Shown: positions 1 to 64,000 of the stretch, in pieces | Layout of the letters: each line of letters begins with the position of its first letter | How positions within the stretch are numbered: position 1 is the stretch's first letter | Source of the DNA: Candidatus Bathyarchaeota archaeon | Lineage (GTDB): Archaea > Thermoproteota > Bathyarchaeia > Bathyarchaeales > Bathycorpusculaceae | DNA: 64,000 bases | Direction: 5' to 3' | NCBI GenBank assembly: GCA_963806535.1 | Contig: CAWDYC010000004.1 | Coordinates: 1-64,000 of the forward strand | Notes under the pieces: generated by a model | The model's input: the letters and a program-made list of their open reading frames with translations, nothing else | Database searches by the model: none | What the model was told of the DNA's origin: nothing | Made by a program: the position numbers and the translations under genes

Positions 1-58
1 TTTACTGTATACAATAAGGACAAACAGGCTTGGACTTAACTTCTTTCAGTGAATACTC

Positions 59-121
59 GGAACCGGGAACAGGAGCTTAACTCAAGAGCAAGGGGAGATG
101 TCACAACCAATATCCCTTTTT
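59..121. repeat. Degenerate tRNA-end-like sequence plus conserved arm (GGAGATGTCAC...CCCTTTTT), same family as the arms at 36449, 37204, 41414 and 52033
   Basis: GGGGAGATGTCACAACCAATATCCCTTTTT aligns with GTGGAGATGTCACCAGCAATTCCCCTTTTTT (41445-41475) with the same 29-nt spacing. Confidence 0.55.
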
Positions 122-339
122 CTTTTTCCTAGAACAAGGCAAGAAGAGAAGTGCCCATAAGAACGGCGGTAATTGCTGAAATATAGCCCAGTTTTGTTTT
201 TTCATAAAGGTTGTCTTCGCAAACACTTTATTCGCGGCGTCGCCTTCTTTCTTCCCAATCAAAATCAAGAGACAAATTATCGCAGAGCTAACAAGAACAG
301 TGTGTAGCGTATTTTGAAGCTAGGCACACATTAAAATGG

Positions 340-910
340 TTACGCCGAACTCTTGGTGCACCTACGTCCGTTCGCCTCTTCCAGCGTTTCCTTTGCCGCT
401 TTGTTAATTTCCTCGGCAAGTTCTTTTTCGGAAATACCCTCATTGTAGATTTCACTGATTTCTATGTATTTGTCGAAAGCAATATCCATCCCATTAAATG
501 GAAGGGTGTTTACCCTTAACGAGTCGATATTGTTTCCTTCAACCACCGCTTCCTTCCAAGCGTTTCTCCGAAAAAGATGCATGAATCAGACCAAAACGGG
601 TATTTCATGAATAATGGCGTATTCGATTTCTCTGGCGGTTCCGCTATCCCATATCAAGCCCGGTATACGCTACAACTATATCCGATTTTTTCACGAATTC
701 TAAACACGTTTCCCTAATCAAGCCAGCTTTCCCATAGAGTAGGGGGCGGGACGGTGACTTCTTAATGGCATTTGACACAAGTTTTGTCGGATAGTGGACA
801 GCCCAATGAAAGTCTTTTTTCAGTATCTTTATTGTTTTTAAATCAAAATGCCTCAAGGTTGATACGAAACACCTTGCACCAGCCCAGTAAATTGTAGTTT
901 TCTTGTTCAT
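340..910 (-). CDS. Nucleoside 2-deoxyribosyltransferase (NDT/Rcl-like) family protein, frameshifted; may extend to a stop at 228
   Basis: N-terminal IYWAG and SDIVVA; after a frameshift near 650 it reads DSGTAREIEYAIIHEIPV, the NDT DxGTxxE signature. Confidence 0.7.
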
Positions 911-1126
911 GAGTGGATTTTCACTATCATTTAAATGAGCTGCAAAAAAGTTAAATCTTCCGAAATGTCGCTTTTAAAAAGCCTGTTCAGAAGCTGTTCT
1001 GATGCTATCTCCTATTAAAGAATACAATCGAGCTAATATCAGACCGATTTAAGATATTACTGTTTGATTGAAATTGGCTCTTAGCCAAAGCCATTTATAA
1101 AACTTACGGCTCATTGACTTGGAGAG

Positions 1127-3659
1127 TTGGAGAGCACAATCGTGGGGAATCAAATAGTGAAGAAATCAATACTGGAGAAAGTCAAAGCCAATGGCGGAGA
1201 ATATATCGTAATCAAACGCATGGAAAAAGAAGACTCAGATGAAGGGACAGTCTACAAAGCGGTCTATCGCGACACGATACCATGCGCCCTTAAAGAAATA
1301 AAAGTTGATAAACTAGAACGAGATCAAATTGTGGGGCCATTAATAAGCGAAGTCAAGTTGCTTTCTTTACTTAAACACACAAATCTTGTTAGAATTATTG
1401 ACTATGGGGACGGGCTACCGCAAAGGAAAAAAGAAGTTTCAGAAGAGGCTCCTAAAGATGAACCAATTTGTCACAATATTCTTACTGAAAGCATCCCCTA
1501 TATAGCAATGGATTATGTAGATGGCTGCACCTTAGACAAGGCGATAGAAAACTCAGATTTTTGTAACCCTGTTTTCTTGGAGAATCTATCCAAATGGCTG
1601 CAACAGATTGCCAAAGTCATTTCGTATCTTCATGAACGGGGCATTTTACATATGGACATAAAACCTGATAACGTACTGATTGAATGCACGACAAATAACG
1701 CTGTACTCATTGATCTGGGCGATGCAATAATAGCGGACATTAACCGTTTCAGCAAGTACTTTCGAGCCGAGAGCGTGGACCGACAGCTGATGACAAAATA
1801 CGCGTATTTTTCGATCCAAAATATGCCTGGAAGGAAATCCTGCCCATGAGAGGCGGTTTCTTCAAGCGCTCCGAAATTAGTGAGCGTCTATTTCCTAGGA
1901 AAGATATGGAATCGTTTGGGAAGTTAGTTCGAGAAATTCACACCAAAATTAAGCTTTGGGATATTAAAACCCCGAAAATAATTAATTCTGAAATCGTACG
2001 AGGCTTAGATGAAATAGCACGTAGACTTGAATCTGGTCATTATGTGAATGATTCGAAAGAAGAAGGTGATGTCGCAGCATATTTTGCTTGTAAAGATATA
2101 AGTAACATAAACCCTCGGAATCTTCAACCCTTCGACATCCCCGAACTTTCAGACTTTGGTGATGGTCTATTTGTCCAGCTTGCGGAAGATTCCATTTGGG
2201 TCCCAAAGAGACTTGCAGTAATTATTGACCATCCTTTCTTCCAACGTTTAAGAAATATTTCGCAACTCGATTATGTGCCATTAATCTATCCAGATGGTCA
2301 GCACAACAGGTTTTCTCATTCTTGTCACACATATTCTTTGGTTAAACGAGCGCTACTTAGTCTCCTTTCAGATGTTACTTTCAGGCTCAGTGTCAACGTT
2401 AGCGACATTCAAGGCGCATTATTATACGCACTTCTACATGATATTGGACATTACCCGCTTTCTCATATGTTTGAAGACATAAGAGATTTTGGAGGGAGTC
2501 TTACTGACCGGATAGTAAGTGACGAAGACTTGTTTAAGCCAATGATAGAAGGTGGCGACAGCAGCCCTGTGGGCGAAGTCATAAGTGCAAAGCTCGCTCA
2601 ACGTGAAGGTCTTAAATCGATAAAAGATTTAATCATTGAGCTCTATGGCACGCAAACCCTTGATGCTATGTACAGCATTTGGACAAGTGTTATGGAAAAT
2701 CAAGCGAAGAAATCAATTCATTGGGTTCTTGCAGGATTGATGTCTTCACCTATTGACGTTGACAAGATATCCTACTTAAAAGAAGATAGCATCATGACCG
2801 GAGTTGATTATGGAAGAGGTATCGACATACAGGGGTATTTGTACAATTTGAAGATGCCCCCGTTAGACTTAGATCCTCGAAAAACAACTCACCCTGTATT
2901 AGCGTTGAGGGATAAGGGCTACGCTGCTGCCGAGTCAATTATTATGGCAAGGTATTGGATGCTGTTCTAAGAGTATATTGGCATCATAAGAACCGTATGT
3001 GTATGAGCGGTTTCAAATTTGTCCTACATTCTCTTTCTCTGGCAAAGCTCCTCTTAAAATTCAGCGAGTATTTTAGCCAGGTCTTTTGGGGGACAAAAGA
3101 AACTGGGGCTCAGTACATAATTAATCGATACTTGAAGTTGTTCTTATGTCAATCCTCTTGAACGTATTATGGAAGGTGAACGTCCGAAATACAAGAGATT
3201 CTATGTTGTTTCGAGCAACAAAGACGAAGTCATTTTCAACTATTTGCTCAGATTAATGAATCATTACTTGTCGAAATAATCAGAAACAAAATTGCAGACT
3301 TCATTAACGCGAAAGGAACCCAACTTCAGGGTAGGCAAAGACTATTTGGACTCAGTTGACGATGTTGGTGGGAAGCTCTCAATTAAACGAGGGTGTTTTA
3401 CAATCGACATTCCCCGTAATGATAGAGACCGCTTAAGCCTAGAACAATATTCGTAATCTTAATGAAGGAAGTGGTGATGTTGAAACTTCTCCGTTCCTCG
3501 CCCCTGTTCAGTAAACTGGGCGATGAAGCCCTCATTCAAATAAAGAAATGTCGCATATTTGTCCATCCCAAATTGTTTGAGTTTTTCGAGGAAAACTGTT
3601 TGGTAGATGAAATACGTGAAATAGTGAAGTCTCAATTAAGATCTTCAGCCAAACCGTAG
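1127..3659 (+). CDS. Ser/Thr protein kinase fused to a SAMHD1-like HD phosphohydrolase (several frameshifts)
   Basis: Kinase motifs CALKE, SEVKLL, HMDIKPDN, DLG; one extra T in the T-run near 1810 joins the ORFs via DPKYAWKE...KDMESFG; HD motifs FQRLRNISQL, HNRFSHS, LLHDIGHYPLSH, DVDKISYL. Confidence 0.75.
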
Positions 3660-3774
3660 AGAGAGCGCTTAAAGCTTTTCCGAAAACGCAAATAGGATTT
3701 GTTAAAAGCTGAGGATAGGAATTGTACCTTTGTCAGTTGCAGACGTGTCCCTCAAAACTCTCCTTTTTCTATGT

Positions 3775-4001
3775 CTATGAGCTTGCAGAACCAGGATTTG
3801 TATTTAACTTCTCTTTCTGATAATAGTTACAGTTTAGACATTTCCATTCTACTATCGTATAGTTTTGTGCAGTTTGAGGAATACCAAGTCAATTCTAGCA
3901 GTTCCAGGCTCTGCTTTCGTCATTTCTGCAGACGATGATAAAATCCATCTTGTTCCTATAGTAACCATTGCTACTTTTCTACATACCGGGCATTCTTTCA
4001 T
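3775..4001 (-). CDS. Small Zn-ribbon protein (CxxC...CxxC), frameshifted
   Basis: Reads MKECPVCRK...WKCLNCNYYQKE when two indels are allowed. Confidence 0.45.
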
Positions 4002-4071
4002 GTTTAATGCTCTTACGTGGCTATTAAAAAAGTTTTAAACACCACCACATAATAATTCTAATTGGTATCAA

Positions 4072-4809
4072 ATGACAAGCGTTGTAACTTTACTGTGTCC
4101 AGGAGGGATAGTTGTTGCAGCAGATATGCGTCAAATCGAGTTTTACGATTACTGGCTTGAAATAGACCCAATAGTGACAGATGGAATAAAGAAGTTTACA
4201 GAGTGAAGAGAAAGGCAAATATTGCTATTGCATGCTGGGACTAGCAGAAATTTCCATTACTGCTGCTCAAAAAACAGGCATAATGAAATTTTTGGAAGAT
4301 TTTGATACAGATAGCCTAGTAGCCGGGGATACGGTAGATACAATAGCTGAGAAACTAAAAACAGAGTTACAGAGTCTAACGATACCCATTACTAGACCAA
4401 TGGGGTGCCATGTTGTTGGCTTCATGGATGAAGGTTTGTCAAGAAAACCTAAGCTGAGACACGTCTTCCATGAAGAATGGAATGATGCTGGAGAATTTAC
4501 CAATGAAGATAGCCATTCAGAGTATTATCCCCATATGGTAACAAAACTATCTTAAGAATAACAAAAGACTATCCAGTGCTTTTTAATGGAGACTCATTGG
4601 TTGCAAATTTGTTGTTCAATTATGCTAGGAAAATTGAGCCGTATTATGATATTGTCCCTCACAAGCTTACATTGAATGATTGCGAAAAACTGGCTACTAT
4701 GATTATTGGAACATCAACTCAGAGACTTGATTACTTTTTCGATTTGAGGAAACTCACAAGAATGCGAAGAGCAGTTGGTGGTGGAATAAGCTCAGCTGAA
4801 ATTACCTAG
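4072..4809 (+). CDS. Proteasome-beta/HslV-like Ntn-hydrolase, frameshifted
   Basis: MTSVVTLLCPGGIVVAAD puts Thr1 and Asp17 exactly; KK at the Lys33-like position, IAIACWG, C-terminal VGGGI. Confidence 0.65.
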
Positions 4810-5140
4810 AGACAATTTTGAATGGAAACGTAGTAAGTGAGCGCCGGAAAAGAAGGGGACAATAAGCTGTGGATTCATCCAAAGAGCTCGGGATGGAATT
4901 TGATGCATAACAGCACCTTAGGCTATTGCCAAACCATTTTGTTATACCGATAATCAATTTTTAGGCAATTTTGTTAAATGGATTAGTATTTTAGATGTTT
5001 AAAAGGCTGAAGTTTTTTGGGGTAAGGTGATTGGGGGTTTGCCCCTTTCCCTTGAACTACAATTCTTTCCATCTTTCTCAAGGGCTTGTTTTGCATATAA
5101 GGGATATTTCGATTCTCGTAATATATCCTGTTGTACACAA

Positions 5141-5416
5141 CTACAGTAACTGCAAAAGCTGTTCTGCTTGGCTTTTGCTTAGTCCTTTTACAAACAGCTG
5201 CTTCTGCCTTGAGGTGGCGCCTGAGGCAAGCTCAACCTTAACATGCAAAAGTTTGGTAAATTCTTTCAAAATTTCCTTGTTTACTTTGCCCTTCACTGGT
5301 TCCTCGGTTGAGTGGACAACGATTTCGTCGCCGTCAAGCTCAATTTTGAATTTGGGAGAGTTGGGTTTAACAAAAATTGTGATGATTATGCCGTCTTTGG
5401 TTTCGCTGATGCTCAT
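5141..5416 (-). CDS. DUF167 (YggU/UPF0235) protein
   Basis: VKPNS, EPVKGKVN, SGATSRQK motifs; start overlaps the topIB stop. Confidence 0.9.
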   Translation of the reverse strand: MSISETKDGIIITIFVKPNSPKFKIELDGDEIVVHSTEEPVKGKVNKEILKEFTKLLHVKVELASGATSRQKQLFVKGLSKSQAEQLLQLL

Positions 5417-7086
5417 GCAGTTATGCACTCGGCTGCCTGTGCTTTTCCGCTTTGCAGTGCCCAGCTGAACTTGTTGCGCAAGGTTTTGGGATAGAATTTT
5501 TCGATGTCAAACTTTACTTTTTTAGCCCATTTCACGTAAGCTGTCGGGTCAATGTAGGATTTCAGTGATGTGCCCAAGATTGTATTCTTTGGTTAGCTTT
5601 GTTAGTTCCAAGTCAAGCTTAGCCCGCTTTATTCGAGTTTCTAAGTGATTCGGTTTTTTTGCCAGCCGCCTTCTTTCACAACAAGCTGTTGCTCAAGCGA
5701 TTTGATGTTGGCTTCTTTCTTCTCTAAGCGTTGGTCAAAGGTCGGCGGAACTTTACGTTTGTGATTTGCAACTTCAGCCACCTTGAAATTGGCCATTTTT
5801 GCAGCGTAAACCTTGCAGTAGTCTGGGTCTTCTTTTGTTATTCCGCTTTTCTCTAGTTCTTCTCTGACGGTTTTTGTGCATCTCCACGTGCGGAAAGACC
5901 TTGGCGGTTAATTTGGGCATTTTTTCAGATAGAAAACGGGCGACCATCTTGGAGTCAACGCCTTCAAAAAGGTATTCTTTGCTTGTTTTGGCGTAGTACT
6001 GTAGGTTTCTTATGACTTCGGGTGGTGCTGGGATGTCTTTTACCCATCTGACGCTGTCTTTGCCGAGAAAGTCAAAGTGGATAATATTGCCTTCTATCTT
6101 AATATGCTCAGCTCTGAGCGTAATAGCGCCTACAGTGTCGGCTTCATCTGGGTCTTTTTCGTCGCCGACCCTCATGTTTGGCACCAAAATAAGCCACGCC
6201 ACAGTTGCAGTTTTTCGCCTTAAATCATCTTTATCATTAAGATTTCGGAGAATATGCTGTTCAATTGTTTTGATTTGTTTGCCTAATGTTTCAGCTTTAA
6301 AAAACTTTTCTTTCTCGCGATTTTGCTTGAGAAATGCTGTGTCGCTGAACCAGACGTATTTGATTTTGCCTGTTAGCTTGTCTTCCCATTTGGCAACATA
6401 CATTTTGTTCGGTTCCCAAACTATATCCTTCCAGTTTCCAGCTGGTCTTGGAACTAAGAGTTTGCCTTTTTCGTCTTTAGGTAAATTAAGAATAATGTCT
6501 GATTCACTTGGGCCATCTTTCCATTTACCACGTTGCGGATGATCTCCACGACCAGCAAAAAGGCATGATGGCTCGGATGTCCAGTTGGCAATCTCCAAGT
6601 TTTTGTCCATCAACATCTGCGTAGCCATATTTTTCTTTGAATTCTAGGCGTTTGACTTTGCGTTCTTCAGCCTGCTGTTTTTTCACTTCTTTGGTAAGAG
6701 CTTCTTTTTTGGCTTTTTCGCTTTCAATGAAGTTGCAGATTTGTGAGAAGTCAATTTCTTGGTTTGCTGGCTGGCTGCCGTTGTTTGGAGTTGCTGGCGG
6801 ATGCTCAATATTGTTTAGGTAATTTGAAGTAAAACTGTTAAGAAATGTGGCTGAAGGATTTTCATTTTTGATTTGTTCAGAAATTCTTTCATGAAATTCT
6901 TTTTGAAAAGCTTGGTCTGGCGGAGATACGGTTGATGAGGTTTTTTCTTACCCATGCAACCGCCATCTGCTCGCTTTTAGGCGTCAACTTTATTGTTTGA
7001 CCGTTAATTTTGATGTTGAAGCCTTTGTAATCGTAAACTGGAACAAATATGCCGTTATGTTTTAGACTTTTCATAACATGCTTCAT
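5413..7086 (-). CDS. topIB: DNA topoisomerase IB, eukaryote-like (frameshifted)
   Basis: LKHNG, FAGRGDHPQRGKWK, MRVGDEKD, DTVG, FDFLGKDSVRW, LTAKVF(R), catalytic GTSLKSYIDP. Confidence 0.93.
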
Positions 7087-7240
7087 AATTAAACCTCAAT
7101 TCCATGGCAAAGACTTTGATTCGTTTGTGTCTTGCCAATATTTGTTCGTACATGGTTTTTCTGCTTTTCGGTTTTAAATTTGCTATTTTCCATAACCTTG
7201 CTTCGAAGCTTAAAAAGATATGGCAGAAAAACGGCAAAGT

Positions 7241-7651
7241 TTACTCGAAAAACAGCTTTTTCTGCTTTTTTGAAGCCCGATCATTCTGTAGTTTCTTATA
7301 AACCGCCTCAACATCTTTCCGTTCAACGTAGCCTTTATGCGGTCGGAAACCACCTGAAAAACCGCCTGGAATATGCATGAGTTCATGAATTAATGTTCTT
7401 TCTTTGTCTTCAGGCGTCATTTTGTCAAAGATTTCTGAGATAACTTCAATGGTGTAGGATGCGGGCAGGTTTAGGACTCCTTGCCAAATTTTGCCTAAGC
7501 CGTGAATGCGGGCGATGGTGCGTCGGGCTTTGGAGCCTCTGCTTCTGACACAGAAAACAAATTGTGGCACAACATGGTAAAACTCGCATTCCTCTGCTAA
7601 CTGGTCCACTTGTTTTTTGATTTCTGGAGCCTCAAAATATTTAATCGGCAC
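7241..7651 (-). CDS. Putative metallopeptidase (HExxH)
   Basis: LIHELMHIP motif in an intact 136-aa ORF. Confidence 0.8.
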   Translation of the reverse strand: MPIKYFEAPEIKKQVDQLAEECEFYHVVPQFVFCVRSRGSKARRTIARIHGLGKIWQGVLNLPASYTIEVISEIFDKMTPEDKERTLIHELMHIPGGFSGGFRPHKGYVERKDVEAVYKKLQNDRASKKQKKLFFE

Positions 7652-7699
7652 CCTTTCTCTCTCCCTCAGGGCATTCTATATGAATGTTCCATTTAAAAG

Positions 7700-10324
7700 C
7701 TAAGTGCTTCTTCGCCATATTTTCATAAGTTCAATCCAGAAAGTTGAAACCAACGCTGCAACAATTACTATTGCCCAATCTGTCGGAGTTAAGCTTGTTA
7801 TTTTAAGCGAGCCAGCTATGCCCGCCACGTTTGTTGCCAACAGCAATGTAGCTATTACGATTAGACCCCAAAGCACCATAACCTTGTTTGAAAGAACACC
7901 CAGCTTTGAGAGAGGTTCTTTTTCGGAGCGGAAGTTTAAAGCTAATAGAATGTGGCCTATCATCCATGTGGCGAAAGCTACTGTCTGTGCATGTTGAATG
8001 GCAGCTTGAGGTTGGGTTTTGATACCATGTGAACAGGTATGTTGCTGTTACCGCAGCAAATAAACTAAGCGAACCTAAAACTAAGCTTGTAAGCATACTT
8101 TTGTTCAGGAACTTCTCTTTCGGATCGTTGGGCGGCTTGTTCATGATACCTGCTTCTGCTGGTTCAGCTACAAAGGTGGCTGACGCTGCTAAATCCATGA
8201 ATAACTCAAGCACAATGATTTGAATCGGTGCAAAGGGCAGCGGAATACCCAGTATGATTGGAACAAGGAAAATCGAAACTAAAGCAACTTTGCAGGCGAG
8301 GTAGTAACGGACGCCTTTGCGCAGGTTGCTGTAGAGTTTGCGTCCTTCTTTAACTGCAGTTTCTATGGTGGCAAAATTGTCGTCGGTTAGAATCATGTCG
8401 GCTGTTTCTTTTGCAACGTCGGTTCCGCGGATGCCCATTGCGATGCCAATGTGGGCTTCTTTGAGGGCTGGAGCATCATTTATTCCATCGCCTGTGACAG
8501 CTACGATTTCGCCGTTTTCTTTTAAGAGGTGAACTAACCGCAGTTTATCTTCAGGAGTTACCCGTGCAAAGACAAAGGTGTTTTTTAATGCTTTCTTGAG
8601 GTCTTCATCGGACATTTTTGAGATTTCGTATGCCAGTTAACACGTTGGCGCTGTTTATTCCAACTTGAGAAGCAATGGCTTTGGCGGTTTCCGGGTGGTC
8701 TCCAGTAATCATTACGACTTTTATGCCTGCTTCTTGGCAGGTTTGGATGGCTGCTTTTACTTCTTTTCTTGGCGGGTCAATGAAACCTAAAATGCCGACG
8801 AAGGTAATGTCGCTTTCAAGGTTCTCTCTATCTACTGAATCAGCTTGAAGTCTGTGGTAGCCGAATCCGAGTAGGCGTTCACCAGACTGAGCCATTTGCT
8901 CCACAGACTTTGTTGATTTCATTTCTGCTAGCGACATCGAGCGGGGCTTCTTCACCTTTTAGAAGGATTTTTGTTGAATTAGCCAAGATTCTTTCTGGTG
9001 CACCGCTTGTTAAAACAACTCTTGGAGTTGCCATATTGGTAAATATATGAAGCGAGTTTTCGTTTAACATCAAAGCTTAATTCGTCTTTTAGAATCCAAC
9101 CTTCCGTTGCTTTCTGAAGCATTGATTCCATCTTGTTTGAGCCGTTCAAGAATTGCTTGAGCCATCGGATTGCCCAGAACCATGCTGCTTGATGTGTTTG
9201 CGACGGCGTCGCTGGCTAAAAATGCGGTTCTTAATGCTGCTTTCTCATTTTCCTTAAAATCTTGGCTTCTGTGAATTGCGCCGTCAAAGTAGAGGTGTTC
9301 AAGCCGCATTTTGTTTTCTGTTATCGTGCCTGTTTTATCTGTGGCTATGACTGTGACGTTTCCAAGAGCTTCGGCTGCACGTAACCGTTTCACTATAGCG
9401 CCTTTTTTGGATAAGGCATAACTGCCTACGCCCAAGAACCATGGTGATTATGATTGGTAGTTCTTCAGGGATGACGACGAAAGCCAACGATAACCCGTAA
9501 AGTACGGCTTCGGCTGGATTTGGCTGAACCCCTCTGATGTAGCTTAAAACTGGTATGAGGATGCTGAAGAAAAGTGCAATCCATACTAAGGTTTTGGAGA
9601 GCTGCTTCATCGCCAACTGCAAGGTTGTTTTTGGTTCTTTTGCCGCTTTAGTTATTCCTGCAACTCGTCCAAGCTCACTGTTTATTCCCGTTGACAGTGA
9701 TGAGTGCTTTGGCTCTTCCTCGAGTTATGACGGTTCCGGCGAAGAGCATGTTTGTTTGATCTGTGATTCTGGTTTCAGTCGCCAAAATTGCGTGGCGTCT
9801 TTAGCTACTGGATAGGATTCTCCAGTTAATGAGGACTCATCAACTTCTAAACCAAAAGCTTCAAGGAGTCTCGCATCTGCAGGAACTCTTTGACCTGTCT
9901 TTAAAACTAAAATGTCGCCTGGAACAACAAGGGCTGTCTCAACCTCTTGGAGTTGCCCATTTCTAAGCACCATCGTTGTCGGAGGCGCCAGCTGTTTTAA
10001 CGATGCAATTGAACGTTTAGCCCTGTACTCATTCCATACTTCAGCCAAAACCAAAACGATTATTATCACAATTATGGTCAGAGCATCTGTTAAGCTACCT
10101 AAAATACTGTAAAGAACGCCTATAGCGATTAGCAGAAGAATCATTGGTTCCGTAATTTCTTCGCGCAGGATGCCGAGGAAGCGGATTTCCCTTTGCTGCA
10201 CAAGAACATTTCTTCCGTACTTGTCAAGGCGCTATGCTGCCTCTTGATCCGTTAAGCCCTTCTCAGGATTAACGCCTAATTGCCGAATCAGCTCTTCTGT
10301 GTCTTGTGAATGCCACTGGCTCAT
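7700..10324 (-). CDS. Cation-transporting P-type ATPase (type II-like), frameshifted
   Basis: [36 protein letters not shown] motifs. Confidence 0.92.
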
Positions 10325-10652
10325 TGCAGCACCTAAAGTTGATAAGTTATTAAAGTTGCGAAGGAAATTTGACCTAAAAACGTTGCGTAACCAATCGCTA
10401 ACATTTTAGCCGCTGCCTTGATTTCCTATTTCACTTTTTATGTATTACCGTTCAAGCTTTTCTAAGCATGAAAACAACGATTAACCCAAAAAAGGCTACG
10501 ATTAGACGCCTAAATATTGTGCGCGAAATGAAATAGTCGAATTGTAAGCAATCGCCAAACAGCTTTTTAGCCTTTGCAACCCTTTTTTCTGTTATTATGC
10601 AAAACTTTATAACATCGCCAAACGTTTTGGTTTCTAAAAAGGTAGAATCAAG

Positions 10653-11576
10653 ATGAAATTCGGCACATACATGTTTGAAGCAAAGAAAGTTCCAGGCTTT
10701 GACTTTGACCTTTTCCGCGTTAAACCGGAAGTTGGAAGACGAATGCCACCGCAACCTGATATGTACAGCAACATCGCTATTTTCGGAGACAACGTTACAG
10801 CTCGCAATCATCCAGATTGGATTTCACAGTCAGATTTAGGTCCAGCATGGAGAACAAATGACAACTTTAACGTCCGATGGGACATTCTCTGCGCAACTCA
10901 ACCAGAACATCGCGCAGAACAACTAGATTACATGGAAGACGTAGCAAGAAAAAGCCCAGGTATCTGGCTAAACAGCATCCACTTCGCAGACCACGGACAC
11001 TGCATATGCCCACGTTGCAAAGCACTACACGAAAAAAGCGGCTTAAGCTGGTATGAATGGAGACGAAAAGAAATCACTGATTACATGGCGGCAACAAGCG
11101 AACGCGTACGTGACAGAGCAAAGAGTCAATTTGTCATCGGTGTACTTCCAGACCCAGTTACAAACTATGAACGCTTCGGCGTCAACTTCGACGACTTAGC
11201 ACCACTCACTGATGAATTCCTAGTTGTTATGTTCAGCAAGAACTATGCTACACCTTGGTATTGGGAAATGCTTACCCGCAACTTCAAGAAACTCTTCAAA
11301 GACGTAAAACTAAACATTGCACTCTACGTTATCGGGCCCGGCGACGATCCAAGAGAAACACCAACCCCAAGTGAACTCTTAACAGTTTCAGTTCGTATGG
11401 CAAGAGCAGGCGTAGACGGACTCCTATACTTAACAGACAAAGCTGTACAGATGGTAGAATTCCAGAAAGCAATGATAGCTCAGAAAGATACTCGCGAACG
11501 CCTAAAGAGCTACGGCGGCAAAGCAGGTCAAGAAGTTCTCGACTTAGTTACAAGTTGGGAAAAGATCGTAGAATAA
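10653..11576 (+). CDS. Putative glycoside-hydrolase-like TIM-barrel protein
   Basis: HPDW, CATQPE and HCICPRC pattern typical of GH-like barrels; intact 307-aa ORF. Confidence 0.5.
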   Translation: MKFGTYMFEAKKVPGFDFDLFRVKPEVGRRMPPQPDMYSNIAIFGDNVTARNHPDWISQSDLGPAWRTNDNFNVRWDILCATQPEHRAEQLDYMEDVARKSPGIWLNSIHFADHGHCICPRCKALHEKSGLSWYEWRRKEITDYMAATSERVRDRAKSQFVIGVLPDPVTNYERFGVNFDDLAPLTDEFLVVMFSKNYATPWYWEMLTRNFKKLFKDVKLNIALYVIGPGDDPRETPTPSELLTVSVRMARAGVDGLLYLTDKAVQMVEFQKAMIAQKDTRERLKSYGGKAGQEVLDLVTSWEKIVE

Positions 11577-11751
11577 GCCAAAAAAGATACATTGCACGCA
11601 TGAGTGGCTTAAAACCACCAGGCTGCCCTTTTTATTTAATTCTTTATTATGACGTTACAGTTTATTTCTTATTTTTGAAAATTTCAGATGACCTGAGAAG
11701 ACCTTGAACAAGCTAAAAATAAGAAAAATTGATTGAATCTCTCTAAATGTT

Positions 11752-12198
11752 CTAATGAATATAGTCCAACGTTTTATTTTGGCTTTCGTGGATTTCTTTC
11801 ATCGATTCATATTGAGCTTCAATTAGAATTTTTAGGGAATCAATGTTTGTTTTTATGCTCTCTAATTCGGCTGTTTTAAGGAGAATTCCTGATTTTGAAA
11901 GTTGATCGTTAATGTTGCCAACTGTGACTTCTAGCACTTTGACTTTAAACGCAAATATTTGAAGCATGTAGAGCAAACTTAGTTGGCTGTTTAAAGCTTC
12001 AAGTTGATCCAAGTAACGTGTTTTCTTGACGAATGCTTTGATTTTTTGTTCCTGCGAAGCTTCAGGTGACTGCAGGATTTGCTCATACAGAGCTGATTGT
12101 TTCCAGGTTGCTTCTTTTGTTTCATCTACTGTTTTCTGTATTCGTTTTGTAGTTTTATCTAACATATCTAATACTTCGTCCAAATGATTCTCCCTCAA
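11752..12198 (-). CDS. Hypothetical coiled-coil protein
   Basis: Intact 148-aa heptad-rich ORF. Confidence 0.65.
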   Translation of the reverse strand: MRENHLDEVLDMLDKTTKRIQKTVDETKEATWKQSALYEQILQSPEASQEQKIKAFVKKTRYLDQLEALNSQLSLLYMLQIFAFKVKVLEVTVGNINDQLSKSGILLKTAELESIKTNIDSLKILIEAQYESMKEIHESQNKTLDYIH

Positions 12199-12429
12199 AT
12201 TACCGGTAATTATTCATTCAAGAGACCATATCAACCATTACCATTATATATAATTTTAAACTGCAATTTTTCTCGGCTTTAGGCAGATTTAAATCTAAAT
12301 TATGGAAAAAGGCATACTCAATCTCACTTAGAACGAGTTTGTTGAAATGCAAACACATATTTTATGAAAAATTAAAAAAAGAAAAAATAAAAAAGAGTTA
12401 CTTCGAAGTTAAGATGTTAGCTTGTGAGC

Positions 12430-12570
12430 TTAATATCTTCGTGGTGGTCTTCGTTTGCTATAGCACTCACGGCAATAAACTGGCCTGGTACCGTCTGGCT
12501 TGAAAGGAACTTCACATTCTTTTCCGCAGTCGGCACATGTTGCCTTGTGCATCTCTTTTGGATATGACAT
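12430..12570 (-). CDS. CxxC-x17-CxxC zinc-finger protein, 46 aa (missing from the ORF track)
   Basis: MSYPKEMHKATCADCGKECEVPFKPDGTRPVYCRECYSKRRPPRRY*. Confidence 0.88.
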   Translation of the reverse strand: MSYPKEMHKATCADCGKECEVPFKPDGTRPVYCRECYSKRRPPRRY

Positions 12571-13069
12571 ACTGTTTTTCACTTCCTGTTTTATTACTTT
12601 GCAAATTGCTTTGCAGGCTTCTTTAATGTAGGAACTTACTCAAAAGCCTATCCGTTGACGAAAAAAGTTTGAATGGACTGGAAGCAAAAGAAAACAGATT
12701 TTAGAAATAATTTATGAAATAAAGGAAAGAATTTTCTTTCGATAAACTACTCTTTCAATTTAGGCAGCATTTTAGTTGCCCATTCAATTTTAGTTGAGTA
12801 GATTTCACGCAATTTTGGAGTGCTGCTGATTTCTTTAGGTTTTGCCATCATTTGTTTTTTGGCTCGAGTGATCTGCATGTTTCGTTTAGGCTGGCTTTTT
12901 CTTTTTGATTTATAACCTTCACGGTTCAAATTTAATCCCTGCATAAAAGTTTGATACCTAACATATAGAAGTTTGCCTTATTTTACAAAAAACACTTGCA
13001 AATTTGCAGAAATAATTAGCTCAACGTCAGTGAAAAACGACTGATCATTTTTGAGTTATTTCCTTTGGA

Positions 13070-13983
13070 TCAGCTTGTGGAGACCAGTTTTATTTGATAG
13101 AGGCTTGGCCAATCTTTTCCCGTAACGAACAATCTATTGTTGCTTTGGTCATATGCGATGCCGTTGAGGACAGCATTTGGATTTGCATTGTTTTCGCTTG
13201 GCAGTCCTGCAAGGTCTATCCAAGCTTTAACTTGTCCCGTTTGCGGATTAATTATGGCAATTGTGTTTGTTTGCCAAATGTTGGCGTAAACATCGCCGTT
13301 AATGTACTCTAACTCATTGATGTTAACTATGGTGGTGTTTCCGTCATGCACAGCAACTTGTCCTGTCCGCTGAAAGGTTGTCGGGTCTAAAAAGTAAAGG
13401 TTGTCTGTGCCGTCACTCATGATTAATTGTTTGCCATCAAAAGTTAACCCCCAACCCTCCGTTGTCATAAGAGAAATTTCCAAGCAGAGCAAAACGTGGT
13501 TTTATCATAAATGAAGCCTATATGCGATTGCCATGTTAACTGGATAATTGTGTTGTTAACTATTGTTATGCCTTCGCCGAAATATTGGCTGGGCAGTGTA
13601 ACCTCTTGCAGAACATTTCCTGTTGTTAAGTCTACTCGACGTAGCGATGAATGCGCCATTAATTCCAGTGCTCTCATAAAGAAAACCATCTGAATAAAAA
13701 AGTCCTTCTGTGAAGGCGTTTGTATCATGTGGGTAAGTGTTAATGATAGTGTAGGTGTAATGGGTGACTGTTGGTGGGTTGTTGGTGCAGTTGTTGATGT
13801 CGGCGTTGGAGTCAATTCAGGAGTGGGTGTTAAAGTTGGTTCAATCGAAGACGTCGCTGTTGGTGTTGGTGTCGGCGGAGGGTTGACTTGAGTATTACTG
13901 TTTTTTATAAAAACAAGTATTGAGCCGCTGAGAACAAGAATGGCTATTATGATTAGTGAGGCTATAGCCAACGATTTCTTCAT
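13070..13983 (-). CDS. Membrane-anchored glutaminyl-peptide cyclotransferase (type I QC), frameshifted
   Basis: N-terminal TM plus P/T linker; YFGEGIT, QLTWQ, EGWGLT, INELE, VLNGIAYD, TGKDWP motifs. Confidence 0.88.
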
Positions 13984-14130
13984 TGCATTCTCATTTAGCA
14001 GTTCTTGTTAATAGGCAAAACGGTAAACTCACCTTTTTGATCTCAAAAAATCAAAGAGTTAAGTGTTTTTCTTTGAACATTAGAAAGTCTTAAAACTACC
14101 CCTAAATATTTACTTACCGTGAACCGTTAA

Positions 14131-14892
14131 TTGGGTCTTGCTAGAATTAATGGCAATAGATTCCTCAATTGTAATTGCTGTAATTCTCATTCTCTTCATT
14201 TCCTCATGGATTTACCCTAACTGCAAGGCACAGAATAACACATCATTTAGTTCGGCAAGACCAATTTCTAATCCCCTCCCAATAATGGCGCAGTAAGCTT
14301 TGCAGTAAATGGCAGCTACTCCAAAGCAACATTTGAAAATGACAGTTGGACATTTGAAAATTTGAACATCAATGGTTCAACGCCTCTTCAAAATTTTTTG
14401 GTTTCTGCTCAAAATTCTAACGTTACCATCTTCTCATACTTTTCCTTCAACAATACGACAACAACTTTAAGATTGAGGTATGTGGTTGAAGGAAACGGCA
14501 AACAGATTTTCAATTTTGGTACAAGGTCACATTAATGGAGTTGATTGGACCATTGTCAAAACTGTCGACCGTAAAAACGTGTTTTTGACCCCTGGAACGG
14601 ATTACACTATATTTCGCCTAATGGAACAATAGTTGTAAATGGAGCAACAGGCAACTTCAGTATTGTCCGTTATAATTTTTATAATAATAATTTGTTTAAT
14701 TCGAATTTGCCCTTCTATGAGCAACATTCTGTAGCTATTGCAACTTCAGCTGTGGTGGCAATTGTTATTGTTTTGGCTACTTGTTATCGCTGTAAGAAAT
14801 AGAAAATCTATAGCGAAAAAAAACTTGTCAATGGCAGTTATTCGGCAATAAATGGTAAAAAATCAACATTAAAAGATAAGGAGAAAACCTAG
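14131..14892 (+). CDS. Secreted protein with C-terminal membrane anchor, frameshifted
   Basis: Signal peptide ending CKA-QNNTSF, N-x-S/T-rich body, hydrophobic C-terminus followed by basic residues. Confidence 0.5.
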
Positions 14893-16132
14893 ATGCAGTA
14901 CTCGAACCCAACTTGGCTAGTACTACTCATATTTTCAATAATAGTAGTTTTGGGCATTGTCCTTATCTATAAATTGTCTAAAGATAAAACAAGAAAAGTA
15001 AGCACATCTGAGACTTTTTATTCAAATAGTTGCTGTTGTTGCTGTATTCATGGGTCTTATATTGGTCCATTCAATACGCCCTTTATTCCAGCCTTTGGGT
15101 CCTTCACCACGGGATCATTTGCTTGGATCTAATTTCTTGGGAAATCAATTTCCAGACGGTCTTTCAGTTCCTATTTTAGCTTGTTACTATCCTAACGGAC
15201 GAACAGTTACGTGTGCAATTTGGCAGCTTCAAGCCTACATTTTTCCATTTTGGAATCATCCAGTAGGCTACAACGTTCTGTACTCTACCTCTGGGCTAGA
15301 AAAAATAGGTATTGTTATTGGCATGATTGCTGTGGGAGCAATTATTCTAGGGCGGTTTTTCTGCGGTTGGCTTTGTCCGTTTGGATTATATCTGGATGTG
15401 TTAACACGAATCCGTAAAGCATTACGACTCAAACATGTGCGCTTTTCCGCGAAGACAAATACAGCTCTTGGACAATCAAGGTATGTTATAATTGCAGTTT
15501 TTCTGATTCTCAGCGTTATTTTCGGTTCATATGCCATTTTTGGGGCTCAAATAGTTCCAGGAACAATAACTGGTGGGCCTCAAGGAACCGAAGCAGGTAT
15601 TGTAAGTAATATAAATGAGCCTTTTTGTCTGGTTTGCCCCGCGAGACCTCTTTGCCTCTTAGTCGAAGCCGCTATTGGCGCGATAAAATGGTCATATATC
15701 TCACAAATAGTCTATGGGCCATTTTGGATAACAGGTTTCTACGTTACATCCATAAACTTGGCTATCCTGATTGCAGTTTCAATTGTAGCTTTTGTTTATA
15801 GGCGGTTTTGGTGCAGAATCTGCCCTCTTGGCGCAATTACAGCGTTGTTTAGCAGCTTTACTCCGTTCAAACAAATTGCGTTAACACGCCTGACTAAGAA
15901 CCAAGAAAAATGTACTCGATGTGGAGTTTGCAAACGGGTTTGTCCGACTGAGGCCACGGATGTTTACGACAAGAAAGGCGGCGACGTAACTGAATCCAGA
16001 TGTATTCTTTGTGCACGTTGCGTTGAGTTATGTCCATATGAAGGCGCGTTAGAACTAAAGTTCGCTGGCAAAACAATGATGAAATCAAGAGACTGGTTAG
16101 AACAGCAAAAGGCCAGCGGATTAAATTTGTAA
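14893..16132 (+). CDS. NapH/MauN-type membrane polyferredoxin (4Fe-4S binding)
   Basis: GRFFCGWLCPFG, RFWCRICPLG and two CxxCxxCxxxCP motifs. Confidence 0.88.
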
Positions 16133-16229
16133 ATTTAATGCAATTGAGCATCAATAATTTACTAAACGTTGCTTTTTTTGACATTTATTCTTCACTTATC
16201 TTCCAAGGATGTCGAAATTTATACCCAAA

Positions 16230-16285
16230 TTATAAATACTCATAACAACAATCACTTGCGCTATCCCTAATTGAAATTAGGGATA
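16230..16285 (+). promoter_or_regulatory. TATA box and 5'-leader hairpin
   Basis: TTATAAATA at 16230; TATCCCTAAT-TGAA-ATTAGGGATA at 16262-16285. Confidence 0.55.
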
Positions 16286-16299
16286 AGAGAGATCAAAAT

Positions 16300-18890
16300 A
16301 TGATAAATATTAAAAATTTAGGAAAAAATAAAACATTTGCAATCGCAATCGCTTTGCTTTTGACATTATCTATTGCTACTCCAATATTTTCTTTGCAAAC
16401 AGTTAGTGCACACAGCTCCAGTATGGCAACTCAAAACATATGCGTTTATTGATGCAAACCCTGATCCAATTGGCATCGGTCAAACAGCTTTCATTACATT
16501 CGGAATTGATAAAGTTCCAAATACAGTAAGCGGTGCTTACGGTGACAGATGGACGAACCTTACCGTAACAGTTACTGATCCCGCTGGAAAAGTAACTACG
16601 CTTAGTGGATTTAGAGCAGATGATACTGGATTTCTCACACACAACCTTCGTGCCTGATCAAGTTGGCAACTACACATTCGTTTGCAACTTCCCTGGACAA
16701 ACACTAACAGGTGCAAATCCACCACCAACCGGCAACGGCGCTGTTGCTCAATACATTGGCGATGTTTACTTACCAAGCACGAGTAACACTGCAGTTATGC
16801 AGGTCACGAACGAACCAGCATCGATTGGTTCCATTCAACCCTCTTCCAACAACCTATTGGCAACGCCCAATTAACATGATGAACAGCAACTGGAACACAA
16901 TCAGCGGAAACTGGCTTGGCGACTTTTACATACGTTAATGCCGGTCTAGGTTACAATGCAACTACAGACTTCGATCCGTATATCCAATTACCAAACAGTC
17001 CACACGTACTTTGGACAACACCATTGGCGACCCGGAGGCTTAATCGGAGGCGAATACGGTGCAACCGCACACAGCAACTATCTACTCAACCGCCCAATAC
17101 GAATGCAAATATCTGGCAGTAATAATCAACGGAGTACTTTACTACACTTTCACGCCTGATGCTTCAACTGATAAGCAAGGCTTAATCGCCCAAGATCTAA
17201 GGACAGGCGCAATACTATGTCATCGTTACGACATCAATGGCACGCTAGCACGCGGTCAAATATTCAATTACATATCACCAAACCAGTACGGCGGTCATGC
17301 ATACTTATGGAGTACTTCTGGCTCTACAATGTCAATGTACGAAGCACTAACTGGTAACTGGATCCTTGATGTTGCGAATAGTACAACTTCTGGATTATTC
17401 ATGTCACAAGAAACCCCTGATGACATTGCTGACGGAACTCTGCTAGAATACTACATTAACACAACTGTTGCAAGCAATCCAACGCTGTGTTTGTGGAACT
17501 CAACCCGTTGTGTTAATGGGGGCAATGGAGGAGACCCAAATAATTGGATGTATCGACCTACCACAGGAAGTAAAATTGATTTCAAGTATGGTATACAATG
17601 GACAGTACCGATAGCCACTAATATTTCCGGCAATCCCATTTCGCTAACCTTGTCAGGTGCCCAATCAAGTGGTAGCATAGGAATATCAGGCAATACAGTA
17701 GTAATGAGCTATGCAACATACAGGTAACTGGGAAGAATGGCAAGTCGATGCAGGCTACAGCCTAACTGACGGACATCAGGAGTGGTTAGTAAACCGCACA
17801 GTATCAGACTGGACTAGAGTCGTTACATACACTAGCGGCGATGGAAACTACATCGAAATGAATAACGAAGATCAAACAATCACTGTATTCAACGCTGACA
17901 CAGGCCTTCAAGTATGCGTGTGCAAATTCCCAACAAACACAATATGGGGTTACTTCTCTGCCTATCGCCCAATCGGTGGATACGGAATGATTTATGATGC
18001 AACATTCGACGGACACTGCTACGCTTGGAACGCAACAACAGGCGCACTCGTATGGAACTGGTGGGCAGGACCAGCGGGTTACAACACCGTCTACAATTCA
18101 TGGCCATTCAAGACTGTTGAACTAGTCGCTGACGGAAAGGTCTACCTCAACGGAGGTCACACATACAACCCACCGCTATTCAGAGGCTCACAAGCATACG
18201 CATTAAACGCAACTACAGGTGACGTAGTTTGGAGCATAAACAGCTTCTGCGAATCCAACAGCCCAGTCGTTGCAGCAGCAGACGGTGTGCTTACACTGCC
18301 AAATGCTTATGACAACCTACTATACGCTTACGGAACAGGACGATCCGCCACAACAGTCGAAGCACCATCAGCATGCGATTACTCTAGGTTCCAGCTTAGT
18401 GATACGCGGAACTGTAACTGATCAGTCTCCAGGCAAAACTTGCTTAGGCATACCTGCAGCAGGCACTCCAGCAATATCTGACGCAAACATGAGAGAATGG
18501 ATGAATTACTTATACGGACAGCAACCAGATACCGACCAACGCAACCGGTGTACATGTTTCACTCGATGTAATTGATGCAAACAACAACTTTAGACACATC
18601 GGCGACGCAACAAGCGACATTACAGGCACATTCAGCTTCCAATATACACCAGATATTCCAGGTAAATACACTGTAATCGCTAGCTTCCCAGGCTCTGAAT
18701 CATACTATCGCTTCGTCTGCTGAATCAAGCTTTGCAGTTGACCTTGCTGCAACTCACGCTCCAACAGCCACAGCAGCTACACGATCAATCAATGGCTGAT
18801 CAATACTTTGTACCCGCAATCGCAGGCTTATTCGTCGTAATCATCATAATCGGTGTAGTACTAGCATTACTCGTACAACGAAAAAAATAA
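16300..18890 (+). CDS. PQQ-like beta-propeller cell-surface protein, paralog 1 (frameshifted)
   Basis: Signal peptide, TYAFIDANPDPIGIGQT, GHTYNPPLFRG, WMNYLYGQQP, C-terminal TM plus basic tail. Confidence 0.82.
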
Positions 18891-19001
18891 ACTAAAAAAC
18901 GCAACAAAATATCCCTTTTCTTTTTTTTGTTTATTAAATTCTGAAAAAATCATGTAAACTAAACATCAGAATTTGTATTTGCTGCTTTCTTTATATGCAA
19001 T

Positions 19002-19468
19002 TCAGCGATTGATCAGCATTTTTCTTCTGACAATACCTGTTAAAACAGAAAACCCAACCAAAGCTGCAAGTAGCAAAACGTTGTAAATAGCTAAATGCTG
19101 AATAATTGAAATACTGGCAAGGGCAAGAGGAACCACGCTAAGCAAGAGGTACACAAACGGGAAAAGTTTGAGTGCTTTCCTGTTTATGTTCAGGTTCTCT
19201 ATTGTGGTTTTGGTGAAGAAGAGATCGGGCAATTTTCCCATACCGATTGTGCATGTCTTGCAGAGAAAACATGACACGCAGCCTTTTTTGCCTAACTCGT
19301 AAAAAACCAGAAAAGACGCCAAAGCCAGAAACGACAATCGCGCCAAACGGAGAAAATAACCAGCAAGCTGACTGCTCCCAACAATATCCAAACAAAAATT
19401 GCACCGTTACCGAAAACTAATTCGGCTTTTGAGTATTCGCGTTTTTGTCTTTGCACCAGCTCATTCAC
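19002..19468 (-). CDS. Membrane protein with Cys motif, frameshifted
   Basis: Several hydrophobic segments, GCVSCFLCKTC; last gene of the operon. Confidence 0.55.
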
Positions 19469-19471
19469 CTG

Positions 19472-20768
19472 TTATGCTTGTTTCTCTTCTACGATGCGTT
19501 TTGAAACTTTCAGTGCTAAAGCTGCCGCCGTCAGCATAGTTGGCAAGCCTTGAGAACGCGGCATAAGCGAGAGATCAGCAACCCACAGGTTTTTGGGCAG
19601 CCCTGAAGGATGCATTGTCTCTACATCATTTTTTGTAAGCGGTACTGTGCCTCCAAGGTGACCGCCGTGAATCATTCCGTCTACGAAAGGTCCAGTTACA
19701 CCTGATGCTTCCATGATTTCTTTTGCCTTAACTTTAGCTTCTTCCAAACGTTGTTTGTCAACTTCAGTAAGCGACTTCGTAACTGTGCCGTCTGCAGCTA
19801 CAGATCCTTGTTCAGTATCTGCAAGTTTGATCATCATGCCAACTCTGTTCTCGGCCGACACGTCTTTCCAAGGTTTATGGAACCAATAGGATAACAGGTC
19901 AAAGTAAGGTGAAAGAATGTAGTTTTCTTTCTTGATAAACCACGCCATAGGCGGCTCATTAAGCATTCTGGCGTTCTTGGAGACTCCGCCAACAGTCAAG
20001 ACAACATCGACCCATAGATTATCGTGGACTGGCAGGTCTGATGCACGCAAGATTTGGGCAGTTCCAATGCCTCCCGCAGACAACACAACGATGTCGGCAC
20101 CAACTCGCTCAAGTGATGATCCATGACGAAACCAAGACCCCGGTCGCGCACCCATTTTCTACCAGCACTTTCTTAACAGGCGAGTCTGTCTTCAAAGAAA
20201 TTCCTTTGCCAAGTAATTCCTGATAAAACCGTCGGCTATCCCATTTCGCTCCTGTAACACATCCGAGTTCGCAGTATCCGCAACCGGCACATTTTTGCAG
20301 GTCAACGACTTTCGGTGTCGGTTTAGGGGTATGTCCCAGTTTTTCTGCTTCATCAAACATTTGTTGGGTTAATGGTCGCCATTTTTCCCTTGGAATCGGG
20401 TTAATTGTTAGGCGGCTCTCTATTTCTTCGTATTCATAAGTTAAATCAAGTCCTATTTCCGCTAAGCCATGTTCAGCCCTTACCATGTTGCCGCATGAAA
20501 TTGCTGTGCATCCACCTTCTGTAACACCAAAGAAAATTGCAAGATCTTTGCTTGAGCGAAGGGTTTGATAATGTGGAAATATTCGTTTTATAGAATTCTC
20601 ATTTCTAAGCAGCGGTGTGCCTCTTAGTGGGCTTAGCCACGAAATCCTGTGGGTAAGTGGACTGAACGGTTGTCCAGCTTCCAGCATTAAAACTTCGAAA
20701 CCTTTGCTTGCAAGTTCTCGAGCAGCAGTTGCTCCTCCTGCTCCTGTTCCAACAACAATTGCTTTCAT
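19472..20768 (-). CDS. GMC family FAD oxidoreductase with ferredoxin-like Cys motif
   Basis: [40 protein letters not shown]. Confidence 0.85.
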
Positions 20769-21373
20769 ATGTTGTGCTTCCTTTCTATTTTTGCGGTGCA
20801 GACACTTGCAGCCGCCTGTTATTGTTTTTTCAAACTTCATCATTATGTTAGGGTTTAATCCGTTAACTACTCCTTCGTCTGTTGCGCTTAAGACCTTGCA
20901 TGTTAATTCGGAGTAATTCTTAGCCAAAGCGCAACGGTCAACAGTGAGGATAGCTTGGTTTGGTCCAAGCCATTCAACATTAAAATCTATGCCCAACACC
21001 CGATACATTATTTTTGCTGCCTTCACCAAATCTCCTTGGCTGTCACCAACATTTAGCCTTCTGCGGTTTTGGCTGCCCAATTGTCTTCCAACTCTGAACA
21101 ATGCTTCTCTTCCCACCTTAACCGCATTATCTTGTCCCAATGCTTCTGCTAAAGCGTTAACAAGGATAGATGTGCTGCTTTGCCATGGTGTCTCTTTTCT
21201 CGTCAATACTTGTAACCGACGCTGCCACTTCTTCTTCAACAGAGGAATTTGGAGCATATCTTTCGTAAAGTCTCTTTAAGAGCTTGGGTGGTTACGTTTG
21301 AGACCTCATCCAACTCGCGGTTAATGACGAATTTTGGCGTCCACCATGATAAAAAAGCAAGTTTTAACCCCAT
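20765..21373 (-). CDS. V4R/ATC-hydrolase-like ligand-binding protein, frameshifted
   Basis: DRCALA...TCKVLSATDEG...ITGGCKxC; ATGA overlap with the GMC start. Confidence 0.55.
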
Positions 21374-21379
21374 AACGTC

Positions 21380-24184
21380 TCACTCTGGTTTGTCTACTCC
21401 GCCAATGTGGATGTCTCCTTCGGGAATTGTCCCTCCATACAGGGCATCGATGACTTTCTGGCATCGTTCAGCCAAAACGTTGTGTTTAAGTTTAAGATTC
21501 GGGGTTAAATCTCCATTCTCTATGCTTAAGTTGTTAACAAGTAAAGCCCATTTCTTAACTTTTTCAGGGTTTGAAAGACGCTTATTCATTTTCTCAATGG
21601 CAAGGTCAATTGCCTGAGAAGTTTTTTCGTTCCAATGGTCTTTTTGAACCCAAATTAAAGCGCCACAATAAGGTTTCGATTCACCCACTAACATAGCCTC
21701 TCCAACACCATTTATTTCTCGAATCATGTCTTCTATTTTTTCTGAGTAAATACATTTGCCATAAGACGTTTTGATAAGTTCCTTTTTCCTGCCAAGAATA
21801 ACTAGGCTTCCTTCAGGAGTGAGGTTTCCTATGTCTCCGGTCATTAGCCATCCGTCCTTAAATGGTCGTTCTAGGGTCTTGTCGAAATATCCCACTGTAA
21901 CTTGCGGTCCTTTAACTTTTATTTCGCCGTCTTCACAGATTTGCACTTGGGTCTGCGGCATGGGTTCACCAACAGTTCCCAACCTGTTTCTTCCCACCCG
22001 ATTAATCGTTACAAGCGGAGCCTCGGTCATTCCATAGGCGTTATGAATTTCGATACCTAATTCACGGAAGTTCTCAAGCAACTCCTCATCAGAGCTTGCA
22101 GAACCCGCAATAAGCTGGGCACACTTATCTAACCCAGCTCTTTTGAGTGTAGCATTTTTCACTACTCGTCCTAGTAAGCGCTTAACAAAGCCTTTTCTGC
22201 GACTGATGTAAAATTTTCCCAAACTATTGTTTTCCAAACCTTCCCAGACTTTTTCGTAAATACGCGGAACGGAAAAGAAGAGTGTTGGTCTAACCTGGGG
22301 AATTGCATATGAAAGTTTTCGGAAGTCTTCGAGGAAATATATGGATATTGACGTAGGGAAGTAATAAGGCGAGTAAGTAGCTAAGATGCCCTCTACAACG
22401 TGTCCCATTGGAAGGAACGATAAGTAGGTGGCTTTTCGAGTTCTTGCTTTCCAAGGTGCTATGGAAACTATCGATTCAGCCATGTATCGGAGGTTGTCAT
22501 GTCTAAAAATCGCGCCTTTGGGTTTGCCTGTGGTCCCTGACGAATATCGAAGAGTGGCTACATCACCAAAACCCACAGGTGCATTCTGAAATAGCGTATT
22601 TGGTGCTGCTTTTGAAAGAAAATCTTCCCAAGAAATCACTTTACTGTTTTGAGAATTGGGGCCTCGGCAAAAGGATACCATCTGGATATCAGTAGTAATC
22701 TCTCCTGCCTTCGTTAAAAGGCTGGGCATTCCGATAAAGAATAGTTTGCTTCCGCTTGCCTTCAAGACTTGGTCTATGTCCGAAGGAGGAGTCGTATAGT
22801 AAAGCGGAACACTTACGGCGCCGACCAGCCCGATTGCTATATCGGCTGCAAAATAATCTGTAGAGTTAAGACCTGTTAAAGCTACTCGGTCACCCGCAGA
22901 GATCCCAAAAGCACGCAACGCTGAAGCGGCCAACAGAATCTCTTCTCGCATTTGATCAGCGGTTTTCTTCACAAGTTTGTCTTCAATTATATCATAATAT
23001 GTTATGGGTAGGCTTTTGCTCTCGAGCCTGTATAGCACCTGCTCGTGCACAGTCCGCTCTGAGCGGTGAAAGAAGCCATGGTAAACGGCATATTCAAGAA
23101 GATGAGGCAGAGTCTGCTGCCAATTCATATCGTAAATGCCAAGCAGCTCATCCGTGTTGCTTCGTTGAAATTGACGGTTCTCGCTAAAATAAGGTGCCAA
23201 TGAGATGAGTGCATTTACGCTTTTTCGATTACTTGGTTTGAATACTCTCTGTATCTTGAGCATGCTTTTCATTGACGATGCAGACATGCCGACAGAGAAA
23301 AGCCTCGGCAACTTAATGGCCAAATTAATCTTTGCCCATTTTTCGACGAACCCAAGAAGTTCCCCAAGCTTCGGCAAGGATTCGTAGGAGGCAACAAGAT
23401 GGAAGTTTCGTCCTTCGGCTTTAGGATCGAAAGTAAGTTTGACTACCGAAGTCGCCACATAGTCCACTGGTATTATGTTGATTCTTAAAGATCGGCTCAC
23501 TGGCAAAATTCGCAGTTTGCCCGTGAGATAAAGTCGCAATGGAAAATAGAATGTGTTGAATGTTTTGATGGCTCCTGTTTTGGAATCGCCGACAACCATG
23601 GCAGGTCGGAAAATTGAGATTGGCAGTTCTTTTTTTGCTGCTTGGACAAGCATTTCCCCTTCATATTTGCTTTGCTCGTAAGCTGTAAAAAAACCAAAAT
23701 CATCTGTTAAAGAATCTTCAGGTATTGCTCCTTTTCTTCCGCCTGCGACATAGGCGGTGGAAATGTGGGAAAAACGTTTAAGCCCATGATCTGTATTTGT
23801 TTTTTTTGCAAGCTCCAGAATGTTTAATGTTCCTTGAACGTTTGTTTTTCTAAGTTCTTCAAGCGCTACAAGACGCCAATCAGCTGCAGTGTGTATTATA
23901 TGGGTTATTCTTTTTGTAAGGTCGCTGTAAACGTCATCGCTTAAACCTAAGTTATGTTGACAAACATCACCACAGATCACTTCTATTCTACTGTTCAGCG
24001 CTTGGATTAGTTCAGGCCAATCCCACCATTCCCTTTGCAGCTTACGCACCGCATTCTCATAATCAACTGCCCGAACCAAAGCAAGAATTGTTACCTCATC
24101 TTCTTGCAGAAGTTGGCGAGCTATCTGGGTGCCTATAAACCCTGTAGCTCCAGTTAACAAAACAATAGCTTTCACGGTAGCCAC
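21380..24184 (-). CDS. Thioester/fatty-acyl reductase (NAD_binding_4) fused to long-chain acyl-CoA synthetase (AMP-binding)
   Basis: TGATGFIG, HTAA, STAY, YEQSK, then YSSGTTGKPKG, AYGMTE, TGDIG, LTPNLK. Confidence 0.9.
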   Translation of the reverse strand: MATVKAIVLLTGATGFIGTQIARQLLQEDEVTILALVRAVDYENAVRKLQREWWDWPELIQALNSRIEVICGDVCQHNLGLSDDVYSDLTKRITHIIHTAADWRLVALEELRKTNVQGTLNILELAKKTNTDHGLKRFSHISTAYVAGGRKGAIPEDSLTDDFGFFTAYEQSKYEGEMLVQAAKKELPISIFRPAMVVGDSKTGAIKTFNTFYFPLRLYLTGKLRILPVSRSLRINIIPVDYVATSVVKLTFDPKAEGRNFHLVASYESLPKLGELLGFVEKWAKINLAIKLPRLFSVGMSASSMKSMLKIQRVFKPSNRKSVNALISLAPYFSENRQFQRSNTDELLGIYDMNWQQTLPHLLEYAVYHGFFHRSERTVHEQVLYRLESKSLPITYYDIIEDKLVKKTADQMREEILLAASALRAFGISAGDRVALTGLNSTDYFAADIAIGLVGAVSVPLYYTTPPSDIDQVLKASGSKLFFIGMPSLLTKAGEITTDIQMVSFCRGPNSQNSKVISWEDFLSKAAPNTLFQNAPVGFGDVATLRYSSGTTGKPKGAIFRHDNLRYMAESIVSIAPWKARTRKATYLSFLPMGHVVEGILATYSPYYFPTSISIYFLEDFRKLSYAIPQVRPTLFFSVPRIYEKVWEGLENNSLGKFYISRRKGFVKRLLGRVVKNATLKRAGLDKCAQLIAGSASSDEELLENFRELGIEIHNAYGMTEAPLVTINRVGRNRLGTVGEPMPQTQVQICEDGEIKVKGPQVTVGYFDKTLERPFKDGWLMTGDIGNLTPEGSLVILGRKKELIKTSYGKCIYSEKIEDMIREINGVGEAMLVGESKPYCGALIWVQKDHWNEKTSQAIDLAIEKMNKRLSNPEKVKKWALLVNNLSIENGDLTPNLKLKHNVLAERCQKVIDALYGGTIPEGDIHIGGVDKPE

Positions 24185-25398
24185 TCCGGATAATTTGCCT
24201 CTAGGAAGGCTCTGAATAGCTGAACATTTCTTTTCTCCCGCGTTTCATATTTTAAATAGCCTTTTCGAAGTTTGGCTTTAACTTGGTTATACTGGTTGAA
24301 GAGTTTCTCAACATTATCACTCAAAAGTTTGTATCGGTCTGGGTCTTCGTGGTCAACGAATAATTCGGGTATTTCTAAGTCAGTATAGAGATCTTTGATT
24401 CTTAGGTCGTGGCCAATTGCTGTTTGAGGGACATGGTGTGGTAGAGATAAAACCCCTGCGTGGTACCTCGATGTAATCAGTAAGTCTAAACTTCTTAGTA
24501 CACTTGCCATTTGGGACGCGTTATATTGCGTGGAGCTAAACACTTTAGTTCTGTCGGCATGTTTCATTAGGTTCTGGATTTTGGTTGTGAACGTGGTGTC
24601 TAATCCTTCCATGCTTAGAAGTGCAATGTCTTTATCGTATTTTTCAATTATTTCATCAGCTTGGACTGCAAGAACATCGGCAAGTAGTTCGCTCTTTTGC
24701 TGGCACGCTTTTGAGTGTTGGTAATAGTATGGCCATCTGTAACAATATTTTTTTCTGCCCCAAGGTCTTATCTGAACGGGCCATATGTAGATATCTTCGG
24801 CGGCCATGCCTACTACGCGAGAGGCTTCCGGCCACACTCGTTTGATCAAATCGTGGTCTTGAGGTTTTGGCCTAAATGCAAATGCATTGTCGGCTGTGAC
24901 TTCAATTGGCGCTTTCACACCCAATAATTGGAGTCGCTCAGCTGCTTCTTTAGTTCTTGCAAGAATCAAATTGGTTTTGCTTGCTTCGCGACGAATTAGC
25001 CAGCGGTTGAAGCGAGAAGCATTGCCTGCATCAACGGAGTAGGCGATGCAAGGTTTTTTCATTGAGTGAGCATATCTTGTGGCTAATAGATAACACCACA
25101 AAAGGGCTGCCCCCCAAGTATCCATATAACAACTTCCTTCAACAAGAACGATCAAATCATTCTGTTTAACATATTTCCAAATATCATAAAAGAAGATTGA
25201 TGGTCTGACTGGTTTAATTCTTAAGTTTGGGCCTTCTTGTAGGTATCTTCGAAGATTTGTTTCGTTAAGCGAGGGAACAGTAATACATGCTTCTGAACCA
25301 AGAACTGAACGTATCTCATTAATGATGACGAGGAGTTTTGCTTCGGCGCCTGTGTTGTTTGCGCCGTTGTAGCCTACTAATAATATTCTTGGGTGCAA
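24172..25398 (-). CDS. Polysaccharide pyruvyl transferase family protein
   Basis: GYNGANNTGAEA and SRYHA motifs. Confidence 0.8.
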   Translation of the reverse strand: MHPRILLVGYNGANNTGAEAKLLVIINEIRSVLGSEACITVPSLNETNLRRYLQEGPNLRIKPVRPSIFFYDIWKYVKQNDLIVLVEGSCYMDTWGAALLWCYLLATRYAHSMKKPCIAYSVDAGNASRFNRWLIRREASKTNLILARTKEAAERLQLLGVKAPIEVTADNAFAFRPKPQDHDLIKRVWPEASRVVGMAAEDIYIWPVQIRPWGRKKYCYRWPYYYQHSKACQQKSELLADVLAVQADEIIEKYDKDIALLSMEGLDTTFTTKIQNLMKHADRTKVFSSTQYNASQMASVLRSLDLLITSRYHAGVLSLPHHVPQTAIGHDLRIKDLYTDLEIPELFVDHEDPDRYKLLSDNVEKLFNQYNQVKAKLRKGYLKYETREKRNVQLFRAFLEANYPEWLP

Positions 25399-25613
25399 TT
25401 TCTTTGACTACGGATAATATTGAAATCGGGGTTTATAGATTTTTTCATGTAAATTCTATATAGAAGCAAGCAGCCAATATACATTAAAATCACTAAATTT
25501 TGAGCAAAATATCGTTCTAAGCATTTGATTCACCGATAAAAATAAAAACTTATCTTTCAATAGATTAATTGCGTATTATTAAATCGCTGAAATTATGTGA
25601 GAGGTGATTTTGA

Positions 25614-25943
25614 ATGAAGAAATTTATGGTTTTATACATGGCACCTATATCCGCTGAAGCGCAAATGAATGTGAGTCCTGAAGAAATGAAGAAAGGAATG
25701 GAACCGTGGAATGCATGGTACAAAAAATGCGGAAAAGCAATCGTTGACATGGGTGCCCCATTAGGAAAAGGAACCTGCATAGACAAGAAAGGAAGTACCA
25801 AGGGGCAAACTCAGGTAACTGGATATACTATTGTTCAGGCAAAAGATATGGAAGCTGCAAAGGCAATTTTCGCTGACCATCCCCACTTTATGTTGCCTAA
25901 AGCTAGCATTGAAGTCCTTGAAATCATGCCAATGAATATGTAG
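25614..25943 (+). CDS. YciI/DGPF-like protein
   Basis: MKKFMVLY...GAPL...GYTIVQAKDMEAA...HPH. Confidence 0.7.
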   Translation: MKKFMVLYMAPISAEAQMNVSPEEMKKGMEPWNAWYKKCGKAIVDMGAPLGKGTCIDKKGSTKGQTQVTGYTIVQAKDMEAAKAIFADHPHFMLPKASIEVLEIMPMNM

Positions 25944-25991
25944 GGTTAAAAGCTAAGCCCACTTTTTTTGTTACTAACTTTTTCTGTAAAT

Positions 25992-26089
25992 AGACAAGAA
26001 CTTTTGAGAAAAGCCTTGTTTCTTGATAAAAATCCAGTCAAACTTTCTTGACTAACCCTGTGCGTTCGATTAGTCAAAATTTCTTGACG
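25992..26089. promoter_or_regulatory. Repeated palindromic operator-like sites GTCAA-N6-TTGAC
   Basis: AGTCAAACTTTCTTGACT (26036-26053), AGTCAAAATTTCTTGACG (26072-26089), weaker copy at 25992, just upstream of a TATA-like box. Confidence 0.5.
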
Positions 26090-26133
26090 AAAAAAGTCTT
26101 AAGCAGAAATGATACGGCTAATGTTGATGAGAA

Positions 26134-26811
26134 ATGAAAAATTGTGTCGCCTTAATCTTGTTAAGCCTTATTATTTCTGCTTCAATCATTGCCTCACCAG
26201 CCTGCGCCAATGGTGTGCCTTCGGTAGGCGTCAAAAAAGGCGATTGGATTGAATACAACATTAACATAACTGGTACTCCGCCTCCGATACATAATGTTAC
26301 TTGGATGAGAATAGAGGTTTTGCAGGTTCAAGGAGTAGCATTCGAGGTAAATCTAACAAATAAATTCGCTAACGGTACATTATCCAGTTCTATTTGGAAG
26401 TTTAACTTTACTGCAGGTCAAACTGAAGGGTGGATAATTATTCCTTCCAGTCTTAATCCTGGAGATACATTCTACGACGCTTCAAAACCGGCAAACATAA
26501 CTATTCAAGGTCAACAGCAAAAAACAGTGGTTGGCGCAAGCCGAACTGTAACATATGCAAACGATTCAATTAAGACCAAGGAATGGGATAAAACAACTGG
26601 CGTCTTTACTCAATCTTCAGAAAATCTACGAAACTGGAGCGCCTATGTATACGCTACTAATACTAACATGTGGAGCCCTCAATTTTTGGGATTAGACCAA
26701 ACAATTTTCTTCACAGTTATTACGATTGTTGCAGCAGCAGTTGTAATTGCGATTTCAGGATTTGCATTTGCACGAAGAATGAGAAACAAAATGGGAGTGA
26801 AATCTGATTGA
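26134..26811 (+). CDS. Secreted, C-terminally anchored hypothetical protein
   Basis: Signal peptide, VGVKKGDWIEY, C-terminal TM plus RRMRNK. Confidence 0.75.
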   Translation: MKNCVALILLSLIISASIIASPACANGVPSVGVKKGDWIEYNINITGTPPPIHNVTWMRIEVLQVQGVAFEVNLTNKFANGTLSSSIWKFNFTAGQTEGWIIIPSSLNPGDTFYDASKPANITIQGQQQKTVVGASRTVTYANDSIKTKEWDKTTGVFTQSSENLRNWSAYVYATNTNMWSPQFLGLDQTIFFTVITIVAAAVVIAISGFAFARRMRNKMGVKSD

Positions 26812-27223
26812 GTGCGCAGGAGATTAATCTTGTTATGCAAACTATTTGGACAGCTCTCGTCTTAGTAAGCATGTGGTTCAGAAAAAAAGGCAATTATCTT
26901 GTACACGGAATTATTATGGTAGTTGTAGTCGGCGTAACGTTTGCAAGTTTTTCTGCAGTACTACTTATGTCTCCCCTGAACGAAAGTTCCATGCAAACAT
27001 ATTTCAGTACATCTTTGAATTTGGCTCAATTCATTTCGCATACCATTCTTTCAATCCCAGCGGTATTCTTTGGCGTATGGCTTGTCGCTCTATGGCGTCC
27101 TAGGTCAATATCATTTGCATCCAAGAGTAAAAGAATAGCACAAATAACAGCAATTCCATGGTCCTGTCATATGTAGCAGGCGTCATGGGTTTTGTAGCTA
27201 GACACATTACTCTTTTTGGATAA
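26808..27223 (+). CDS. Small multi-pass membrane protein (DUF420-like)
   Basis: Four hydrophobic helices with two His residues; frameshift near the 3' end. Confidence 0.55.
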
Positions 27224-27381
27224 GCAATTTCTTCAGGACAATTTCACTTCGAAGATTAACTTGTGATTTGAGCCACAATTTGCTTATTGATTTGCCAGCA
27301 CTCAAAAAATTAGCTTCGTTTTAGTTTCCATTATCTCAATCCAAAAGGAGAAAGATAGCATCACACTAAAGAAAAAACCAT

Positions 27382-27570
27382 TTATTTGCAAAGTTTTTTG
27401 AAGACTGAACATTCTAGGCATTGGTTTGTTGTGCATATATCCTCATTAAAAGGACAACTGCGGAATATCTTAGGAAGATAATCATTTAAGGCCTTATTCT
27501 CCACTGAATCAAAATCTAATCGGGCATTACTTAGAAGTGTTCGTATTTCTTCCGTAGTCTTTTGGGTCAT
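27382..27570 (-). CDS. Small Cys-rich hypothetical protein
   Basis: CPFNEDICTTNQCLEC; RBS-like GGAGA upstream. Confidence 0.5.
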   Translation of the reverse strand: MTQKTTEEIRTLLSNARLDFDSVENKALNDYLPKIFRSCPFNEDICTTNQCLECSVFKKLCK

Positions 27571-27804
27571 TTCTTAAATCTCCGACAATTTTATTTAAAA
27601 AAGAATTATTGAAGCCTTCCTTTCTCCTGGTAAATTCCTTTAAATAAGACAAATGTCAAAAAAGCTTATAAACCATATTTCGAAAACGAAATATCAAGAA
27701 AAAACACTAATGTTTTATTTTCTATCTACGATTTTTTTGAAAAGAGAAAATCAAGTAAATGTTGTTCCGCAGAAATAAGAGCAAATACTGTCTAAACTTA
27801 TAAT

Positions 27805-28503
27805 TTAATAGATTGTTTCTGACATTATACGCCTAAATATTTCAGTAGCATGCCTGACCTTAAGTTTCTTTTCCCCTAATCGTTCACGATAATTGATCGG
27901 AATCTCAATTATGCCAAAACCCCGCCGCACGATATGATTATTAAGTTCAACTTCAACGTCAAAGCCTTCCGATTTTATCCTCCAGTTTCTAAGAAGTTCA
28001 GAACGTACCACCCGCAAACCTGTCAACGGATCCTCCAAAGCAATTCCATTTAGAAAGTTGTGTGTAAAAGCTATGAGACGGTTACCAAAATAAAACATAT
28101 CGTGCAGTGCATTTGGATCTACATGACCATTGAATCGGTTACCGCAAACCATACCAACGTCAGGATTTTGCTCCAGAAGACGAATCATTTCAGGGATGTA
28201 ATGAGCAGGATATGTGTAATCTGCATCGGTGATAACAACGTAATCAACCGTTAAATCTAAATGTTCAAGCCCCTTGGCCAGAGCATTACCTTTACCTTTC
28301 CCATCCTGAATAACAATCTGGGCACCCAAGTTCCGAGCTATTTCAACCGTTCGATCTGTGCTTTTTCCATCAACAACTAGCACACAAGAGTTGCCAAGTG
28401 CATCGTAAAGCTCAGAGATGGTGAGCCCTATGCCCTCTTCCTCATTCAAAGCAGCAATTATTACTTGCATCGAATGGATACATCCTTCCTCGTCTTTGAA
28501 CAC
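27805..28503 (-). CDS. Glycosyltransferase family 2 (DPM-like)
   Basis: AALNEE, VDGKSTD, GKG, DADYTY, GFDVEVE. Confidence 0.9.
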   Translation of the reverse strand: MFKDEEGCIHSMQVIIAALNEEEGIGLTISELYDALGNSCVLVVDGKSTDRTVEIARNLGAQIVIQDGKGKGNALAKGLEHLDLTVDYVVITDADYTYPAHYIPEMIRLLEQNPDVGMVCGNRFNGHVDPNALHDMFYFGNRLIAFTHNFLNGIALEDPLTGLRVVRSELLRNWRIKSEGFDVEVELNNHIVRRGFGIIEIPINYRERLGEKKLKVRHATEIFRRIMSETIY

Positions 28504-28765
28504 TCAGCAAACTCCTGTCTTAGCGAATAGAAACATAATATTATATAAAATTATATTACGGAAAAAGTAACATCCAGAAATCGAAATCTATCTGCTTTAA
28601 ATACTAATTTAAACAATAATCGAAATGCTGTTTTTTGTAAGACATTTTTAAAAATTATGTTCAATTCTTCCTATATTTAGATTATATAGACGCTAATGTT
28701 CAATGGAATAAAAGCTTATATATCAAGGGCTCAAGTATGAAAATAGTGTAGAAGCGGGCGACTAA

Positions 28766-28978
28766 ATGATAAAATCCGTAAGCAGAAAAAAGCGTAGCAA
28801 ACTCGCAATAGTCATGCTTGCACCCCTCCTCATGGTTGTGTTCATAGTCGGTTGGAGCCTCGCCACAGTAGGACTAGCAGACAAACAGACTTTAGCCCTA
28901 TCATCAATCAACTTACTGTACTTGATCCACAAAAAACCTAGCGTAATTAGCAATATTAGATCTGAAAAAATGAATTAA
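28766..28978 (+). CDS. Small membrane protein
   Basis: Basic N-terminus plus one TM helix; TATA-like TTATATA upstream. Confidence 0.35.
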   Translation: MIKSVSRKKRSKLAIVMLAPLLMVVFIVGWSLATVGLADKQTLALSSINLLYLIHKKPSVISNIRSEKMN

Positions 28979-29511
28979 AAATCAGCCATGATAGAGTGAG
29001 CACAAAAAACAGAATATTTCCTCAATAGATCCATAGACAAACAACAAGACTGTCCTCAAAAATCCACCACATTTCTTTTGCGATAATTTTTTTCGTTGAA
29101 CTTACTTGACAGCTTTAAGACTATAGACAAGAGTCTTTTTGATTTTAGCCTTTTAGGGTTCCGACCGATTTATTGTACGAAATATTCTAAACCGTACTTA
29201 GTTAGTGATTTCACTTTCGCAGGATTTTCCTTATCTAAACATATTGGGCGAAAATGTTCAAAATGAAATAAAAAAATCGTTAATTTGCCTAGCCATGACG
29301 GAACTTTAGTTTTTAAGATTTCAGCAGATGTGAATTTGCTCCGTGAGCAGAATATTTTTCGACGGTTTGTGAAAATGGATTAGGAATGGCTCTGATGCTT
29401 GTATTACAATTATTTTCTCGATTTATTTTAAAAAAACAGAATTGTAAACGGGATTAGTATTCTGTGGCAAAAACTTGGAATTTATTAATCTTTTCCCAAA
29501 TTTGTACAAAA

Positions 29512-29591
29512 TTATAAATAGTTATAGCTTTGATATAGCTGGCTGAACGGAAGCGAGCGTTTGCCTAATAAAAACTTGCTTTCCGTTTAAC
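29512..29591 (+). promoter_or_regulatory. TATA box and structured 5' leader
   Basis: TTATAAATA at 29512; TGAACGGAAGCGAG pairs with CTTGCTTTCCGTTTA, including G-U pairs. Confidence 0.55.
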
Positions 29592-29614
29592 AAAATTAAA
29601 GGAAAGAAAAAAAA

Positions 29615-32422
29615 ATGAAAACACAAAAAAATAAAATTATAACTATTTCGATTGCGTTACTCTTAATGCTTTCAATGGCAGCCTCAATGATACTAACGCC
29701 AAGTACATTAGCACAAGTTTACTTTCCACCAGGATATCAAGTTCCGACCTATGCTTTCATTAACGTAGCTCCAAACCCTATTGGTGTTGGACAAACAGTC
29801 AACGTTAACTTCTTCCTCTCTTCAGTTATCGAAACCAGTGAATTTGCGCAAAACATGATAGTTACAGATAACAGATCCCACAGGCACAACTACGACGAAG
29901 GGACCCTACGTAAGCGATGCGACTGGAGGCACATTCTTCAATTTCGTTCCAGACAAAGTTGGCAACTACACATTCCAATTCTTCTATGGCGGACAAACAA
30001 CAATCGGAACCAATTACACGAGGGGTGGCTTTGGTAACCTTGTACAAATGCCTAGCACAAGCATACCTTACACGCTTGTAGTGCAGCAAGAACCGATAGT
30101 TCAAACTGCGTATCCGATAACTCCGCTTCCGACAACATATTGGCAAACTCCGGTTTCCGCTGAAAACGTGCAGCAATGGGCCAAGATTACTGGCGACTGG
30201 CTTGGTTTGGGCTCAATCACTTTCGCGTCCACTGGCACGTACAATGCTACCACACGATACAATCCATACACTGCTTCGGTGCTTTCTGGTCACGTTCTCT
30301 GGACAAAAGAATGGCTTGCTGGTGGTGTGGCTGGTGGAGAAAGCGTTGGAGCTACGGGTGGAACTGAAGATTCGGGTTCCTACTGGTCAACTAGGCAGTA
30401 TCAGCCTCAATATGCACCAGTCATAATCAACGGCAAAATGTACTCCACTTCGTATCCAGAAGCCACGAATTTAGCACATGGTATTATTTGCACAGATCTA
30501 TACACTGGAGCAACACTCTGGACAATAAACACTACTAACGCTCTGCGATGCGGCATGGTTGTTAAATACCACATGGCAAACCAGTACGGTGCTGTTGGTC
30601 CATACATCTGGACTACTGGAACTCTTCCTGCGTGCGACACTGGTGGAAGGCAAATTGGATCGCAGTCTAACGCTGTTGGCGCTACGACACCATCGCCATA
30701 TATGAACACTACAGGAACACAATGGAATCTGTATTCTGGCTGGGATGGAAAATACATTTGCAGTATTGTCAACGGCTCTGGTTTGACGCTTAGAGAAGAT
30801 GATAATGGAAACTTAATCGGCTACTACATTAACAGCACTAGTGGCACAGAAAGGACATATCCTAACCCAGGATCAGCCGCACCCGCAGGTTCAATCTCCA
30901 CGGGAAATCCAACAGTCATGGTGACCTCCACTGGACCGCACTTAACATGCTTTAACCTAACCATGGCTCTTGGCATGGCCGATGCTTTTGGATGGGGCCC
31001 AACACAGAACAATCCATACAATTGGCAAAGCGGAGTGATGTGGACCGTACCACTTCCTAATGCTACAGATGATGGCAAACCGATAGCCTCGGCGCTCGTT
31101 GATCCATCAATGTCTCTCTCGTTGAACTCGATAACTGGCAACGAATTGATGTTTAGCGCTGGATTCGTTCACATGCAAGGAGGCGGAGATGAAGTTCCTG
31201 GTTGGTTGATTTACTGTGCAATGGACATGAACGATGGTCATCTATTGTATTGCAAAAACTACACCTATGCAGCCGGAGCAACAGAATATCTACCGTTCAC
31301 TAGGACAAGCCGTGGATTCGGAGATGGAATGTGGGCTACTGTAAGCTTGGTTAGTTGGGACATGAATGCATACGATTCACGCACTGGAAACAAAATATGG
31401 ACATCAAAGCTTCAAACTCCATACGGTGACGGAACACCAAACGTCTACGACAATTTCGGAATTAGCAACGCATTCGTGGAGATAAACTGCTTTGGTACGG
31501 CTTAGGAGGAGACATATGGTGTCAAGACGCGAAGACCGGAAAACAACTATGGTACACGAACACAACTACGCTGATTGGTAACCCAGGTATTGAGACGCCT
31601 TATGACGTTTGGCCTTTGTGGGTTTTCAGCTCACCTGGCTACACGACTGACGTGGCGTACTTGACTATTGGTCACGAGTATAATCCGCCGTTGTTCCATG
31701 GCTCGCAGATGCTAGCTGTTAACATGACTGATGGATCGCTGGTTTGGAGTGAACTTGGCATGTACATTAGGTCTACAGCAATCGCAGACAACATTATGCT
31801 ATCGATGAACGCATATGACAACCAAATTTACGCTTTCGGAAAGGGTCCTAGCACTATGACTGTTTCGGCTCCAAACATTGGAGTGACAACAGCTACACCG
31901 ATCACGATAACGGGCACAGTGATGGATATTTCGCCTGGCACACACGCAATAACTCAACCTGACATAACGCTAACAAAGCAAAATGAGATCGCATTGAACT
32001 TCCCCAATGGTGTCCCATGCGTTTCTGACGCAAGCCAAAGCAGATGGATGGAATATGTCTATCAGCAACAACCAATGCCAACCAACACAACAGGTGTTCC
32101 AGTGACAATCAGCGTATTGGACTCCAACAACAACTTCAGAACAATTGGAACAACCACAAGCTCCGCAAGCGGCTTCTACAGCTACGTTTGGACACCTGAC
32201 ATTACAGGGACATTCCACATCTATGCATCATTCGCAGGCTCTAACTCCTACTATGGTTCATCAGCTGAAACATCCATTAACGCAATCCAACCACCCACAA
32301 CAGCGCCAACACAGCAAGCAGTGCAACAACAAGCCGACTATAACATCCCAATTATTGGGGTGGGAATCGCAATGATAATTGCGGTTGCATTAGTAGGTTT
32401 GATACTCTACAGGAAACATTAA
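29615..32422 (+). CDS. PQQ-like beta-propeller cell-surface protein, paralog 2 (frameshifted)
   Basis: PTYAFINVAPNPIGVGQT, GHVLWTK, GHEYNPPLFHG, PCVSDASQSRWMEYVYQQQP, TM plus RKH. Confidence 0.85.
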
Positions 32423-32965
32423 ATAGAAAAATCAAAAATCTTACTTCCCTTTTTTTTGGATTTTCAGTCCAGTGTGAACTCTAAAATATTCAGTTCTTTT
32501 TGCATTATACTATTAAAAAGTCCACTGTGACAAACAGATTTTAATGTTTATGGAGTTTTCAAGAAAAAGAAAATACATGCCAATTAGCTGCCCGATTTCT
32601 TTTGTTTTCAAAACAAATTATGCTTGGTCTTAAAGGGCTAACCGCGAGAATCTAGTTGAAAAAGCAGCGTTTTTTTGGGTTTGTAAGCTTACAATTTTCG
32701 GAATGATGTTTATTAGCGGGCGCTTCGGCAATAGATTGGAGAAGGCAGAAGTGTATATTATAATTGAGAAGTGCTGGAAGGTTTTGAAAAGCGAGTTTTC
32801 CGAGTATTATCTCGCCATTTTTTCTAGGAAGGAAGGAGCTCCAATTTGCATAGTCTTATGCTTAATGACAATTGGGTCTTACGTATTAATGCACATTTAA
32901 TCTCTATTGCTCAAAAGAATTGAAAAAAGAAAAAAGGGCTGTTTGCTAGTTTCGAGTTTTTTATT

Positions 32966-35900
32966 TTAGGGTGCTTTAGTTGGGTGCTTTCTTTTTTGCA
33001 TTAGCCCCATTGTAACTGCACCGAGGATGATTATGGCTGCTATAACTGTAACGTATTGGCCTATTGTTGCAAGCGTTATTGTCGGAGTTGGGCTGGGATT
33101 AGTGGTCGAAGTAGGTGTAGCTGTTGGTGAAGGTGATGGAGTTGGTGATGTTGTGGGATGTGACGAGTTTATTGAGGGTTGGCTTATTGTCCAATAGAAT
33201 CTTGGTATTGAAATTGTTGATGGATATGTTTGAGTGGTGAATACGACATCTATTTGATGAGTGCTGAAATGAGTTGTGTACGTTATGTAGAAGTTGTCAG
33301 AGTCTTCAGTACATAATTGGTTTTCAGCAACTACGCCGTCTATGTAAACTACTGGATTCGTTCCGAAGGGTATGGCTATTTTTGGAAGGGTTAAGTAGCA
33401 GAAGCCTTCTGTTCCGGCAGGTCCAGTTAAATTAAAGTTTACTGTGGTAATCTTAAGGTCTTGATTTGGCGTAATTGTCATGTTAGAGAACTGATCTACA
33501 GTTACATTGCCACCGATCTGCACAGCATAGGTTGTATTGTCTGTGGTTTCAGTTGCGATAATAGTATTGCTGTTACTTTGGGTGAAAGCTATTGTTTTAG
33601 AAATATCGGATCCTGCAATAGTCAATGTTCCTGAATAATCAGCAGTTGCGTACCCATTTGGCGCTGTCAATGTGTAAGTGTAGTCACCGTCAGCATAGCC
33701 GGTGAAGGTTATGGTGTCTGTAGTTGAAGTTTGAGTTACTCCGTTAAAAGTTACGCTCCAACTTGTTCCTGAGGCTAAGCCGTTTTGGTTGAAAATCACA
33801 TTGAAGACATTTGGTGTATTGTTGGACTCTTCGATGAACACTGGCGTTAGGGTTAGGTTTGAGTCCAATGTTAGAGTTATTGGGTTGCTTGAGTTTGTTT
33901 CGTCGCCAATTATCCAATTGGAGAAAATGTATCCTGGCGCTGCGGTTGCGGTGATATTTACTTCTGAACCATAGGGGTAAATGTGTACTCCAGAGGTTAG
34001 ATTTGTTGCTCCGCCTACTGACTCTGTGATGTTAAGTTGCAGACTTGTGGTGACATCGAATACCTCAATTAAGTGATCTTGGTTCATGGTTACTGAAAAT
34101 GAAATGTCAGTGGTGTTTACGCCGTCAATACCTAAGTGGTCAAATGTCCATTCCGGCGGCATGTTGTCTAAGTCTACTTCGCCGCTAAAAACTTGCCCTT
34201 CAACGAATGTCATCGTCTCATTATCAGTTAATACATCATCAACGAACAGTCTGACTGTTAGGTTGTAGGTGCGCGTGAAGTTAGCAGTAATGGTTTTGTC
34301 GCTGTCTATGGTTATGGAAGTGTTTGTTGCGCCTGATGCGTCTCCGCTCCAACCGCTAAAAATCCAGCCATCAGCAGGAATCGCTACAAGGTCTACGTTG
34401 GTTCCTAACGGATAACTTTGGTTACCAGGTAAAACGGTGCCTTGACCGACCGTGATTATGGTTAAGCTGTAGGTTTCTTGAGTAAATGTGGCAGTTACTG
34501 TTTTATCGGTATCGATGGTTATGGAAGTGTTCGTTGTGCCTGATGCATCGCCGCTCCAACCGCTAAAAGTCCAGCCGTCAGCGGGTATTGCTTCTAAATC
34601 AACGTATGAGCCTACGGCGTACGTTTGGTTGCCTGGGTTAACTGTTCCTTGTCCCACAGTGTTCATGGTTAAGGTGTGTTGGTCAAGTGAACCGTATGCG
34701 TTTAATTCGCCCCAACCTGAGGATATGTAGAGTATACCGTTGGCGATAACTGGAGAAGTGCCTTCAGATTCAAACATGTCCACATATTGATTCCAAATTT
34801 CTTCGCCAGTGAATGCATTTACCGCATGTAACTGCATGAAGTCGCTGTAATAGAGCATGCTGCCTGCAACGACAGGTTGACCTCGTGTATAGTCCGATGT
34901 CGCGCCCACCCATATTTGGCTGCCAGTGGTTGCATTCAAAGCACACATGGAACCGCCATAAACACACAAATAAACCATACCATGAGCTATAGCCACACTG
35001 CCTAAATCGACCATAGAGCTAGTCCATATCTCCGCCCCAGTTGTTACATTGAGAGCAACTGTCATGCCAACGCCATTTCCATCATAAAAACTTGAATAAA
35101 CAATGCCGTCTGCTACAGCAGGTGAAGTTACAGAGTCCCCTGATATTCCATAGTGCCAGAGTTCTGTGCCGCTGGTTGCGTTTAAAGCGTAGGTGTTTCC
35201 ATCATTTGAACTGATAAAAACTATACCGTAAGCAACTGCAGGTGAAGACGAAACGGCTCCGCCTGTTGTATGGCTCCAAAGAAGAGTGCCGTCGGCTGCG
35301 TCAAAAGCGTATGCTTTGTTATCGTCTGAGCCTATGTAGAGAACGCCATTATCTACGGCTGGAGATGACTCGATTGTGCTGCCTGTACTGTAAGTCCAGA
35401 CTGAGCTGCCTGTACTATCATTTATGGCTAAAACTGTGCCATCGCCTGCGCCAATATATATTATGCCATTGCAAACAGCAGGTGAAGAAGAATCAATGTA
35501 TGTGCCTACATTGTATGTTGTAATCAGGGCGCCTGTAGTTGCGTTAACAACATCCAGATTGTCAAAATCGCCATTCGCCAAGTACAAAATGCCGTCAACA
35601 ACTGCAGGACTTGACCCCATCATTCCCATCATAAAACCCCCTATCGATTGCGTCCACAAAAGGTTGCTTGTTAGGGGCGCCGGGGAAGTCGAGTATCCGT
35701 TGTGGGTTACGCCGTTTCCAGACATCCACCAATTGTACGATTGCGCAGTGAACGTCACTGAATGCTGGCTATTGGCGCCGTTTACAATTAGTGTGTCTGA
35801 TGTAGTTGATGTATCATAGCCTGTTGGAGCATTGATGATGTAGCTGTGTGTGCCATCTGCAATGCCTTGGAACATGACTGTGGAAGTTGTGCTGGTTACG

Positions 35901-36082
35901 GTTGTGTCGTCTAAGGTGACTGACCAGCTAATGCCTGAGGCTAAACCAGTCTCGGAGAATGTCACGTTGTATGCAGGTTCCGCTGAAGCGGTCGTTGTGT
36001 ATAAAGCTGCGTAGAAAGCTAAGCATAACAAACTGATTATTACTATTGATAATGATTTATTTTTGTTCATTTGTTCAATCAA
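32966..36082 (-). CDS. Large surface protein: PQQ/BamB-like propeller, InlB-B-type repeats, Ig-like domains, TM anchor
   Basis: Repeated SSPAVxxGxxY...W units; two AIPADGWxFSGWSGDASG repeats; FxExGLxSGxSWSVT domains; P/T linker plus TM. Confidence 0.85.
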   Translation of the reverse strand: MIEQMNKNKSLSIVIISLLCLAFYAALYTTTASAEPAYNVTFSETGLASGISWSVTLDDTTVTSTTSTVMFQGIADGTHSYIINAPTGYDTSTTSDTLIVNGANSQHSVTFTAQSYNWWMSGNGVTHNGYSTSPAPLTSNLLWTQSIGGFMMGMMGSSPAVVDGILYLANGDFDNLDVVNATTGALITTYNVGTYIDSSSPAVCNGIIYIGAGDGTVLAINDSTGSSVWTYSTGSTIESSPAVDNGVLYIGSDDNKAYAFDAADGTLLWSHTTGGAVSSSPAVAYGIVFISSNDGNTYALNATSGTELWHYGISGDSVTSPAVADGIVYSSFYDGNGVGMTVALNVTTGAEIWTSSMVDLGSVAIAHGMVYLCVYGGSMCALNATTGSQIWVGATSDYTRGQPVVAGSMLYYSDFMQLHAVNAFTGEEIWNQYVDMFESEGTSPVIANGILYISSGWGELNAYGSLDQHTLTMNTVGQGTVNPGNQTYAVGSYVDLEAIPADGWTFSGWSGDASGTTNTSITIDTDKTVTATFTQETYSLTIITVGQGTVLPGNQSYPLGTNVDLVAIPADGWIFSGWSGDASGATNTSITIDSDKTITANFTRTYNLTVRLFVDDVLTDNETMTFVEGQVFSGEVDLDNMPPEWTFDHLGIDGVNTTDISFSVTMNQDHLIEVFDVTTSLQLNITESVGGATNLTSGVHIYPYGSEVNITATAAPGYIFSNWIIGDETNSSNPITLTLDSNLTLTPVFIEESNNTPNVFNVIFNQNGLASGTSWSVTFNGVTQTSTTDTITFTGYADGDYTYTLTAPNGYATADYSGTLTIAGSDISKTIAFTQSNSNTIIATETTDNTTYAVQIGGNVTVDQFSNMTITPNQDLKITTVNFNLTGPAGTEGFCYLTLPKIAIPFGTNPVVYIDGVVAENQLCTEDSDNFYITYTTHFSTHQIDVVFTTQTYPSTISIPRFYWTISQPSINSSHPTTSPTPSPSPTATPTSTTNPSPTPTITLATIGQYVTVIAAIIILGAVTMGLMQKRKHPTKAP

Positions 36083-36448
36083 CTTTTTATTACTTGTTGG
36101 ATTTCGTTAGAAGCAAAGTGGCGTCCGACCTATTTATGCTTTATTAACTCTTCATATACAATACAACATATTCGGCGAATTTACAACAAGAAGACCGCCA
36201 ATAAACCCCTAAGCATCTTTAAGCCCAGCGCATTCATTATAAATCTATTAACCCTCAAAGCTAAGCTTATCATTCAGGTTAAGTCGAGATATCTGTAGCT
36301 TATTATAATGCTCTTTTAGATTCAGTAATGTCAGACAAAACAAACTCAGTTTTAAAAGAAATGGCTCAGAGTAATATGACTGAGATCCCAGTAGTGTTTC
36401 TTATAATTCTGGCAAAAGTGAATTATTCGGTGTCAAAAGCATGGCTGA

Positions 36449-36510
36449 GTAGACCGAGGGATTTGGACACGGCCCATAGTGGAGATATCACCAGCAGTAC
36501 CTCTTTTTTT
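36449..36510 (-). repeat. Degenerate tRNA-Ala 3' fragment plus arm (att-like site)
   Basis: GTAGACCGAGGGATTTGGACAC followed by GGAGATATCACCAGC...CCTCTTTTTT. Confidence 0.6.
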
Positions 36511-36584
36511 GAATTATACTTTCTTTGAAAATGTCTTAATTTAGCTCCACCATAAAACTAAAATCATCGAAAAGATTACAGGTA

Positions 36585-37139
36585 GTGGTGCTAAGATTGT
36601 TTATTTCAGGTAAGTCAAATTTAACACGAAACATAATATCCCTTGCAATATTTGTTTTCATCATAATGGTTGTCGGACCAATAACAATGCAAGGAGCGTA
36701 CGCAGCTCCCACTATAACGTTAAACCCCACAAGCGGACCAACAGGCACAACCGTGCATATTTACGGTTCAGGATTCACACCGAACGGTCAAATACAGAGC
36801 CAACTTTGGAACGGAACAAGCGCCTACAGCTTCACCGCTGATGCAACTGGGAACCTAAATACGACCACCGTAGTTCCCAATGTAGAGTCAGGACCTTATG
36901 TGTTTATAGTAATAGATGCGTCGAGCCAAGGTACAACGCAAACACAATTCACAGTAACTCAATCATCAACTTCTCCTACGCCAACCACAACCTCTTCTAC
37001 GTCAGCATCGCCCTCACCAACGCCCAGCGTTCCAGAACTTCAGTTGCCAGTTGTTGTTCTAATCCTGTTCATTGCAACATCTAGCTTAGCCGTTTCGACG
37101 GTTAGAAAACGCAAGACGGTTACCATCCAAAGCATTTAA
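36585..37139 (+). CDS. Secreted Ig-like protein with PEF-CTERM-like sorting signal
   Basis: AYA cleavage site, PTSGPTGTTVHIYGSGF, S/T/P linker, VPEL plus TM plus RKRK. Confidence 0.75.
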   Translation: MVLRLFISGKSNLTRNIISLAIFVFIIMVVGPITMQGAYAAPTITLNPTSGPTGTTVHIYGSGFTPNGQIQSQLWNGTSAYSFTADATGNLNTTTVVPNVESGPYVFIVIDASSQGTTQTQFTVTQSSTSPTPTTTSSTSASPSPTPSVPELQLPVVVLILFIATSSLAVSTVRKRKTVTIQSI

Positions 37140-37203
37140 AAAACCTATTTTGTATTTTTTTATAATAAACTTGTAAGAAGCCAAAGCCCCACTATACCAA
37201 GTG

Positions 37204-37265
37204 GTGGACCGGGGGGATTTGAACCCTTTCCCGTGCCGTGATTTCATTCGCAAAACCCCTTTTTT
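37204..37265 (-). repeat. tRNA-Ala 3' fragment plus arm (att-like site)
   Basis: GTGGACCGGGGGGATTTGAACCC matches the tRNA-Ala 3' end apart from one G; then 29 nt and CCCCTTTTTT. Confidence 0.8.
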
Positions 37266-37718
37266 CTTTTGTGCATACTTAGCGAAGGCGAACAAAATGT
37301 ACAAAATCGTTAGTTGCCCTCATTGCGGCAAAATTATCCCGGAGCATACACTCAAATGAGGATCAACACGAAAGATCGTAACTGGTCCAGAGTGTGGCAG
37401 TCAAAGTAACTGCAAAGATGAGGAGGGAAATACACGAATAGGAAAAATTCAGACCTACCTCTGCTGTGATTGCAGCCACAGGGTTTCTTAATAAATTGGT
37501 ATTTTCCAAGATTCTATAGAAAAATTTTCGCTTTTATGAGCGACTTAATAATCTGTTCGATTTCTTTTTCATTTAACATTAACTTAAACTTGATTCGACT
37601 TCGGGCTTTTCCACAAATATTTTCCAGAGGGCGATAATTGTTTACTGGCGCAAAGTAAAGAAAAACCAGAAATTGACAGCGTTTAAACAGCTCAGTCTAA
37701 AGCACAATTTAATTCTGG

Positions 37719-40700
37719 TTAGGTTGGTTCGATTCGATAGTTTTCTTTTCCATTCCTGTTTAGTTTTGGAATCGTCAGGGTGAATTTAGCTCCGTTTCCG
37801 GGGGTGCTGTTTTCCTCAATTTCCCATCCATAAATGTCCATCATTTTTTTGATCAAAAATAGTCCAAATCCTGTGCTGCCGCCTGTGCTATACCCTTCCT
37901 TGAAAAGAAACTGTTTATTCTTAGAAAGTACACCCACTCCATTATCCTCATAAACCAACTTAAGACAGTCCTGACCATCTGTATTTTCAAAGTGAACTCT
38001 TATAGTCGTGGCTTTTTGGCCGTATTTTCGGGTATTGTCGATGAAATTGTAGAACATCTGTCTTAGAAATGAATCAGCTAGAATTTTCAGACCATTGCAT
38101 TCATTAATTATATTGGGAAGTGAACCGGAAAAGAGTGAAACAGCTTCTTTTAGCTTGATCTCAACATCTATGTAAACCAAATCTTCTATTCCTAGTTGTT
38201 CATACATTTTTGCGAACTCAAAGATTTTCACAGATTCTGCCACGGCTCGCTCCATAGTGGTAAGCCCATCCACCACATCTACTAAATCACTGTGCTTTTT
38301 CTTGAGAAGATATGCACAACCATTTACTACTGACAATTTATTGCGAACATCATGTCTAGTTAAACTGCCCACGACACCTAATTTTTCGTTAACTAATACT
38401 AACTGATCCACCATCTGGTTTACTTTTTCTTCAGCTTTTTTGCGCTCAGTAACGTCCCTAGCAATGGCTGCAAAACAACGGGTCTCATTAATTCGTAGCT
38501 CGGTCATAGATATCTCTATTAAAAGTTCAGACCCGTCTTTTCTAAGGGCAGGGAGTTCTTGAATTTCGCCTGTAATCTGTATGTTTTCAGCTAAACTATT
38601 GGTTGAGGTTAGATTAGCATGGTTATTGCGAAACTTTGTCGATGGTATTATTTCGTTTAGTTTTTTGACAACTGCTTCTTCTTTTGTGTAACCAAAAATT
38701 TGTTCAGAAGCTGGATTCCAATATATTATTCGGTCTTTATCATCAAACAGAAATATTGCGTCAATTGCCGATTCACTAATGGCTCTAAACTTAGCGTCAC
38801 TTGCCTAGTAAATCTTGTTCCATAGACTTACGTTTAGTAATGTCTATACTTAGCTCCGATACAGCGATAATTTTGTTATTTTCATCTTTAATTGGTGTGG
38901 CAACGATTTCGACCCAATAGGGCTTGCCATCCACAGTAGTGGAGCAGTACTCATGTGAATCAGAAGTTGTTTTTCCTGCAAAAACCTTCGCAACACCACA
39001 GTCTGGACAAGGTGCCTCCAAAGTGTTTAGTGTCGAGTAGCATAGTTTTCCATTTACATTGCCTTTGTATCTTCTAATAAAGTCGTTTTCCCATAAAATA
39101 TGGTAGTCTTTGCTAATAATAACAAGACCGGCATCAATGCTTGCTGTAACTGACTCAAGCTTTTCTCGCTCTTGCCAAAGAGCACCGTTTGCTTCGATAC
39201 GTTCGGTAATGTCATTGTAGATTGCAATAATGTTTCCATTCGGTAGTTTGTATATCCAGTTTTCGCGCCAGCTACGAATGGTCTTTGTCATCTTTGTAGA
39301 GTGTCGCTGGATAATATTCTGGTTTTCCTGTTCGCCACACTCGTTTAAAAACCTCGAAAATACCAAAACTTTTTACGCTTGGAAAGACTTGTGTCACTCG
39401 CTTGCCAAGAACTGTATCCTTGCCTATTTTCTCGATTTTTTCTGCGGCAGTGTTGAAATTTCTAAAAATAAAATCTTCTCCGTTTTCAACCGCCTCATAA
39501 ATAGCAACTCCACTTGGCATGCTTGAAAACAATTGTCTAAATTGTTCTTCGCTCTGACGCAATGACGCCTCATTTCTTTTCCGTTCAGTGATGTCGGTTA
39601 CTAATTCCAAGTATTGCCGTCTGTCCATTATAATCTATCAACTTCGAATTAATTATTGCTTCAATTTTTCCACCATCTTTAGTGACGAGCTGGTATTCGT
39701 ATGGAGAAACATCTTCTCCTCTCATGTGCTTTGCATAAGACGCCTTCAATAAATCGACGCTTTCGGGACTAGCAATTGAAAGAAAGTTGAAGTTAGGAGA
39801 GTAGAATTCTTTTTTTGAATAGCCCAACGTGTCTTCGCATTTCTTGTTAGCATAAACCACTCTACTCTGAAGATTTATGAAAATCATATTAGGTGATTCT
39901 TCAGCAAGATTTCTGAATTTTTCTTCGCTTTCTTTCAAAGACTCTTCAGTTTTCTTGCGTTCAGTAATATCTGAATTGTAACCACTCCAAAGAATGCTGC
40001 CATCTTCTAACTTTTCTGGAGCAGACTGCCCCCACATCCAACGTATTTTTTGACCTGGAAGTTGTATTCGATACTCACATTGCCAAAGAGATAGATTTGC
40101 TGCCGATTGCTCAATTGAGGCGATTACTTTTTCCAAATCTTCTGGAACTATTGCTTTGGTGATCGGTGAAAAATCTTTTCGAACTTCCTGAGGCGAGCAA
40201 CCAAAAACATCGCGTATCTTGTTAGTTGCAAATGGTACACAAAATGTGCCATCAGGGCTTCTTAAAAACTGAAAAAGCATTCCAGGCGTTTGAGCAGCGA
40301 GTTTCAAAAAGCGAGTTTCGTGATCTTCTAATTCTTCTTTTGTTTTATGACGCTCCACAACTAGTTTGATGCTGTGTGCAAGTTCTCCATAAACGGTTTC
40401 TGGTGAGCCCTGTTTGTTATGATATCCATCTGCGCCAAGGTTTAGCGCCTTGATAGCTACTTCTTCCCTGCCTTTACCAGTAAATAGGATAAATGGAATT
40501 TGATTATTTTGTTCTCGAAGCTCTTTTAGAAATTCCAATCCATTCTTCTGAGGCATTTCATAATCACTAATAACAATATCAAACTTCGCAGATCTTATTT
40601 TTCTGAAGGCCTCATCAACACAACTTGCATGTTCAATTTCGAAGTTGCCTATTTCCAAAAGGATCAACTTTGAGATTTCGAGGATGGAAGAATCATCATC

Positions 40701-40790
40701 AACATGCAAAACTCGAATAACCTTTTCCTTATTTAGGGCAACTAAATCAGTTACTTTTACCTGTATTCCATTCTGGTTGAGGGTTTGCAT
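37719..40790 (-). CDS. Hybrid REC-(PAS)n-histidine kinase, frameshifted
   Basis: REC: HVDDD, SDYEMP, FTGKG; multiple PAS domains; HDVRNKL, NFIDNTRKYG, DNGVG, GFGLFL. Confidence 0.9.
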
Positions 40791-41029
40791 CGTCTATACC
40801 CCCCGGACTAAAATAGTTGCTGAGTCAATAATAAGTCATTTATGAATTTAGAATACTAAAAAACTTGTTGATATCATGAAGTGGGACTTCCATTCTTCAT
40901 CATGATCTTTTATGTCGAGAGGATTATCTGTGTCCCAGCATCTTTTCAAAGTCAGGGCATGATTCATTTAATTTGCTAACAGAGAATTTAAGCCAATCCT
41001 ACAAAATTACAGGAGCCAAAGATGGTTCA

Positions 41030-41180
41030 CAGATTTCTGGTTTATCTGCTATTTCTTGACCTGGAGAAGCTTATCTTTGACTGCTTCGGCAACAAACTCT
41101 GTCTGATTCCTTTATTCCAAAAGATTCTTCTCTAAGATCTTATCGACCTCGTTTCGTCAAGCTCGACAGGCAGTTTTACG
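41030..41180 (-). pseudogene. Ribbon-helix-helix (CopG-like) remnant
   Basis: MTKRYVNVKLPVEL...EVDKIL...EFVAEAVKDKL, interrupted by an indel and a stop. Confidence 0.5.
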
Positions 41181-41413
41181 TTGACATAGCGCTTCGTCAT
41201 AGGTACGGATTTAGCGGAAGCTTCTACGTCCTCACAATGTACGTTGTATTCTGGCATGCGTAAGGTCTTCCAAAATAAGGGGTATAGAGGAAGAGGTCTT
41301 TCGAGTTTTGTCTTATCATCAGAATCTATAAAAACAAACCTAATAATTCTAAGCCACTTCTTTCTATACCAGCCAATCCATGGAAGACCTTGGTGTTTGT
41401 AAGCGAACCGCAT

Positions 41414-41475
41414 GTGGACCGGGGGGATTTGAACCCAGGCAGAAGTGGAGATGTCACCAGCAATTCCCCTTTTTT
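41414..41475 (-). repeat. tRNA-Ala 3' fragment plus arm (att-like site)
   Basis: GTGGACCGGGGGGATTTGAACCC, 29 nt containing GGAGATGTCACCAGC, then CCCCTTTTTT. Confidence 0.82.
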
Positions 41476-41602
41476 CTTCGGCGCACGCGCAGATGTATCA
41501 AAAATTACAAAACTTTTTTGGAAAAATAATAGGGAAAAAAAACAATTTGCTATCTTATAAGGATTTAGCAAGTTATAAGAATAAAACATCATATATAGAT
41601 AT

Positions 41603-41673
41603 TATTGAGCGAAAGTGCAGTTTACGTTTTTGCTCTCGCTCAGCAAATAAAGGCTTGTGCTTTCGTTCAAATA
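41603..41673 (+). promoter_or_regulatory. Structured 5' leader of surface-protein gene
   Basis: TTGAGCGAAAGTGCAG pairs with CTTGTGCTTTCGTTCAA (G-U pairs); followed by AAAATTAAAGGAAAGAAAAAAATG as in paralog 2. Confidence 0.55.
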
Positions 41674-41693
41674 AAATTAAAGGAAAGAAAAAA

Positions 41694-44438
41694 ATGAAAA
41701 TTTTAAAAAATAAAACCGCGACTATATTAATTGCAACATTTCTAATGATTTCAATGATGGCTTCATTAGCCTTAGTGCCTGTAAAAGGACAATTCGCAGA
41801 AATAACCCCTCCAGCAGGATCTACAGTGCCATCATATGCTTTTCTTAACATAGCACCTAACCCAGCAGGTGTAGGCCAAACAGTGACCCTAGACATGTTC
41901 CTTGCATCGCCTCTACTCACAAGTGAAGGCGCAACGAATATGACGATAGTAGAAACAACACCAAGCGGAACGACAACTACGCTAGGACCATTTACTTCTG
42001 ATGCTACCGGCGGAACATATACAACAATTGTACCTGAAACAACTGGTAACTATACGTTCCAGTTCTTCTATGGTGGACAATTAATGTTCAACGGTCTTTA
42101 TACAGGACCGAGCCATACGGGCGTAGAAACACTTGTAGTTCAGCAAACTTCAATACCATTAAGCTCATATCCAATAACGCCGCTTCCAACGAATTACTGG
42201 CAGAGTCCGGTCACAGCAGAGAACAGTCAAAACTGGTACGCAATTACTGGACCTTGGCTTGGCTACGGTTCCGTTACATTCGCTTCAACAGGTGGCTACA
42301 ACAATACTGGCAACTTTAACCCATACACCCAAGATGTTCTGTCTGGACATGTTCTTTGGACAAAGCCTTGGGCAGTAGGCGGTCTAGCTGGTGGAGACCT
42401 AGGCGGAACTGAACTCAGTAACTTCTGGTCAACCTCTCAGTATTGGCCAAAGTTTGCCCCAGTCATAATGAACGGCATACTCTACTCAACCTGGTACACA
42501 ACAACCACAGGATACTCAAACGGCATCATTGCAATGAACTTGTACGATGGACAAACCCTATGGACACTAAACACCACTAATCCGTTGCTTTGCGGCATGG
42601 AAACTCAATGGAAAACAATTAACATGTACGGCGTTATAGGTCCGTACATCATTACATCAGGAACTCTACCTGGCGTAAATGATGGATTCGGAACAACCGT
42701 CGGGATGTTCGGTCCAACCCTTGGACCACTGGCAGAGTTTAACCTGTATGATGCCTTAACTGGAACATACGTTCTTAGCATTGTCAATGGCACCGCAACT
42801 CCAACATTTACGACAGATGCCAACGGAAACATAATCGGCTACTACACTGATTCTACCCCTGGTACAATCACTACATATGGAACCACAGCCGCAATGGGTG
42901 GATTTCCAACGGTGACAGGGAAAGTGACCATTACGCCTACTAGTCCTCCTTATGTGGTTGAGTGGAACATGTCAAATGCCCTTGCCGCAATAGGAGCCCC
43001 AGGCCAGAGTCAAGCTTGGGGTTGGTCGCCACCAGCGGGCTCAGTGGCTAACTTCGATTACGGAAATGTGTGGGCCACACCGATGGCTAATGTTACTACA
43101 GACACAGGCGCTCCTCTAAACAACGGACAACTAGCTTACGCTACGCAAATAAACGGTATTGGCGGTATGCTAACTAACAACGCAGTGGTATTGACTGGCG
43201 GATTCACTACTGGACAAGGGACTGGAGGCGAGCAAGATGGCTGGCTAATTGTAAGCGCAAAGGATGCAACCACTGGAGCTACGCTATTTGCCAAGAACTA
43301 TACATATCCAAATGTTGAGGCTTTGTTACCTTTCACGAGGACAATAGTGCAAGTCACAGACGGAGAGATAATAATATGCAACCAGGTAAACAATCAGGTT
43401 GACGCCATTAATGCACGTACTGGTAATATCGATTGGAAGACAACACTTCAAGGGTCCAGCGGCGGAACTCCAAATCTATATAACGTCTTTGGCATCGCAA
43501 TTCGCAATGGTCCAGGCATGTCCATCTATGAAGGCTTCGGAGGAGACATATGGGGTGTAAACGATGCGACTGGAAACATAATGTGGTACACGAATACAAC
43601 TGCAATCTTGGGCAATCCAGGGATTGAAACTCCGTACGGCATATGGCCACTGTGGGTCTTCGGTTGCACTTGCGTATCCAACGGTATTGCATACCTGGCT
43701 GTCGGCCATGAGTACAACCCGCCACTATTCCACGGAGCACAACTGCTAGCATTAAACTTGACAAATGGAAATCTAGTATGGAGTGAACTAGACTTTTCCG
43801 TTGAATCCACATCAATTGCACAAGGCATCGTACTGACGCGCAACGCTTACGACAACCAACTCTACTCCATGGGCAAAGGACCAAGCGCAATGACAGTCAC
43901 TGCACCAGATGTCGGAGTCACAACTGCTACTCCAATAACAATAACTGGCACAACAATGGATGTCTCTGCAGGCGCATCGCAAGAAGCGGTCAAAGCAAAC
44001 TTCCCCAATGGTCTACCATGCGTTTCCGATGCTAGCGAGAGTCACTGGATGGAGTATGTATATCAGCAGCAACCGTATCCGACCGGAGCAACAGGTGTTC
44101 CAGTCACTCTAAGCGTAATAGACGCCAACAACAACTTTAGAACCATCGGCACAACCAAAACCGACGCTAGCGGACACTACTCCTATACATGGACACCTGA
44201 CATACCAGGAAACTACACACTCATAGCGGCATTCGCAGGCTCCAACTCATACTACGGATCATCAGATGAAACGAGCTTTTATGCTAGCTCGCCACCATCA
44301 ACACCGACACCCACCGCAACAACAGCCTCTAACTTGGCAACAACATCAATGCTAGAACTTGGAATTGTAGCCATCATAATCGTCATCATCATAATCGGCG
44401 TCGTATTGGCGTTGCTGATGATGAGAAAACACGCATAA
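41694..44438 (+). CDS. PQQ-like beta-propeller cell-surface protein, paralog 3
   Basis: Real start MKILKNK after AAGGAAAG; same conserved motifs as the paralogs; TM plus RKHA. Confidence 0.88.
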   Translation: MKILKNKTATILIATFLMISMMASLALVPVKGQFAEITPPAGSTVPSYAFLNIAPNPAGVGQTVTLDMFLASPLLTSEGATNMTIVETTPSGTTTTLGPFTSDATGGTYTTIVPETTGNYTFQFFYGGQLMFNGLYTGPSHTGVETLVVQQTSIPLSSYPITPLPTNYWQSPVTAENSQNWYAITGPWLGYGSVTFASTGGYNNTGNFNPYTQDVLSGHVLWTKPWAVGGLAGGDLGGTELSNFWSTSQYWPKFAPVIMNGILYSTWYTTTTGYSNGIIAMNLYDGQTLWTLNTTNPLLCGMETQWKTINMYGVIGPYIITSGTLPGVNDGFGTTVGMFGPTLGPLAEFNLYDALTGTYVLSIVNGTATPTFTTDANGNIIGYYTDSTPGTITTYGTTAAMGGFPTVTGKVTITPTSPPYVVEWNMSNALAAIGAPGQSQAWGWSPPAGSVANFDYGNVWATPMANVTTDTGAPLNNGQLAYATQINGIGGMLTNNAVVLTGGFTTGQGTGGEQDGWLIVSAKDATTGATLFAKNYTYPNVEALLPFTRTIVQVTDGEIIICNQVNNQVDAINARTGNIDWKTTLQGSSGGTPNLYNVFGIAIRNGPGMSIYEGFGGDIWGVNDATGNIMWYTNTTAILGNPGIETPYGIWPLWVFGCTCVSNGIAYLAVGHEYNPPLFHGAQLLALNLTNGNLVWSELDFSVESTSIAQGIVLTRNAYDNQLYSMGKGPSAMTVTAPDVGVTTATPITITGTTMDVSAGASQEAVKANFPNGLPCVSDASESHWMEYVYQQQPYPTGATGVPVTLSVIDANNNFRTIGTTKTDASGHYSYTWTPDIPGNYTLIAAFAGSNSYYGSSDETSFYASSPPSTPTPTATTASNLATTSMLELGIVAIIIVIIIIGVVLALLMMRKHA

Positions 44439-44514
44439 ACACAAGCAAGCCAAAAAATCAATTTCCCCTTCCTTTTTTTCTTCTTAAAAATCATATACAT
44501 AAGGGTATGGACAG

Positions 44515-44568
44515 AGTTTTCATTTGGCGTTTTTCTTCCTTCAGTTTGTCCAGAGCCTCAGCAAACCC
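44515..44568. repeat. Second boundary repeat, copy 1
   Basis: 32-bp TCCTTCAGTTTGTCCAGAGCCTCAGCAAACCC identical to 51827-51858. Confidence 0.8.
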
Positions 44569-44614
44569 TCAACGGCAAAATGAAATTAAGCAAATACAAG
44601 TCTTTTGACAAAAA

Positions 44615-44636
44615 GTGGTCTGGAGGGATTTTGCAC
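44615..44636 (-). repeat. Degenerate tRNA-Ala 3' fragment
   Basis: GTGGTCTGGAGGGATTTTGCAC, preceded by TTTTGACAAAAA like the TTTTGACAAGA before the 52033 copy. Confidence 0.55.
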
Positions 44637-45023
44637 TCTTGCCACAAAATACGATGAAATTACTGTTAGCGGAACTCAAGTACAATCCTGCAAAGAAACT
44701 AAGAAGGTTCTCAAATGCCTGGAACTCATTAAGCGTCTCAAAGGTGTACTTTTAAACGTAGTAGCATATGTATAAGTATATATACATTGTTTTTTGGCGC
44801 ATCTCCCCCAAAATCCCTTTTCTTTTTGATTTTTCAGCGGATAATTAGCGAACCGAATCATAGATATTTCCGAAAGGAGAACGGCCGAAAAGACTATCTC
44901 TTTACATAAAGAGGGAATCACAATTAAACCAATTGTTCCAGTAAAGAATTGCCTTATGAGGCGGTTTTTTTGGTCATTCGCCTTAGCGCATAAACCATTT
45001 TGTTTCTGTTCTGAGCCAAGATT

Positions 45024-45812
45024 CTAATGTGTTCTATCCCACAAATCGTCAAAGTAGTGTGTGGCTAGTTTTACAACATGCAGGTTGTTTGACCATAACG
45101 AGGGTAGACCATTTTCCTTACATACGGCTAAGGTTACTTCTTTTCTGTCAAAAATACGCATTCCATCTGGGTCAAAGTTGGACAGGTATTTAATTTCAAA
45201 GAAGGGATTTTTCGCTAAGGCTTGCGGCTTTCTCAGTGCTAAATCTCCCTCCGCCTTTTGTGTCATCATCCGAATTTTTACGCCTCTCCTCATTGCCCTC
45301 TTGTGAAATTGGAGATCGCGAAATAACGTTTTCTCAACGGCTTTCAATGGAATAGCGATATCTATACTGGTTTGAGCCGACTGAGTTAGCCTTTCGAATA
45401 TTTTTAGAAGAAGTGTTTTTTCTGAAGTAATTATGAACTGTGACTCCTCTTCATGAGGAGCTATTTTAGCATTATTGTTGTGAAAATTATTAAGTAGCGA
45501 GCTTGTTTTCTTTTGTATTTCAGCATATTCCTTTTTTCTTTTTTGAAGCAGAATTGAAATGCCTTCCTCTAGCGGCGTGGCTCTGTATATGGTCGGTTTA
45601 GTTATGATTTTTTCTGCAAGTCCCAGTTCTTGCAACGTAGGCATTATTCGGTAGATATCTTGCCGAGCCATGTTTGAAGCCTTTGCAATTGTTTGAACAT
45701 TTGCTTTGCCAAGATTTAAAAGATTTAGATACATTCTAGCCTGTAAAAGGCTGAGTCCGCAATCGATTATTGTTTGTATGTTTTCGTCCTGAATCATGGA
45801 AACCCTTTCCAA
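45024..45812 (-). CDS. TrmB family transcriptional regulator
   Basis: GLSLLQARMYLNLL...IAKASNMARQDIYRIMPTLQELGL HTH plus PLD-like effector domain. Confidence 0.85.
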   Translation of the reverse strand: MERVSMIQDENIQTIIDCGLSLLQARMYLNLLNLGKANVQTIAKASNMARQDIYRIMPTLQELGLAEKIITKPTIYRATPLEEGISILLQKRKKEYAEIQKKTSSLLNNFHNNNAKIAPHEEESQFIITSEKTLLLKIFERLTQSAQTSIDIAIPLKAVEKTLFRDLQFHKRAMRRGVKIRMMTQKAEGDLALRKPQALAKNPFFEIKYLSNFDPDGMRIFDRKEVTLAVCKENGLPSLWSNNLHVVKLATHYFDDLWDRTH

Positions 45813-46255
45813 TTAGAAATCCTATATTTCAACCAGAGCTTGCTCAGCCCTATATCTTCTTAATCCATTGCACTCTAAAATTAAAAAAAAGGATAGGAAA
45901 ATTTTGTTTGACATTTTTCTTTTCACTTTAATTTTGTGGGTTAGCATTTAATTAAGAGCGCTAATAAGACTCACTCACTTATCGTGAATATAAAAAAGCG
46001 ATAATCCTTTTTTGAGATCACAACCAGCATTTGAGTTTTAGACACTTTTATCTGAAGAAGGAGAAAATATCATAGAAAGAATGCGCAGGGAAGAAAAACG
46101 CAAAACGAAAACTCTAACTTTCAGCGTAATATTGTCACTATACTCAATTCTTTTCACTTTATCTGAAGAAGTATGGATTACATAGGCTTAAACCTCTTCA
46201 AAATGATTAATCCACAAAAAACAGATAGAGAAAAAGTGGGAATGCGTGGTTGTGA

Positions 46256-46301
46256 TTTTCACTGTCTTTTCTTCCTTTGTATATCCAGAGCCTTAGCAAA
46301 C
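46256..46301. repeat. Second boundary repeat, degenerate copy
   Basis: TTTTCTTCCTTTGTATATCCAGAGCCTTAGCAAAC. Confidence 0.6.
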
Positions 46302-46450
46302 TTTTGACGTAGCGTTTTTTGAGCTTAGAGTGGCAGACTGTTTTTACTGAAATTTTACTGGGTTGATTTGTAAGAAGAAGTTCTTGTTACAAGTGTTTAA
46401 AACCAAAATGGACCGATGTTAGGCGCACAGAAAATAAGGAAAGAACAAAC

Positions 46451-49156
46451 ATGAAAATTGCTAAAAATAAAACTATAGTTATTACGATTGCTACATTCCT
46501 AATACTCTCAATGACAGCTTCAATGATACAAGTACCAAATGCTAATGCACATACACCTGCATGGCAGGTTCCAACATACGCCTACATAGCTGTTGCCCCT
46601 AACCCTATAGGGGTTGGTCAGACAGCGTGGATATATGTTTGGATTGACTTATCTTTTCCGAATGCACAACTAGCAAACAACTATAGATGGCATAACTACA
46701 AACTTACCATTACAACACCTAACGGTACAACTGAAACAAAGATATGGGATGTTGTCTCGGACACTACGTCAAATCAGGGTTATTCATACACTCCTACCGA
46801 AGTTGGAACGTACACCCTTAACTTTACTTTCCCAGGACAGGACTACAACACATACAGCCGTGACACCACCTTAGCATTGGTTAACGATACTTTTCTGCCC
46901 AGCACTGCGTCAACGACGCTCATTGTTAAGCAAGAGCCAATACCTGCTGCAATAACAAGCTATCCATTGCCGACTAACTACTGGAGTCGCCCAATATATG
47001 GTGAGAACACTGACTGGTGGTCAATTTCGTCAAACTGGCTAGGTAGTGGTTCACCAGGATCTGGTAGCATGATCGGACCAAATGCGCAGATGTCTCCAGG
47101 AGATGCCGTAGGCTCTGCCACTAATCATGTCATGTGGACATACCAGCTTCAAGAAGGAGGAGTCGTCGGAGGAAGCACTGTCGCTCAAGGAGCCAACTGG
47201 TTTGGTGGGACTGCCTACAATCCTAGATACCAGAATCCAATAATAATGAATGGATACCTATACTACACGAAGCCAGTAAACTGGGCGCCCAGCGCAGGAA
47301 CTGGAGGGCCAACTGTCTGTCAAGACCTATGCACAGGACAAATTATTTGGTCTCGAGATGATGTACCTCAGCTTTCATTCGGCTACATATATAACGTTTG
47401 GACCCCCAATTACCACGGCGTTTATGCAGGAATTTTATTCACTGCTGGATGGGCCCGCGCTTTTGATGCATACACTGGAGACCCACTGTTCAACGTAACT
47501 GGCGTTCCCACAGGCGCAACAGTACTCGGTCCACAAGGCGAACAATTGAAATACGTCATGGCGAACGCAGGTACCATTAATGATCCTGATTGGCGTTTGG
47601 GTCAATGGAACTCGTCCAAACTATTTTTCATCTCTGGATCCGCATCACCAGCAATTACAAACATGACTGGAACAACTGTTACAATCGGGTCAGTAGTCGG
47701 TTCAACTCTCACTGGAACCCTAATAGTCGACGCAAGCATTTCAAATTCGAGTTTATCTACATGCCGTTATGACTGGAACACTTCCATACCATGGCTCAAC
47801 ACAATGGGTGCCACCACAATTGGGTCAAGTCCCGGAGCAAATCCCGTTACAATACTTGCGGCTTTCTACGGAAATATGTTACTTTGCAGAAACGGCACAT
47901 ACCCCACTATATCTCCAAGTTCAGTACCCACAGCAACTTGGGCTCCGTACACATACTTCGCCGTTAACCTCAATGCATCTAGGGGTGCAATTGGTTCGAT
48001 ACTGTGGATGCAGACATATAACCCCCCACCAGGCAACCTTACTGTAATATTTGCCGGAGCAGATCTGAAGACTGGTGTCTTCGTTGAAAACTATAGAGAA
48101 GGTATGCAATATGTTGGATACAGTCTGTCAACAGGGCAGAAATTATGGGGTCCAACTGCGTCTCAAGCTGACTGGGACTATTATGGTAGCCCAGGACCTG
48201 GCTCTTTAGACAACCAAATTGCTTACGGGAGACTCTATAGCGATGGAATGGCAGGGATACTTTACTGTTACGATTTGACGAATGGAAACCTATTGTGGAC
48301 GTATGGTAATGGCGGAGAAGGCAACAGCACTTACAGCGGCTTTAACACAGTTTACGGTAATTATCCAACAATGATAACTGATGTAGGCAACGGGATAATA
48401 TACACGGTTACCTGTGAGCACACTATCACTGCCCCAATCTACAAGGGTGCATTGGCGCGTGCCATTAATGCAACTGATGGAACAGAAATCTGGTCTCTTT
48501 CAGATTTCACCGGTGCATTCTCTGCTTCCCCAGGCTACGCTATCGCAGATGGCTATTCAACATTCTTTAACGAATATGACAGTCAAGTGTACAGTCTTGG
48601 TAGAGGACCTAGTGCTACTACAGTTTCAGCGCCAGACATCGCTATATCATTCGGGGCATCCATAGTAATCAAAGGTACAGTCACTGACATTTCTGCTGGT
48701 ACAAAGCAGAGCCAGCAAGCAGCTGACTTTCCAAATGGTGTTCCAGTTGCATCTGATGATAGTATGAAAGATTGGATGGGTTATGTTTATCAGCAAAAAC
48801 CGCTGCCGACCAACGCAACCGGCGTTACGGTGTCCATTAGTGTATTGGACTCTAACAACAACTCTAGAACTATCGGCACTACAACAACTGATCTCAGCGG
48901 AGCTTACAGCTACCAATGGAAACCAGACATACCAGGGAAATACACGGTTTACGCTTCTTTCGCTGGAACTAATGGTTACTGGCCATCATCTTCAGAAACA
49001 AGCTTCGCAGTCGACACAGCAATCCCAACACAAATTCCGATAATAAATGCGTCATCCAACGACTCAATGTATTTCGTAGCTAGCACAGTTGCTATAATCG
49101 TTGCAATAGCTATAGTTGGTGCTCTAATACTGATATTAGTTAGGAAGCGACCGTAA
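46451..49156 (+). CDS. PQQ-like beta-propeller cell-surface protein, paralog 4
   Basis: ANA-HTPAW, PTYAYIAVAPNPIGVGQT, WMGYVYQQKP, TM plus RKRP. Confidence 0.88.
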   Translation: MKIAKNKTIVITIATFLILSMTASMIQVPNANAHTPAWQVPTYAYIAVAPNPIGVGQTAWIYVWIDLSFPNAQLANNYRWHNYKLTITTPNGTTETKIWDVVSDTTSNQGYSYTPTEVGTYTLNFTFPGQDYNTYSRDTTLALVNDTFLPSTASTTLIVKQEPIPAAITSYPLPTNYWSRPIYGENTDWWSISSNWLGSGSPGSGSMIGPNAQMSPGDAVGSATNHVMWTYQLQEGGVVGGSTVAQGANWFGGTAYNPRYQNPIIMNGYLYYTKPVNWAPSAGTGGPTVCQDLCTGQIIWSRDDVPQLSFGYIYNVWTPNYHGVYAGILFTAGWARAFDAYTGDPLFNVTGVPTGATVLGPQGEQLKYVMANAGTINDPDWRLGQWNSSKLFFISGSASPAITNMTGTTVTIGSVVGSTLTGTLIVDASISNSSLSTCRYDWNTSIPWLNTMGATTIGSSPGANPVTILAAFYGNMLLCRNGTYPTISPSSVPTATWAPYTYFAVNLNASRGAIGSILWMQTYNPPPGNLTVIFAGADLKTGVFVENYREGMQYVGYSLSTGQKLWGPTASQADWDYYGSPGPGSLDNQIAYGRLYSDGMAGILYCYDLTNGNLLWTYGNGGEGNSTYSGFNTVYGNYPTMITDVGNGIIYTVTCEHTITAPIYKGALARAINATDGTEIWSLSDFTGAFSASPGYAIADGYSTFFNEYDSQVYSLGRGPSATTVSAPDIAISFGASIVIKGTVTDISAGTKQSQQAADFPNGVPVASDDSMKDWMGYVYQQKPLPTNATGVTVSISVLDSNNNSRTIGTTTTDLSGAYSYQWKPDIPGKYTVYASFAGTNGYWPSSSETSFAVDTAIPTQIPIINASSNDSMYFVASTVAIIVAIAIVGALILILVRKRP

Positions 49157-49158
49157 AA

Positions 49159-51686
49159 ATGCCAAGCCTATCGGCGTTGGACAAACAGTAAACGTCAACT
49201 TCTTCCTAGCAGTACCGATACAATCCAGTGAAGGACCAACAAACATGACTGTCAAAATCACAAACCCAGACGGTAGCACTGAAACCAGAGGTCCATACAC
49301 AGGCGACGCAACAGGCGGGTCCCACTTTGACTTTGCTCCAGATAAAGTCGGCAATTGGACTTTCCAGTTCTTCTACGGGGGGCAAACAACAACAACCGGC
49401 GTCGGATTTACAGACCTTAAAGAGATGCCCAGCCAAAGTGAAGTCTATACACTCGTAGTGCAACAGGAACCGATAACTCAAAGTTCATACCCAATAGCAC
49501 CGCTACCCACAAAGTACTGGGAAACCCCAGTCTCAGCGCAAAACGTCCAAGAATGGTACAAGATCATGGGTCCTTGGCTTGGAACCGGATTAGTTGGGTC
49601 AGCAAAAACTGGGCTATACAATGAATCGAGCACTTACAATCCATACACTGATTCAGTACTTTCGGGGCACGTTCTCTGGACTAAACCTTGGTGCGCAGGC
49701 GGTGTGGTTGGTGGAGCCGCAGGCGGAACAGAAGACACAGGAAACTACTGGTCAACAAGGCAGTACATGCCTCAATATGCCCCCGTGATAATGAATGGCA
49801 GGATGTATTCTACGTGGTATGCAGAAACACAAGGGTACTCAGCTGGCATTGTTTGCACGGACCTCTATACAGGTGAAACACTGTTCACAATAAACACAAC
49901 TAGTGTGTTGCAATGCGGAATGGAAACCGAATGGAAGACAGCTAACATGTATGGCGTCGTTGGTCCATACCTTATTACTGTCGGCACTCTTTCAGCATCC
50001 GAAACTGGCGGGACTAAACCAGCCAATGTTGGAACACAATACAACATGTATTCTGCCTTTACTGGCAATTATGTCCTTAGCATTGTTAACGGTACTTCAC
50101 TGACGCTTAAGACGGATGATAATGGAAACTTGATAGGTTACTACATCAACAGTACTGTTGGCACAATGAACATCTATAATCAAGCAGGTCTCAAAGCGAC
50201 GGTAAACATCACTGCAAGCCAACCCTTCCTATGCTGTTTCAACATGTCGCAAGCACTCTGGCAAAGTGGCAGTAGTTTTCAATGGAGTCCATCCCAAAAT
50301 GCAGTTGTTAACTTCGGGTTGGGAGTTATGTGGGCGAAACCAGTACCTACCCAAATTAACGGCGTACCTATAAACAACCCCCCTCTCAACTTAGGTATAT
50401 CCCCATGGTGTGCGCTGACTGGCAATTCAGTGATATTGACTTCTGGAATCATTCACATGGCAAATCAACAGCCAGGCTATATAGTCTTGTGTGGCATGGA
50501 TCAAACTACCGGCGAAGTACTAATGTGCAAGAACTACACCTATCCAGAGTGTCAGTCATTACAACCCTTTACTAACGATCAATACATCGTCATAAATGGA
50601 CTCGTGGTCTTGGTTAACATGGAAAATTGGAAATGCGACGCTATCGACTTAAGCACCGGCAACATAGCATGGAAGACAACTCTCACAACTCCATACGGTG
50701 ACGGAACACCAAACGTATACTCAATACTTGGTGGCATAAACTTCATCGGACAAGCAAATGGCAGGCTGTTTATTGAGGGCTTTGGCGGAGACATGTGGGC
50801 TCTTAACGCAACGACCGGAAACCAACTGTGGTATACCAACACAACAACTCTCATTGGAGCTCCAAGCCTTGAATCACCATACGGCGTCTGGCCGTTGTGG
50901 CCTTGGTCTGGTACCCTGTGTTTCTCAAATGACGTCGCTTATTGTGCTGTAGGTCATGAGTATGATCCGCCGCTGTTCCATGGTGCACAACTTCTCGCGG
51001 TGAACCTAACTAGCGGAGAGCTAGTCTGGAACGAATTAGGCTTTTACGATGTTAGTCTTTCAATTGCTTATAACACTCTGCTGACGCTGAATTGTTACGA
51101 CAATCAGATATATGCCTTCGGCAAGGGACCAACCTCTACCACTGTTAATGCCCCCAGCGTTGGAGTGACAACCGCTACGCCGATAACGATTACGGGCACT
51201 GTGATGGATGTTTCCGCTGGTGTACAGCAGTCTCAGGTTGCAAAAGACTTCCCCAATGGGCTTCCATGTGTTTCTGACGCAAGCCAGAGCAAGTGGATGG
51301 AATATGTCTACCAAGACCAAGTAATGCCGAGCAATGCTACAGGCGTCACCGTTACACTAGGCGTTCTTGACTCTAACAATAACTTCCGACAAATCGGCAC
51401 GACAACATCCGATGCTAGTGGTAAATATGGTTTCACTTGGACTCCAGATATACCAGGCAATTATACACTCTATGCAAGCTTTGCAGGCTCCAACTCTTAT
51501 TATCCATCGTCAGCTGAAACATACATCTATGCCAGCACTCCAGCACCAACAGTATCTCCGTATCCTGTGCAATCGAATCCTTTGCCTTTAACTGAAATGT
51601 ACATTGCTGCAGCAGCAGTTGCGATGATAGTTGCAGTAGCTATAGTCGGCGCTCTACTACTTGTAGCAGTTAGGAAACGACCATAA
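49159..51686 (+). CDS. PQQ-like beta-propeller protein, paralog 5, lacking signal peptide and leader
   Basis: Homology begins at PIGVGQTVNVNFFL (49167), 10 nt after the paralog 4 stop; the rest is intact to TM plus RKRP. Confidence 0.8.
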
Positions 51687-51804
51687 ACACTTTAACAAAA
51701 CAAATTTCCTTTCCCTTTTTTTGGGACTAAAATAATATGAGTTTAAGATTGGGGGCTGAGTGGGCTTTGGATAATATTTATGTAGTCGCGGTTAAGAATG
51801 GTTT

Positions 51805-51987
51805 AGTTTTCATTTCCATTCTTTTCTCCTTCAGTTTGTCCAGAGCCTCAGCAAACCCCCTTAGAATTAATGGTGTGTGATATGGGGCTGACTAGGTTTT
51901 GGTTAAAATATGATCTCTATTCAATTTTGCGAAAAGCGCATTTGCGATTGCGTTCCTTTCCTTAGGTTTGTCCAGAACTTCAGCAAA
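51805..51987. repeat. Second boundary repeat, two copies (51805-51858, 51955-51987)
   Basis: Exact 32-bp match to 44537-44568 plus the variant TTCCTTAGGTTTGTCCAGAACTTCAGCAAA. Confidence 0.75.
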
Positions 51988-52032
51988 TAAATGAATAATC
52001 AAAAAATTGAGAAGATCACTTTTTTGACAAGA

Positions 52033-52090
52033 GTGGACCGGGGGGATTTGAACCTACTATCAAATGGAGACATTACCTGCCCTCTTTTTT
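52033..52090 (-). repeat. tRNA-Ala 3' fragment plus arm (att-like site)
   Basis: GTGGACCGGGGGGATTTGAACC then GGAGACATTACCTGCCCTCTTTTTT. Confidence 0.8.
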
Positions 52091-52258
52091 CTTTTGTTTC
52101 TCGATTTTAATGCTTAAGAGTTGATAACACCAAAGGAATATACCCGGAAACGCAAATAGCGATCACACCGAAGTGCAGAGTGAAGTCTCGTTGCGATATG
52201 AACAAAATTCTTGTTTTTAAGTTTGGATAGATCCAATCACCTAGTTTTTTATAATCTG

Positions 52259-54316
52259 CTAACGCGCTTCCCTTGCTCGAGGTGGGTACATGGTTATAAC
52301 TATATCTCTGCCAATTGTTCCTTCAGTTCCGGGGCCGGAATATTTTGACGCAGGATGAAAGAAAGTTACGAACGCGTCTAAACCATTGTACTCAATATTT
52401 GTTTTTACGCCGGAAGGTAGCATGTACTCAACTACCCCGCTTCTGAGTTCACTGTAGCCTTCGAGCAGTATGCAAGCAGGCGGCAGACTAAGTGATGAAA
52501 GAAGCGGGATAGGCTTAGTCCATCCAGCGAAAACAATGTTCCCTTGAACTCGTACCTGGAGCTCGTCTTTTTTGACGAGATGTACGTTTTTTTCGGCAGG
52601 AGTGCCTGCATTTTGTGTTTTCTCAAGCTCTACAGCTCTGGGATTGTCTGTAACGATAGCTGCTGGTACGTAAGCATAGCCTTTTGGCGTTTCAAGCCAC
52701 AAGTAAACCACTAGCCTGTTACCACCACCTTGCTGGGATTGCTCGTTGAAATGGTTGACCCAAATCATCATATCAGGCAGGTTAAAGCTGTCTGGCGGAT
52801 GGATAACGGCGTGTCCGCTGCTACCGTAGACTCTTGTTATGTCCTTGAGCCAGTTTTTGCCTGGGCATTTCTTGGCGTTGCCAATCGTGTTCAAAATGTC
52901 TTTTTCGGTGATTATACCCGGTTTCTCCACGACTTCATGGATCATTTTCTGGTATGCCCCATCTGGCTTGGACCAAACGTGTTCTTCTTCACGAAGAGGA
53001 GTGCTTGCACGTATAGGCGGTTTCAGGATAGAGTCCAGAGTGATGACTGAAGGAACGGATGCTTTTTTCCAAACTTCATTTAACATCTTTTTAGTCTTTT
53101 CCACGTATTCAAAATCATCAGTATAGAAATGCCGCGTTAAGGCGGATTTCTGATTGGGGGAAACTTGAGACTGGAAGAGGGTTTTTCCATCAACGATTAC
53201 AGTGTCAAAGTAGCTTGTAGACACATGCTTGACAGCACAGCATTTCATTAGTTCTTGAGCAGCAATCAAGTTTTCCTTGATTATGGGCGACATAATTTTA
53301 ACGGAGATTCCTCTTTCAATCTGTTCTCTCAGCAGGGAAATATGTTTCCAAGATTCAATGAGACCTTTTGAAGAGATCATCATCATGATTTCCTCTTGAG
53401 CTGACTTTAGAGCCTCATTGTAGGTCTCAAGGGCAGTGTGAGCGTCACTGATAACGCGTGTTGTCGGTGTTGGTTTACCAGTTTCAATCTCCGAAATTTT
53501 CATATTTATGTCTGTGGAGTCGATCCACAAATCCTCAAAGACAGCCGTAAACGCTTGTACCAGAGACTTACAGTTCGTCCAAAGGCATACGTCATCCTTT
53601 TCTGCCTTTTCCGTTCTTGGCGTGATGAAGAACAATATTTCTTCGTTATCTCTTGCAACCATTCTGGGAAAAAGGCTTAAACCTAAATCAGGGTTTCTTG
53701 CCTTCAGGTTGAAGTTGGTCTTAGATGTTCTCTTGAGAATTGTTTTCATGATATTCAGATTTTTTTCTGACAATTCGGTGAGAAAACGATACGTAATTTG
53801 TGACCTCAAAGGATGACTAAAGGCCACATCGAAAATGCCAAATTGATCAGCACGCATCATGCTTGGAACAGTGGTTGCTGTTAACAGTTGATGTTTAGTA
53901 TCTAGAATCATCTTAGATATTCTTGAGTAGATTCTTTTGTTTCCTTTGATTACAGCAAATTTTTCTAAAGAAGGTTCTAACTCTGTATTGTGTTTTTTCT
54001 TTAGGTAGTCAAGAAGTTCTTTCCTGCTTTTCTCTATCAGGGCAACTTCCTTTTGCCTAGCTCCAATAATAGAATCTAGAATGTTCTCGAAGGGAACTAC
54101 TGTGAAGTGTGTGGGAAACTCTACAGTTGACTCCGCAAAACCCTTGGCTTGAAGCCTATTTAGAATGCGAAAAACCTGCGCCTTATCTTTCCCAAGAAGT
54201 CTGGCGATTTCGTTAACTTTCATCGCATCGTGTTTGGCGAGGAAAATGTACACCTCTGCCTCTTTTTCGGTCAAGCCAGAATTAATGAGAACCTTTTTTA
54301 TTGTTTCCTCGCTCAA
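52259..54316 (-). CDS. Large TrmB family regulator with tandem effector domains
   Basis: GLTEKEAEVYIFLAK...EIARLL...VFRILNRLQAKGF HTH; two repeats ending FEDLW/LNEVW; extra C-terminal domain. Confidence 0.85.
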   Translation of the reverse strand: MSEETIKKVLINSGLTEKEAEVYIFLAKHDAMKVNEIARLLGKDKAQVFRILNRLQAKGFAESTVEFPTHFTVVPFENILDSIIGARQKEVALIEKSRKELLDYLKKKHNTELEPSLEKFAVIKGNKRIYSRISKMILDTKHQLLTATTVPSMMRADQFGIFDVAFSHPLRSQITYRFLTELSEKNLNIMKTILKRTSKTNFNLKARNPDLGLSLFPRMVARDNEEILFFITPRTEKAEKDDVCLWTNCKSLVQAFTAVFEDLWIDSTDINMKISEIETGKPTPTTRVISDAHTALETYNEALKSAQEEIMMMISSKGLIESWKHISLLREQIERGISVKIMSPIIKENLIAAQELMKCCAVKHVSTSYFDTVIVDGKTLFQSQVSPNQKSALTRHFYTDDFEYVEKTKKMLNEVWKKASVPSVITLDSILKPPIRASTPLREEEHVWSKPDGAYQKMIHEVVEKPGIITEKDILNTIGNAKKCPGKNWLKDITRVYGSSGHAVIHPPDSFNLPDMMIWVNHFNEQSQQGGGNRLVVYLWLETPKGYAYVPAAIVTDNPRAVELEKTQNAGTPAEKNVHLVKKDELQVRVQGNIVFAGWTKPIPLLSSLSLPPACILLEGYSELRSGVVEYMLPSGVKTNIEYNGLDAFVTFFHPASKYSGPGTEGTIGRDIVITMYPPRAREAR

Positions 54317-54446
54317 ACCAGCTGCTCCAATGGTTGTTGGTGATAGACTTTGTCACTCGTACAAGTTTAAGTGACCTCATGGGCTTAATTGTTTTTTGAT
54401 GGTTTGAACCGAATTTCGCATTAATCTGGTAGGGAGGTGAGAAAAA

Positions 54447-55037
54447 ATGAAAAAGAAGACTCTTTTGATCTGCATCATCGTATTAACGACTATACTCATG
54501 ACTTCATCGATGATATCATTGTCCCAAGCAGGTTTGCTCTTTAAACCCAAGCAAGAATATGTGATCTACGACTTTAGAGTAAGCATTAACCCAGCCGGTG
54601 TTGTCAATACTCTTACGGATACCAGCGCTTTCCCAGTCGTCGTCCAAGAAATCTACAGCACAGATGCAGCTATAGTATCGGCAAGCGTCACAATAAACGG
54701 GGTGGCATATACTTATCCTAAGGATTTCGACTACAGTTATACCGGCCATATGGAACTCAATTATGTTACGGGATATGGCTTGGATATAATTCAGGAGAAG
54801 CTTACCTTCAAAAACTTGCCTGGGCATCCAATTCTGAACGGGCGAGCAGAAGAGAAAGTTAGTGGCTTAATTCTCTCTCCCACTATGGACATCAGTCATT
54901 GGGAAGAGTTTGGCAATTTCCAACTGAGCGGTACTAAAATGTTCAGTATTGTACACGGCGACGGGGCTGCAATGGGTGGAGTTTCAACAGGTTATGTCGT
55001 ACGCCACTTCGGCCTAATTAGCGACTGGCCTCTCTAA
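54447..55037 (+). CDS. Secreted hypothetical protein
   Basis: RBS GGAGGTGA, signal peptide MKKK...SQA. Confidence 0.75.
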   Translation: MKKKTLLICIIVLTTILMTSSMISLSQAGLLFKPKQEYVIYDFRVSINPAGVVNTLTDTSAFPVVVQEIYSTDAAIVSASVTINGVAYTYPKDFDYSYTGHMELNYVTGYGLDIIQEKLTFKNLPGHPILNGRAEEKVSGLILSPTMDISHWEEFGNFQLSGTKMFSIVHGDGAAMGGVSTGYVVRHFGLISDWPL

Positions 55038-55106
55038 CAAACATAGAGCTTACAAATTTCGTTCCTCTTTTTTTCAGTTTCATCTTTCTAGAAGGGTGCG
55101 GTTCGA

Positions 55107-55460
55107 TTGAGTAAAGAAAAGATGCTCAAAACACTCGTAAGTTTAGGGTTCACAGAAACAGACGCCCAGGTCTACTTCTATCTCACAACCGAAGGTCTCC
55201 AAAAAGCTGCAGACATAACTGAAGCACTGAAACTTCACAAGCAGCAACTCTACAGAAGCCTGAAACGTCTGTTTAGGAAAGGCATAGTAAAGACTACTCT
55301 TGAGCGTCCTTCACGGTTTTCGGTTGCGTTATCGATCGAGAAAACTTTAGACTTGTTGATCGAAACCAAAAAGGAACAAACTTTGGAGTTGCAAGCAAGC
55401 CGCGAAGAACTCCTTTCTTCTTGGAGATCTATGATTGAGAAGCATTCTTCAGACAGCTGA
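55107..55460 (+). CDS. Stand-alone TrmB-type HTH protein
   Basis: LGFTETDAQVYFYL...LYRSLKRLFRKGIV. Confidence 0.75.
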   Translation: MSKEKMLKTLVSLGFTETDAQVYFYLTTEGLQKAADITEALKLHKQQLYRSLKRLFRKGIVKTTLERPSRFSVALSIEKTLDLLIETKKEQTLELQASREELLSSWRSMIEKHSSDS

Positions 55461-55602
55461 CATATCTGCATTTTTTGGTTGTAAACTATCTCAATTGCTC
55501 CAAGACGAGCAAACCATTGTCTGCAACAGCAACCCAGAGAGCATTAAGCCTCCAACAATGATCATTTTAGTCAAATAGAGCTGAATTGAGGTTGAAGTGA
55601 AG

Positions 55603-55676
55603 TGGACCGGGGGGGATTTGAACCCCCGACCTCTTGAGTGCAAGTCAAGCGTTCATACCAGCTGAACTACCGGCCC
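55603..55676 (-). tRNA. tRNA-Ala(TGC)
   Basis: GGGCCGG acceptor with G3-U70, anticodon stem CTTGA/TCAAG around loop CTTGCAC, T-arm GGGGG-TTCAAAT-CCCCC. Confidence 0.96.
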
Positions 55677-55780
55677 TTGCTTTTCCCAATTGATAAACTA
55701 ATCAATGATATTTAGCTTTTGTTCGCAGCAAACCCAGTCATAGAGTAATATCTTTTAAAAGTGCAGTTAAATCATTAATT

Positions 55781-56283
55781 ATGGAGGTTCAACCTTTGGA
55801 GTTAAAAACAGTCAAAATTGACCCGCCAAAAGATTGCAACATCATTATTGGCATGGCACATTTCATAAAAACCGCTGAAGACCTCTATGAGGCAATGGTT
55901 AATTCTGTGCCAAACATTAAATTCGGCTTAGGTTTCTGTGAAAGCTCAGGACCTTGTTTGGTTAGGCATGAAGGAAACGATGAAGAGCTACGGCGACTGG
56001 CGGCAGAGAAAGCATTTGAAATTGGTTGCGGTCACAGTTTTCTAGTTTATATCAAAAATGCCTATCCACTTAACGTGCTTGATAAAATCAAGAAGGTGCC
56101 TGAAGTATGCACAATTTACGCTGCCACAGCTAATCCGCTAGAAGTTTTAATTGCTGAAACCTGCTCAGGGAAGAGGCATTATTGGGGTTGTCGATGGGTT
56201 AAAAAGCAAAGGAATAGAAACTGAAGCAGACATTAAGGAGCGGCGTGAGTTTTCTGCGGAAAATAGGCTACAAACTGGGCTGA
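55781..56283 (+). CDS. Adenosine-specific kinase family (DUF355)
   Basis: [26 protein letters not shown]. Confidence 0.85.
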
Positions 56284-56359
56284 TCCAGTCAGGTAACCAT
56301 AAACTATTTTAGTTTACTTAAGAATCAAAACTTAGCAACTCGTGCAAATTGGTGTTTTA

Positions 56360-57207
56360 ATGGCTTTAGAGAGAAACATGGCTCAGCTTGAAGCTTACAA
56401 GCAACAACAATCAGAAGAGCAGCAGAACCTAAAAGATAGAATGGGCAAAATTAAACATAAAATCGCAATTATAAGCGGCAAAGGCGGCGTAGGAAAAAGC
56501 ACTGTAACTGTGAATCTTGCGGCAGCTTTTGCGCAGATGGGAAACAAAGTTGGCATTTTAGATGCTGATATTCATGGCCCGAGTGTTCCTAAGCTTCTTG
56601 GATTAGAAGGGCAGCATGTTAAGATTGGTCCATCAGGGGCTTATCCAGTCGAGGGACCCTCTAGGCATGGAGGTTATGTCGATTGACTTCTTTTTGTCTG
56701 AGGATGCCCCGACGATTTGGCGTGGTCCATTAAAAATGAAAGCGATCCGCCAGTTTCTCTCAGATATTGTTTGGGGAGAACTTGATTTTCTTGTTTATTG
56801 ATTTGCCTCCTGGAACAGGAGATGAACCTCTGAGCATTGCTCAGCTTTTGCCAGAAATGGATGGAGTTGTAATTGTCACGATGCCTACTGGCTTGTCTAG
56901 TTCGGTGGTTAAGAAAGCAATTACTTTCGCTGAAAGACTAAACATGCCGATTATTGGCGTTGTTGAAAACATGAGCGGATTTGTTTGCCCACATTGCGGC
57001 AAAAAAACTGAGATTTTCCAGTCAGGCGGCGGAAAAAAGATGGCTCAAGAAGTCGGTGTTCCTTTTCTAGGCAGCATTCCGATTGATCCCACAGTAGGTC
57101 AGGATTCTGATAAAGGAAATCCGTTTGTTATTAAACATAAAGATTCAACTGCGGCTAAGGCTTTCACAGAAATTGTTGAGAAAATCAAGATCTACTTGAA
57201 AAAATAA
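56360..57207 (+). CDS. Mrp/NBP35 (ApbC) Fe-S cluster carrier ATPase, frameshifted
   Basis: [39 protein letters not shown]. Confidence 0.92.
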
Positions 57208-57280
57208 TCGCGAAAAATTTTATATGTAAAAAGATTGGAGAGGTTAAAACTCCCAGGTTAATTTTTTTGTTCGCCATGGT

Positions 57281-57571
57281 TTACTCTTTTGTAAGAGTTA
57301 TTTCTATCGTTGAAACCATTCGAGACCTGTTTTCGCCTTCTCTTGGTGGCATCTCTGCGGTACCGATTGCAATTTTTGTTACTTTGAGGTCTTTTAGGAA
57401 GCGGCTTCTTGTAATTTCTGCAACGTCAACGGCGGTGGTTATTGCTTGTCCTCTTGCTTTTAGGGTTATTTCTTTTCCTGCGCCTGAAGAGAATGCTGTT
57501 ATGATAGCGAGTACATAGCTCATTGGTGGTTTGTTTCCAACGAAGATTACATCATTTGGTTTTTCTGCCAT
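57281..57571 (-). CDS. albA: DNA/RNA-binding protein Alba
   Basis: VGNKPPMSYV, KARGQAITTAVDVAE, VSTIEITL. Confidence 0.95.
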   Translation of the reverse strand: MAEKPNDVIFVGNKPPMSYVLAIITAFSSGAGKEITLKARGQAITTAVDVAEITRSRFLKDLKVTKIAIGTAEMPPREGENRSRMVSTIEITLTKE

Positions 57572-57861
57572 ATATATCAACTCCTTTTTTTGTTTTTATT
57601 GCGGTAGTAACGTTCTTTTTGTCTTTTGGACTGGGAACGTTACTGCATTACTACGGCAAACTTCCTAATAAATCAATTCAGAATCCCACCTTTGGATTTT
57701 AGTGTCTAATCAGAACTAAATAATGTACTCTAGTGGTTTGGCAAAAAGTTCATTAATAGATTTTGCCACTCAGTTTAGTTTCAGGATGACGTTCAGCGAA
57801 GAAGCGGTATAGTTTTATACCTCAACCTTAAAGGGAACAGTAAAAGCAGGAGAGTTATTTC

Positions 57862-58637
57862 ATGTCTGTGTCGCCTGGTCTCAGAGAAGTTTTAGCGAAG
57901 AAGAATTGCTGGAGAAATAATTCTTTCAAGCAAACCAGGCTCAACGATGCGAAAATGGCGGGAACTCTTCGCCGTTTCCCAAATGACACTTTCGGAAACA
58001 ATGGGTTTGTCTTCTTCAACAGTGATCAGCGACTATGAAAGCGGACGACGAAAAAGCCCAGGCGCCAAATTCATCCGAAGATTCGTGCTCTCGCTTGCTG
58101 CACATTGACGAAACAAAAGGTAGCCGCTTTATCAGAGAATTCGCAAAACTAACCAGTTCGCCAAGCATGGCTGTTGTCGATTTACGTGAATTCCCCATAC
58201 CAGTGCGGGTTGAGTACCTATGCAAGGCTATTAGCGGCGAAATTGTAGCTGTCAAGGACAAGTACGTTAAAGAAGTTAACGGGTACACAGTTATTGACAG
58301 CACCAAAGCAGTTGAAGCGTATTCAGGGTCGGAGTATGCGCAGCTGTTCGGGGCGACGACTGAGCGGGCACTGATTTTTACAAATGTAGAAACCGGAGCC
58401 TTGCCCATGATGATTGTCCGCGTTAGCAGTCTTAAACCGCGAATTGTGGTTTTTCATAAAATTCCGCCTGATGCGGAAGCTATACGAATTGCGGAGTACG
58501 AGCAGATACCGCTTATTTACTCTTCTGCGCCAACATTGGAGCAGCTGGTGAAATCTCTGCGAAAGCTATACCGTATTGCGTTGAGGGTTAAACTTGGTAG
58601 GCGCCGGGTACGTGCACCCCCAAAAATAAGCGCATAG
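57862..58637 (+). CDS. Archaeal HTH transcriptional regulator (COG1709-like), frameshifted
   Basis: IAGEIILS..PG..MRKWRELF, SVISDYESGRRKSPG, GYTVIDS, ERALIFTNV. Confidence 0.8.
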
Positions 58638-58639
58638 AG

Positions 58640-59042
58640 TCAACGTATTCTTAAAAGTTCAACATCTAAACTGTTAAATTCTTTGTCACTGCCCACTACA
58701 AGTTTGGTATTTATGCTTCGAGCTGTAGCCACCGCGAAGGCATCTGCAAGCGACAATGAATGTTTGGCATTTGATTTTTCCAGCTTCACGCCATAGACCA
58801 TTATCTTCAATTGGAACAACTTTGAGACCGAATGAACGCAGTTCCTTTTGGGTTTCTTCAGCAACCAAAGGGCTTCCTCTTGATAAAATATAGTAAATTT
58901 CAGTTAAGCTAATTATATTTATGTAACCTTCAGCTTCGCCTTTTTGAATTTTCTTAAGAAATTCGTTGACTATTTCGCCGCCTGTTTCACCCAAGTAGAA
59001 GGCTAAAATAGGTTCGGAGTCAAAGGTTAGCCGCTCTAGCAC
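58640..59042 (-). CDS. PIN-domain toxin (VapC)
   Basis: FDSE, ISLTEIYY, LSLADAFAVATA, VGSDKEF. Confidence 0.85.
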
Positions 59043-59289
59043 GTTTAATCCACTTCTCATCTTGCGCAATCTCTTCTTTTCTTGCTTCTTCGAGTAATTC
59101 CTTTGCTGTTTTTCCTTCGAACATCGATTTTAATGAACCATAGGCTTCATCTGGCGATGGAAGAGGCTTTATTATTATTTCTTTTCCATTGTCTTCTACC
59201 AAAATTTTGTCTTTGATTCCGTATTTTTTTCTTAATTTTTTGGGTATTGTTGCTTGTCCCTTTTTTGTTACACTTATAACTTCGACCAA
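59020..59289 (-). CDS. AbrB/MazE-type antitoxin
   Basis: VTKKGQATIPKKLRKKYGI; overlaps the PIN gene. Confidence 0.88.
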   Translation of the reverse strand: MVEVISVTKKGQATIPKKLRKKYGIKDKILVEDNGKEIIIKPLPSPDEAYGSLKSMFEGKTAKELLEEARKEEIAQDEKWIKRARAANL

Positions 59290-59390
59290 GATAGGCCACC
59301 ATTAATACCCATTATCTCAGTAATACTTAACTTTGTTGGTCTTACCTCTTACGGCTGCATTACTGAAAAAAACTATAAATGAAAAAATAT

Positions 59391-60905
59391 TTAATGGCTG
59401 TTTTTGTTGTTGTAGTCTGTTGTTAGTACGTTCATTGCGCTCAGGACTGCTTCCATGCTTGCTTTAACGATGTCTTCGCGGACTCCCATTGCTGTGACTA
59501 CTCTGTCGCCTTTCCGCATTCGTACGACCACTTCAACCATTGCATCTGTGCCTCCAGTTATTGCTTTGACATTATATTGCTCAAGTGTGATCGGCTCAAC
59601 CTCGGCTATTGCGTTTTTGACCGCATTTATAGCTGCGTCCACGGGTCCAACGCCGACAGCTGCCCCCCAAACATCCTTGCCATTTAACGCTAAACGTACT
59701 GAGGCTGTTGCGGTTACTTTGTCGCCGCCAACAAACGTCATTTCTTCAAGCCGTATTGGTTTTGCTTTGCTCAAACCCATAACATTCTCCGCTATTGCAA
59801 GAACGTCGGCATCCATGACGGTTTTGCCTTTGTCACCAAGCTCTTTGATCCGCTTGAATATATCTTTAAACTGTTCATCAGTGGGTTTAAGACCCATACT
59901 TTCTAAATCTGCTCGTATTGCGTGAGATCCAGAGTGTTTGCCTGGAGATATCCGTCGTTTGCAACCAACTAGTTCAGGAGCAATAGGTTCGTAAGTCAAA
60001 GGGTTAGCAAGCATTCCTTGAGTATGTATTCCTGATTCATGAGTGAAAGCATTTTCGCCCACAATTGCCTTGTTAGGTTGTACATAGACCCCTGTCAATC
60101 TGGAAACCAGTTGCGAAGTACCGTACAACAATTCCGTTTTAATATTTAAGTCCATTTTGTAAAGCGATTTTAAGGTCACAACTACTTCTTCAAGTGAAGC
60201 GTTTCCTGCTCGCTCACCTAACCCATTTATGGTTGCATGCACTTCTTCTGCTCCAGCGCCTAAAGCAGCAATTGTGTTGGCAACAGCCATCCCAAAGTCA
60301 TTATGGCAGTGCACACCTACTGGCACTTTTATTTTCTCTTTCAATTTTGTGAAGAACTCTGCAGCACGCTCTGGAGTTAGGATACCCACGGTATCGCATG
60401 GAATGACTCTATCTACTTTGGCTTCGACAGCTGTTTGAAAAACATTTACGAGATAATCAAATTCAGACCTAGTTGCATCTTCGGCTAAGAGTTCAACTGT
60501 TAACCCATGTCTCTTAGCGTAACTCACACATTCGTCTGTCGATTTGAGGATTTGTTCCCGTGTCTTGTGTAATTTACATTCGATATGCAAGTCAGATGTT
60601 GGGATAATCATGCTTATTGTTGAAGCCCCACTTTTAAGCACAGCATCAATATCATTTTTTGTTCCTCTTGCTGCGCTGGAGATATGCTGCTTTCAAGCCC
60701 TGTTTAACAATTAATTTTACGGCTTCCATTTCGCCTTCAGAAACAGCTGCGAAACCAGCCTCAATCACGTCCACACCGAGCTCATCTAAACGCTCGGCTA
60801 TTCGCAATTTGCTTTCAGGTACAAGTGATACTCCAGGTGTTTGTTCACCATCTCGCAGGGTGGTGTCTAAAAATTTTATGTTTTTAGGGAAGCGGTTGGA
60901 TAAAG
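59391..60905 (-). CDS. 2-isopropylmalate/(R)-citramalate synthase (LeuA/CimA family); start approximate, frameshifted
   Basis: [41 protein letters not shown]. Confidence 0.92.
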
Positions 60906-61067
60906 CAATACCCCATTTAAAGTCACTCTGTTTTCAAGGCGTTAGCCTTAAATATAAAGTTTCTTTTCGAGAAGAAATTTTTAGTTTAGAGATTTTTGCT
61001 AGAGCGTTAAATATCTATCAAGAAACCCCAAAAACCTTTAAATTAGCTATCCCAGAGGTGGTTCTTA

Positions 61068-62373
61068 GTGTCTAAATTGGATGACTCAAACTTAGCATGG
61101 CTTCTCAGTTTTGAAAGTGGCAGAGCGTTCTTTAATGCAAAAATGAAGAATAGTCCAGTCACTAGAGATAACTATACTGGATGGTTGAAAGTTTACTGTG
61201 AAGATTTAGGATTAAATCCTGACGAGTTAGCTCTCTTAAAGCCTAACATGGCAGATGTTATGAATGCTTTTCAAAAAGGCGATAAAATCCCTGACCCTAA
61301 CCAAGCAGATAAAACCCTAGAGGATTATCTCGGTTTTAAAATGAATGAGTTTCACTTGAAGAATCCACAAACTCACCTTAAAGCAACAGACAGCAACAAA
61401 CTAAATCTAATGATAACGATAAGAAGCTTTTATTCTGCTAATCTTAGAGATTTATGCAAACAGACAGGCAAGAACATTGAGAAACTAAAAAGCAAACAAA
61501 GAACCCCAACCGTTGAAGATTGCACTAAGTTGGAGCTAAGCTATGGGTAACAATATGAGAAATAAGTTTCTGGTTTGGTTCCTTGAATCTTGCCCCGTTC
61601 GTGTCGGCACACTAAAGCTTTTGAAATGGAAGGACTTGAAACCTCTCAATGACTCACAAGTGCCATATTGGATATACGTTAAAGCTGATAGGTTGAAAGG
61701 TCAAGGCAAAGGGAGATATTCAAAAGCTAAACATGTTGGATTCTTGCACAAATATGCAGTTCAAAAACTTGAAGACTACAAACAAGAATTGAAGCAAAAA
61801 GGCATAGAATACAATCAAGATTCACCTTTGTTCTTGAGTTACCGCACTAACCAACATAGCAAAAAAGCCGAAAAAAACTTAAGAATGGTCAATTTCAACG
61901 ATGCGCTAGTTAACGCTTCAATTGTAGCTTTTGGCGATAACGTCAATAAGCATTATAGCCCACATGATTTCAGGGACATCCTAAGTTCTGTGTTAGGTAA
62001 ACCCCAAATTAATGCAGATGACAAAAATATTGCTAAATCGTTAGTCAGTCATTCACCTAAAGGAATAGAAAGCACATATGAAAACTTTGACGGTAAAGAT
62101 GATAAACCCAATGAAGACCTCTTAGCTTTGTTTAAACAATGCATACCGTTCTTAATTCCAGAAACAACAGGAGAGCTTAAAGCTGAGCTAGAGCAACAAA
62201 AGACCGAGAACATAAGCCAAATTGAAGAAATGAAAAAAGAGATTGAACGCATGGAAACGCGACATGAGGAAGAAATCCAAAATATGAAACAAGCTGTCAC
62301 CAGAGATGTGCAAGAGGTATTGGCTAGCCTTAACCGATTCAAAGAAGATAGCCAAAACAAAACAGAATCTTAA
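61068..62373 (+). CDS. Tyrosine recombinase/integrase with C-terminal coiled coil, frameshifted
   Basis: PVRVGTL..LKWKDL (R), LKG (K), PHDFR (HxxR), VSHS...STY (H, Y); N-terminal LGLNPDEL core-binding domain. Confidence 0.82.
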
Positions 62374-63149
62374 TTTTTTTCTTCTTTTCTTTCCTTATTG
62401 GAATCTTGAGATATTAACTCTCTTTTTCAATAAACTTAGCTAATTAGGTCTACATTATACTGTTAACTGTAAATATTAACGTGCTACTACCATAAATAAG
62501 CACTACTAACATTAATAGTAGAATTAATAGAATCATATTAGTATAAAATTGTACGTACATTGTATTACCCTAATTAATTGGTTTTTGTCATTTCTGTTTC
62601 TTTTGAATCAATCTTCAATTAATAATTGATGCTGAGACCTTGAAATCTCAAGTTTCCAGCCGCAAAACACGCTACTATTGCCAATAGTAGGTACTTCGAT
62701 TTAAAACGAGGCAGAACAACCACACACGACCAAACCGATATAGCCAAAACTCTTCATTTTAAGGCGCATTAGCCAAATAGAGGACTCCCCTGCCTTCTAT
62801 AACGCTTTTATAAACCACATCGGCATCCTACTCCGTCAGAACAGCTAAGAGCTAATCAGCAACTTTATTGTCTTTTCATTAGGTAATGAAACAAATTATT
62901 GTGCAATTAAAATTCTGTATAAAAAGGATTCCAGAAGGTTAAGGACTCGATGTTTTGGTTTTAAAAAGAATAAAGACCGCGCCCATCGGCGTTACTGAGA
63001 CGCTTATTGGCTCAAATCCGTTTGTTTCCTCTCTCGCTATTATGTTGTTCATTTCTTTTATTGATGTAGAAATAATTTTAGAGTTAACCATATTTTACAC
63101 CGTTTCAAGTATATGTTTTAATTTTCACACTTCTAAAAATAGTGGTTCA

Positions 63150-63332
63150 TCAGGAATAATTAGCCCAGTTACAATTAACGTCTATTAACGCATCTTGAAA
63201 ATCTTCACGTCCTAACATCAAATATTTAGCCTTCCAGCGGTTAGGCAAGGTCTTAAAATAATGGCTTTTTGTTACTTCACAATCAATTAAATACTGTTCA
63301 AACTCACTTTTTACTAGCTCTTTTATGGACAT
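63150..63332 (-). CDS. Small hypothetical protein
   Basis: 60-aa ORF overlapping the end of the upstream gene. Confidence 0.35.
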   Translation of the reverse strand: MSIKELVKSEFEQYLIDCEVTKSHYFKTLPNRWKAKYLMLGREDFQDALIDVNCNWANYS

Positions 63333-63957
63333 GTAAGGTTTTAGTTATTTGAATTAAATTAAGGTTAGAGTTAGGATTATTGGAGCTATTAAGGTTATTA
63401 GAATTAAGATTACTATTGCACTGACTTATACTATCATACTTACTCTTAGATTTACTTAATGATGCACTAAAAAAAGGTCGGCTAATTTTACGTGGTTTAG
63501 ATATGCTTAATTTGCCGTTAGATTTGATTTTTAAGCTTGATTGGGCGGTTTTTGGTTTAGCGATTACCTTAAGCAATCGGTATAATGGGCTAGTATATAG
63601 CGTTTTTATGGCTTTTTTATAATCGTTTCTCACGCGGTAATCAACGTGAAAACCCAGCTCATTAACGATTATGTTATTTGCTTTTATGAACTCTTTAGCT
63701 TCTTTGCCGACTGCTTTTAAAAATGTACAATTAAATATCCAATATAGTTTGTGTTCTGGGTCAGCTTCACTGAAATGCAAAAGTTTCTTCATGCTATCAT
63801 CTTTCTTAAAATATGTGTCGGGTTTAGTGTTGGTGTCTTCCATTATGGCAAAATGTTTTCTTTCATGGTAGATAAAATGGTCTACTCTAAGCCCTTGACT
63901 TATTGGATAACCATGTTCGCTAAAATCGTTTGATTCTACAATTAATCCTAATGCCAT
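63304..63957 (-). CDS. Hypothetical protein (possible PD-(D/E)xK-like fold) of the integrated element
   Basis: 217-aa ORF; VDHFI...IMEDTN pattern; N/S-rich tail. Confidence 0.45.
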   Translation of the reverse strand: MALGLIVESNDFSEHGYPISQGLRVDHFIYHERKHFAIMEDTNTKPDTYFKKDDSMKKLLHFSEADPEHKLYWIFNCTFLKAVGKEAKEFIKANNIIVNELGFHVDYRVRNDYKKAIKTLYTSPLYRLLKVIAKPKTAQSSLKIKSNGKLSISKPRKISRPFFSASLSKSKSKYDSISQCNSNLNSNNLNSSNNPNSNLNLIQITKTLHVHKRASKK

Positions 63958-64000
63958 AAGAACAATTCATTTTTCCTTAAGACCGTTTAGTCAAAAGGCT

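Follow-up and report, generated by a model that had tools for sequence, protein, structure and literature searches.

Positions 1127/1157-3659 on the plus strand of the window (the whole 64,000-nt stretch of DNA analysed here) form a single gene of ~833 codons, encoding a Hanks-type protein kinase joined to a SAMHD1/EF1143-type HD dNTPase that includes the C-terminal lobe. Six frame breaks interrupt the gene. These most likely reflect insertion/deletion errors of the consensus, which is poorly polished over the first ~10 kb of the contig, and the gene is probably intact in the organism. We infer from its sequence that the product is a kinase-regulated dNTP triphosphohydrolase, for which a role in defence is plausible. 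To the explanation as a whole, a single fused gene carrying assembly errors and encoding a kinase-regulated dNTPase with a likely antiviral role, we assign a probability of roughly 0.6. The host is archaeal, as an earlier note on this DNA had supposed, with an archaeal SSU rRNA on the same contig. The amoA family (PF12942) had no match in the genome and none in the controls either, so no inference can be drawn from it.

The features of the locus, in window coordinates, are as follows.

647-973, minus strand: upstream ORF fragment, divergent, possibly nucleoside 2-deoxyribosyltransferase (NDT)-like (BLASTP E 0.006 to the confirmed NDT gene of locus L023).
1095-1103, plus strand: candidate TATA box, TTTATAAAA, seen in the sequence ~25-55 nt upstream of the candidate starts and read against what we take to be the archaeal consensus.
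1127-1777, plus strand: piece 1, frame 2, with the kinase N-lobe, catalytic loop and DLG (Pkinase E 1.5e-20; 67% identity to residues 4-211 of the closest intact homologue, P0002); by residue mapping, key codons are K 1292, E 1349, D/K/N 1655/1661/1670, D 1712 and G 1718.
~1232-1250, plus strand: SDEG loop within piece 1.
1778-1791, plus strand: frame break 1, frame 2 to frame 1, net one base missing, flanked by the conserved YFRAESV and DKIRVFFDP.
1792-2964, plus strand: piece 2, frame 1, with the kinase C-lobe, a helical linker and the HD catalytic core (HD E 1.5e-4; 64% identity to P0002 residues 217-612); key codons are the subdomain-IX-like D 1903, then R 2308, H 2317, HD 2437-2442, H 2449 and H 2464, and further into the HD domain D/K 2761/2764, Y 2773, D 2785 and R 2950.
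2965-2969, plus strand: frame break 2, frame 1 to frame 0, between ARYWML and RVYWHH.
2970-3131, plus strand: piece 3, frame 0, with the VYWHH..R motif and the start of the C-terminal lobe, the HD_assoc_2 region in homologues (59% identity to P0002 residues 614-667; Y616, W617, H618 and R622, in P0002 numbering, are retained).
3132-3147, plus strand: frame break 3, frame 0 to frame 1, from homologue alignment.
3148-3252, plus strand: piece 4, frame 1, the NPL...YKRF segment (63% identity to P0002 residues 673-707; R684 and Y687 retained).
3253-3263, plus strand: frame break 4, frame 1 to frame 0, from homologue alignment.
3264-3332, plus strand: piece 5, frame 0, a variable helix (41% identity to P0002 residues 714-735).
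3333-3345, plus strand: frame break 5, frame 0 to frame 1, from homologue alignment.
3346-3441, plus strand: piece 6, frame 1, the TIDIPR..RD segment (71% identity; D760 and P762 retained).
3442-3443, plus strand: frame break 6, frame 1 to frame 0, from homologue alignment.
3444-3659, plus strand: piece 7, frame 0, the C-terminal KKCRIF.HP segment with the stop codon at 3657-3659 (60% identity to P0002 residues 792-844; R810 retained), ending at the same residue as P0002.

The kinase ORF at 1127-1849 (240 aa, TTG start) lacks the kinase C-lobe, as the earlier note had observed, and its Pkinase match ends at profile position 146 of 263. The same note proposed that the next frame supplies the missing part and leads into an HD domain. 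This proved correct: homologues align with DKIRVFFDPKYAWKE and FPRKDMESFGKLVRE there, hardly any of them lacking the subdomain-IX-like Asp (D254 of P0002), and the frame continues open into the HD domain up to 2967. Pkinase and HD profiles match on adjacent frames. The break itself lies elsewhere than the T-run near 1810, where the note had placed it. Homology puts it 20-30 nt upstream, since DKIRVFF, which is read in frame 1 upstream of and across the run, is already conserved. The size of about 840 aa foreseen for the repaired protein agrees with the 844 aa of P0002, but adding one base does not restore it, given the five further breaks. Among the candidate starts (TTG 1127, GTG 1142 and GTG 1157), GTG 1157 is more likely than TTG 1127 because it aligns with Met1 of P0002.

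Judged on sequence comparison, the fusion is real and the two halves belong to one gene. P0002 shares 63.9% identity over 778 aligned residues (59-71% in six of the seven pieces) and in tblastn aligns colinearly with each of the seven pieces as far as the C-terminus that both share. The five short 3' pieces match 0 Pfam families and were identified by homologue alignment. Full-length fused homologues, which the earlier note had suggested looking for, were found, and intact ones of 700-1000 aa are numerous. Both domains are present in 115 of the 150 best 50%-identity cluster representatives (median length 821 aa), Pkinase is present in 94 of 114 longer homologues according to precomputed domains, and at 18 of 100 loci, from diverse archaea and bacteria, both halves lie in one uninterrupted ORF. 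On viral contigs, 13 loci matched in the HD part only (query residues >= 339), with the kinase in none of them. A literature search returned no paper on a fusion of a Hanks-type kinase with a SAMHD1-like HD domain, though the supplementary domain tables of PMC13519002 and Tal et al. may list some. The family appears to be unstudied and may represent a switch that regulates itself and serves antiviral defence or nucleotide control.

Sequence and fold alike bear out the resemblance of the HD half to SAMHD1, which the earlier note had claimed from motifs. The Pfam HD match barely clears its threshold (22.5 bits, cut-off 22), and all NCBIfam matches fall far below their cut-offs. The metal motif is present as RFSHS, LLHDIGH and IDVDK, which are invariant in the family, and phmmer against the PDB returned 2q14 (2.1e-17), ZK177.8 (9.7e-14), human SAMHD1 (~5e-12) and EF1143 (7.4e-12). 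An AF2 model of P0002 (pLDDT 88, pTM 0.87) matched EF1143 (4lrl), BT4208 (2q14) and SAMHD1 in Foldseek with E-values of 1e-13 to 1e-10 and target TM of 0.64-0.79 over ~500 columns, the C-terminal lobe included; HD_assoc_2 (PF19276) matches in homologues with E 1e-7 to 1e-13. Across 33 fused homologues, H393, H434, D435, H443, D545, K546, D553, R608, Y616, W617 and R622 of the HD half are invariant. The allosteric site of SAMHD1 is likewise recognisable, with IIDHPFFQRLR aligning with IIDTPQFQRLR of chain 4q7h. What we take to be the guanine-nucleotide allosteric residues of human SAMHD1 are D137, Q142 and R145.

These observations allow us to propose a mechanism. Given that metal, catalytic and SAMHD1 allosteric-site residues are all conserved, the HD domain would hydrolyse dNTPs to deoxynucleosides and triphosphate. 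The attached and presumably catalytically competent kinase would set this activity by phosphorylation, whether in cis, in trans within an oligomer or upon a cue, and the fusion would keep a potentially toxic nucleotide-depleting enzyme controlled. We envisage an accessory gene whose likeliest role would be antiviral or anti-mobile-element nucleotide depletion, and which in some lineages may be coupled to a neighbouring nucleoside-cleaving enzyme. A more specific form, which we regard as possible though doubtful, is a phospho-switch immune effector of archaea and bacteria, in which the kinase would sense infection or a disturbed nucleotide balance and switch on the dNTPase by phosphorylating it, while a neighbouring NDT-like enzyme or nucleoside hydrolase, at loci that have one, would cleave the deoxynucleosides set free and so deny them to viral salvage. 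If this were true, the kinase-SAMHD1 logic of animals would have a fused prokaryotic counterpart, and the acidic SDEG loop found in the archaeal subclade would serve autoinhibition or specificity. Enzymes that destroy dNTPs must be held harmless and yet at hand, and how cells manage this is a question for prokaryotic immunity and SAMHD1 alike, and conservation of the catalytic residues across at least 115 clusters from many phyla makes the regulatory link directly testable.

Neighbourhood analysis, one of the checks proposed in the earlier note, gives a mixed picture of a defence setting. Genes for restriction-modification (RM), toxin-antitoxin, integrase or transposase functions stand beside 7 of 15 homologue loci; for 15 HD-only control loci, the 25 families listed are of housekeeping kind and include none of these. 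The control is weak, since the family tallies list 25 of the 103 and 132 families matched and the control loci are mostly related Planctomycetes. The 15-locus set leaves aside L030, L033, L045, L054 and L028 (short contigs or a split gene) and the noisy window itself. Individual neighbours include type I RM at L108, Eco57I-like MTase with Metallophos at L107 and L109, an integrase at L109 and L038 (the latter also with Fic/DOC and Dcm), RES at L025, PIN and a DDE transposase at L022, and BRO-N at L031. Two genomes of the same family carry a distant kinase-HD paralogue with an Eco57I-like MTase and a metallophosphatase, one of them also with an ATPase whose best PADLOC match, partial and generic, is mad3. 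At L102 the kinase-HD gene adjoins, by eye, a putative isopentenyl phosphate kinase.

In the window itself no defence island was recognised. No RM, CRISPR or toxin-antitoxin gene was seen adjoining the kinase-HD gene, no MTase, ATPase or nuclease mad partner stands beside it, and the neighbours at 343-973 and 4039-4806 match no Pfam family and include no recognisable defence gene. PADLOC mad2 matches among the neighbours were rejected as evidence for MADS, there being 49 such matches in this genome and matches in 14 of 14 controls. The divergent ORF at 647-973 could possibly be NDT-like: it has Atlas feature matches, at 0.91, to PF05014/PF15891 clusters. The same ORF matches 0 Pfam families and has no match with a local 3-sequence NDT HMM, and a PF05014 profile search of its own genome returned only contig C3, below the cut-off.

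The alternative that survives best, although we consider it unlikely, is that the fusion protein has a housekeeping or physiological task instead of an immune one, adjusting the dNTP pool to the cell cycle, starvation or DNA damage, with the kinase integrating a cellular signal as CDK does for SAMHD1. It draws on neighbours in nucleotide metabolism, namely NDT (PF05014) at L023, L041 and L108, IU_nuc_hydro at L022, NrdR directly downstream at L029 and DCD once among the homologue loci, and on several loci that have no defence or mobile marker (defence markers are absent at L023, L024, L026, L027, L037, L041 and L102), the neighbour seen at L102 among them. It also fits the outcome of the PADLOC check that the earlier note had proposed: the HD half (window 1744-2967) matched 0 families at E <= 0.01 against all 5027 models. 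These presumably include dGTPase models, and Dgt-type enzymes belong, as we understand it, to a different HD subfamily than the HD domain of the window. Against a housekeeping role, all 41 of 41 related genomes have a separate HD gene of ~430-460 aa, while the fused copy, with this query, occurs in only 4 of 301 family genomes (G000, which is the window's own, G016, G156 and G270). The gene moreover lies in a non-syntenic stretch, the TopoIB flanks in G001 and G004 showing no synteny with window 1-5400, and about half of the homologue loci have the RM, toxin-antitoxin or mobile-element neighbours described above. An accessory antiviral role for the kinase-HD gene is our preferred reading of this patchy distribution.

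We read the six breaks as consensus errors because the nearby conserved genes for TopoIB and a P-type ATPase are broken at similar density and this contig end is the worst covered. TopoIB (5416-7089), single-copy in this genome, is spread over three frames by at least three shifts, with intact ORFs of 550-563 aa in most genomes of the same genus, and the P-type ATPase (7703-10324) has at least three shifts against an intact 867-aa ORF in G001. From 10.6 kb onward on the contig, genes are in single frames. Long-ORF coverage of the first 10-kb bin is 0.38 against a genome 5th percentile of 0.45, and other contig ends are similarly low (0.28 on C3 and 0.27 on C10). A genuine, recently inactivated pseudogene with six real indels, one of the outcomes on which the earlier note would have given up its proposal, appears improbable. 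It finds some support in the density of the breaks, with six over 2.5 kb and five of these crowded into 480 nt near the 3' end, and in their sites: none of the six lies in a long homopolymer, the setting of the commonest long-read errors. Set against this are the similarly broken neighbours and the low long-ORF coverage of the contig ends. The aligned pieces contain no in-frame stop, and of the 64 positions conserved in the family they retain 63: 24 of the 25 invariant ones, with a single A-to-G change, and all 39 that are nearly invariant. Programmed frameshifting and an alternative genetic code were considered and rejected, because the gene shifts frame six times, in both directions, and the genes beside it are interrupted as well. 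For this genome, the apparent breakage is most likely an assembly artefact over approximately the first 10 kb of the contig.

The N-terminal half is a Hanks-type kinase (PF00069; 74.2 bits against a cut-off of 31.7 over window 1127-1846), and its homologues score 66-79 bits. The β3 Lys (ALKEIK, codon 1292), αC Glu (SEVKLL, 1349), the D-x-K-x-x-N motif (HMDIKPDN, 1655-1672) and the Asp of D-F/L-G (DLG, 1712-1720) are present, and these motifs are invariant or nearly so in the 33 homologues, where K46, E68, D171, K173, N176 and G192 are invariant. After break 1, subdomains VIII-IX follow in frame 1 as FFDPKYAWKE and KDMESFG, with D254 conserved in at least 90%; the C-lobe has no canonical APE. 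In place of the Gly-rich loop there is an acidic EKEDSDEG preceding TVYKAV, as described in the earlier note, so that of GxGxxG the window's E-D-S-D-E-G-T-V keeps only the last Gly and Val. SDEG is conserved in the closest homologues, and the SDEG/TDEG loop is a feature of this subclade, in which it could impair ATP binding; most of the family have GGAGxV-like loops. That the domain is instead a small-molecule kinase (APH/choline-kinase-like) of the same nucleoside or nucleotide pathway, or a pseudokinase acting as scaffold or ligand sensor without phosphotransfer, is quite improbable. The acidic loop of the subclade and weak secondary Pfam matches to APH (7e-5), Kdo and RIO1 speak for such a role, but no other model scores nearly as well as Pkinase, the homologues keep the catalytic K, E, D-x-K-x-x-N and D-x-G without exception and almost always a subdomain-IX-like Asp of the kind seen in protein kinases, and the G-rich loop is kept, by a crude pattern, in 71 of 115 family members.

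We give next to no credence to two adjacent genes, a truncated kinase at 1127-1849 and an HD protein at 1846-2970: the ORF listing does separate them, with a 4-nt overlap, but the frame of the second ORF already encodes the kinase C-lobe ahead of that ORF's ATG, and the uninterrupted fused ORFs and two-domain cluster representatives found elsewhere refute the separation.

Among known defence systems, what the kinase half matches best in PADLOC and NCBIfam are the kinases of MADS MAD6, PD-T4-6, Mokosh MkoA and BREX PglW, in each case over the kinase core only; the PADLOC matches are partial and generic (mad6 2.5e-25, PD-T4-6 3.6e-20 and MkoA). It is not a MAD6 protein, the match covering only profile positions 65-198 of 659 and the NCBIfam score being 36 against 460 bits. 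The closest structure and sequence matches for residues ~340-844 are EF1143 of E. faecalis (2o6i/3irh/4lrl), BT4208 (2q14) and Aquifex O67745 (2hek), which stand alone at ~370-480 aa without a kinase. Human SAMHD1, C. elegans ZK177.8 and Rhizophagus SAMHD1 have the same HD core and C-terminal lobe (E ~5e-12, target TM ~0.65), although structural identity to SAMHD1 is only 17-19%. The equivalents of SAMHD1 R164, H167, H206, D207, H210, H215, D311, K312, Y315, D137, Q142 and R145 are conserved in the alignment; numbering and roles of these residues follow the human protein as we understand them. SAMHD1 carries a SAM domain at its N-terminus and separate kinases phosphorylate it in trans, in contrast to the cis-fused kinase of the family described here, which has no SAM domain. 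Phospho-regulation of SAMHD1 by kinases is described in 10.1101/399063, and PMC8319325 names CDK and phosphorylation of T592.

The layout of a kinase plus a depletion enzyme is shared with a defensive dCTP deaminase, in which the effector is a deaminase and not an HD hydrolase. Its kinase domain is presumably not a Hanks-type protein kinase, and the likeness lies in the layout. In that system an N-terminal kinase-type domain is fused to the deaminase and both domains are needed for defence (10.1101/2021.04.26.441389). Like that deaminase, the Clover dGTPase CloA offers a precedent for the reading proposed here: it is toxic without the regulator that restrains it, and the toxicity is released on infection (PMC12265719); there, control lies with a separate nucleotidyltransferase, CloB, and a p3diT signal acting on an octameric Dgt-like CloA, compared with the fused kinase here. 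Defensive dGTPases (Tal et al., PMC13519002) embody the same concept of nucleotide depletion, although the HD part of the window has no PADLOC match. The main text of the dGTPase-fusion survey (PMC13519002) contains the word kinase 0 times and presents HD dNTPases as nucleotide-depleting antiviral effectors, often fused to domains for sensing or signalling, among them SAM, NLR, TIR, CARD, Death and SIR2. A kinase-gated class would join these known dNTPase fusions (SAM, TIR, SIR2 and NLR).

The kinase-HD fusion described in the earlier note holds: by tblastn, the closest intact fused homologue (P0002, 844 aa, encoded on a metagenome contig) is colinear with the window across three alternating frames, as far as the same C-terminal residues. 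In the ORF listing of the window the gene is divided as follows.

1127-1849, forward strand: ORF of 240 aa
1846-2970, forward strand: ORF of 374 aa
2955-3161, 3292-3456 and 3462-3659, forward strand: short ORFs in alternating frames

Against Pfam, the 240-aa ORF matches Pkinase with E 1.5e-20, though solely over profile positions 13-146 of 263, and the 374-aa ORF gives a marginal HD match (E 1.5e-4). Using the conserved peptides on either side of each frame switch as bounds, we located six frame breaks, at 1778-1791, 2965-2969, 3132-3147, 3253-3263, 3333-3345 and 3442-3443, none of them in a homopolymer. The observation of the earlier note is therefore real but its description incomplete. It had placed one break in a T-run near 1810 and restored the full protein with one base; the first break really lies 20-30 nt upstream, at 1778-1791, and five more must be crossed before approximately 833 codons are joined. 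The start is also more probably GTG 1157, which lines up with the start of P0002, than 1127.

To explain the breaks we favour errors in the consensus sequence (probability about 0.85), because neighbouring genes are broken in a similar manner, family positions are kept and the aligned pieces contain no internal stops. The two neighbours concerned are:

5416-7089, reverse strand: Topoisomerase IB, in three frames (at least 3 shifts), the only copy in this genome
7703-10324, reverse strand: P-type ATPase, with at least 3 frame shifts relative to an intact 867-aa ORF in the related genome G001

Topoisomerase IB is one ORF of 550-563 aa in 6 of 8 same-genus genomes searched, the exceptions being G003 (open frame of 450 aa) and G002 (a match with internal stops). 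Since these two genes are split while those from 10.6 kb onward occupy a single frame, roughly the first 10 kb of the contig needs polishing. The window makes up the first 64 kb of this contig, C4. Long-ORF coverage in the first 10-kb bin is 0.38, the lowest on C4, against a genome-wide median of 0.74 and a 5th percentile of 0.45; other contig ends show similar dips. The seven pieces of the kinase-HD gene share 63.9% identity with P0002 overall (59-71% each, with one 22-residue piece at 41%), and retain 24 of 25 invariant family positions, the sole exception being Ala to Gly, and 39/39 nearly invariant ones. A true pseudogene in this organism would fit the position of the breaks outside homopolymers, which is unlike the commonest long-read error type, but is improbable given the like damage to both neighbours and the intact conserved residues. 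Together these data support consensus error, and the kinase-HD gene is almost certainly a single fused, functional gene masked by assembly noise.

The earlier note had proposed a search for full-length fused homologues, and these were found. An exhaustive phmmer search of 1.84 billion representatives returned 325 proteins at E <= 1e-30; among the best 150 of these, 115 are two-domain proteins with a median length of 821 aa, 34 have just the HD half, and one has just the kinase. A search limited to longer proteins gave 114 matches, 94 of which have precomputed Pkinase together with HD and/or HD_assoc_2; these measure 700-1030 aa, and their sources call them no more than 'protein kinase' or 'HD superfamily phosphohydrolase'. 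Both halves lie in one uninterrupted ORF at 18 of 100 loci fetched from GTDB species genomes and relatives. One further locus, L028 (9788-12291, from an Acidobacteriota MAG), has one frame change, so that its kinase and its HD domain fall into two overlapping ORFs, each in its own frame; this too is probably an assembly error. Judged by record titles, the archaeal hosts of these fusions are Thermoplasmata, Promethearchaeota and unclassified archaea, and the bacterial hosts are Solirubrobacterales, Conexibacter, Acidimicrobiia, Acidobacteriota, Thermoanaerobaculia, Ignavibacteriales, Bacteroidota, Neomarinimicrobiota and Planctomycetaceae. The host of the window is itself an archaeon, since its contig carries a full-length archaeal SSU rRNA. 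Within its own family this query found the fused form in 4 of 301 genomes: the present one (G000) and G016, G156 and G270, whose copies are of a distant type (941-960 aa, 27-32% identical). A separate HD gene of approximately 430-460 aa occurs in 41/41 related genomes examined, including G000 (C3:448469). In IMG/VR, kinase-less SAMHD1-like HD genes lie on 13 viral contigs (L125-L137), 6 of them labelled giant-virus MAGs (GVMAG).

Residue conservation was evaluated in 33 aligned fused proteins, using P0002 numbering. Invariant are K46, E68, D171, K173, N176 and G192 of the kinase and H393, H434, D435, H443, D545, K546, D553, R608, Y616, W617 and R622 of the HD half, and conservation is 90% or higher at D190 and at D254, a subdomain-IX-like residue; the window retains every one. 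The acidic replacement of the glycine-rich loop is indeed present. Most members have a G-rich loop; the window and the closest relatives instead have SDEG/TDEG, a motif that a crude pattern finds in 7 of 115 two-domain representatives; because of this recurrence it is, as judged from the alignment, a conserved subclade feature rather than decay.

The SAMHD1-type character of the HD half was borne out by matches to solved enzymes of that clade (BT4208, 2.1e-17; C. elegans ZK177.8, 9.7e-14; human SAMHD1, ~5e-12). Catalytic and metal residues are matched in the window, as are D137, Q142 and R145 of SAMHD1, which we take to be its guanine allosteric site. AlphaFold2 models P0002 confidently as a single body (pLDDT 88.0, pTM 0.87), and the last ~500 residues of the model align structurally with EF1143, BT4208, Aquifex 2hek and SAMHD1 (target TM 0.64-0.79). 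The predicted assignment as a dNTPase is thus well supported by sequence and fold.

Analysis of the neighbourhood gave a divided answer, with defence or mobile markers at homologous loci and no Pfam match in the neighbours of the gene within the window:

343-973, reverse strand: pieces that include a divergent upstream fragment (647-973), which may be like nucleoside 2-deoxyribosyltransferase (NDT)
4039-4806, forward strand: gene spread over three frames, with N-terminal TSVVTLLCPGGIVVAAD, reminiscent of Ntn-hydrolase/proteasome-beta-like proteins

Window 1-5400 has no counterpart beside Topoisomerase IB in G001 or G004 and is therefore a variable stretch. Upstream of the closest homologue lies a 407-aa ORF (L102, 265-1485) that has no Pfam or PADLOC match and does not resemble the genes around the fusion in the window; the kinase-HD gene apparently moves on its own.

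We scanned 91 neighbouring ORFs, up to 4.5 kb away from the gene, at 15 intact loci; N6_Mtase (3), Nuc_deoxyrib_tr (3), Metallophos (2) and Phage_integrase (2) were the Pfam families met most often. Of the 15 loci, 7 carry a marker of RM, toxin-antitoxin, integrase or transposase type, and L029, beyond those 7, has a group II intron RT. The neighbours below were confirmed one by one.

G156 (L108): type I RM beside the fusion
G016 and G270: Eco57I-like MTase directly downstream of the fusion
G270, downstream of the MTase, and G016, divergently upstream of the kinase-HD gene: metallophosphatase
G016: mad3/Gabija-like ATPase and CARF-nuclease-like ORF
G270 and L038: integrase
L025: RES
L038: Fic/DOC and Dcm
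L022: PIN and DDE transposase
L031: BRO-N and HsdM fragment

The 25 families listed for 15 HD-only control loci were all housekeeping; these controls are mostly related Planctomycetes, making the comparison rough and the contrast only a hint. At L107 (G016:C5, 6567-15616) and L109 (G270:C8, 5713-12481) the distant paralogue of 941-960 aa is followed by a ~570-aa Eco57I/N6-type DNA methyltransferase, and the nearby metallophosphatase is PPP-like; these genes are possibly parts of one multi-gene defence module, linked to methylation and including a kinase/phosphatase pair. Matches to the PADLOC model mad2 (PDLC04134) were rejected as evidence for MADS, as they fall on the methyltransferase core in 49 places in G000 and in 14/14 control genomes.

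Nucleoside and nucleotide metabolism is the second recurrent theme, including one dCTP-deaminase-family neighbour.

L023 12402-12875, L041 12408-12941 and L108 (G156) 12333-12830: NDT-family genes beside the fusion, in three distant archaea
L050 7038-7742 and L056 8472-9146: NDT-family genes beside HD-only genes in two Planctomycetes (small local HMM)
L022 6057-6992: inosine-uridine nucleoside hydrolase, two genes downstream of the fusion, Thermoplasmata MAG
L029 12599-13075: NrdR, regulator of ribonucleotide reductase, directly downstream (~200 nt), Thermoanaerobaculia MAG

A kinase switch and an antiviral role, as the earlier note proposed, are reasonable inferences, with mixed support from context. 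In PADLOC the kinase core alone was recognised (mad6, PD-T4-6, MkoA), the HD half having no match, and all NCBIfam matches were far below cut-off. No account of a Hanks kinase joined to a SAMHD1-like enzyme turned up in the literature library that we searched. In PMC13519002, a 2026 survey of domains fused to dGTPases, the partners named are SAM, NLR, TIR, CARD, Death and SIR2, and the main text does not contain the word 'kinase'. A nucleotide-depleting dCTP deaminase is described as requiring its fused N-terminal kinase domain (Tal et al., 10.1101/2021.04.26.441389), and in Clover the defensive dGTPase is reported to be toxic without a dedicated regulator (PMC12265719). We read the protein as a SAMHD1-type dNTPase that is presumably regulated by the protein kinase fused to it.

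What the first reader, a model, noticed from the sequence alone, without database searches (positions are those of the whole stretch)
36449..55676. tRNA-Ala-anchored, integrase-free gene-cassette array (integron-like)
Seen: an intact tRNA-Ala(TGC) at 55603-55676 (-) and five co-oriented copies of its 3' end downstream, at 52033, 44615 (degenerate), 41414, 37204 and 36449 (degenerate). They cut about 19 kb into units of about 3.6, 7.4, 3.2, 4.2 and 0.75 kb. Each unit carries self-contained cargo (TrmB regulators plus secreted protein; TrmB plus two surface propellers; one surface propeller; sensor kinase; PEF-CTERM-like protein), and I see no integrase in any of them. Known: tyrosine-integrase islands regenerate a tRNA 3' fragment, and integrons stack integrase-free cassettes that each carry a recombination site. 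Inference: small cassettes with a shared att-like site are captured serially at the tRNA by an integrase acting in trans, remodelling surface and sensing genes.
Basis: partly seen in the sequence, partly recalled or inferred. Interest (0 to 1): 0.87.

Follow-up and report, generated by a model that had tools for sequence, protein, structure and literature searches.

The report
Decayed integrated elements stacked at tRNA-Ala
The repeated tRNA-Ala tail pieces are real, but they are the outer scars of a family of integrase-carrying mobile elements of Bathyarchaeia that inserted one after another at this tRNA gene and then lost their integrases, which is a known kind of genome island rather than a new integron-like system.

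Summary
An intact tRNA-Ala(TGC) lies at 55602-55676(-). Three exact co-oriented 22-nt copies of its 3' end lie at 37204, 41414 and 52033, with a degenerate copy at 36449 and a doubtful one at 44615. Each good copy is fused to a conserved ~50-nt "arm". Arm plus fragment is a repeat found here almost only in Bathyarchaeia. It occurs in 61 of 61 genus genomes searched, is joined to the 3' ends of many different tRNAs, and lies in co-oriented arrays downstream of tRNA genes. In relatives the matching end of the unit carries a tyrosine integrase with an N-terminal zinc ribbon ("Int-A", 390-446 aa). It sits beside the tRNA and converges on it. One complete example is tRNA-Leu | Int-A | cargo | arm-fragment. 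Truncated Int-A pieces abut tRNAs or fragments in 20 of 80 loci. The window keeps one such remnant at 37360-37488(+) (E 2.3e-6), and I found no full-length Int-A in the assembly (91.75% complete). The array is therefore a tandem accretion of integrative elements followed by integrase loss. Mobilisation of integrase-less units in trans remains possible but is not shown.

The parts
55602..55676 (-). intact tRNA-Ala(TGC); anchor (attL side) of the array
   Evidence: ARAGORN; Rfam RF00005 70.7 bits
52031..52101 (-). arm + tRNA-Ala 3' fragment (attR-type junction) closing the newest unit; exact 22-mer at 52033-52054
   Evidence: (49.4 bits)
52259..55460 (.). cargo of unit 1: long TrmB-family regulator 52259-54316(-), 196-aa ORF without Pfam match 54447-55037(+), short TrmB 55107-55460(+)
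   Evidence: Pfam
44615..44637 (-). doubtful, degenerate tRNA-Ala 3' fragment without recognisable arm
   Evidence: not found by the profile
45024..51686 (.). cargo of unit 2: TrmB regulator 45024-45812(-), two propeller surface proteins 46451-49156(+) and 49245-51686(+)
   Evidence: Pfam; paralogy
41413..41480 (-). arm + tRNA-Ala 3' fragment, best preserved copy in the window (1 mismatch in the 17-nt arm core)
   Evidence: (66.1 bits)
41445..44438 (+). cargo of unit 3: propeller surface protein (PQQ_2, Big_3_5); the listed GTG start lies inside the arm, and an in-frame ATG lies in the repeat 41674-41716 that is shared with the ATG start region (46431-46473) of the 901-aa paralogue
37204..37274 (-). 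arm + tRNA-Ala 3' fragment; fragment exact, arm decayed
   Evidence: 56.7 bits
37360..37488 (+). degenerate remnant of the zinc-ribbon N-terminal module of the Int-A integrase, about 85 nt from the arm and on the strand opposite to the tRNA, as in other arrays
   Evidence: hmmsearch with a 23-member Int-A profile, E 2.3e-6, profile positions 31-71, next best hit E 0.53; tblastn E 0.03 and 0.17
37719..40790 (-). cargo of unit 4: sensor kinase in three ORFs (Response_reg+PAS 39585-40790; PAS 38797-39366; HATPase_c 37719-38507)
   Evidence: Pfam
36448..36514 (-). arm + degenerate tRNA-Ala fragment; outermost recognisable junction
   Evidence: (55.0 bits)
36585..37139 (+). 184-aa ORF of unit 5, no family match
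   Evidence: Pfam
25941..36447 (.). older part of the variable region, with no arm detected: ORFs 26134-27176, a GT2 glycosyltransferase 27805-28503(-), a propeller gene broken into three ORFs (29615-32422), and a PQQ_2/InlB-repeat protein 32966-36082(-)
25614..25940 (+). conserved chromosomal flank gene (109 aa). In four relatives (L045, L047, L048, L049) its orthologue lies 0.6-6 kb from tRNA-Ala, or just beyond the last arm-fragment (L045)
   Evidence: tblastn synteny

Best explanation
The 19-kb stretch is the tRNA-proximal part of an insertion hot spot of about 30 kb. Members of one Bathyarchaeia family of integrative elements inserted there one after another into the 3' end of tRNA-Ala(TGC). 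An intact element reads tRNA (attL) | tyrosine integrase Int-A with its 3' end toward the tRNA | cargo | conserved arm | copy of the tRNA 3' segment (attR). Each new insertion regenerates the tRNA and pushes older elements outward, leaving one arm-fragment junction per event. The integrase genes were then lost by deletion, and cargo was retained: TrmB regulators, propeller surface proteins and a sensor kinase. Shown here: the junctions, their family-wide conservation, the physical link to Int-A in relatives, the integrase remnants, and the variability of the locus. Inferred: that Int-A catalyses the recombination, that its zinc-ribbon domain reads the 17-nt arm core, and the order of events.
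For: (1) There are three exact fragment copies and four arm-fragment profile hits, all co-oriented with the tRNA. In the whole assembly the 23-nt core occurs only in this array and the tRNA, apart from two weaker hits inside other tRNA genes. (2) The arm is a lineage-wide element. A covariance model matched 61 of 61 genus genomes, with 1-34 matches each. An exact pattern scan found 101 stretches, and 77 of the 80 listed titles name Bathyarchaeota or Bathyarchaeia. There were 141 arm hits in those 80 loci, 38 loci had 2 or more, and in no locus did arms lie on both strands. (3) The arm is fused to 3' ends of different tRNAs (Ala, Leu, Arg-CCT, Pro, Cys and others). The assembly has a second array downstream of tRNA-Cys on C5, with an exact 26-nt tRNA-Cys tail. 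(4) Integrase link. Complete element in L238: tRNA-Leu c[10750-10837], Int-A 9536-10708(+), arm-fragment 4647-4715(-) with 22 nt identical to the tRNA-Leu tail. Full Int-A lies beside tRNA-Ala in L041 and L053, and remnants in L046 and L047. Int-A pieces occur in 20 of 80 loci, and 26 of 27 pieces lie on the strand opposite to the tRNA. C-terminal pieces lie 46-60 nt after a fragment, and N-terminal pieces 7-53 nt before an arm. Int-A matched in 54 of 61 genus genomes, with many truncated copies, and scores 81.3 bits on PF00589. (5) A remnant lies in the window at 37360-37488(+). (6) The locus varies among 14 relatives: arms in 5 and none in 9, with the conserved flank gene 25614-25940 close to the tRNA or just beyond the last arm. 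(7) In other arrays similarity between genomes starts or stops at the T-loop of the fragment (L108/L152).
Against: Four of the five units in the window show no integrase trace at all (all other hits E 0.53 or worse). For those units, integrase loss is inferred from relatives, not seen. Unit 3 and the end of unit 2 are collinear paralogues (propeller 3' part plus a 54-nt flank at 87% identity), so part of the array may have grown by duplication rather than insertion. The three exact fragments are identical to one another but one C shorter than the tRNA, so they are not simple displaced copies of the present tRNA tail. Two genomes with Int-A beside tRNA-Ala show no arm in the 20 kb fetched (L041, L053). 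The one arm-rich element family may therefore not cover all Int-A elements. In L090 an arm lies in the same stretch as an integrase of another family with a non-matching fragment. No excision product, empty site or read evidence could be obtained.
Confidence: 0.75

Rival explanations
1. Integrase-less cassettes. The units never carried an integrase. Each is a small non-autonomous element with an arm-plus-core site, captured and shuffled at the tRNA by an Int-A-type integrase supplied in trans. This would be analogous to integron cassettes or to cis-mobilisable elements.
For: In a tandem array every internal junction has the arm of one unit on one side and the start of the next unit on the other, so any unit is flanked by usable sites (inference). 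Units are often only 0.1-1.4 kb. Of the 216 non-propeller interior ORFs selected, 150 were scanned and matched 141 Pfam families. No integrase was among the 25 families listed, which are those with at least 2 members. A ~1-kb unit of 85% identity lies between Leu-type fragments in L137 and non-Leu fragments in L134. The arm core is nearly invariant in many integrase-less units, although that set was selected by this motif.
Against: Many short units are demonstrably integrase genes with internal deletions (L169, L046), so small size does not imply a cassette. The window has an integrase remnant. The arms in the window are decayed to different degrees (1, 1, 4 and 7 mismatches in the 17-nt core by my reading of the alignment, and unrecognisable at 44615), as expected for inert scars. 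I found no full-length Int-A in this assembly, which is 91.75% complete.
Confidence: 0.15
2. Tandem segmental duplication. One ancestral insertion created a single arm-fragment junction next to a propeller gene, and unequal crossing-over between repeats then multiplied propeller-plus-fragment units.
For: Collinear similarity 42252-44615 versus 49572-52033 with constant offset of about 7300. The three exact fragments share the same one-base-shorter C-run. The propeller genes are paralogues.
Against: This cannot explain the unrelated cargo of units 1, 4 and 5, the different arm sequences next to each fragment, the integrase remnant, or arrays at other tRNAs with heterogeneous cargo. The propeller family has many paralogous matches on six contigs (C3, C4, C5, C7, C10, C11), so paralogy does not need local duplication.
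Confidence: 0.07
3. The arm plus fragment is a functional host element, such as a tRNA-like small RNA, terminator or insulator, rather than a recombination scar.
For: The T-arm hairpin is followed by a second possible 5-bp/7-nt hairpin in the arm. One copy (G003_9471) has changes that restore pairing (my reading). A T-run follows the arm on the strand opposite to the tRNA.
Against: There is no Rfam match except the tRNA itself. The consensus fold found only 3 pairs, in the T-arm. The 5' strand of the T-stem is often not complementary to the 3' strand. There is a consistent physical association with integrase genes and tRNA anchors. Copies decay.
Confidence: 0.03

Closest known systems
Tandem arrays of tRNA-targeting tyrosine-integrase elements in archaea (integrated plasmids, cryptic integrated elements; integrases that stay intact on integration)
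   Same: The target is the 3' end of a tRNA gene. There is a direct repeat of the tRNA tail at the distal boundary. The integrase gene lies beside the tRNA. The regenerated site is re-used, giving arrays, and the integrase is lost after integration. [quoted passage not shown] Passages read in PMC8371274 mention tandem integration at one locus and integrase gene loss after integration.
   Different: This is a Bathyarchaeia-specific family. It has a strongly conserved ~50-nt arm, with a nearly invariant 17-nt core, that is shared by elements aimed at many different tRNAs. The integrase has an N-terminal zinc ribbon. There are very many short remnants per genome (up to 34 model matches). My four paper searches (and the 'find') turned up no description of this family. 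Subscription journals and supplements were not searchable.
Integrons and clusters of attC sites lacking an integrase (CALINs)
   Same: Co-oriented arrays of short units, each with one recombination site. Cargo is mostly accessory and heterogeneous. There is usually no integrase inside the units. Passages of PMC9668308 read describe archaeal CALINs and possible action of integrases in trans.
   Different: The site is an arm plus a tRNA tail, not an attC palindrome. The anchor is a tRNA gene, not attI beside intI. Units are the remains of elements that carried their own integrase. Gene orientation within units is mixed. That paper has no occurrence of 'tRNA' or 'Bathyarchae'.
Cis-mobilisable elements and site-specific accretion in streptococcal integrative elements (recalled; only the search listing of PMC5704250 was seen)
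   Same: att-flanked units without recombination genes sit in tandem with integrase-bearing relatives at a tRNA-type site. Mobilisation by the neighbour's integrase is conceivable.
   Different: No mobilisation has been shown here, there is no conjugation context, and the host is an archaeon.
SSV1-type 'suicidal' integrases of hyperthermophilic archaea
   Same: They are archaeal, target tRNA genes, and leave remnants and arrays in chromosomes (abstract of PMC7253208 in the listing).
   Different: In SSV1-type elements attP lies inside the integrase gene, which is split on integration. Here full-length Int-A ORFs sit intact 42-60 nt from the tRNA (L041, L053, L238).

Membership tests
Integron (intI + attI + attC cassette array) | Integron integrase gene adjacent to the array's insertion point | tested here: not met
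   No PF00589 or PF16795 match between 36 and 56 kb in six frames. The genes on the other side of the tRNA are an adenosine kinase and an Mrp/ParA ATPase. The nearest integrase-like ORF (61543-62373) belongs to a sporadic family found in 15 of 61 genus genomes and does not track the arms.
Integron (intI + attI + attC cassette array) | Each cassette ends in an attC site, an imperfect palindrome folding into a hairpin | tested here: not met
   The repeated site is a conserved arm plus a tRNA 3' segment. The consensus fold gave only 3 pairs, in the T-arm. No attC-specific detector was run.
tRNA-targeting tyrosine-integrase integrative element (tandem genomic islands) | Direct repeat of the tRNA 3' end at the distal boundary, co-oriented with the tRNA | tested here: met
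tRNA-targeting tyrosine-integrase integrative element (tandem genomic islands) | Tyrosine integrase gene inside the element, next to the tRNA | tested here: inconclusive
   In the window there is only a 43-codon N-terminal remnant. The feature is met in relatives: L238, L041, L053 and L239 have full genes, and remnants occur in 20 of 80 loci. PF00589 scores 81.3 bits.
tRNA-targeting tyrosine-integrase integrative element (tandem genomic islands) | Presence or absence varies between related genomes at the same site | tested here: met
   Of 14 relatives' loci, 5 have arms and 9 have none. The flank gene 25614-25940 lies next to the tRNA or the last arm.
tRNA-targeting tyrosine-integrase integrative element (tandem genomic islands) | Excision to a circle with attP, and an empty attB | not testable with these tools
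   No sequencing run was listed.
SSV1-type integrase elements | attP inside the integrase ORF, so the gene is split into two parts on integration | tested here: not met
   Intact 390-446-aa ORFs end 42-60 nt from the tRNA.
Cis-mobilisable / non-autonomous att-flanked elements | Unit flanked by att sites of a resident integrase-bearing element and lacking its own recombinase | tested here: inconclusive
   The units are flanked by arm-fragment sites and lack intact integrases. I found no full-length Int-A in this assembly, and at least one unit is a decayed autonomous element.
Cis-mobilisable / non-autonomous att-flanked elements | Demonstrated excision or transfer when the integrase is supplied | not testable with these tools
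   This needs reads or experiments.

The most novel reading that the evidence does not exclude
Because every internal junction of an array joins the arm of one unit to the start of the next, the integrase-less units may still be live substrates. These are mostly single genes for propeller surface proteins, TrmB regulators and assorted enzymes. Int-A integrases of co-resident or incoming elements would excise, reorder and re-insert them at tRNA genes. Bathyarchaeia would then have a tRNA-anchored functional analogue of an integron that shuffles surface and sensing genes. A small stand-alone zinc-ribbon protein encoded beside some arms might act as a directionality or arm-binding factor.
Probability: 0.15. 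Interest if true: 0.7.

Novelty: new member of a known kind. Interest (0 to 1): 0.33.

Why it matters
The finding does not reveal a new recombination system. It does define, from sequence alone, a prolific and apparently undescribed family of integrative elements in uncultured soil and peat Bathyarchaeia. The definition covers its attachment-site anatomy (17-nt arm core plus the tRNA T-loop-to-tail segment), its zinc-ribbon tyrosine integrase, its range of tRNA targets and its typical cargo. This gives annotators a simple marker for genomic islands in these MAGs. It explains why surface-protein and regulator genes cluster downstream of tRNA genes. It also supplies candidate site and integrase pairs that could be tested as genetic tools for a lineage with no genetic system.

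Tried and rejected
Split or permuted tRNA halves. I considered that arm plus fragment could be a 3' half of a split tRNA. I rejected this because no complementary partner of the arm exists on either strand of the assembly and the homology to the tRNA begins only at the T-loop.

Arm as an anticodon arm of another tRNA. No tRNA of the assembly resembles it.

Transposon with terminal inverted repeats or a long target duplication. In the flanks I read, each unit showed one arm only. No dedicated inverted-repeat search was run. I did not pursue this further once the integrase link was found.

The integrase-like ORF pair in the window (61068-61550, 61543-62373) as the trans-acting enzyme. Its family is in 15 of 61 genus genomes and absent from arm-rich ones such as G003, G016, G042 and G045.

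A second integrase family of 476-480 aa beside tRNA-Gln and tRNA-Lys (L090, L094). The arm in L090 carries a non-matching fragment, so there is no link. An ORF of 477 aa in L089 (12900-14333) is not an integrase relative.

Viral source. Ten IMG/VR contigs hold the 17-mer, but none has the adjacent T-loop, so these are chance matches.

Orthology of the flank of 52033 with a fragment in G013. Similarity is limited to the arm-fragment itself, so I dropped that claim.

Reads. No sequencing run was listed for window:46000-55999, and no RNA holder was listed. Read laying was therefore not used, and assembly artefact could not be tested by reads. The recurrence of such arrays in dozens of independent assemblies, including single-contig ones (G003), argues against artefact.

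Supplementary files of papers were not consulted, and those of PMC6563490 and PMC8371274 might list related integrases.

Covariation in the arm hairpin could not be tested fairly, because alignment A4 was drawn from loci selected by the arm motif itself.
Full report
OBSERVATION. The window equals contig C4:1-64000 of a 2.95-Mb, 12-contig assembly. It holds one tRNA gene, tRNA-Ala(TGC) at 55602-55676 on the minus strand (ARAGORN; Rfam 70.7 bits). The plus-strand 22-mer GTGGACCGGGGGGATTTGAACC is the reverse complement of the T-loop-to-acceptor tail of that tRNA with one C fewer. It occurs exactly at 37204, 41414 and 52033, against none in 100 shuffles. The one-base difference explains why the tRNA's own 25-mer with up to 3 mismatches found only the tRNA. 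In the whole assembly the core occurs only here and in the tRNA. Two weaker hits lie inside the tRNA-Arg(TCG) and tRNA-Ala(CGC) genes. The copy at 36449 is degenerate in the tRNA part. The copy at 44615 is weak, about 17 of 23 positions with an indel, and not convincing by itself.

THE ARM. The alignment of the copies showed that similarity continues for about 50 nt beyond the tRNA-derived part, on the side facing the interior of each unit. Read in the tRNA's sense, this "arm" is an A-run, GGGG, a few bases, a 17-nt core GCGGGTGA(C/T)ATCTCCAC and a variable spacer of 6-9 nt. Then come GGTTCAAATCC and the rest of the tRNA tail. The same arm-plus-fragment stands downstream of tRNA-Ala in relatives of the same genus.

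DISTRIBUTION OF THE ARM. A covariance model built from 14 copies matched all 61 genus genomes searched, with 1 to 34 matches each, many in tight clusters. An exact pattern scan of species-representative genomes found 101 stretches. Of the 80 listed titles, 77 name Bathyarchaeota or Bathyarchaeia, one says "uncultured archaeon" and two say Gemmatimonad*. In those 80 loci a profile found 141 arms. Thirty-eight loci had two or more, and in no locus did arms lie on both strands. Spacing runs from about 80 nt to several kb.

The arm is joined to the tails of different tRNAs: Ala, Leu, Arg(CCT), Pro(GGG), Cys and others. The 5' strand of the T-stem in the copies is often not complementary to the 3' strand, so tRNA-derived sequence starts at about the T-loop. 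The assembly itself has a second array downstream of tRNA-Cys on contig C5. Its first fragment is an exact 26-nt copy of the tRNA-Cys tail.

WHERE THE INTEGRASE IS. The units in the window hold no intact integrase. Among 150 interior ORFs sampled from the 216 non-propeller ORFs of 600 aa or less in the 80 loci, 141 Pfam families were hit. No integrase was among the 25 families listed, which are those with at least two members. However, an all-against-all clustering of ORFs near arms gave a family present in 6 loci. This family turned out to be C-terminal pieces of one tyrosine integrase family, here called Int-A. Full-length Int-A is 421-446 aa in most cases and 390 aa in L238. It scores 81.3 bits on PF00589 and has an N-terminal C-x2-C...C-x2-C zinc ribbon that scores 24.2 bits, below cut-off, on Zn_ribbon_InsA.

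Int-A lies immediately downstream of tRNA-Ala, convergent with it, in two relatives (L041, L053). Internally deleted or truncated remnants lie there in two more (L046, L047). A complete element is seen in L238. It reads tRNA-Leu(CAG) c[10750-10837], Int-A 9536-10708(+), about 4.8 kb of cargo, then arm-fragment 4647-4715(-). Twenty-two nt of that fragment are identical to the tRNA-Leu tail, and an older integrase-less unit follows.

With a profile of 23 full-length members, Int-A pieces were found in 20 of the 80 loci. Of 27 pieces, 26 lie on the strand opposite to the tRNA sense. C-terminal pieces lie 46-60 nt after a fragment or tRNA. N-terminal zinc-ribbon pieces lie 7-53 nt before an arm. 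Some units of about 0.6-1 kb are nothing but an internally deleted Int-A gene between the tRNA and the arm (L169; L046). A genus search found Int-A in 54 of 61 genomes, with many truncated copies. Several are co-located with arms in the expected order, for example G070:C26, G018:C173, G002:C3, G059:C5 and G046:C3.

THE WINDOW AGAIN. The same profile run on all six frames of the window gave one significant hit, 37360-37488(+). It has E 2.3e-6 and covers profile positions 31-71, and the next best hit has E 0.53. This is a degenerate zinc-ribbon module with its first cysteine lost. It lies about 85 nt from the arm of fragment 37204 and on the strand opposite to the tRNA, the place and orientation seen in other arrays.

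Genome-wide, the assembly has no full-length Int-A. It has a multiply interrupted copy beside tRNA-Ser(CGA). It has short C-terminal pieces beside tRNA-Ser(GGA) and tRNA-Leu(TAG), one near tRNA-Arg(TCG), and one inside the tRNA-Cys array. It also has two shorter recombinases (315 and 333 aa) that lack the N-terminal part. Completeness is 91.75%, so a missing copy cannot be excluded.

By my reading of the alignment, the arm cores in the window differ from the consensus by 1 (41414), 1 (36449), 4 (52033) and 7 (37204) positions. The core is unrecognisable at 44615. This suits scars of different ages.

THE LOCUS IN RELATIVES. Adenosine kinase and tRNA-Ala are neighbours in 13 of the 14 loci fetched; in L050 no tRNA was found. 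A 109-aa gene orthologous to window 25614-25940 lies 0.6-6 kb from the tRNA in L048, L049 and L047. In L045 it lies just beyond the last arm-fragment. In this window the variable region is therefore about 30 kb. Beyond 36449 it contains a propeller gene broken into three ORFs (29615-32422) and a 1038-aa PQQ_2/InlB-repeat protein. Arms are present in 5 of the 14 loci and absent from 9. In other arrays similarity between genomes begins or ends at the T-loop of a fragment. Examples are a nitroreductase unit in L108 and L152, and a 1-kb unit between Leu-type fragments in L137 but other fragments in L134.

MECHANISM. The best-supported reading is classical. Int-A recombines an element-borne attP (arm, T-loop-to-tail copy, short trailer) with the 3' end of the matching tRNA gene. 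That leaves the intact tRNA followed by the integrase gene on one side and arm-plus-fragment on the other. Repeated use of the regenerated tRNA stacks elements, and deletions then remove integrases. The anatomy and the associations are shown here. Catalysis by Int-A, recognition of the 17-nt core by the zinc ribbon, and the exact crossover point are inferred.

Two things stay unexplained. First, the three exact fragments share a C-run one base shorter than the tRNA's, as do many copies elsewhere. Second, the propeller-plus-flank segments of units 2 and 3 are collinear paralogues. This may reflect local duplication, or simply that propeller genes are a very large family with matches on six contigs and the commonest cargo near arms (20 of 80 loci).

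COMPARISON AND NOVELTY. Tandem integration at one tRNA and loss of integrases after integration are described for archaea (passages read in PMC6563490, and PMC8371274). Integrons differ in every defining part, and the archaeal integron paper mentions neither tRNA nor Bathyarchaeia. SSV1-type splitting integrases are excluded because Int-A ORFs are intact beside the tRNA.

What is new is the family itself, with its arm, its zinc-ribbon integrase, its breadth of tRNA targets and its abundance. My searches found no description of it, but that library lacks most subscription journals, and supplements were closed.

The bolder reading is that integrase-less units are still shuffled in trans like cassettes. 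It is not excluded, and I give it about 15%.

VERDICT. This is a new member of a known kind, and I score interest at 0.33.

Noticed in passing
own genome, contig C5:150183-159291 (outside the window): A second co-oriented arm-fragment array lies downstream of tRNA-Cys(GCA) c[159216-159291]. Copies are at about 158117 (exact 26-nt tRNA-Cys tail), 154221, 151770 and 150183. An Int-A C-terminal piece lies at 154283-154513(+).
   Followed up: partly
window 61068-62373 (+): Two overlapping ORFs (160 and 276 aa) together resemble a 400-445-aa integrase-like protein of another, sporadic family (15 of 61 genus genomes; same position only in G020). PF00589 scores only 21.4 bits. The gene is probably frameshifted and belongs to a different element on the other side of the tRNA.
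   Followed up: partly
window 56342-57207 (+); 37719-40790 (-); 59391-60641 (-): Several genes look interrupted or shortened. The Mrp/ParA ATPase is in two ORFs. The sensor kinase is in three. The LeuA-like ORF starts at position 84 of the HMGL profile. These are either pseudogenes or frameshift errors of the assembly.
   Followed up: no
window 44513-44569 and 51805-51858; also C7:149151-149207, C7:58872-58927, C9:51944-51996: A conserved ~55-nt element (87-93% identical) lies just downstream of propeller genes. It is much better conserved than the genes themselves. Its function is unknown.
   Followed up: no
L108:588-716(-), and the same kind of ORF in L106, L109, L119, L169, L239: Small intact ORFs of about 43-50 aa encode only the zinc-ribbon module (C-x2-C...C-x2-C, ending ...RFS). 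They lie directly beside arms and are more alike among themselves than to the N-termini of full integrases. They may be a stand-alone arm-binding or directionality factor rather than debris.
   Followed up: partly
window 85-128 (-): An arm-like remnant (profile positions 6-49, E 0.0016) without a tRNA fragment lies at the very start of the contig.
   Followed up: no
L090 (7920-9350) and L094 (7025-8467): A second integrase family of 476-480 aa is aimed at tRNA-Gln and tRNA-Lys. In L090 the last ~55 nt of the ORF overlap the tRNA gene on the opposite strand.
   Followed up: partly
window 41445-51686 and many places on C3, C4, C5, C7, C10, C11: The propeller surface-protein genes form a very large paralogous family (63-76% nucleotide identity, matches on six contigs). 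Several copies lie near tRNA genes, and the family is the commonest cargo near arms in other genomes.
   Followed up: partly
L239 (array at tRNA-Ala) and L206: Within one array, fragments of different tRNA types occur, as do hybrid fragments (T-stem of one type, acceptor end of another). This hints at recombination between non-matching sites at the shared T-loop.
   Followed up: no
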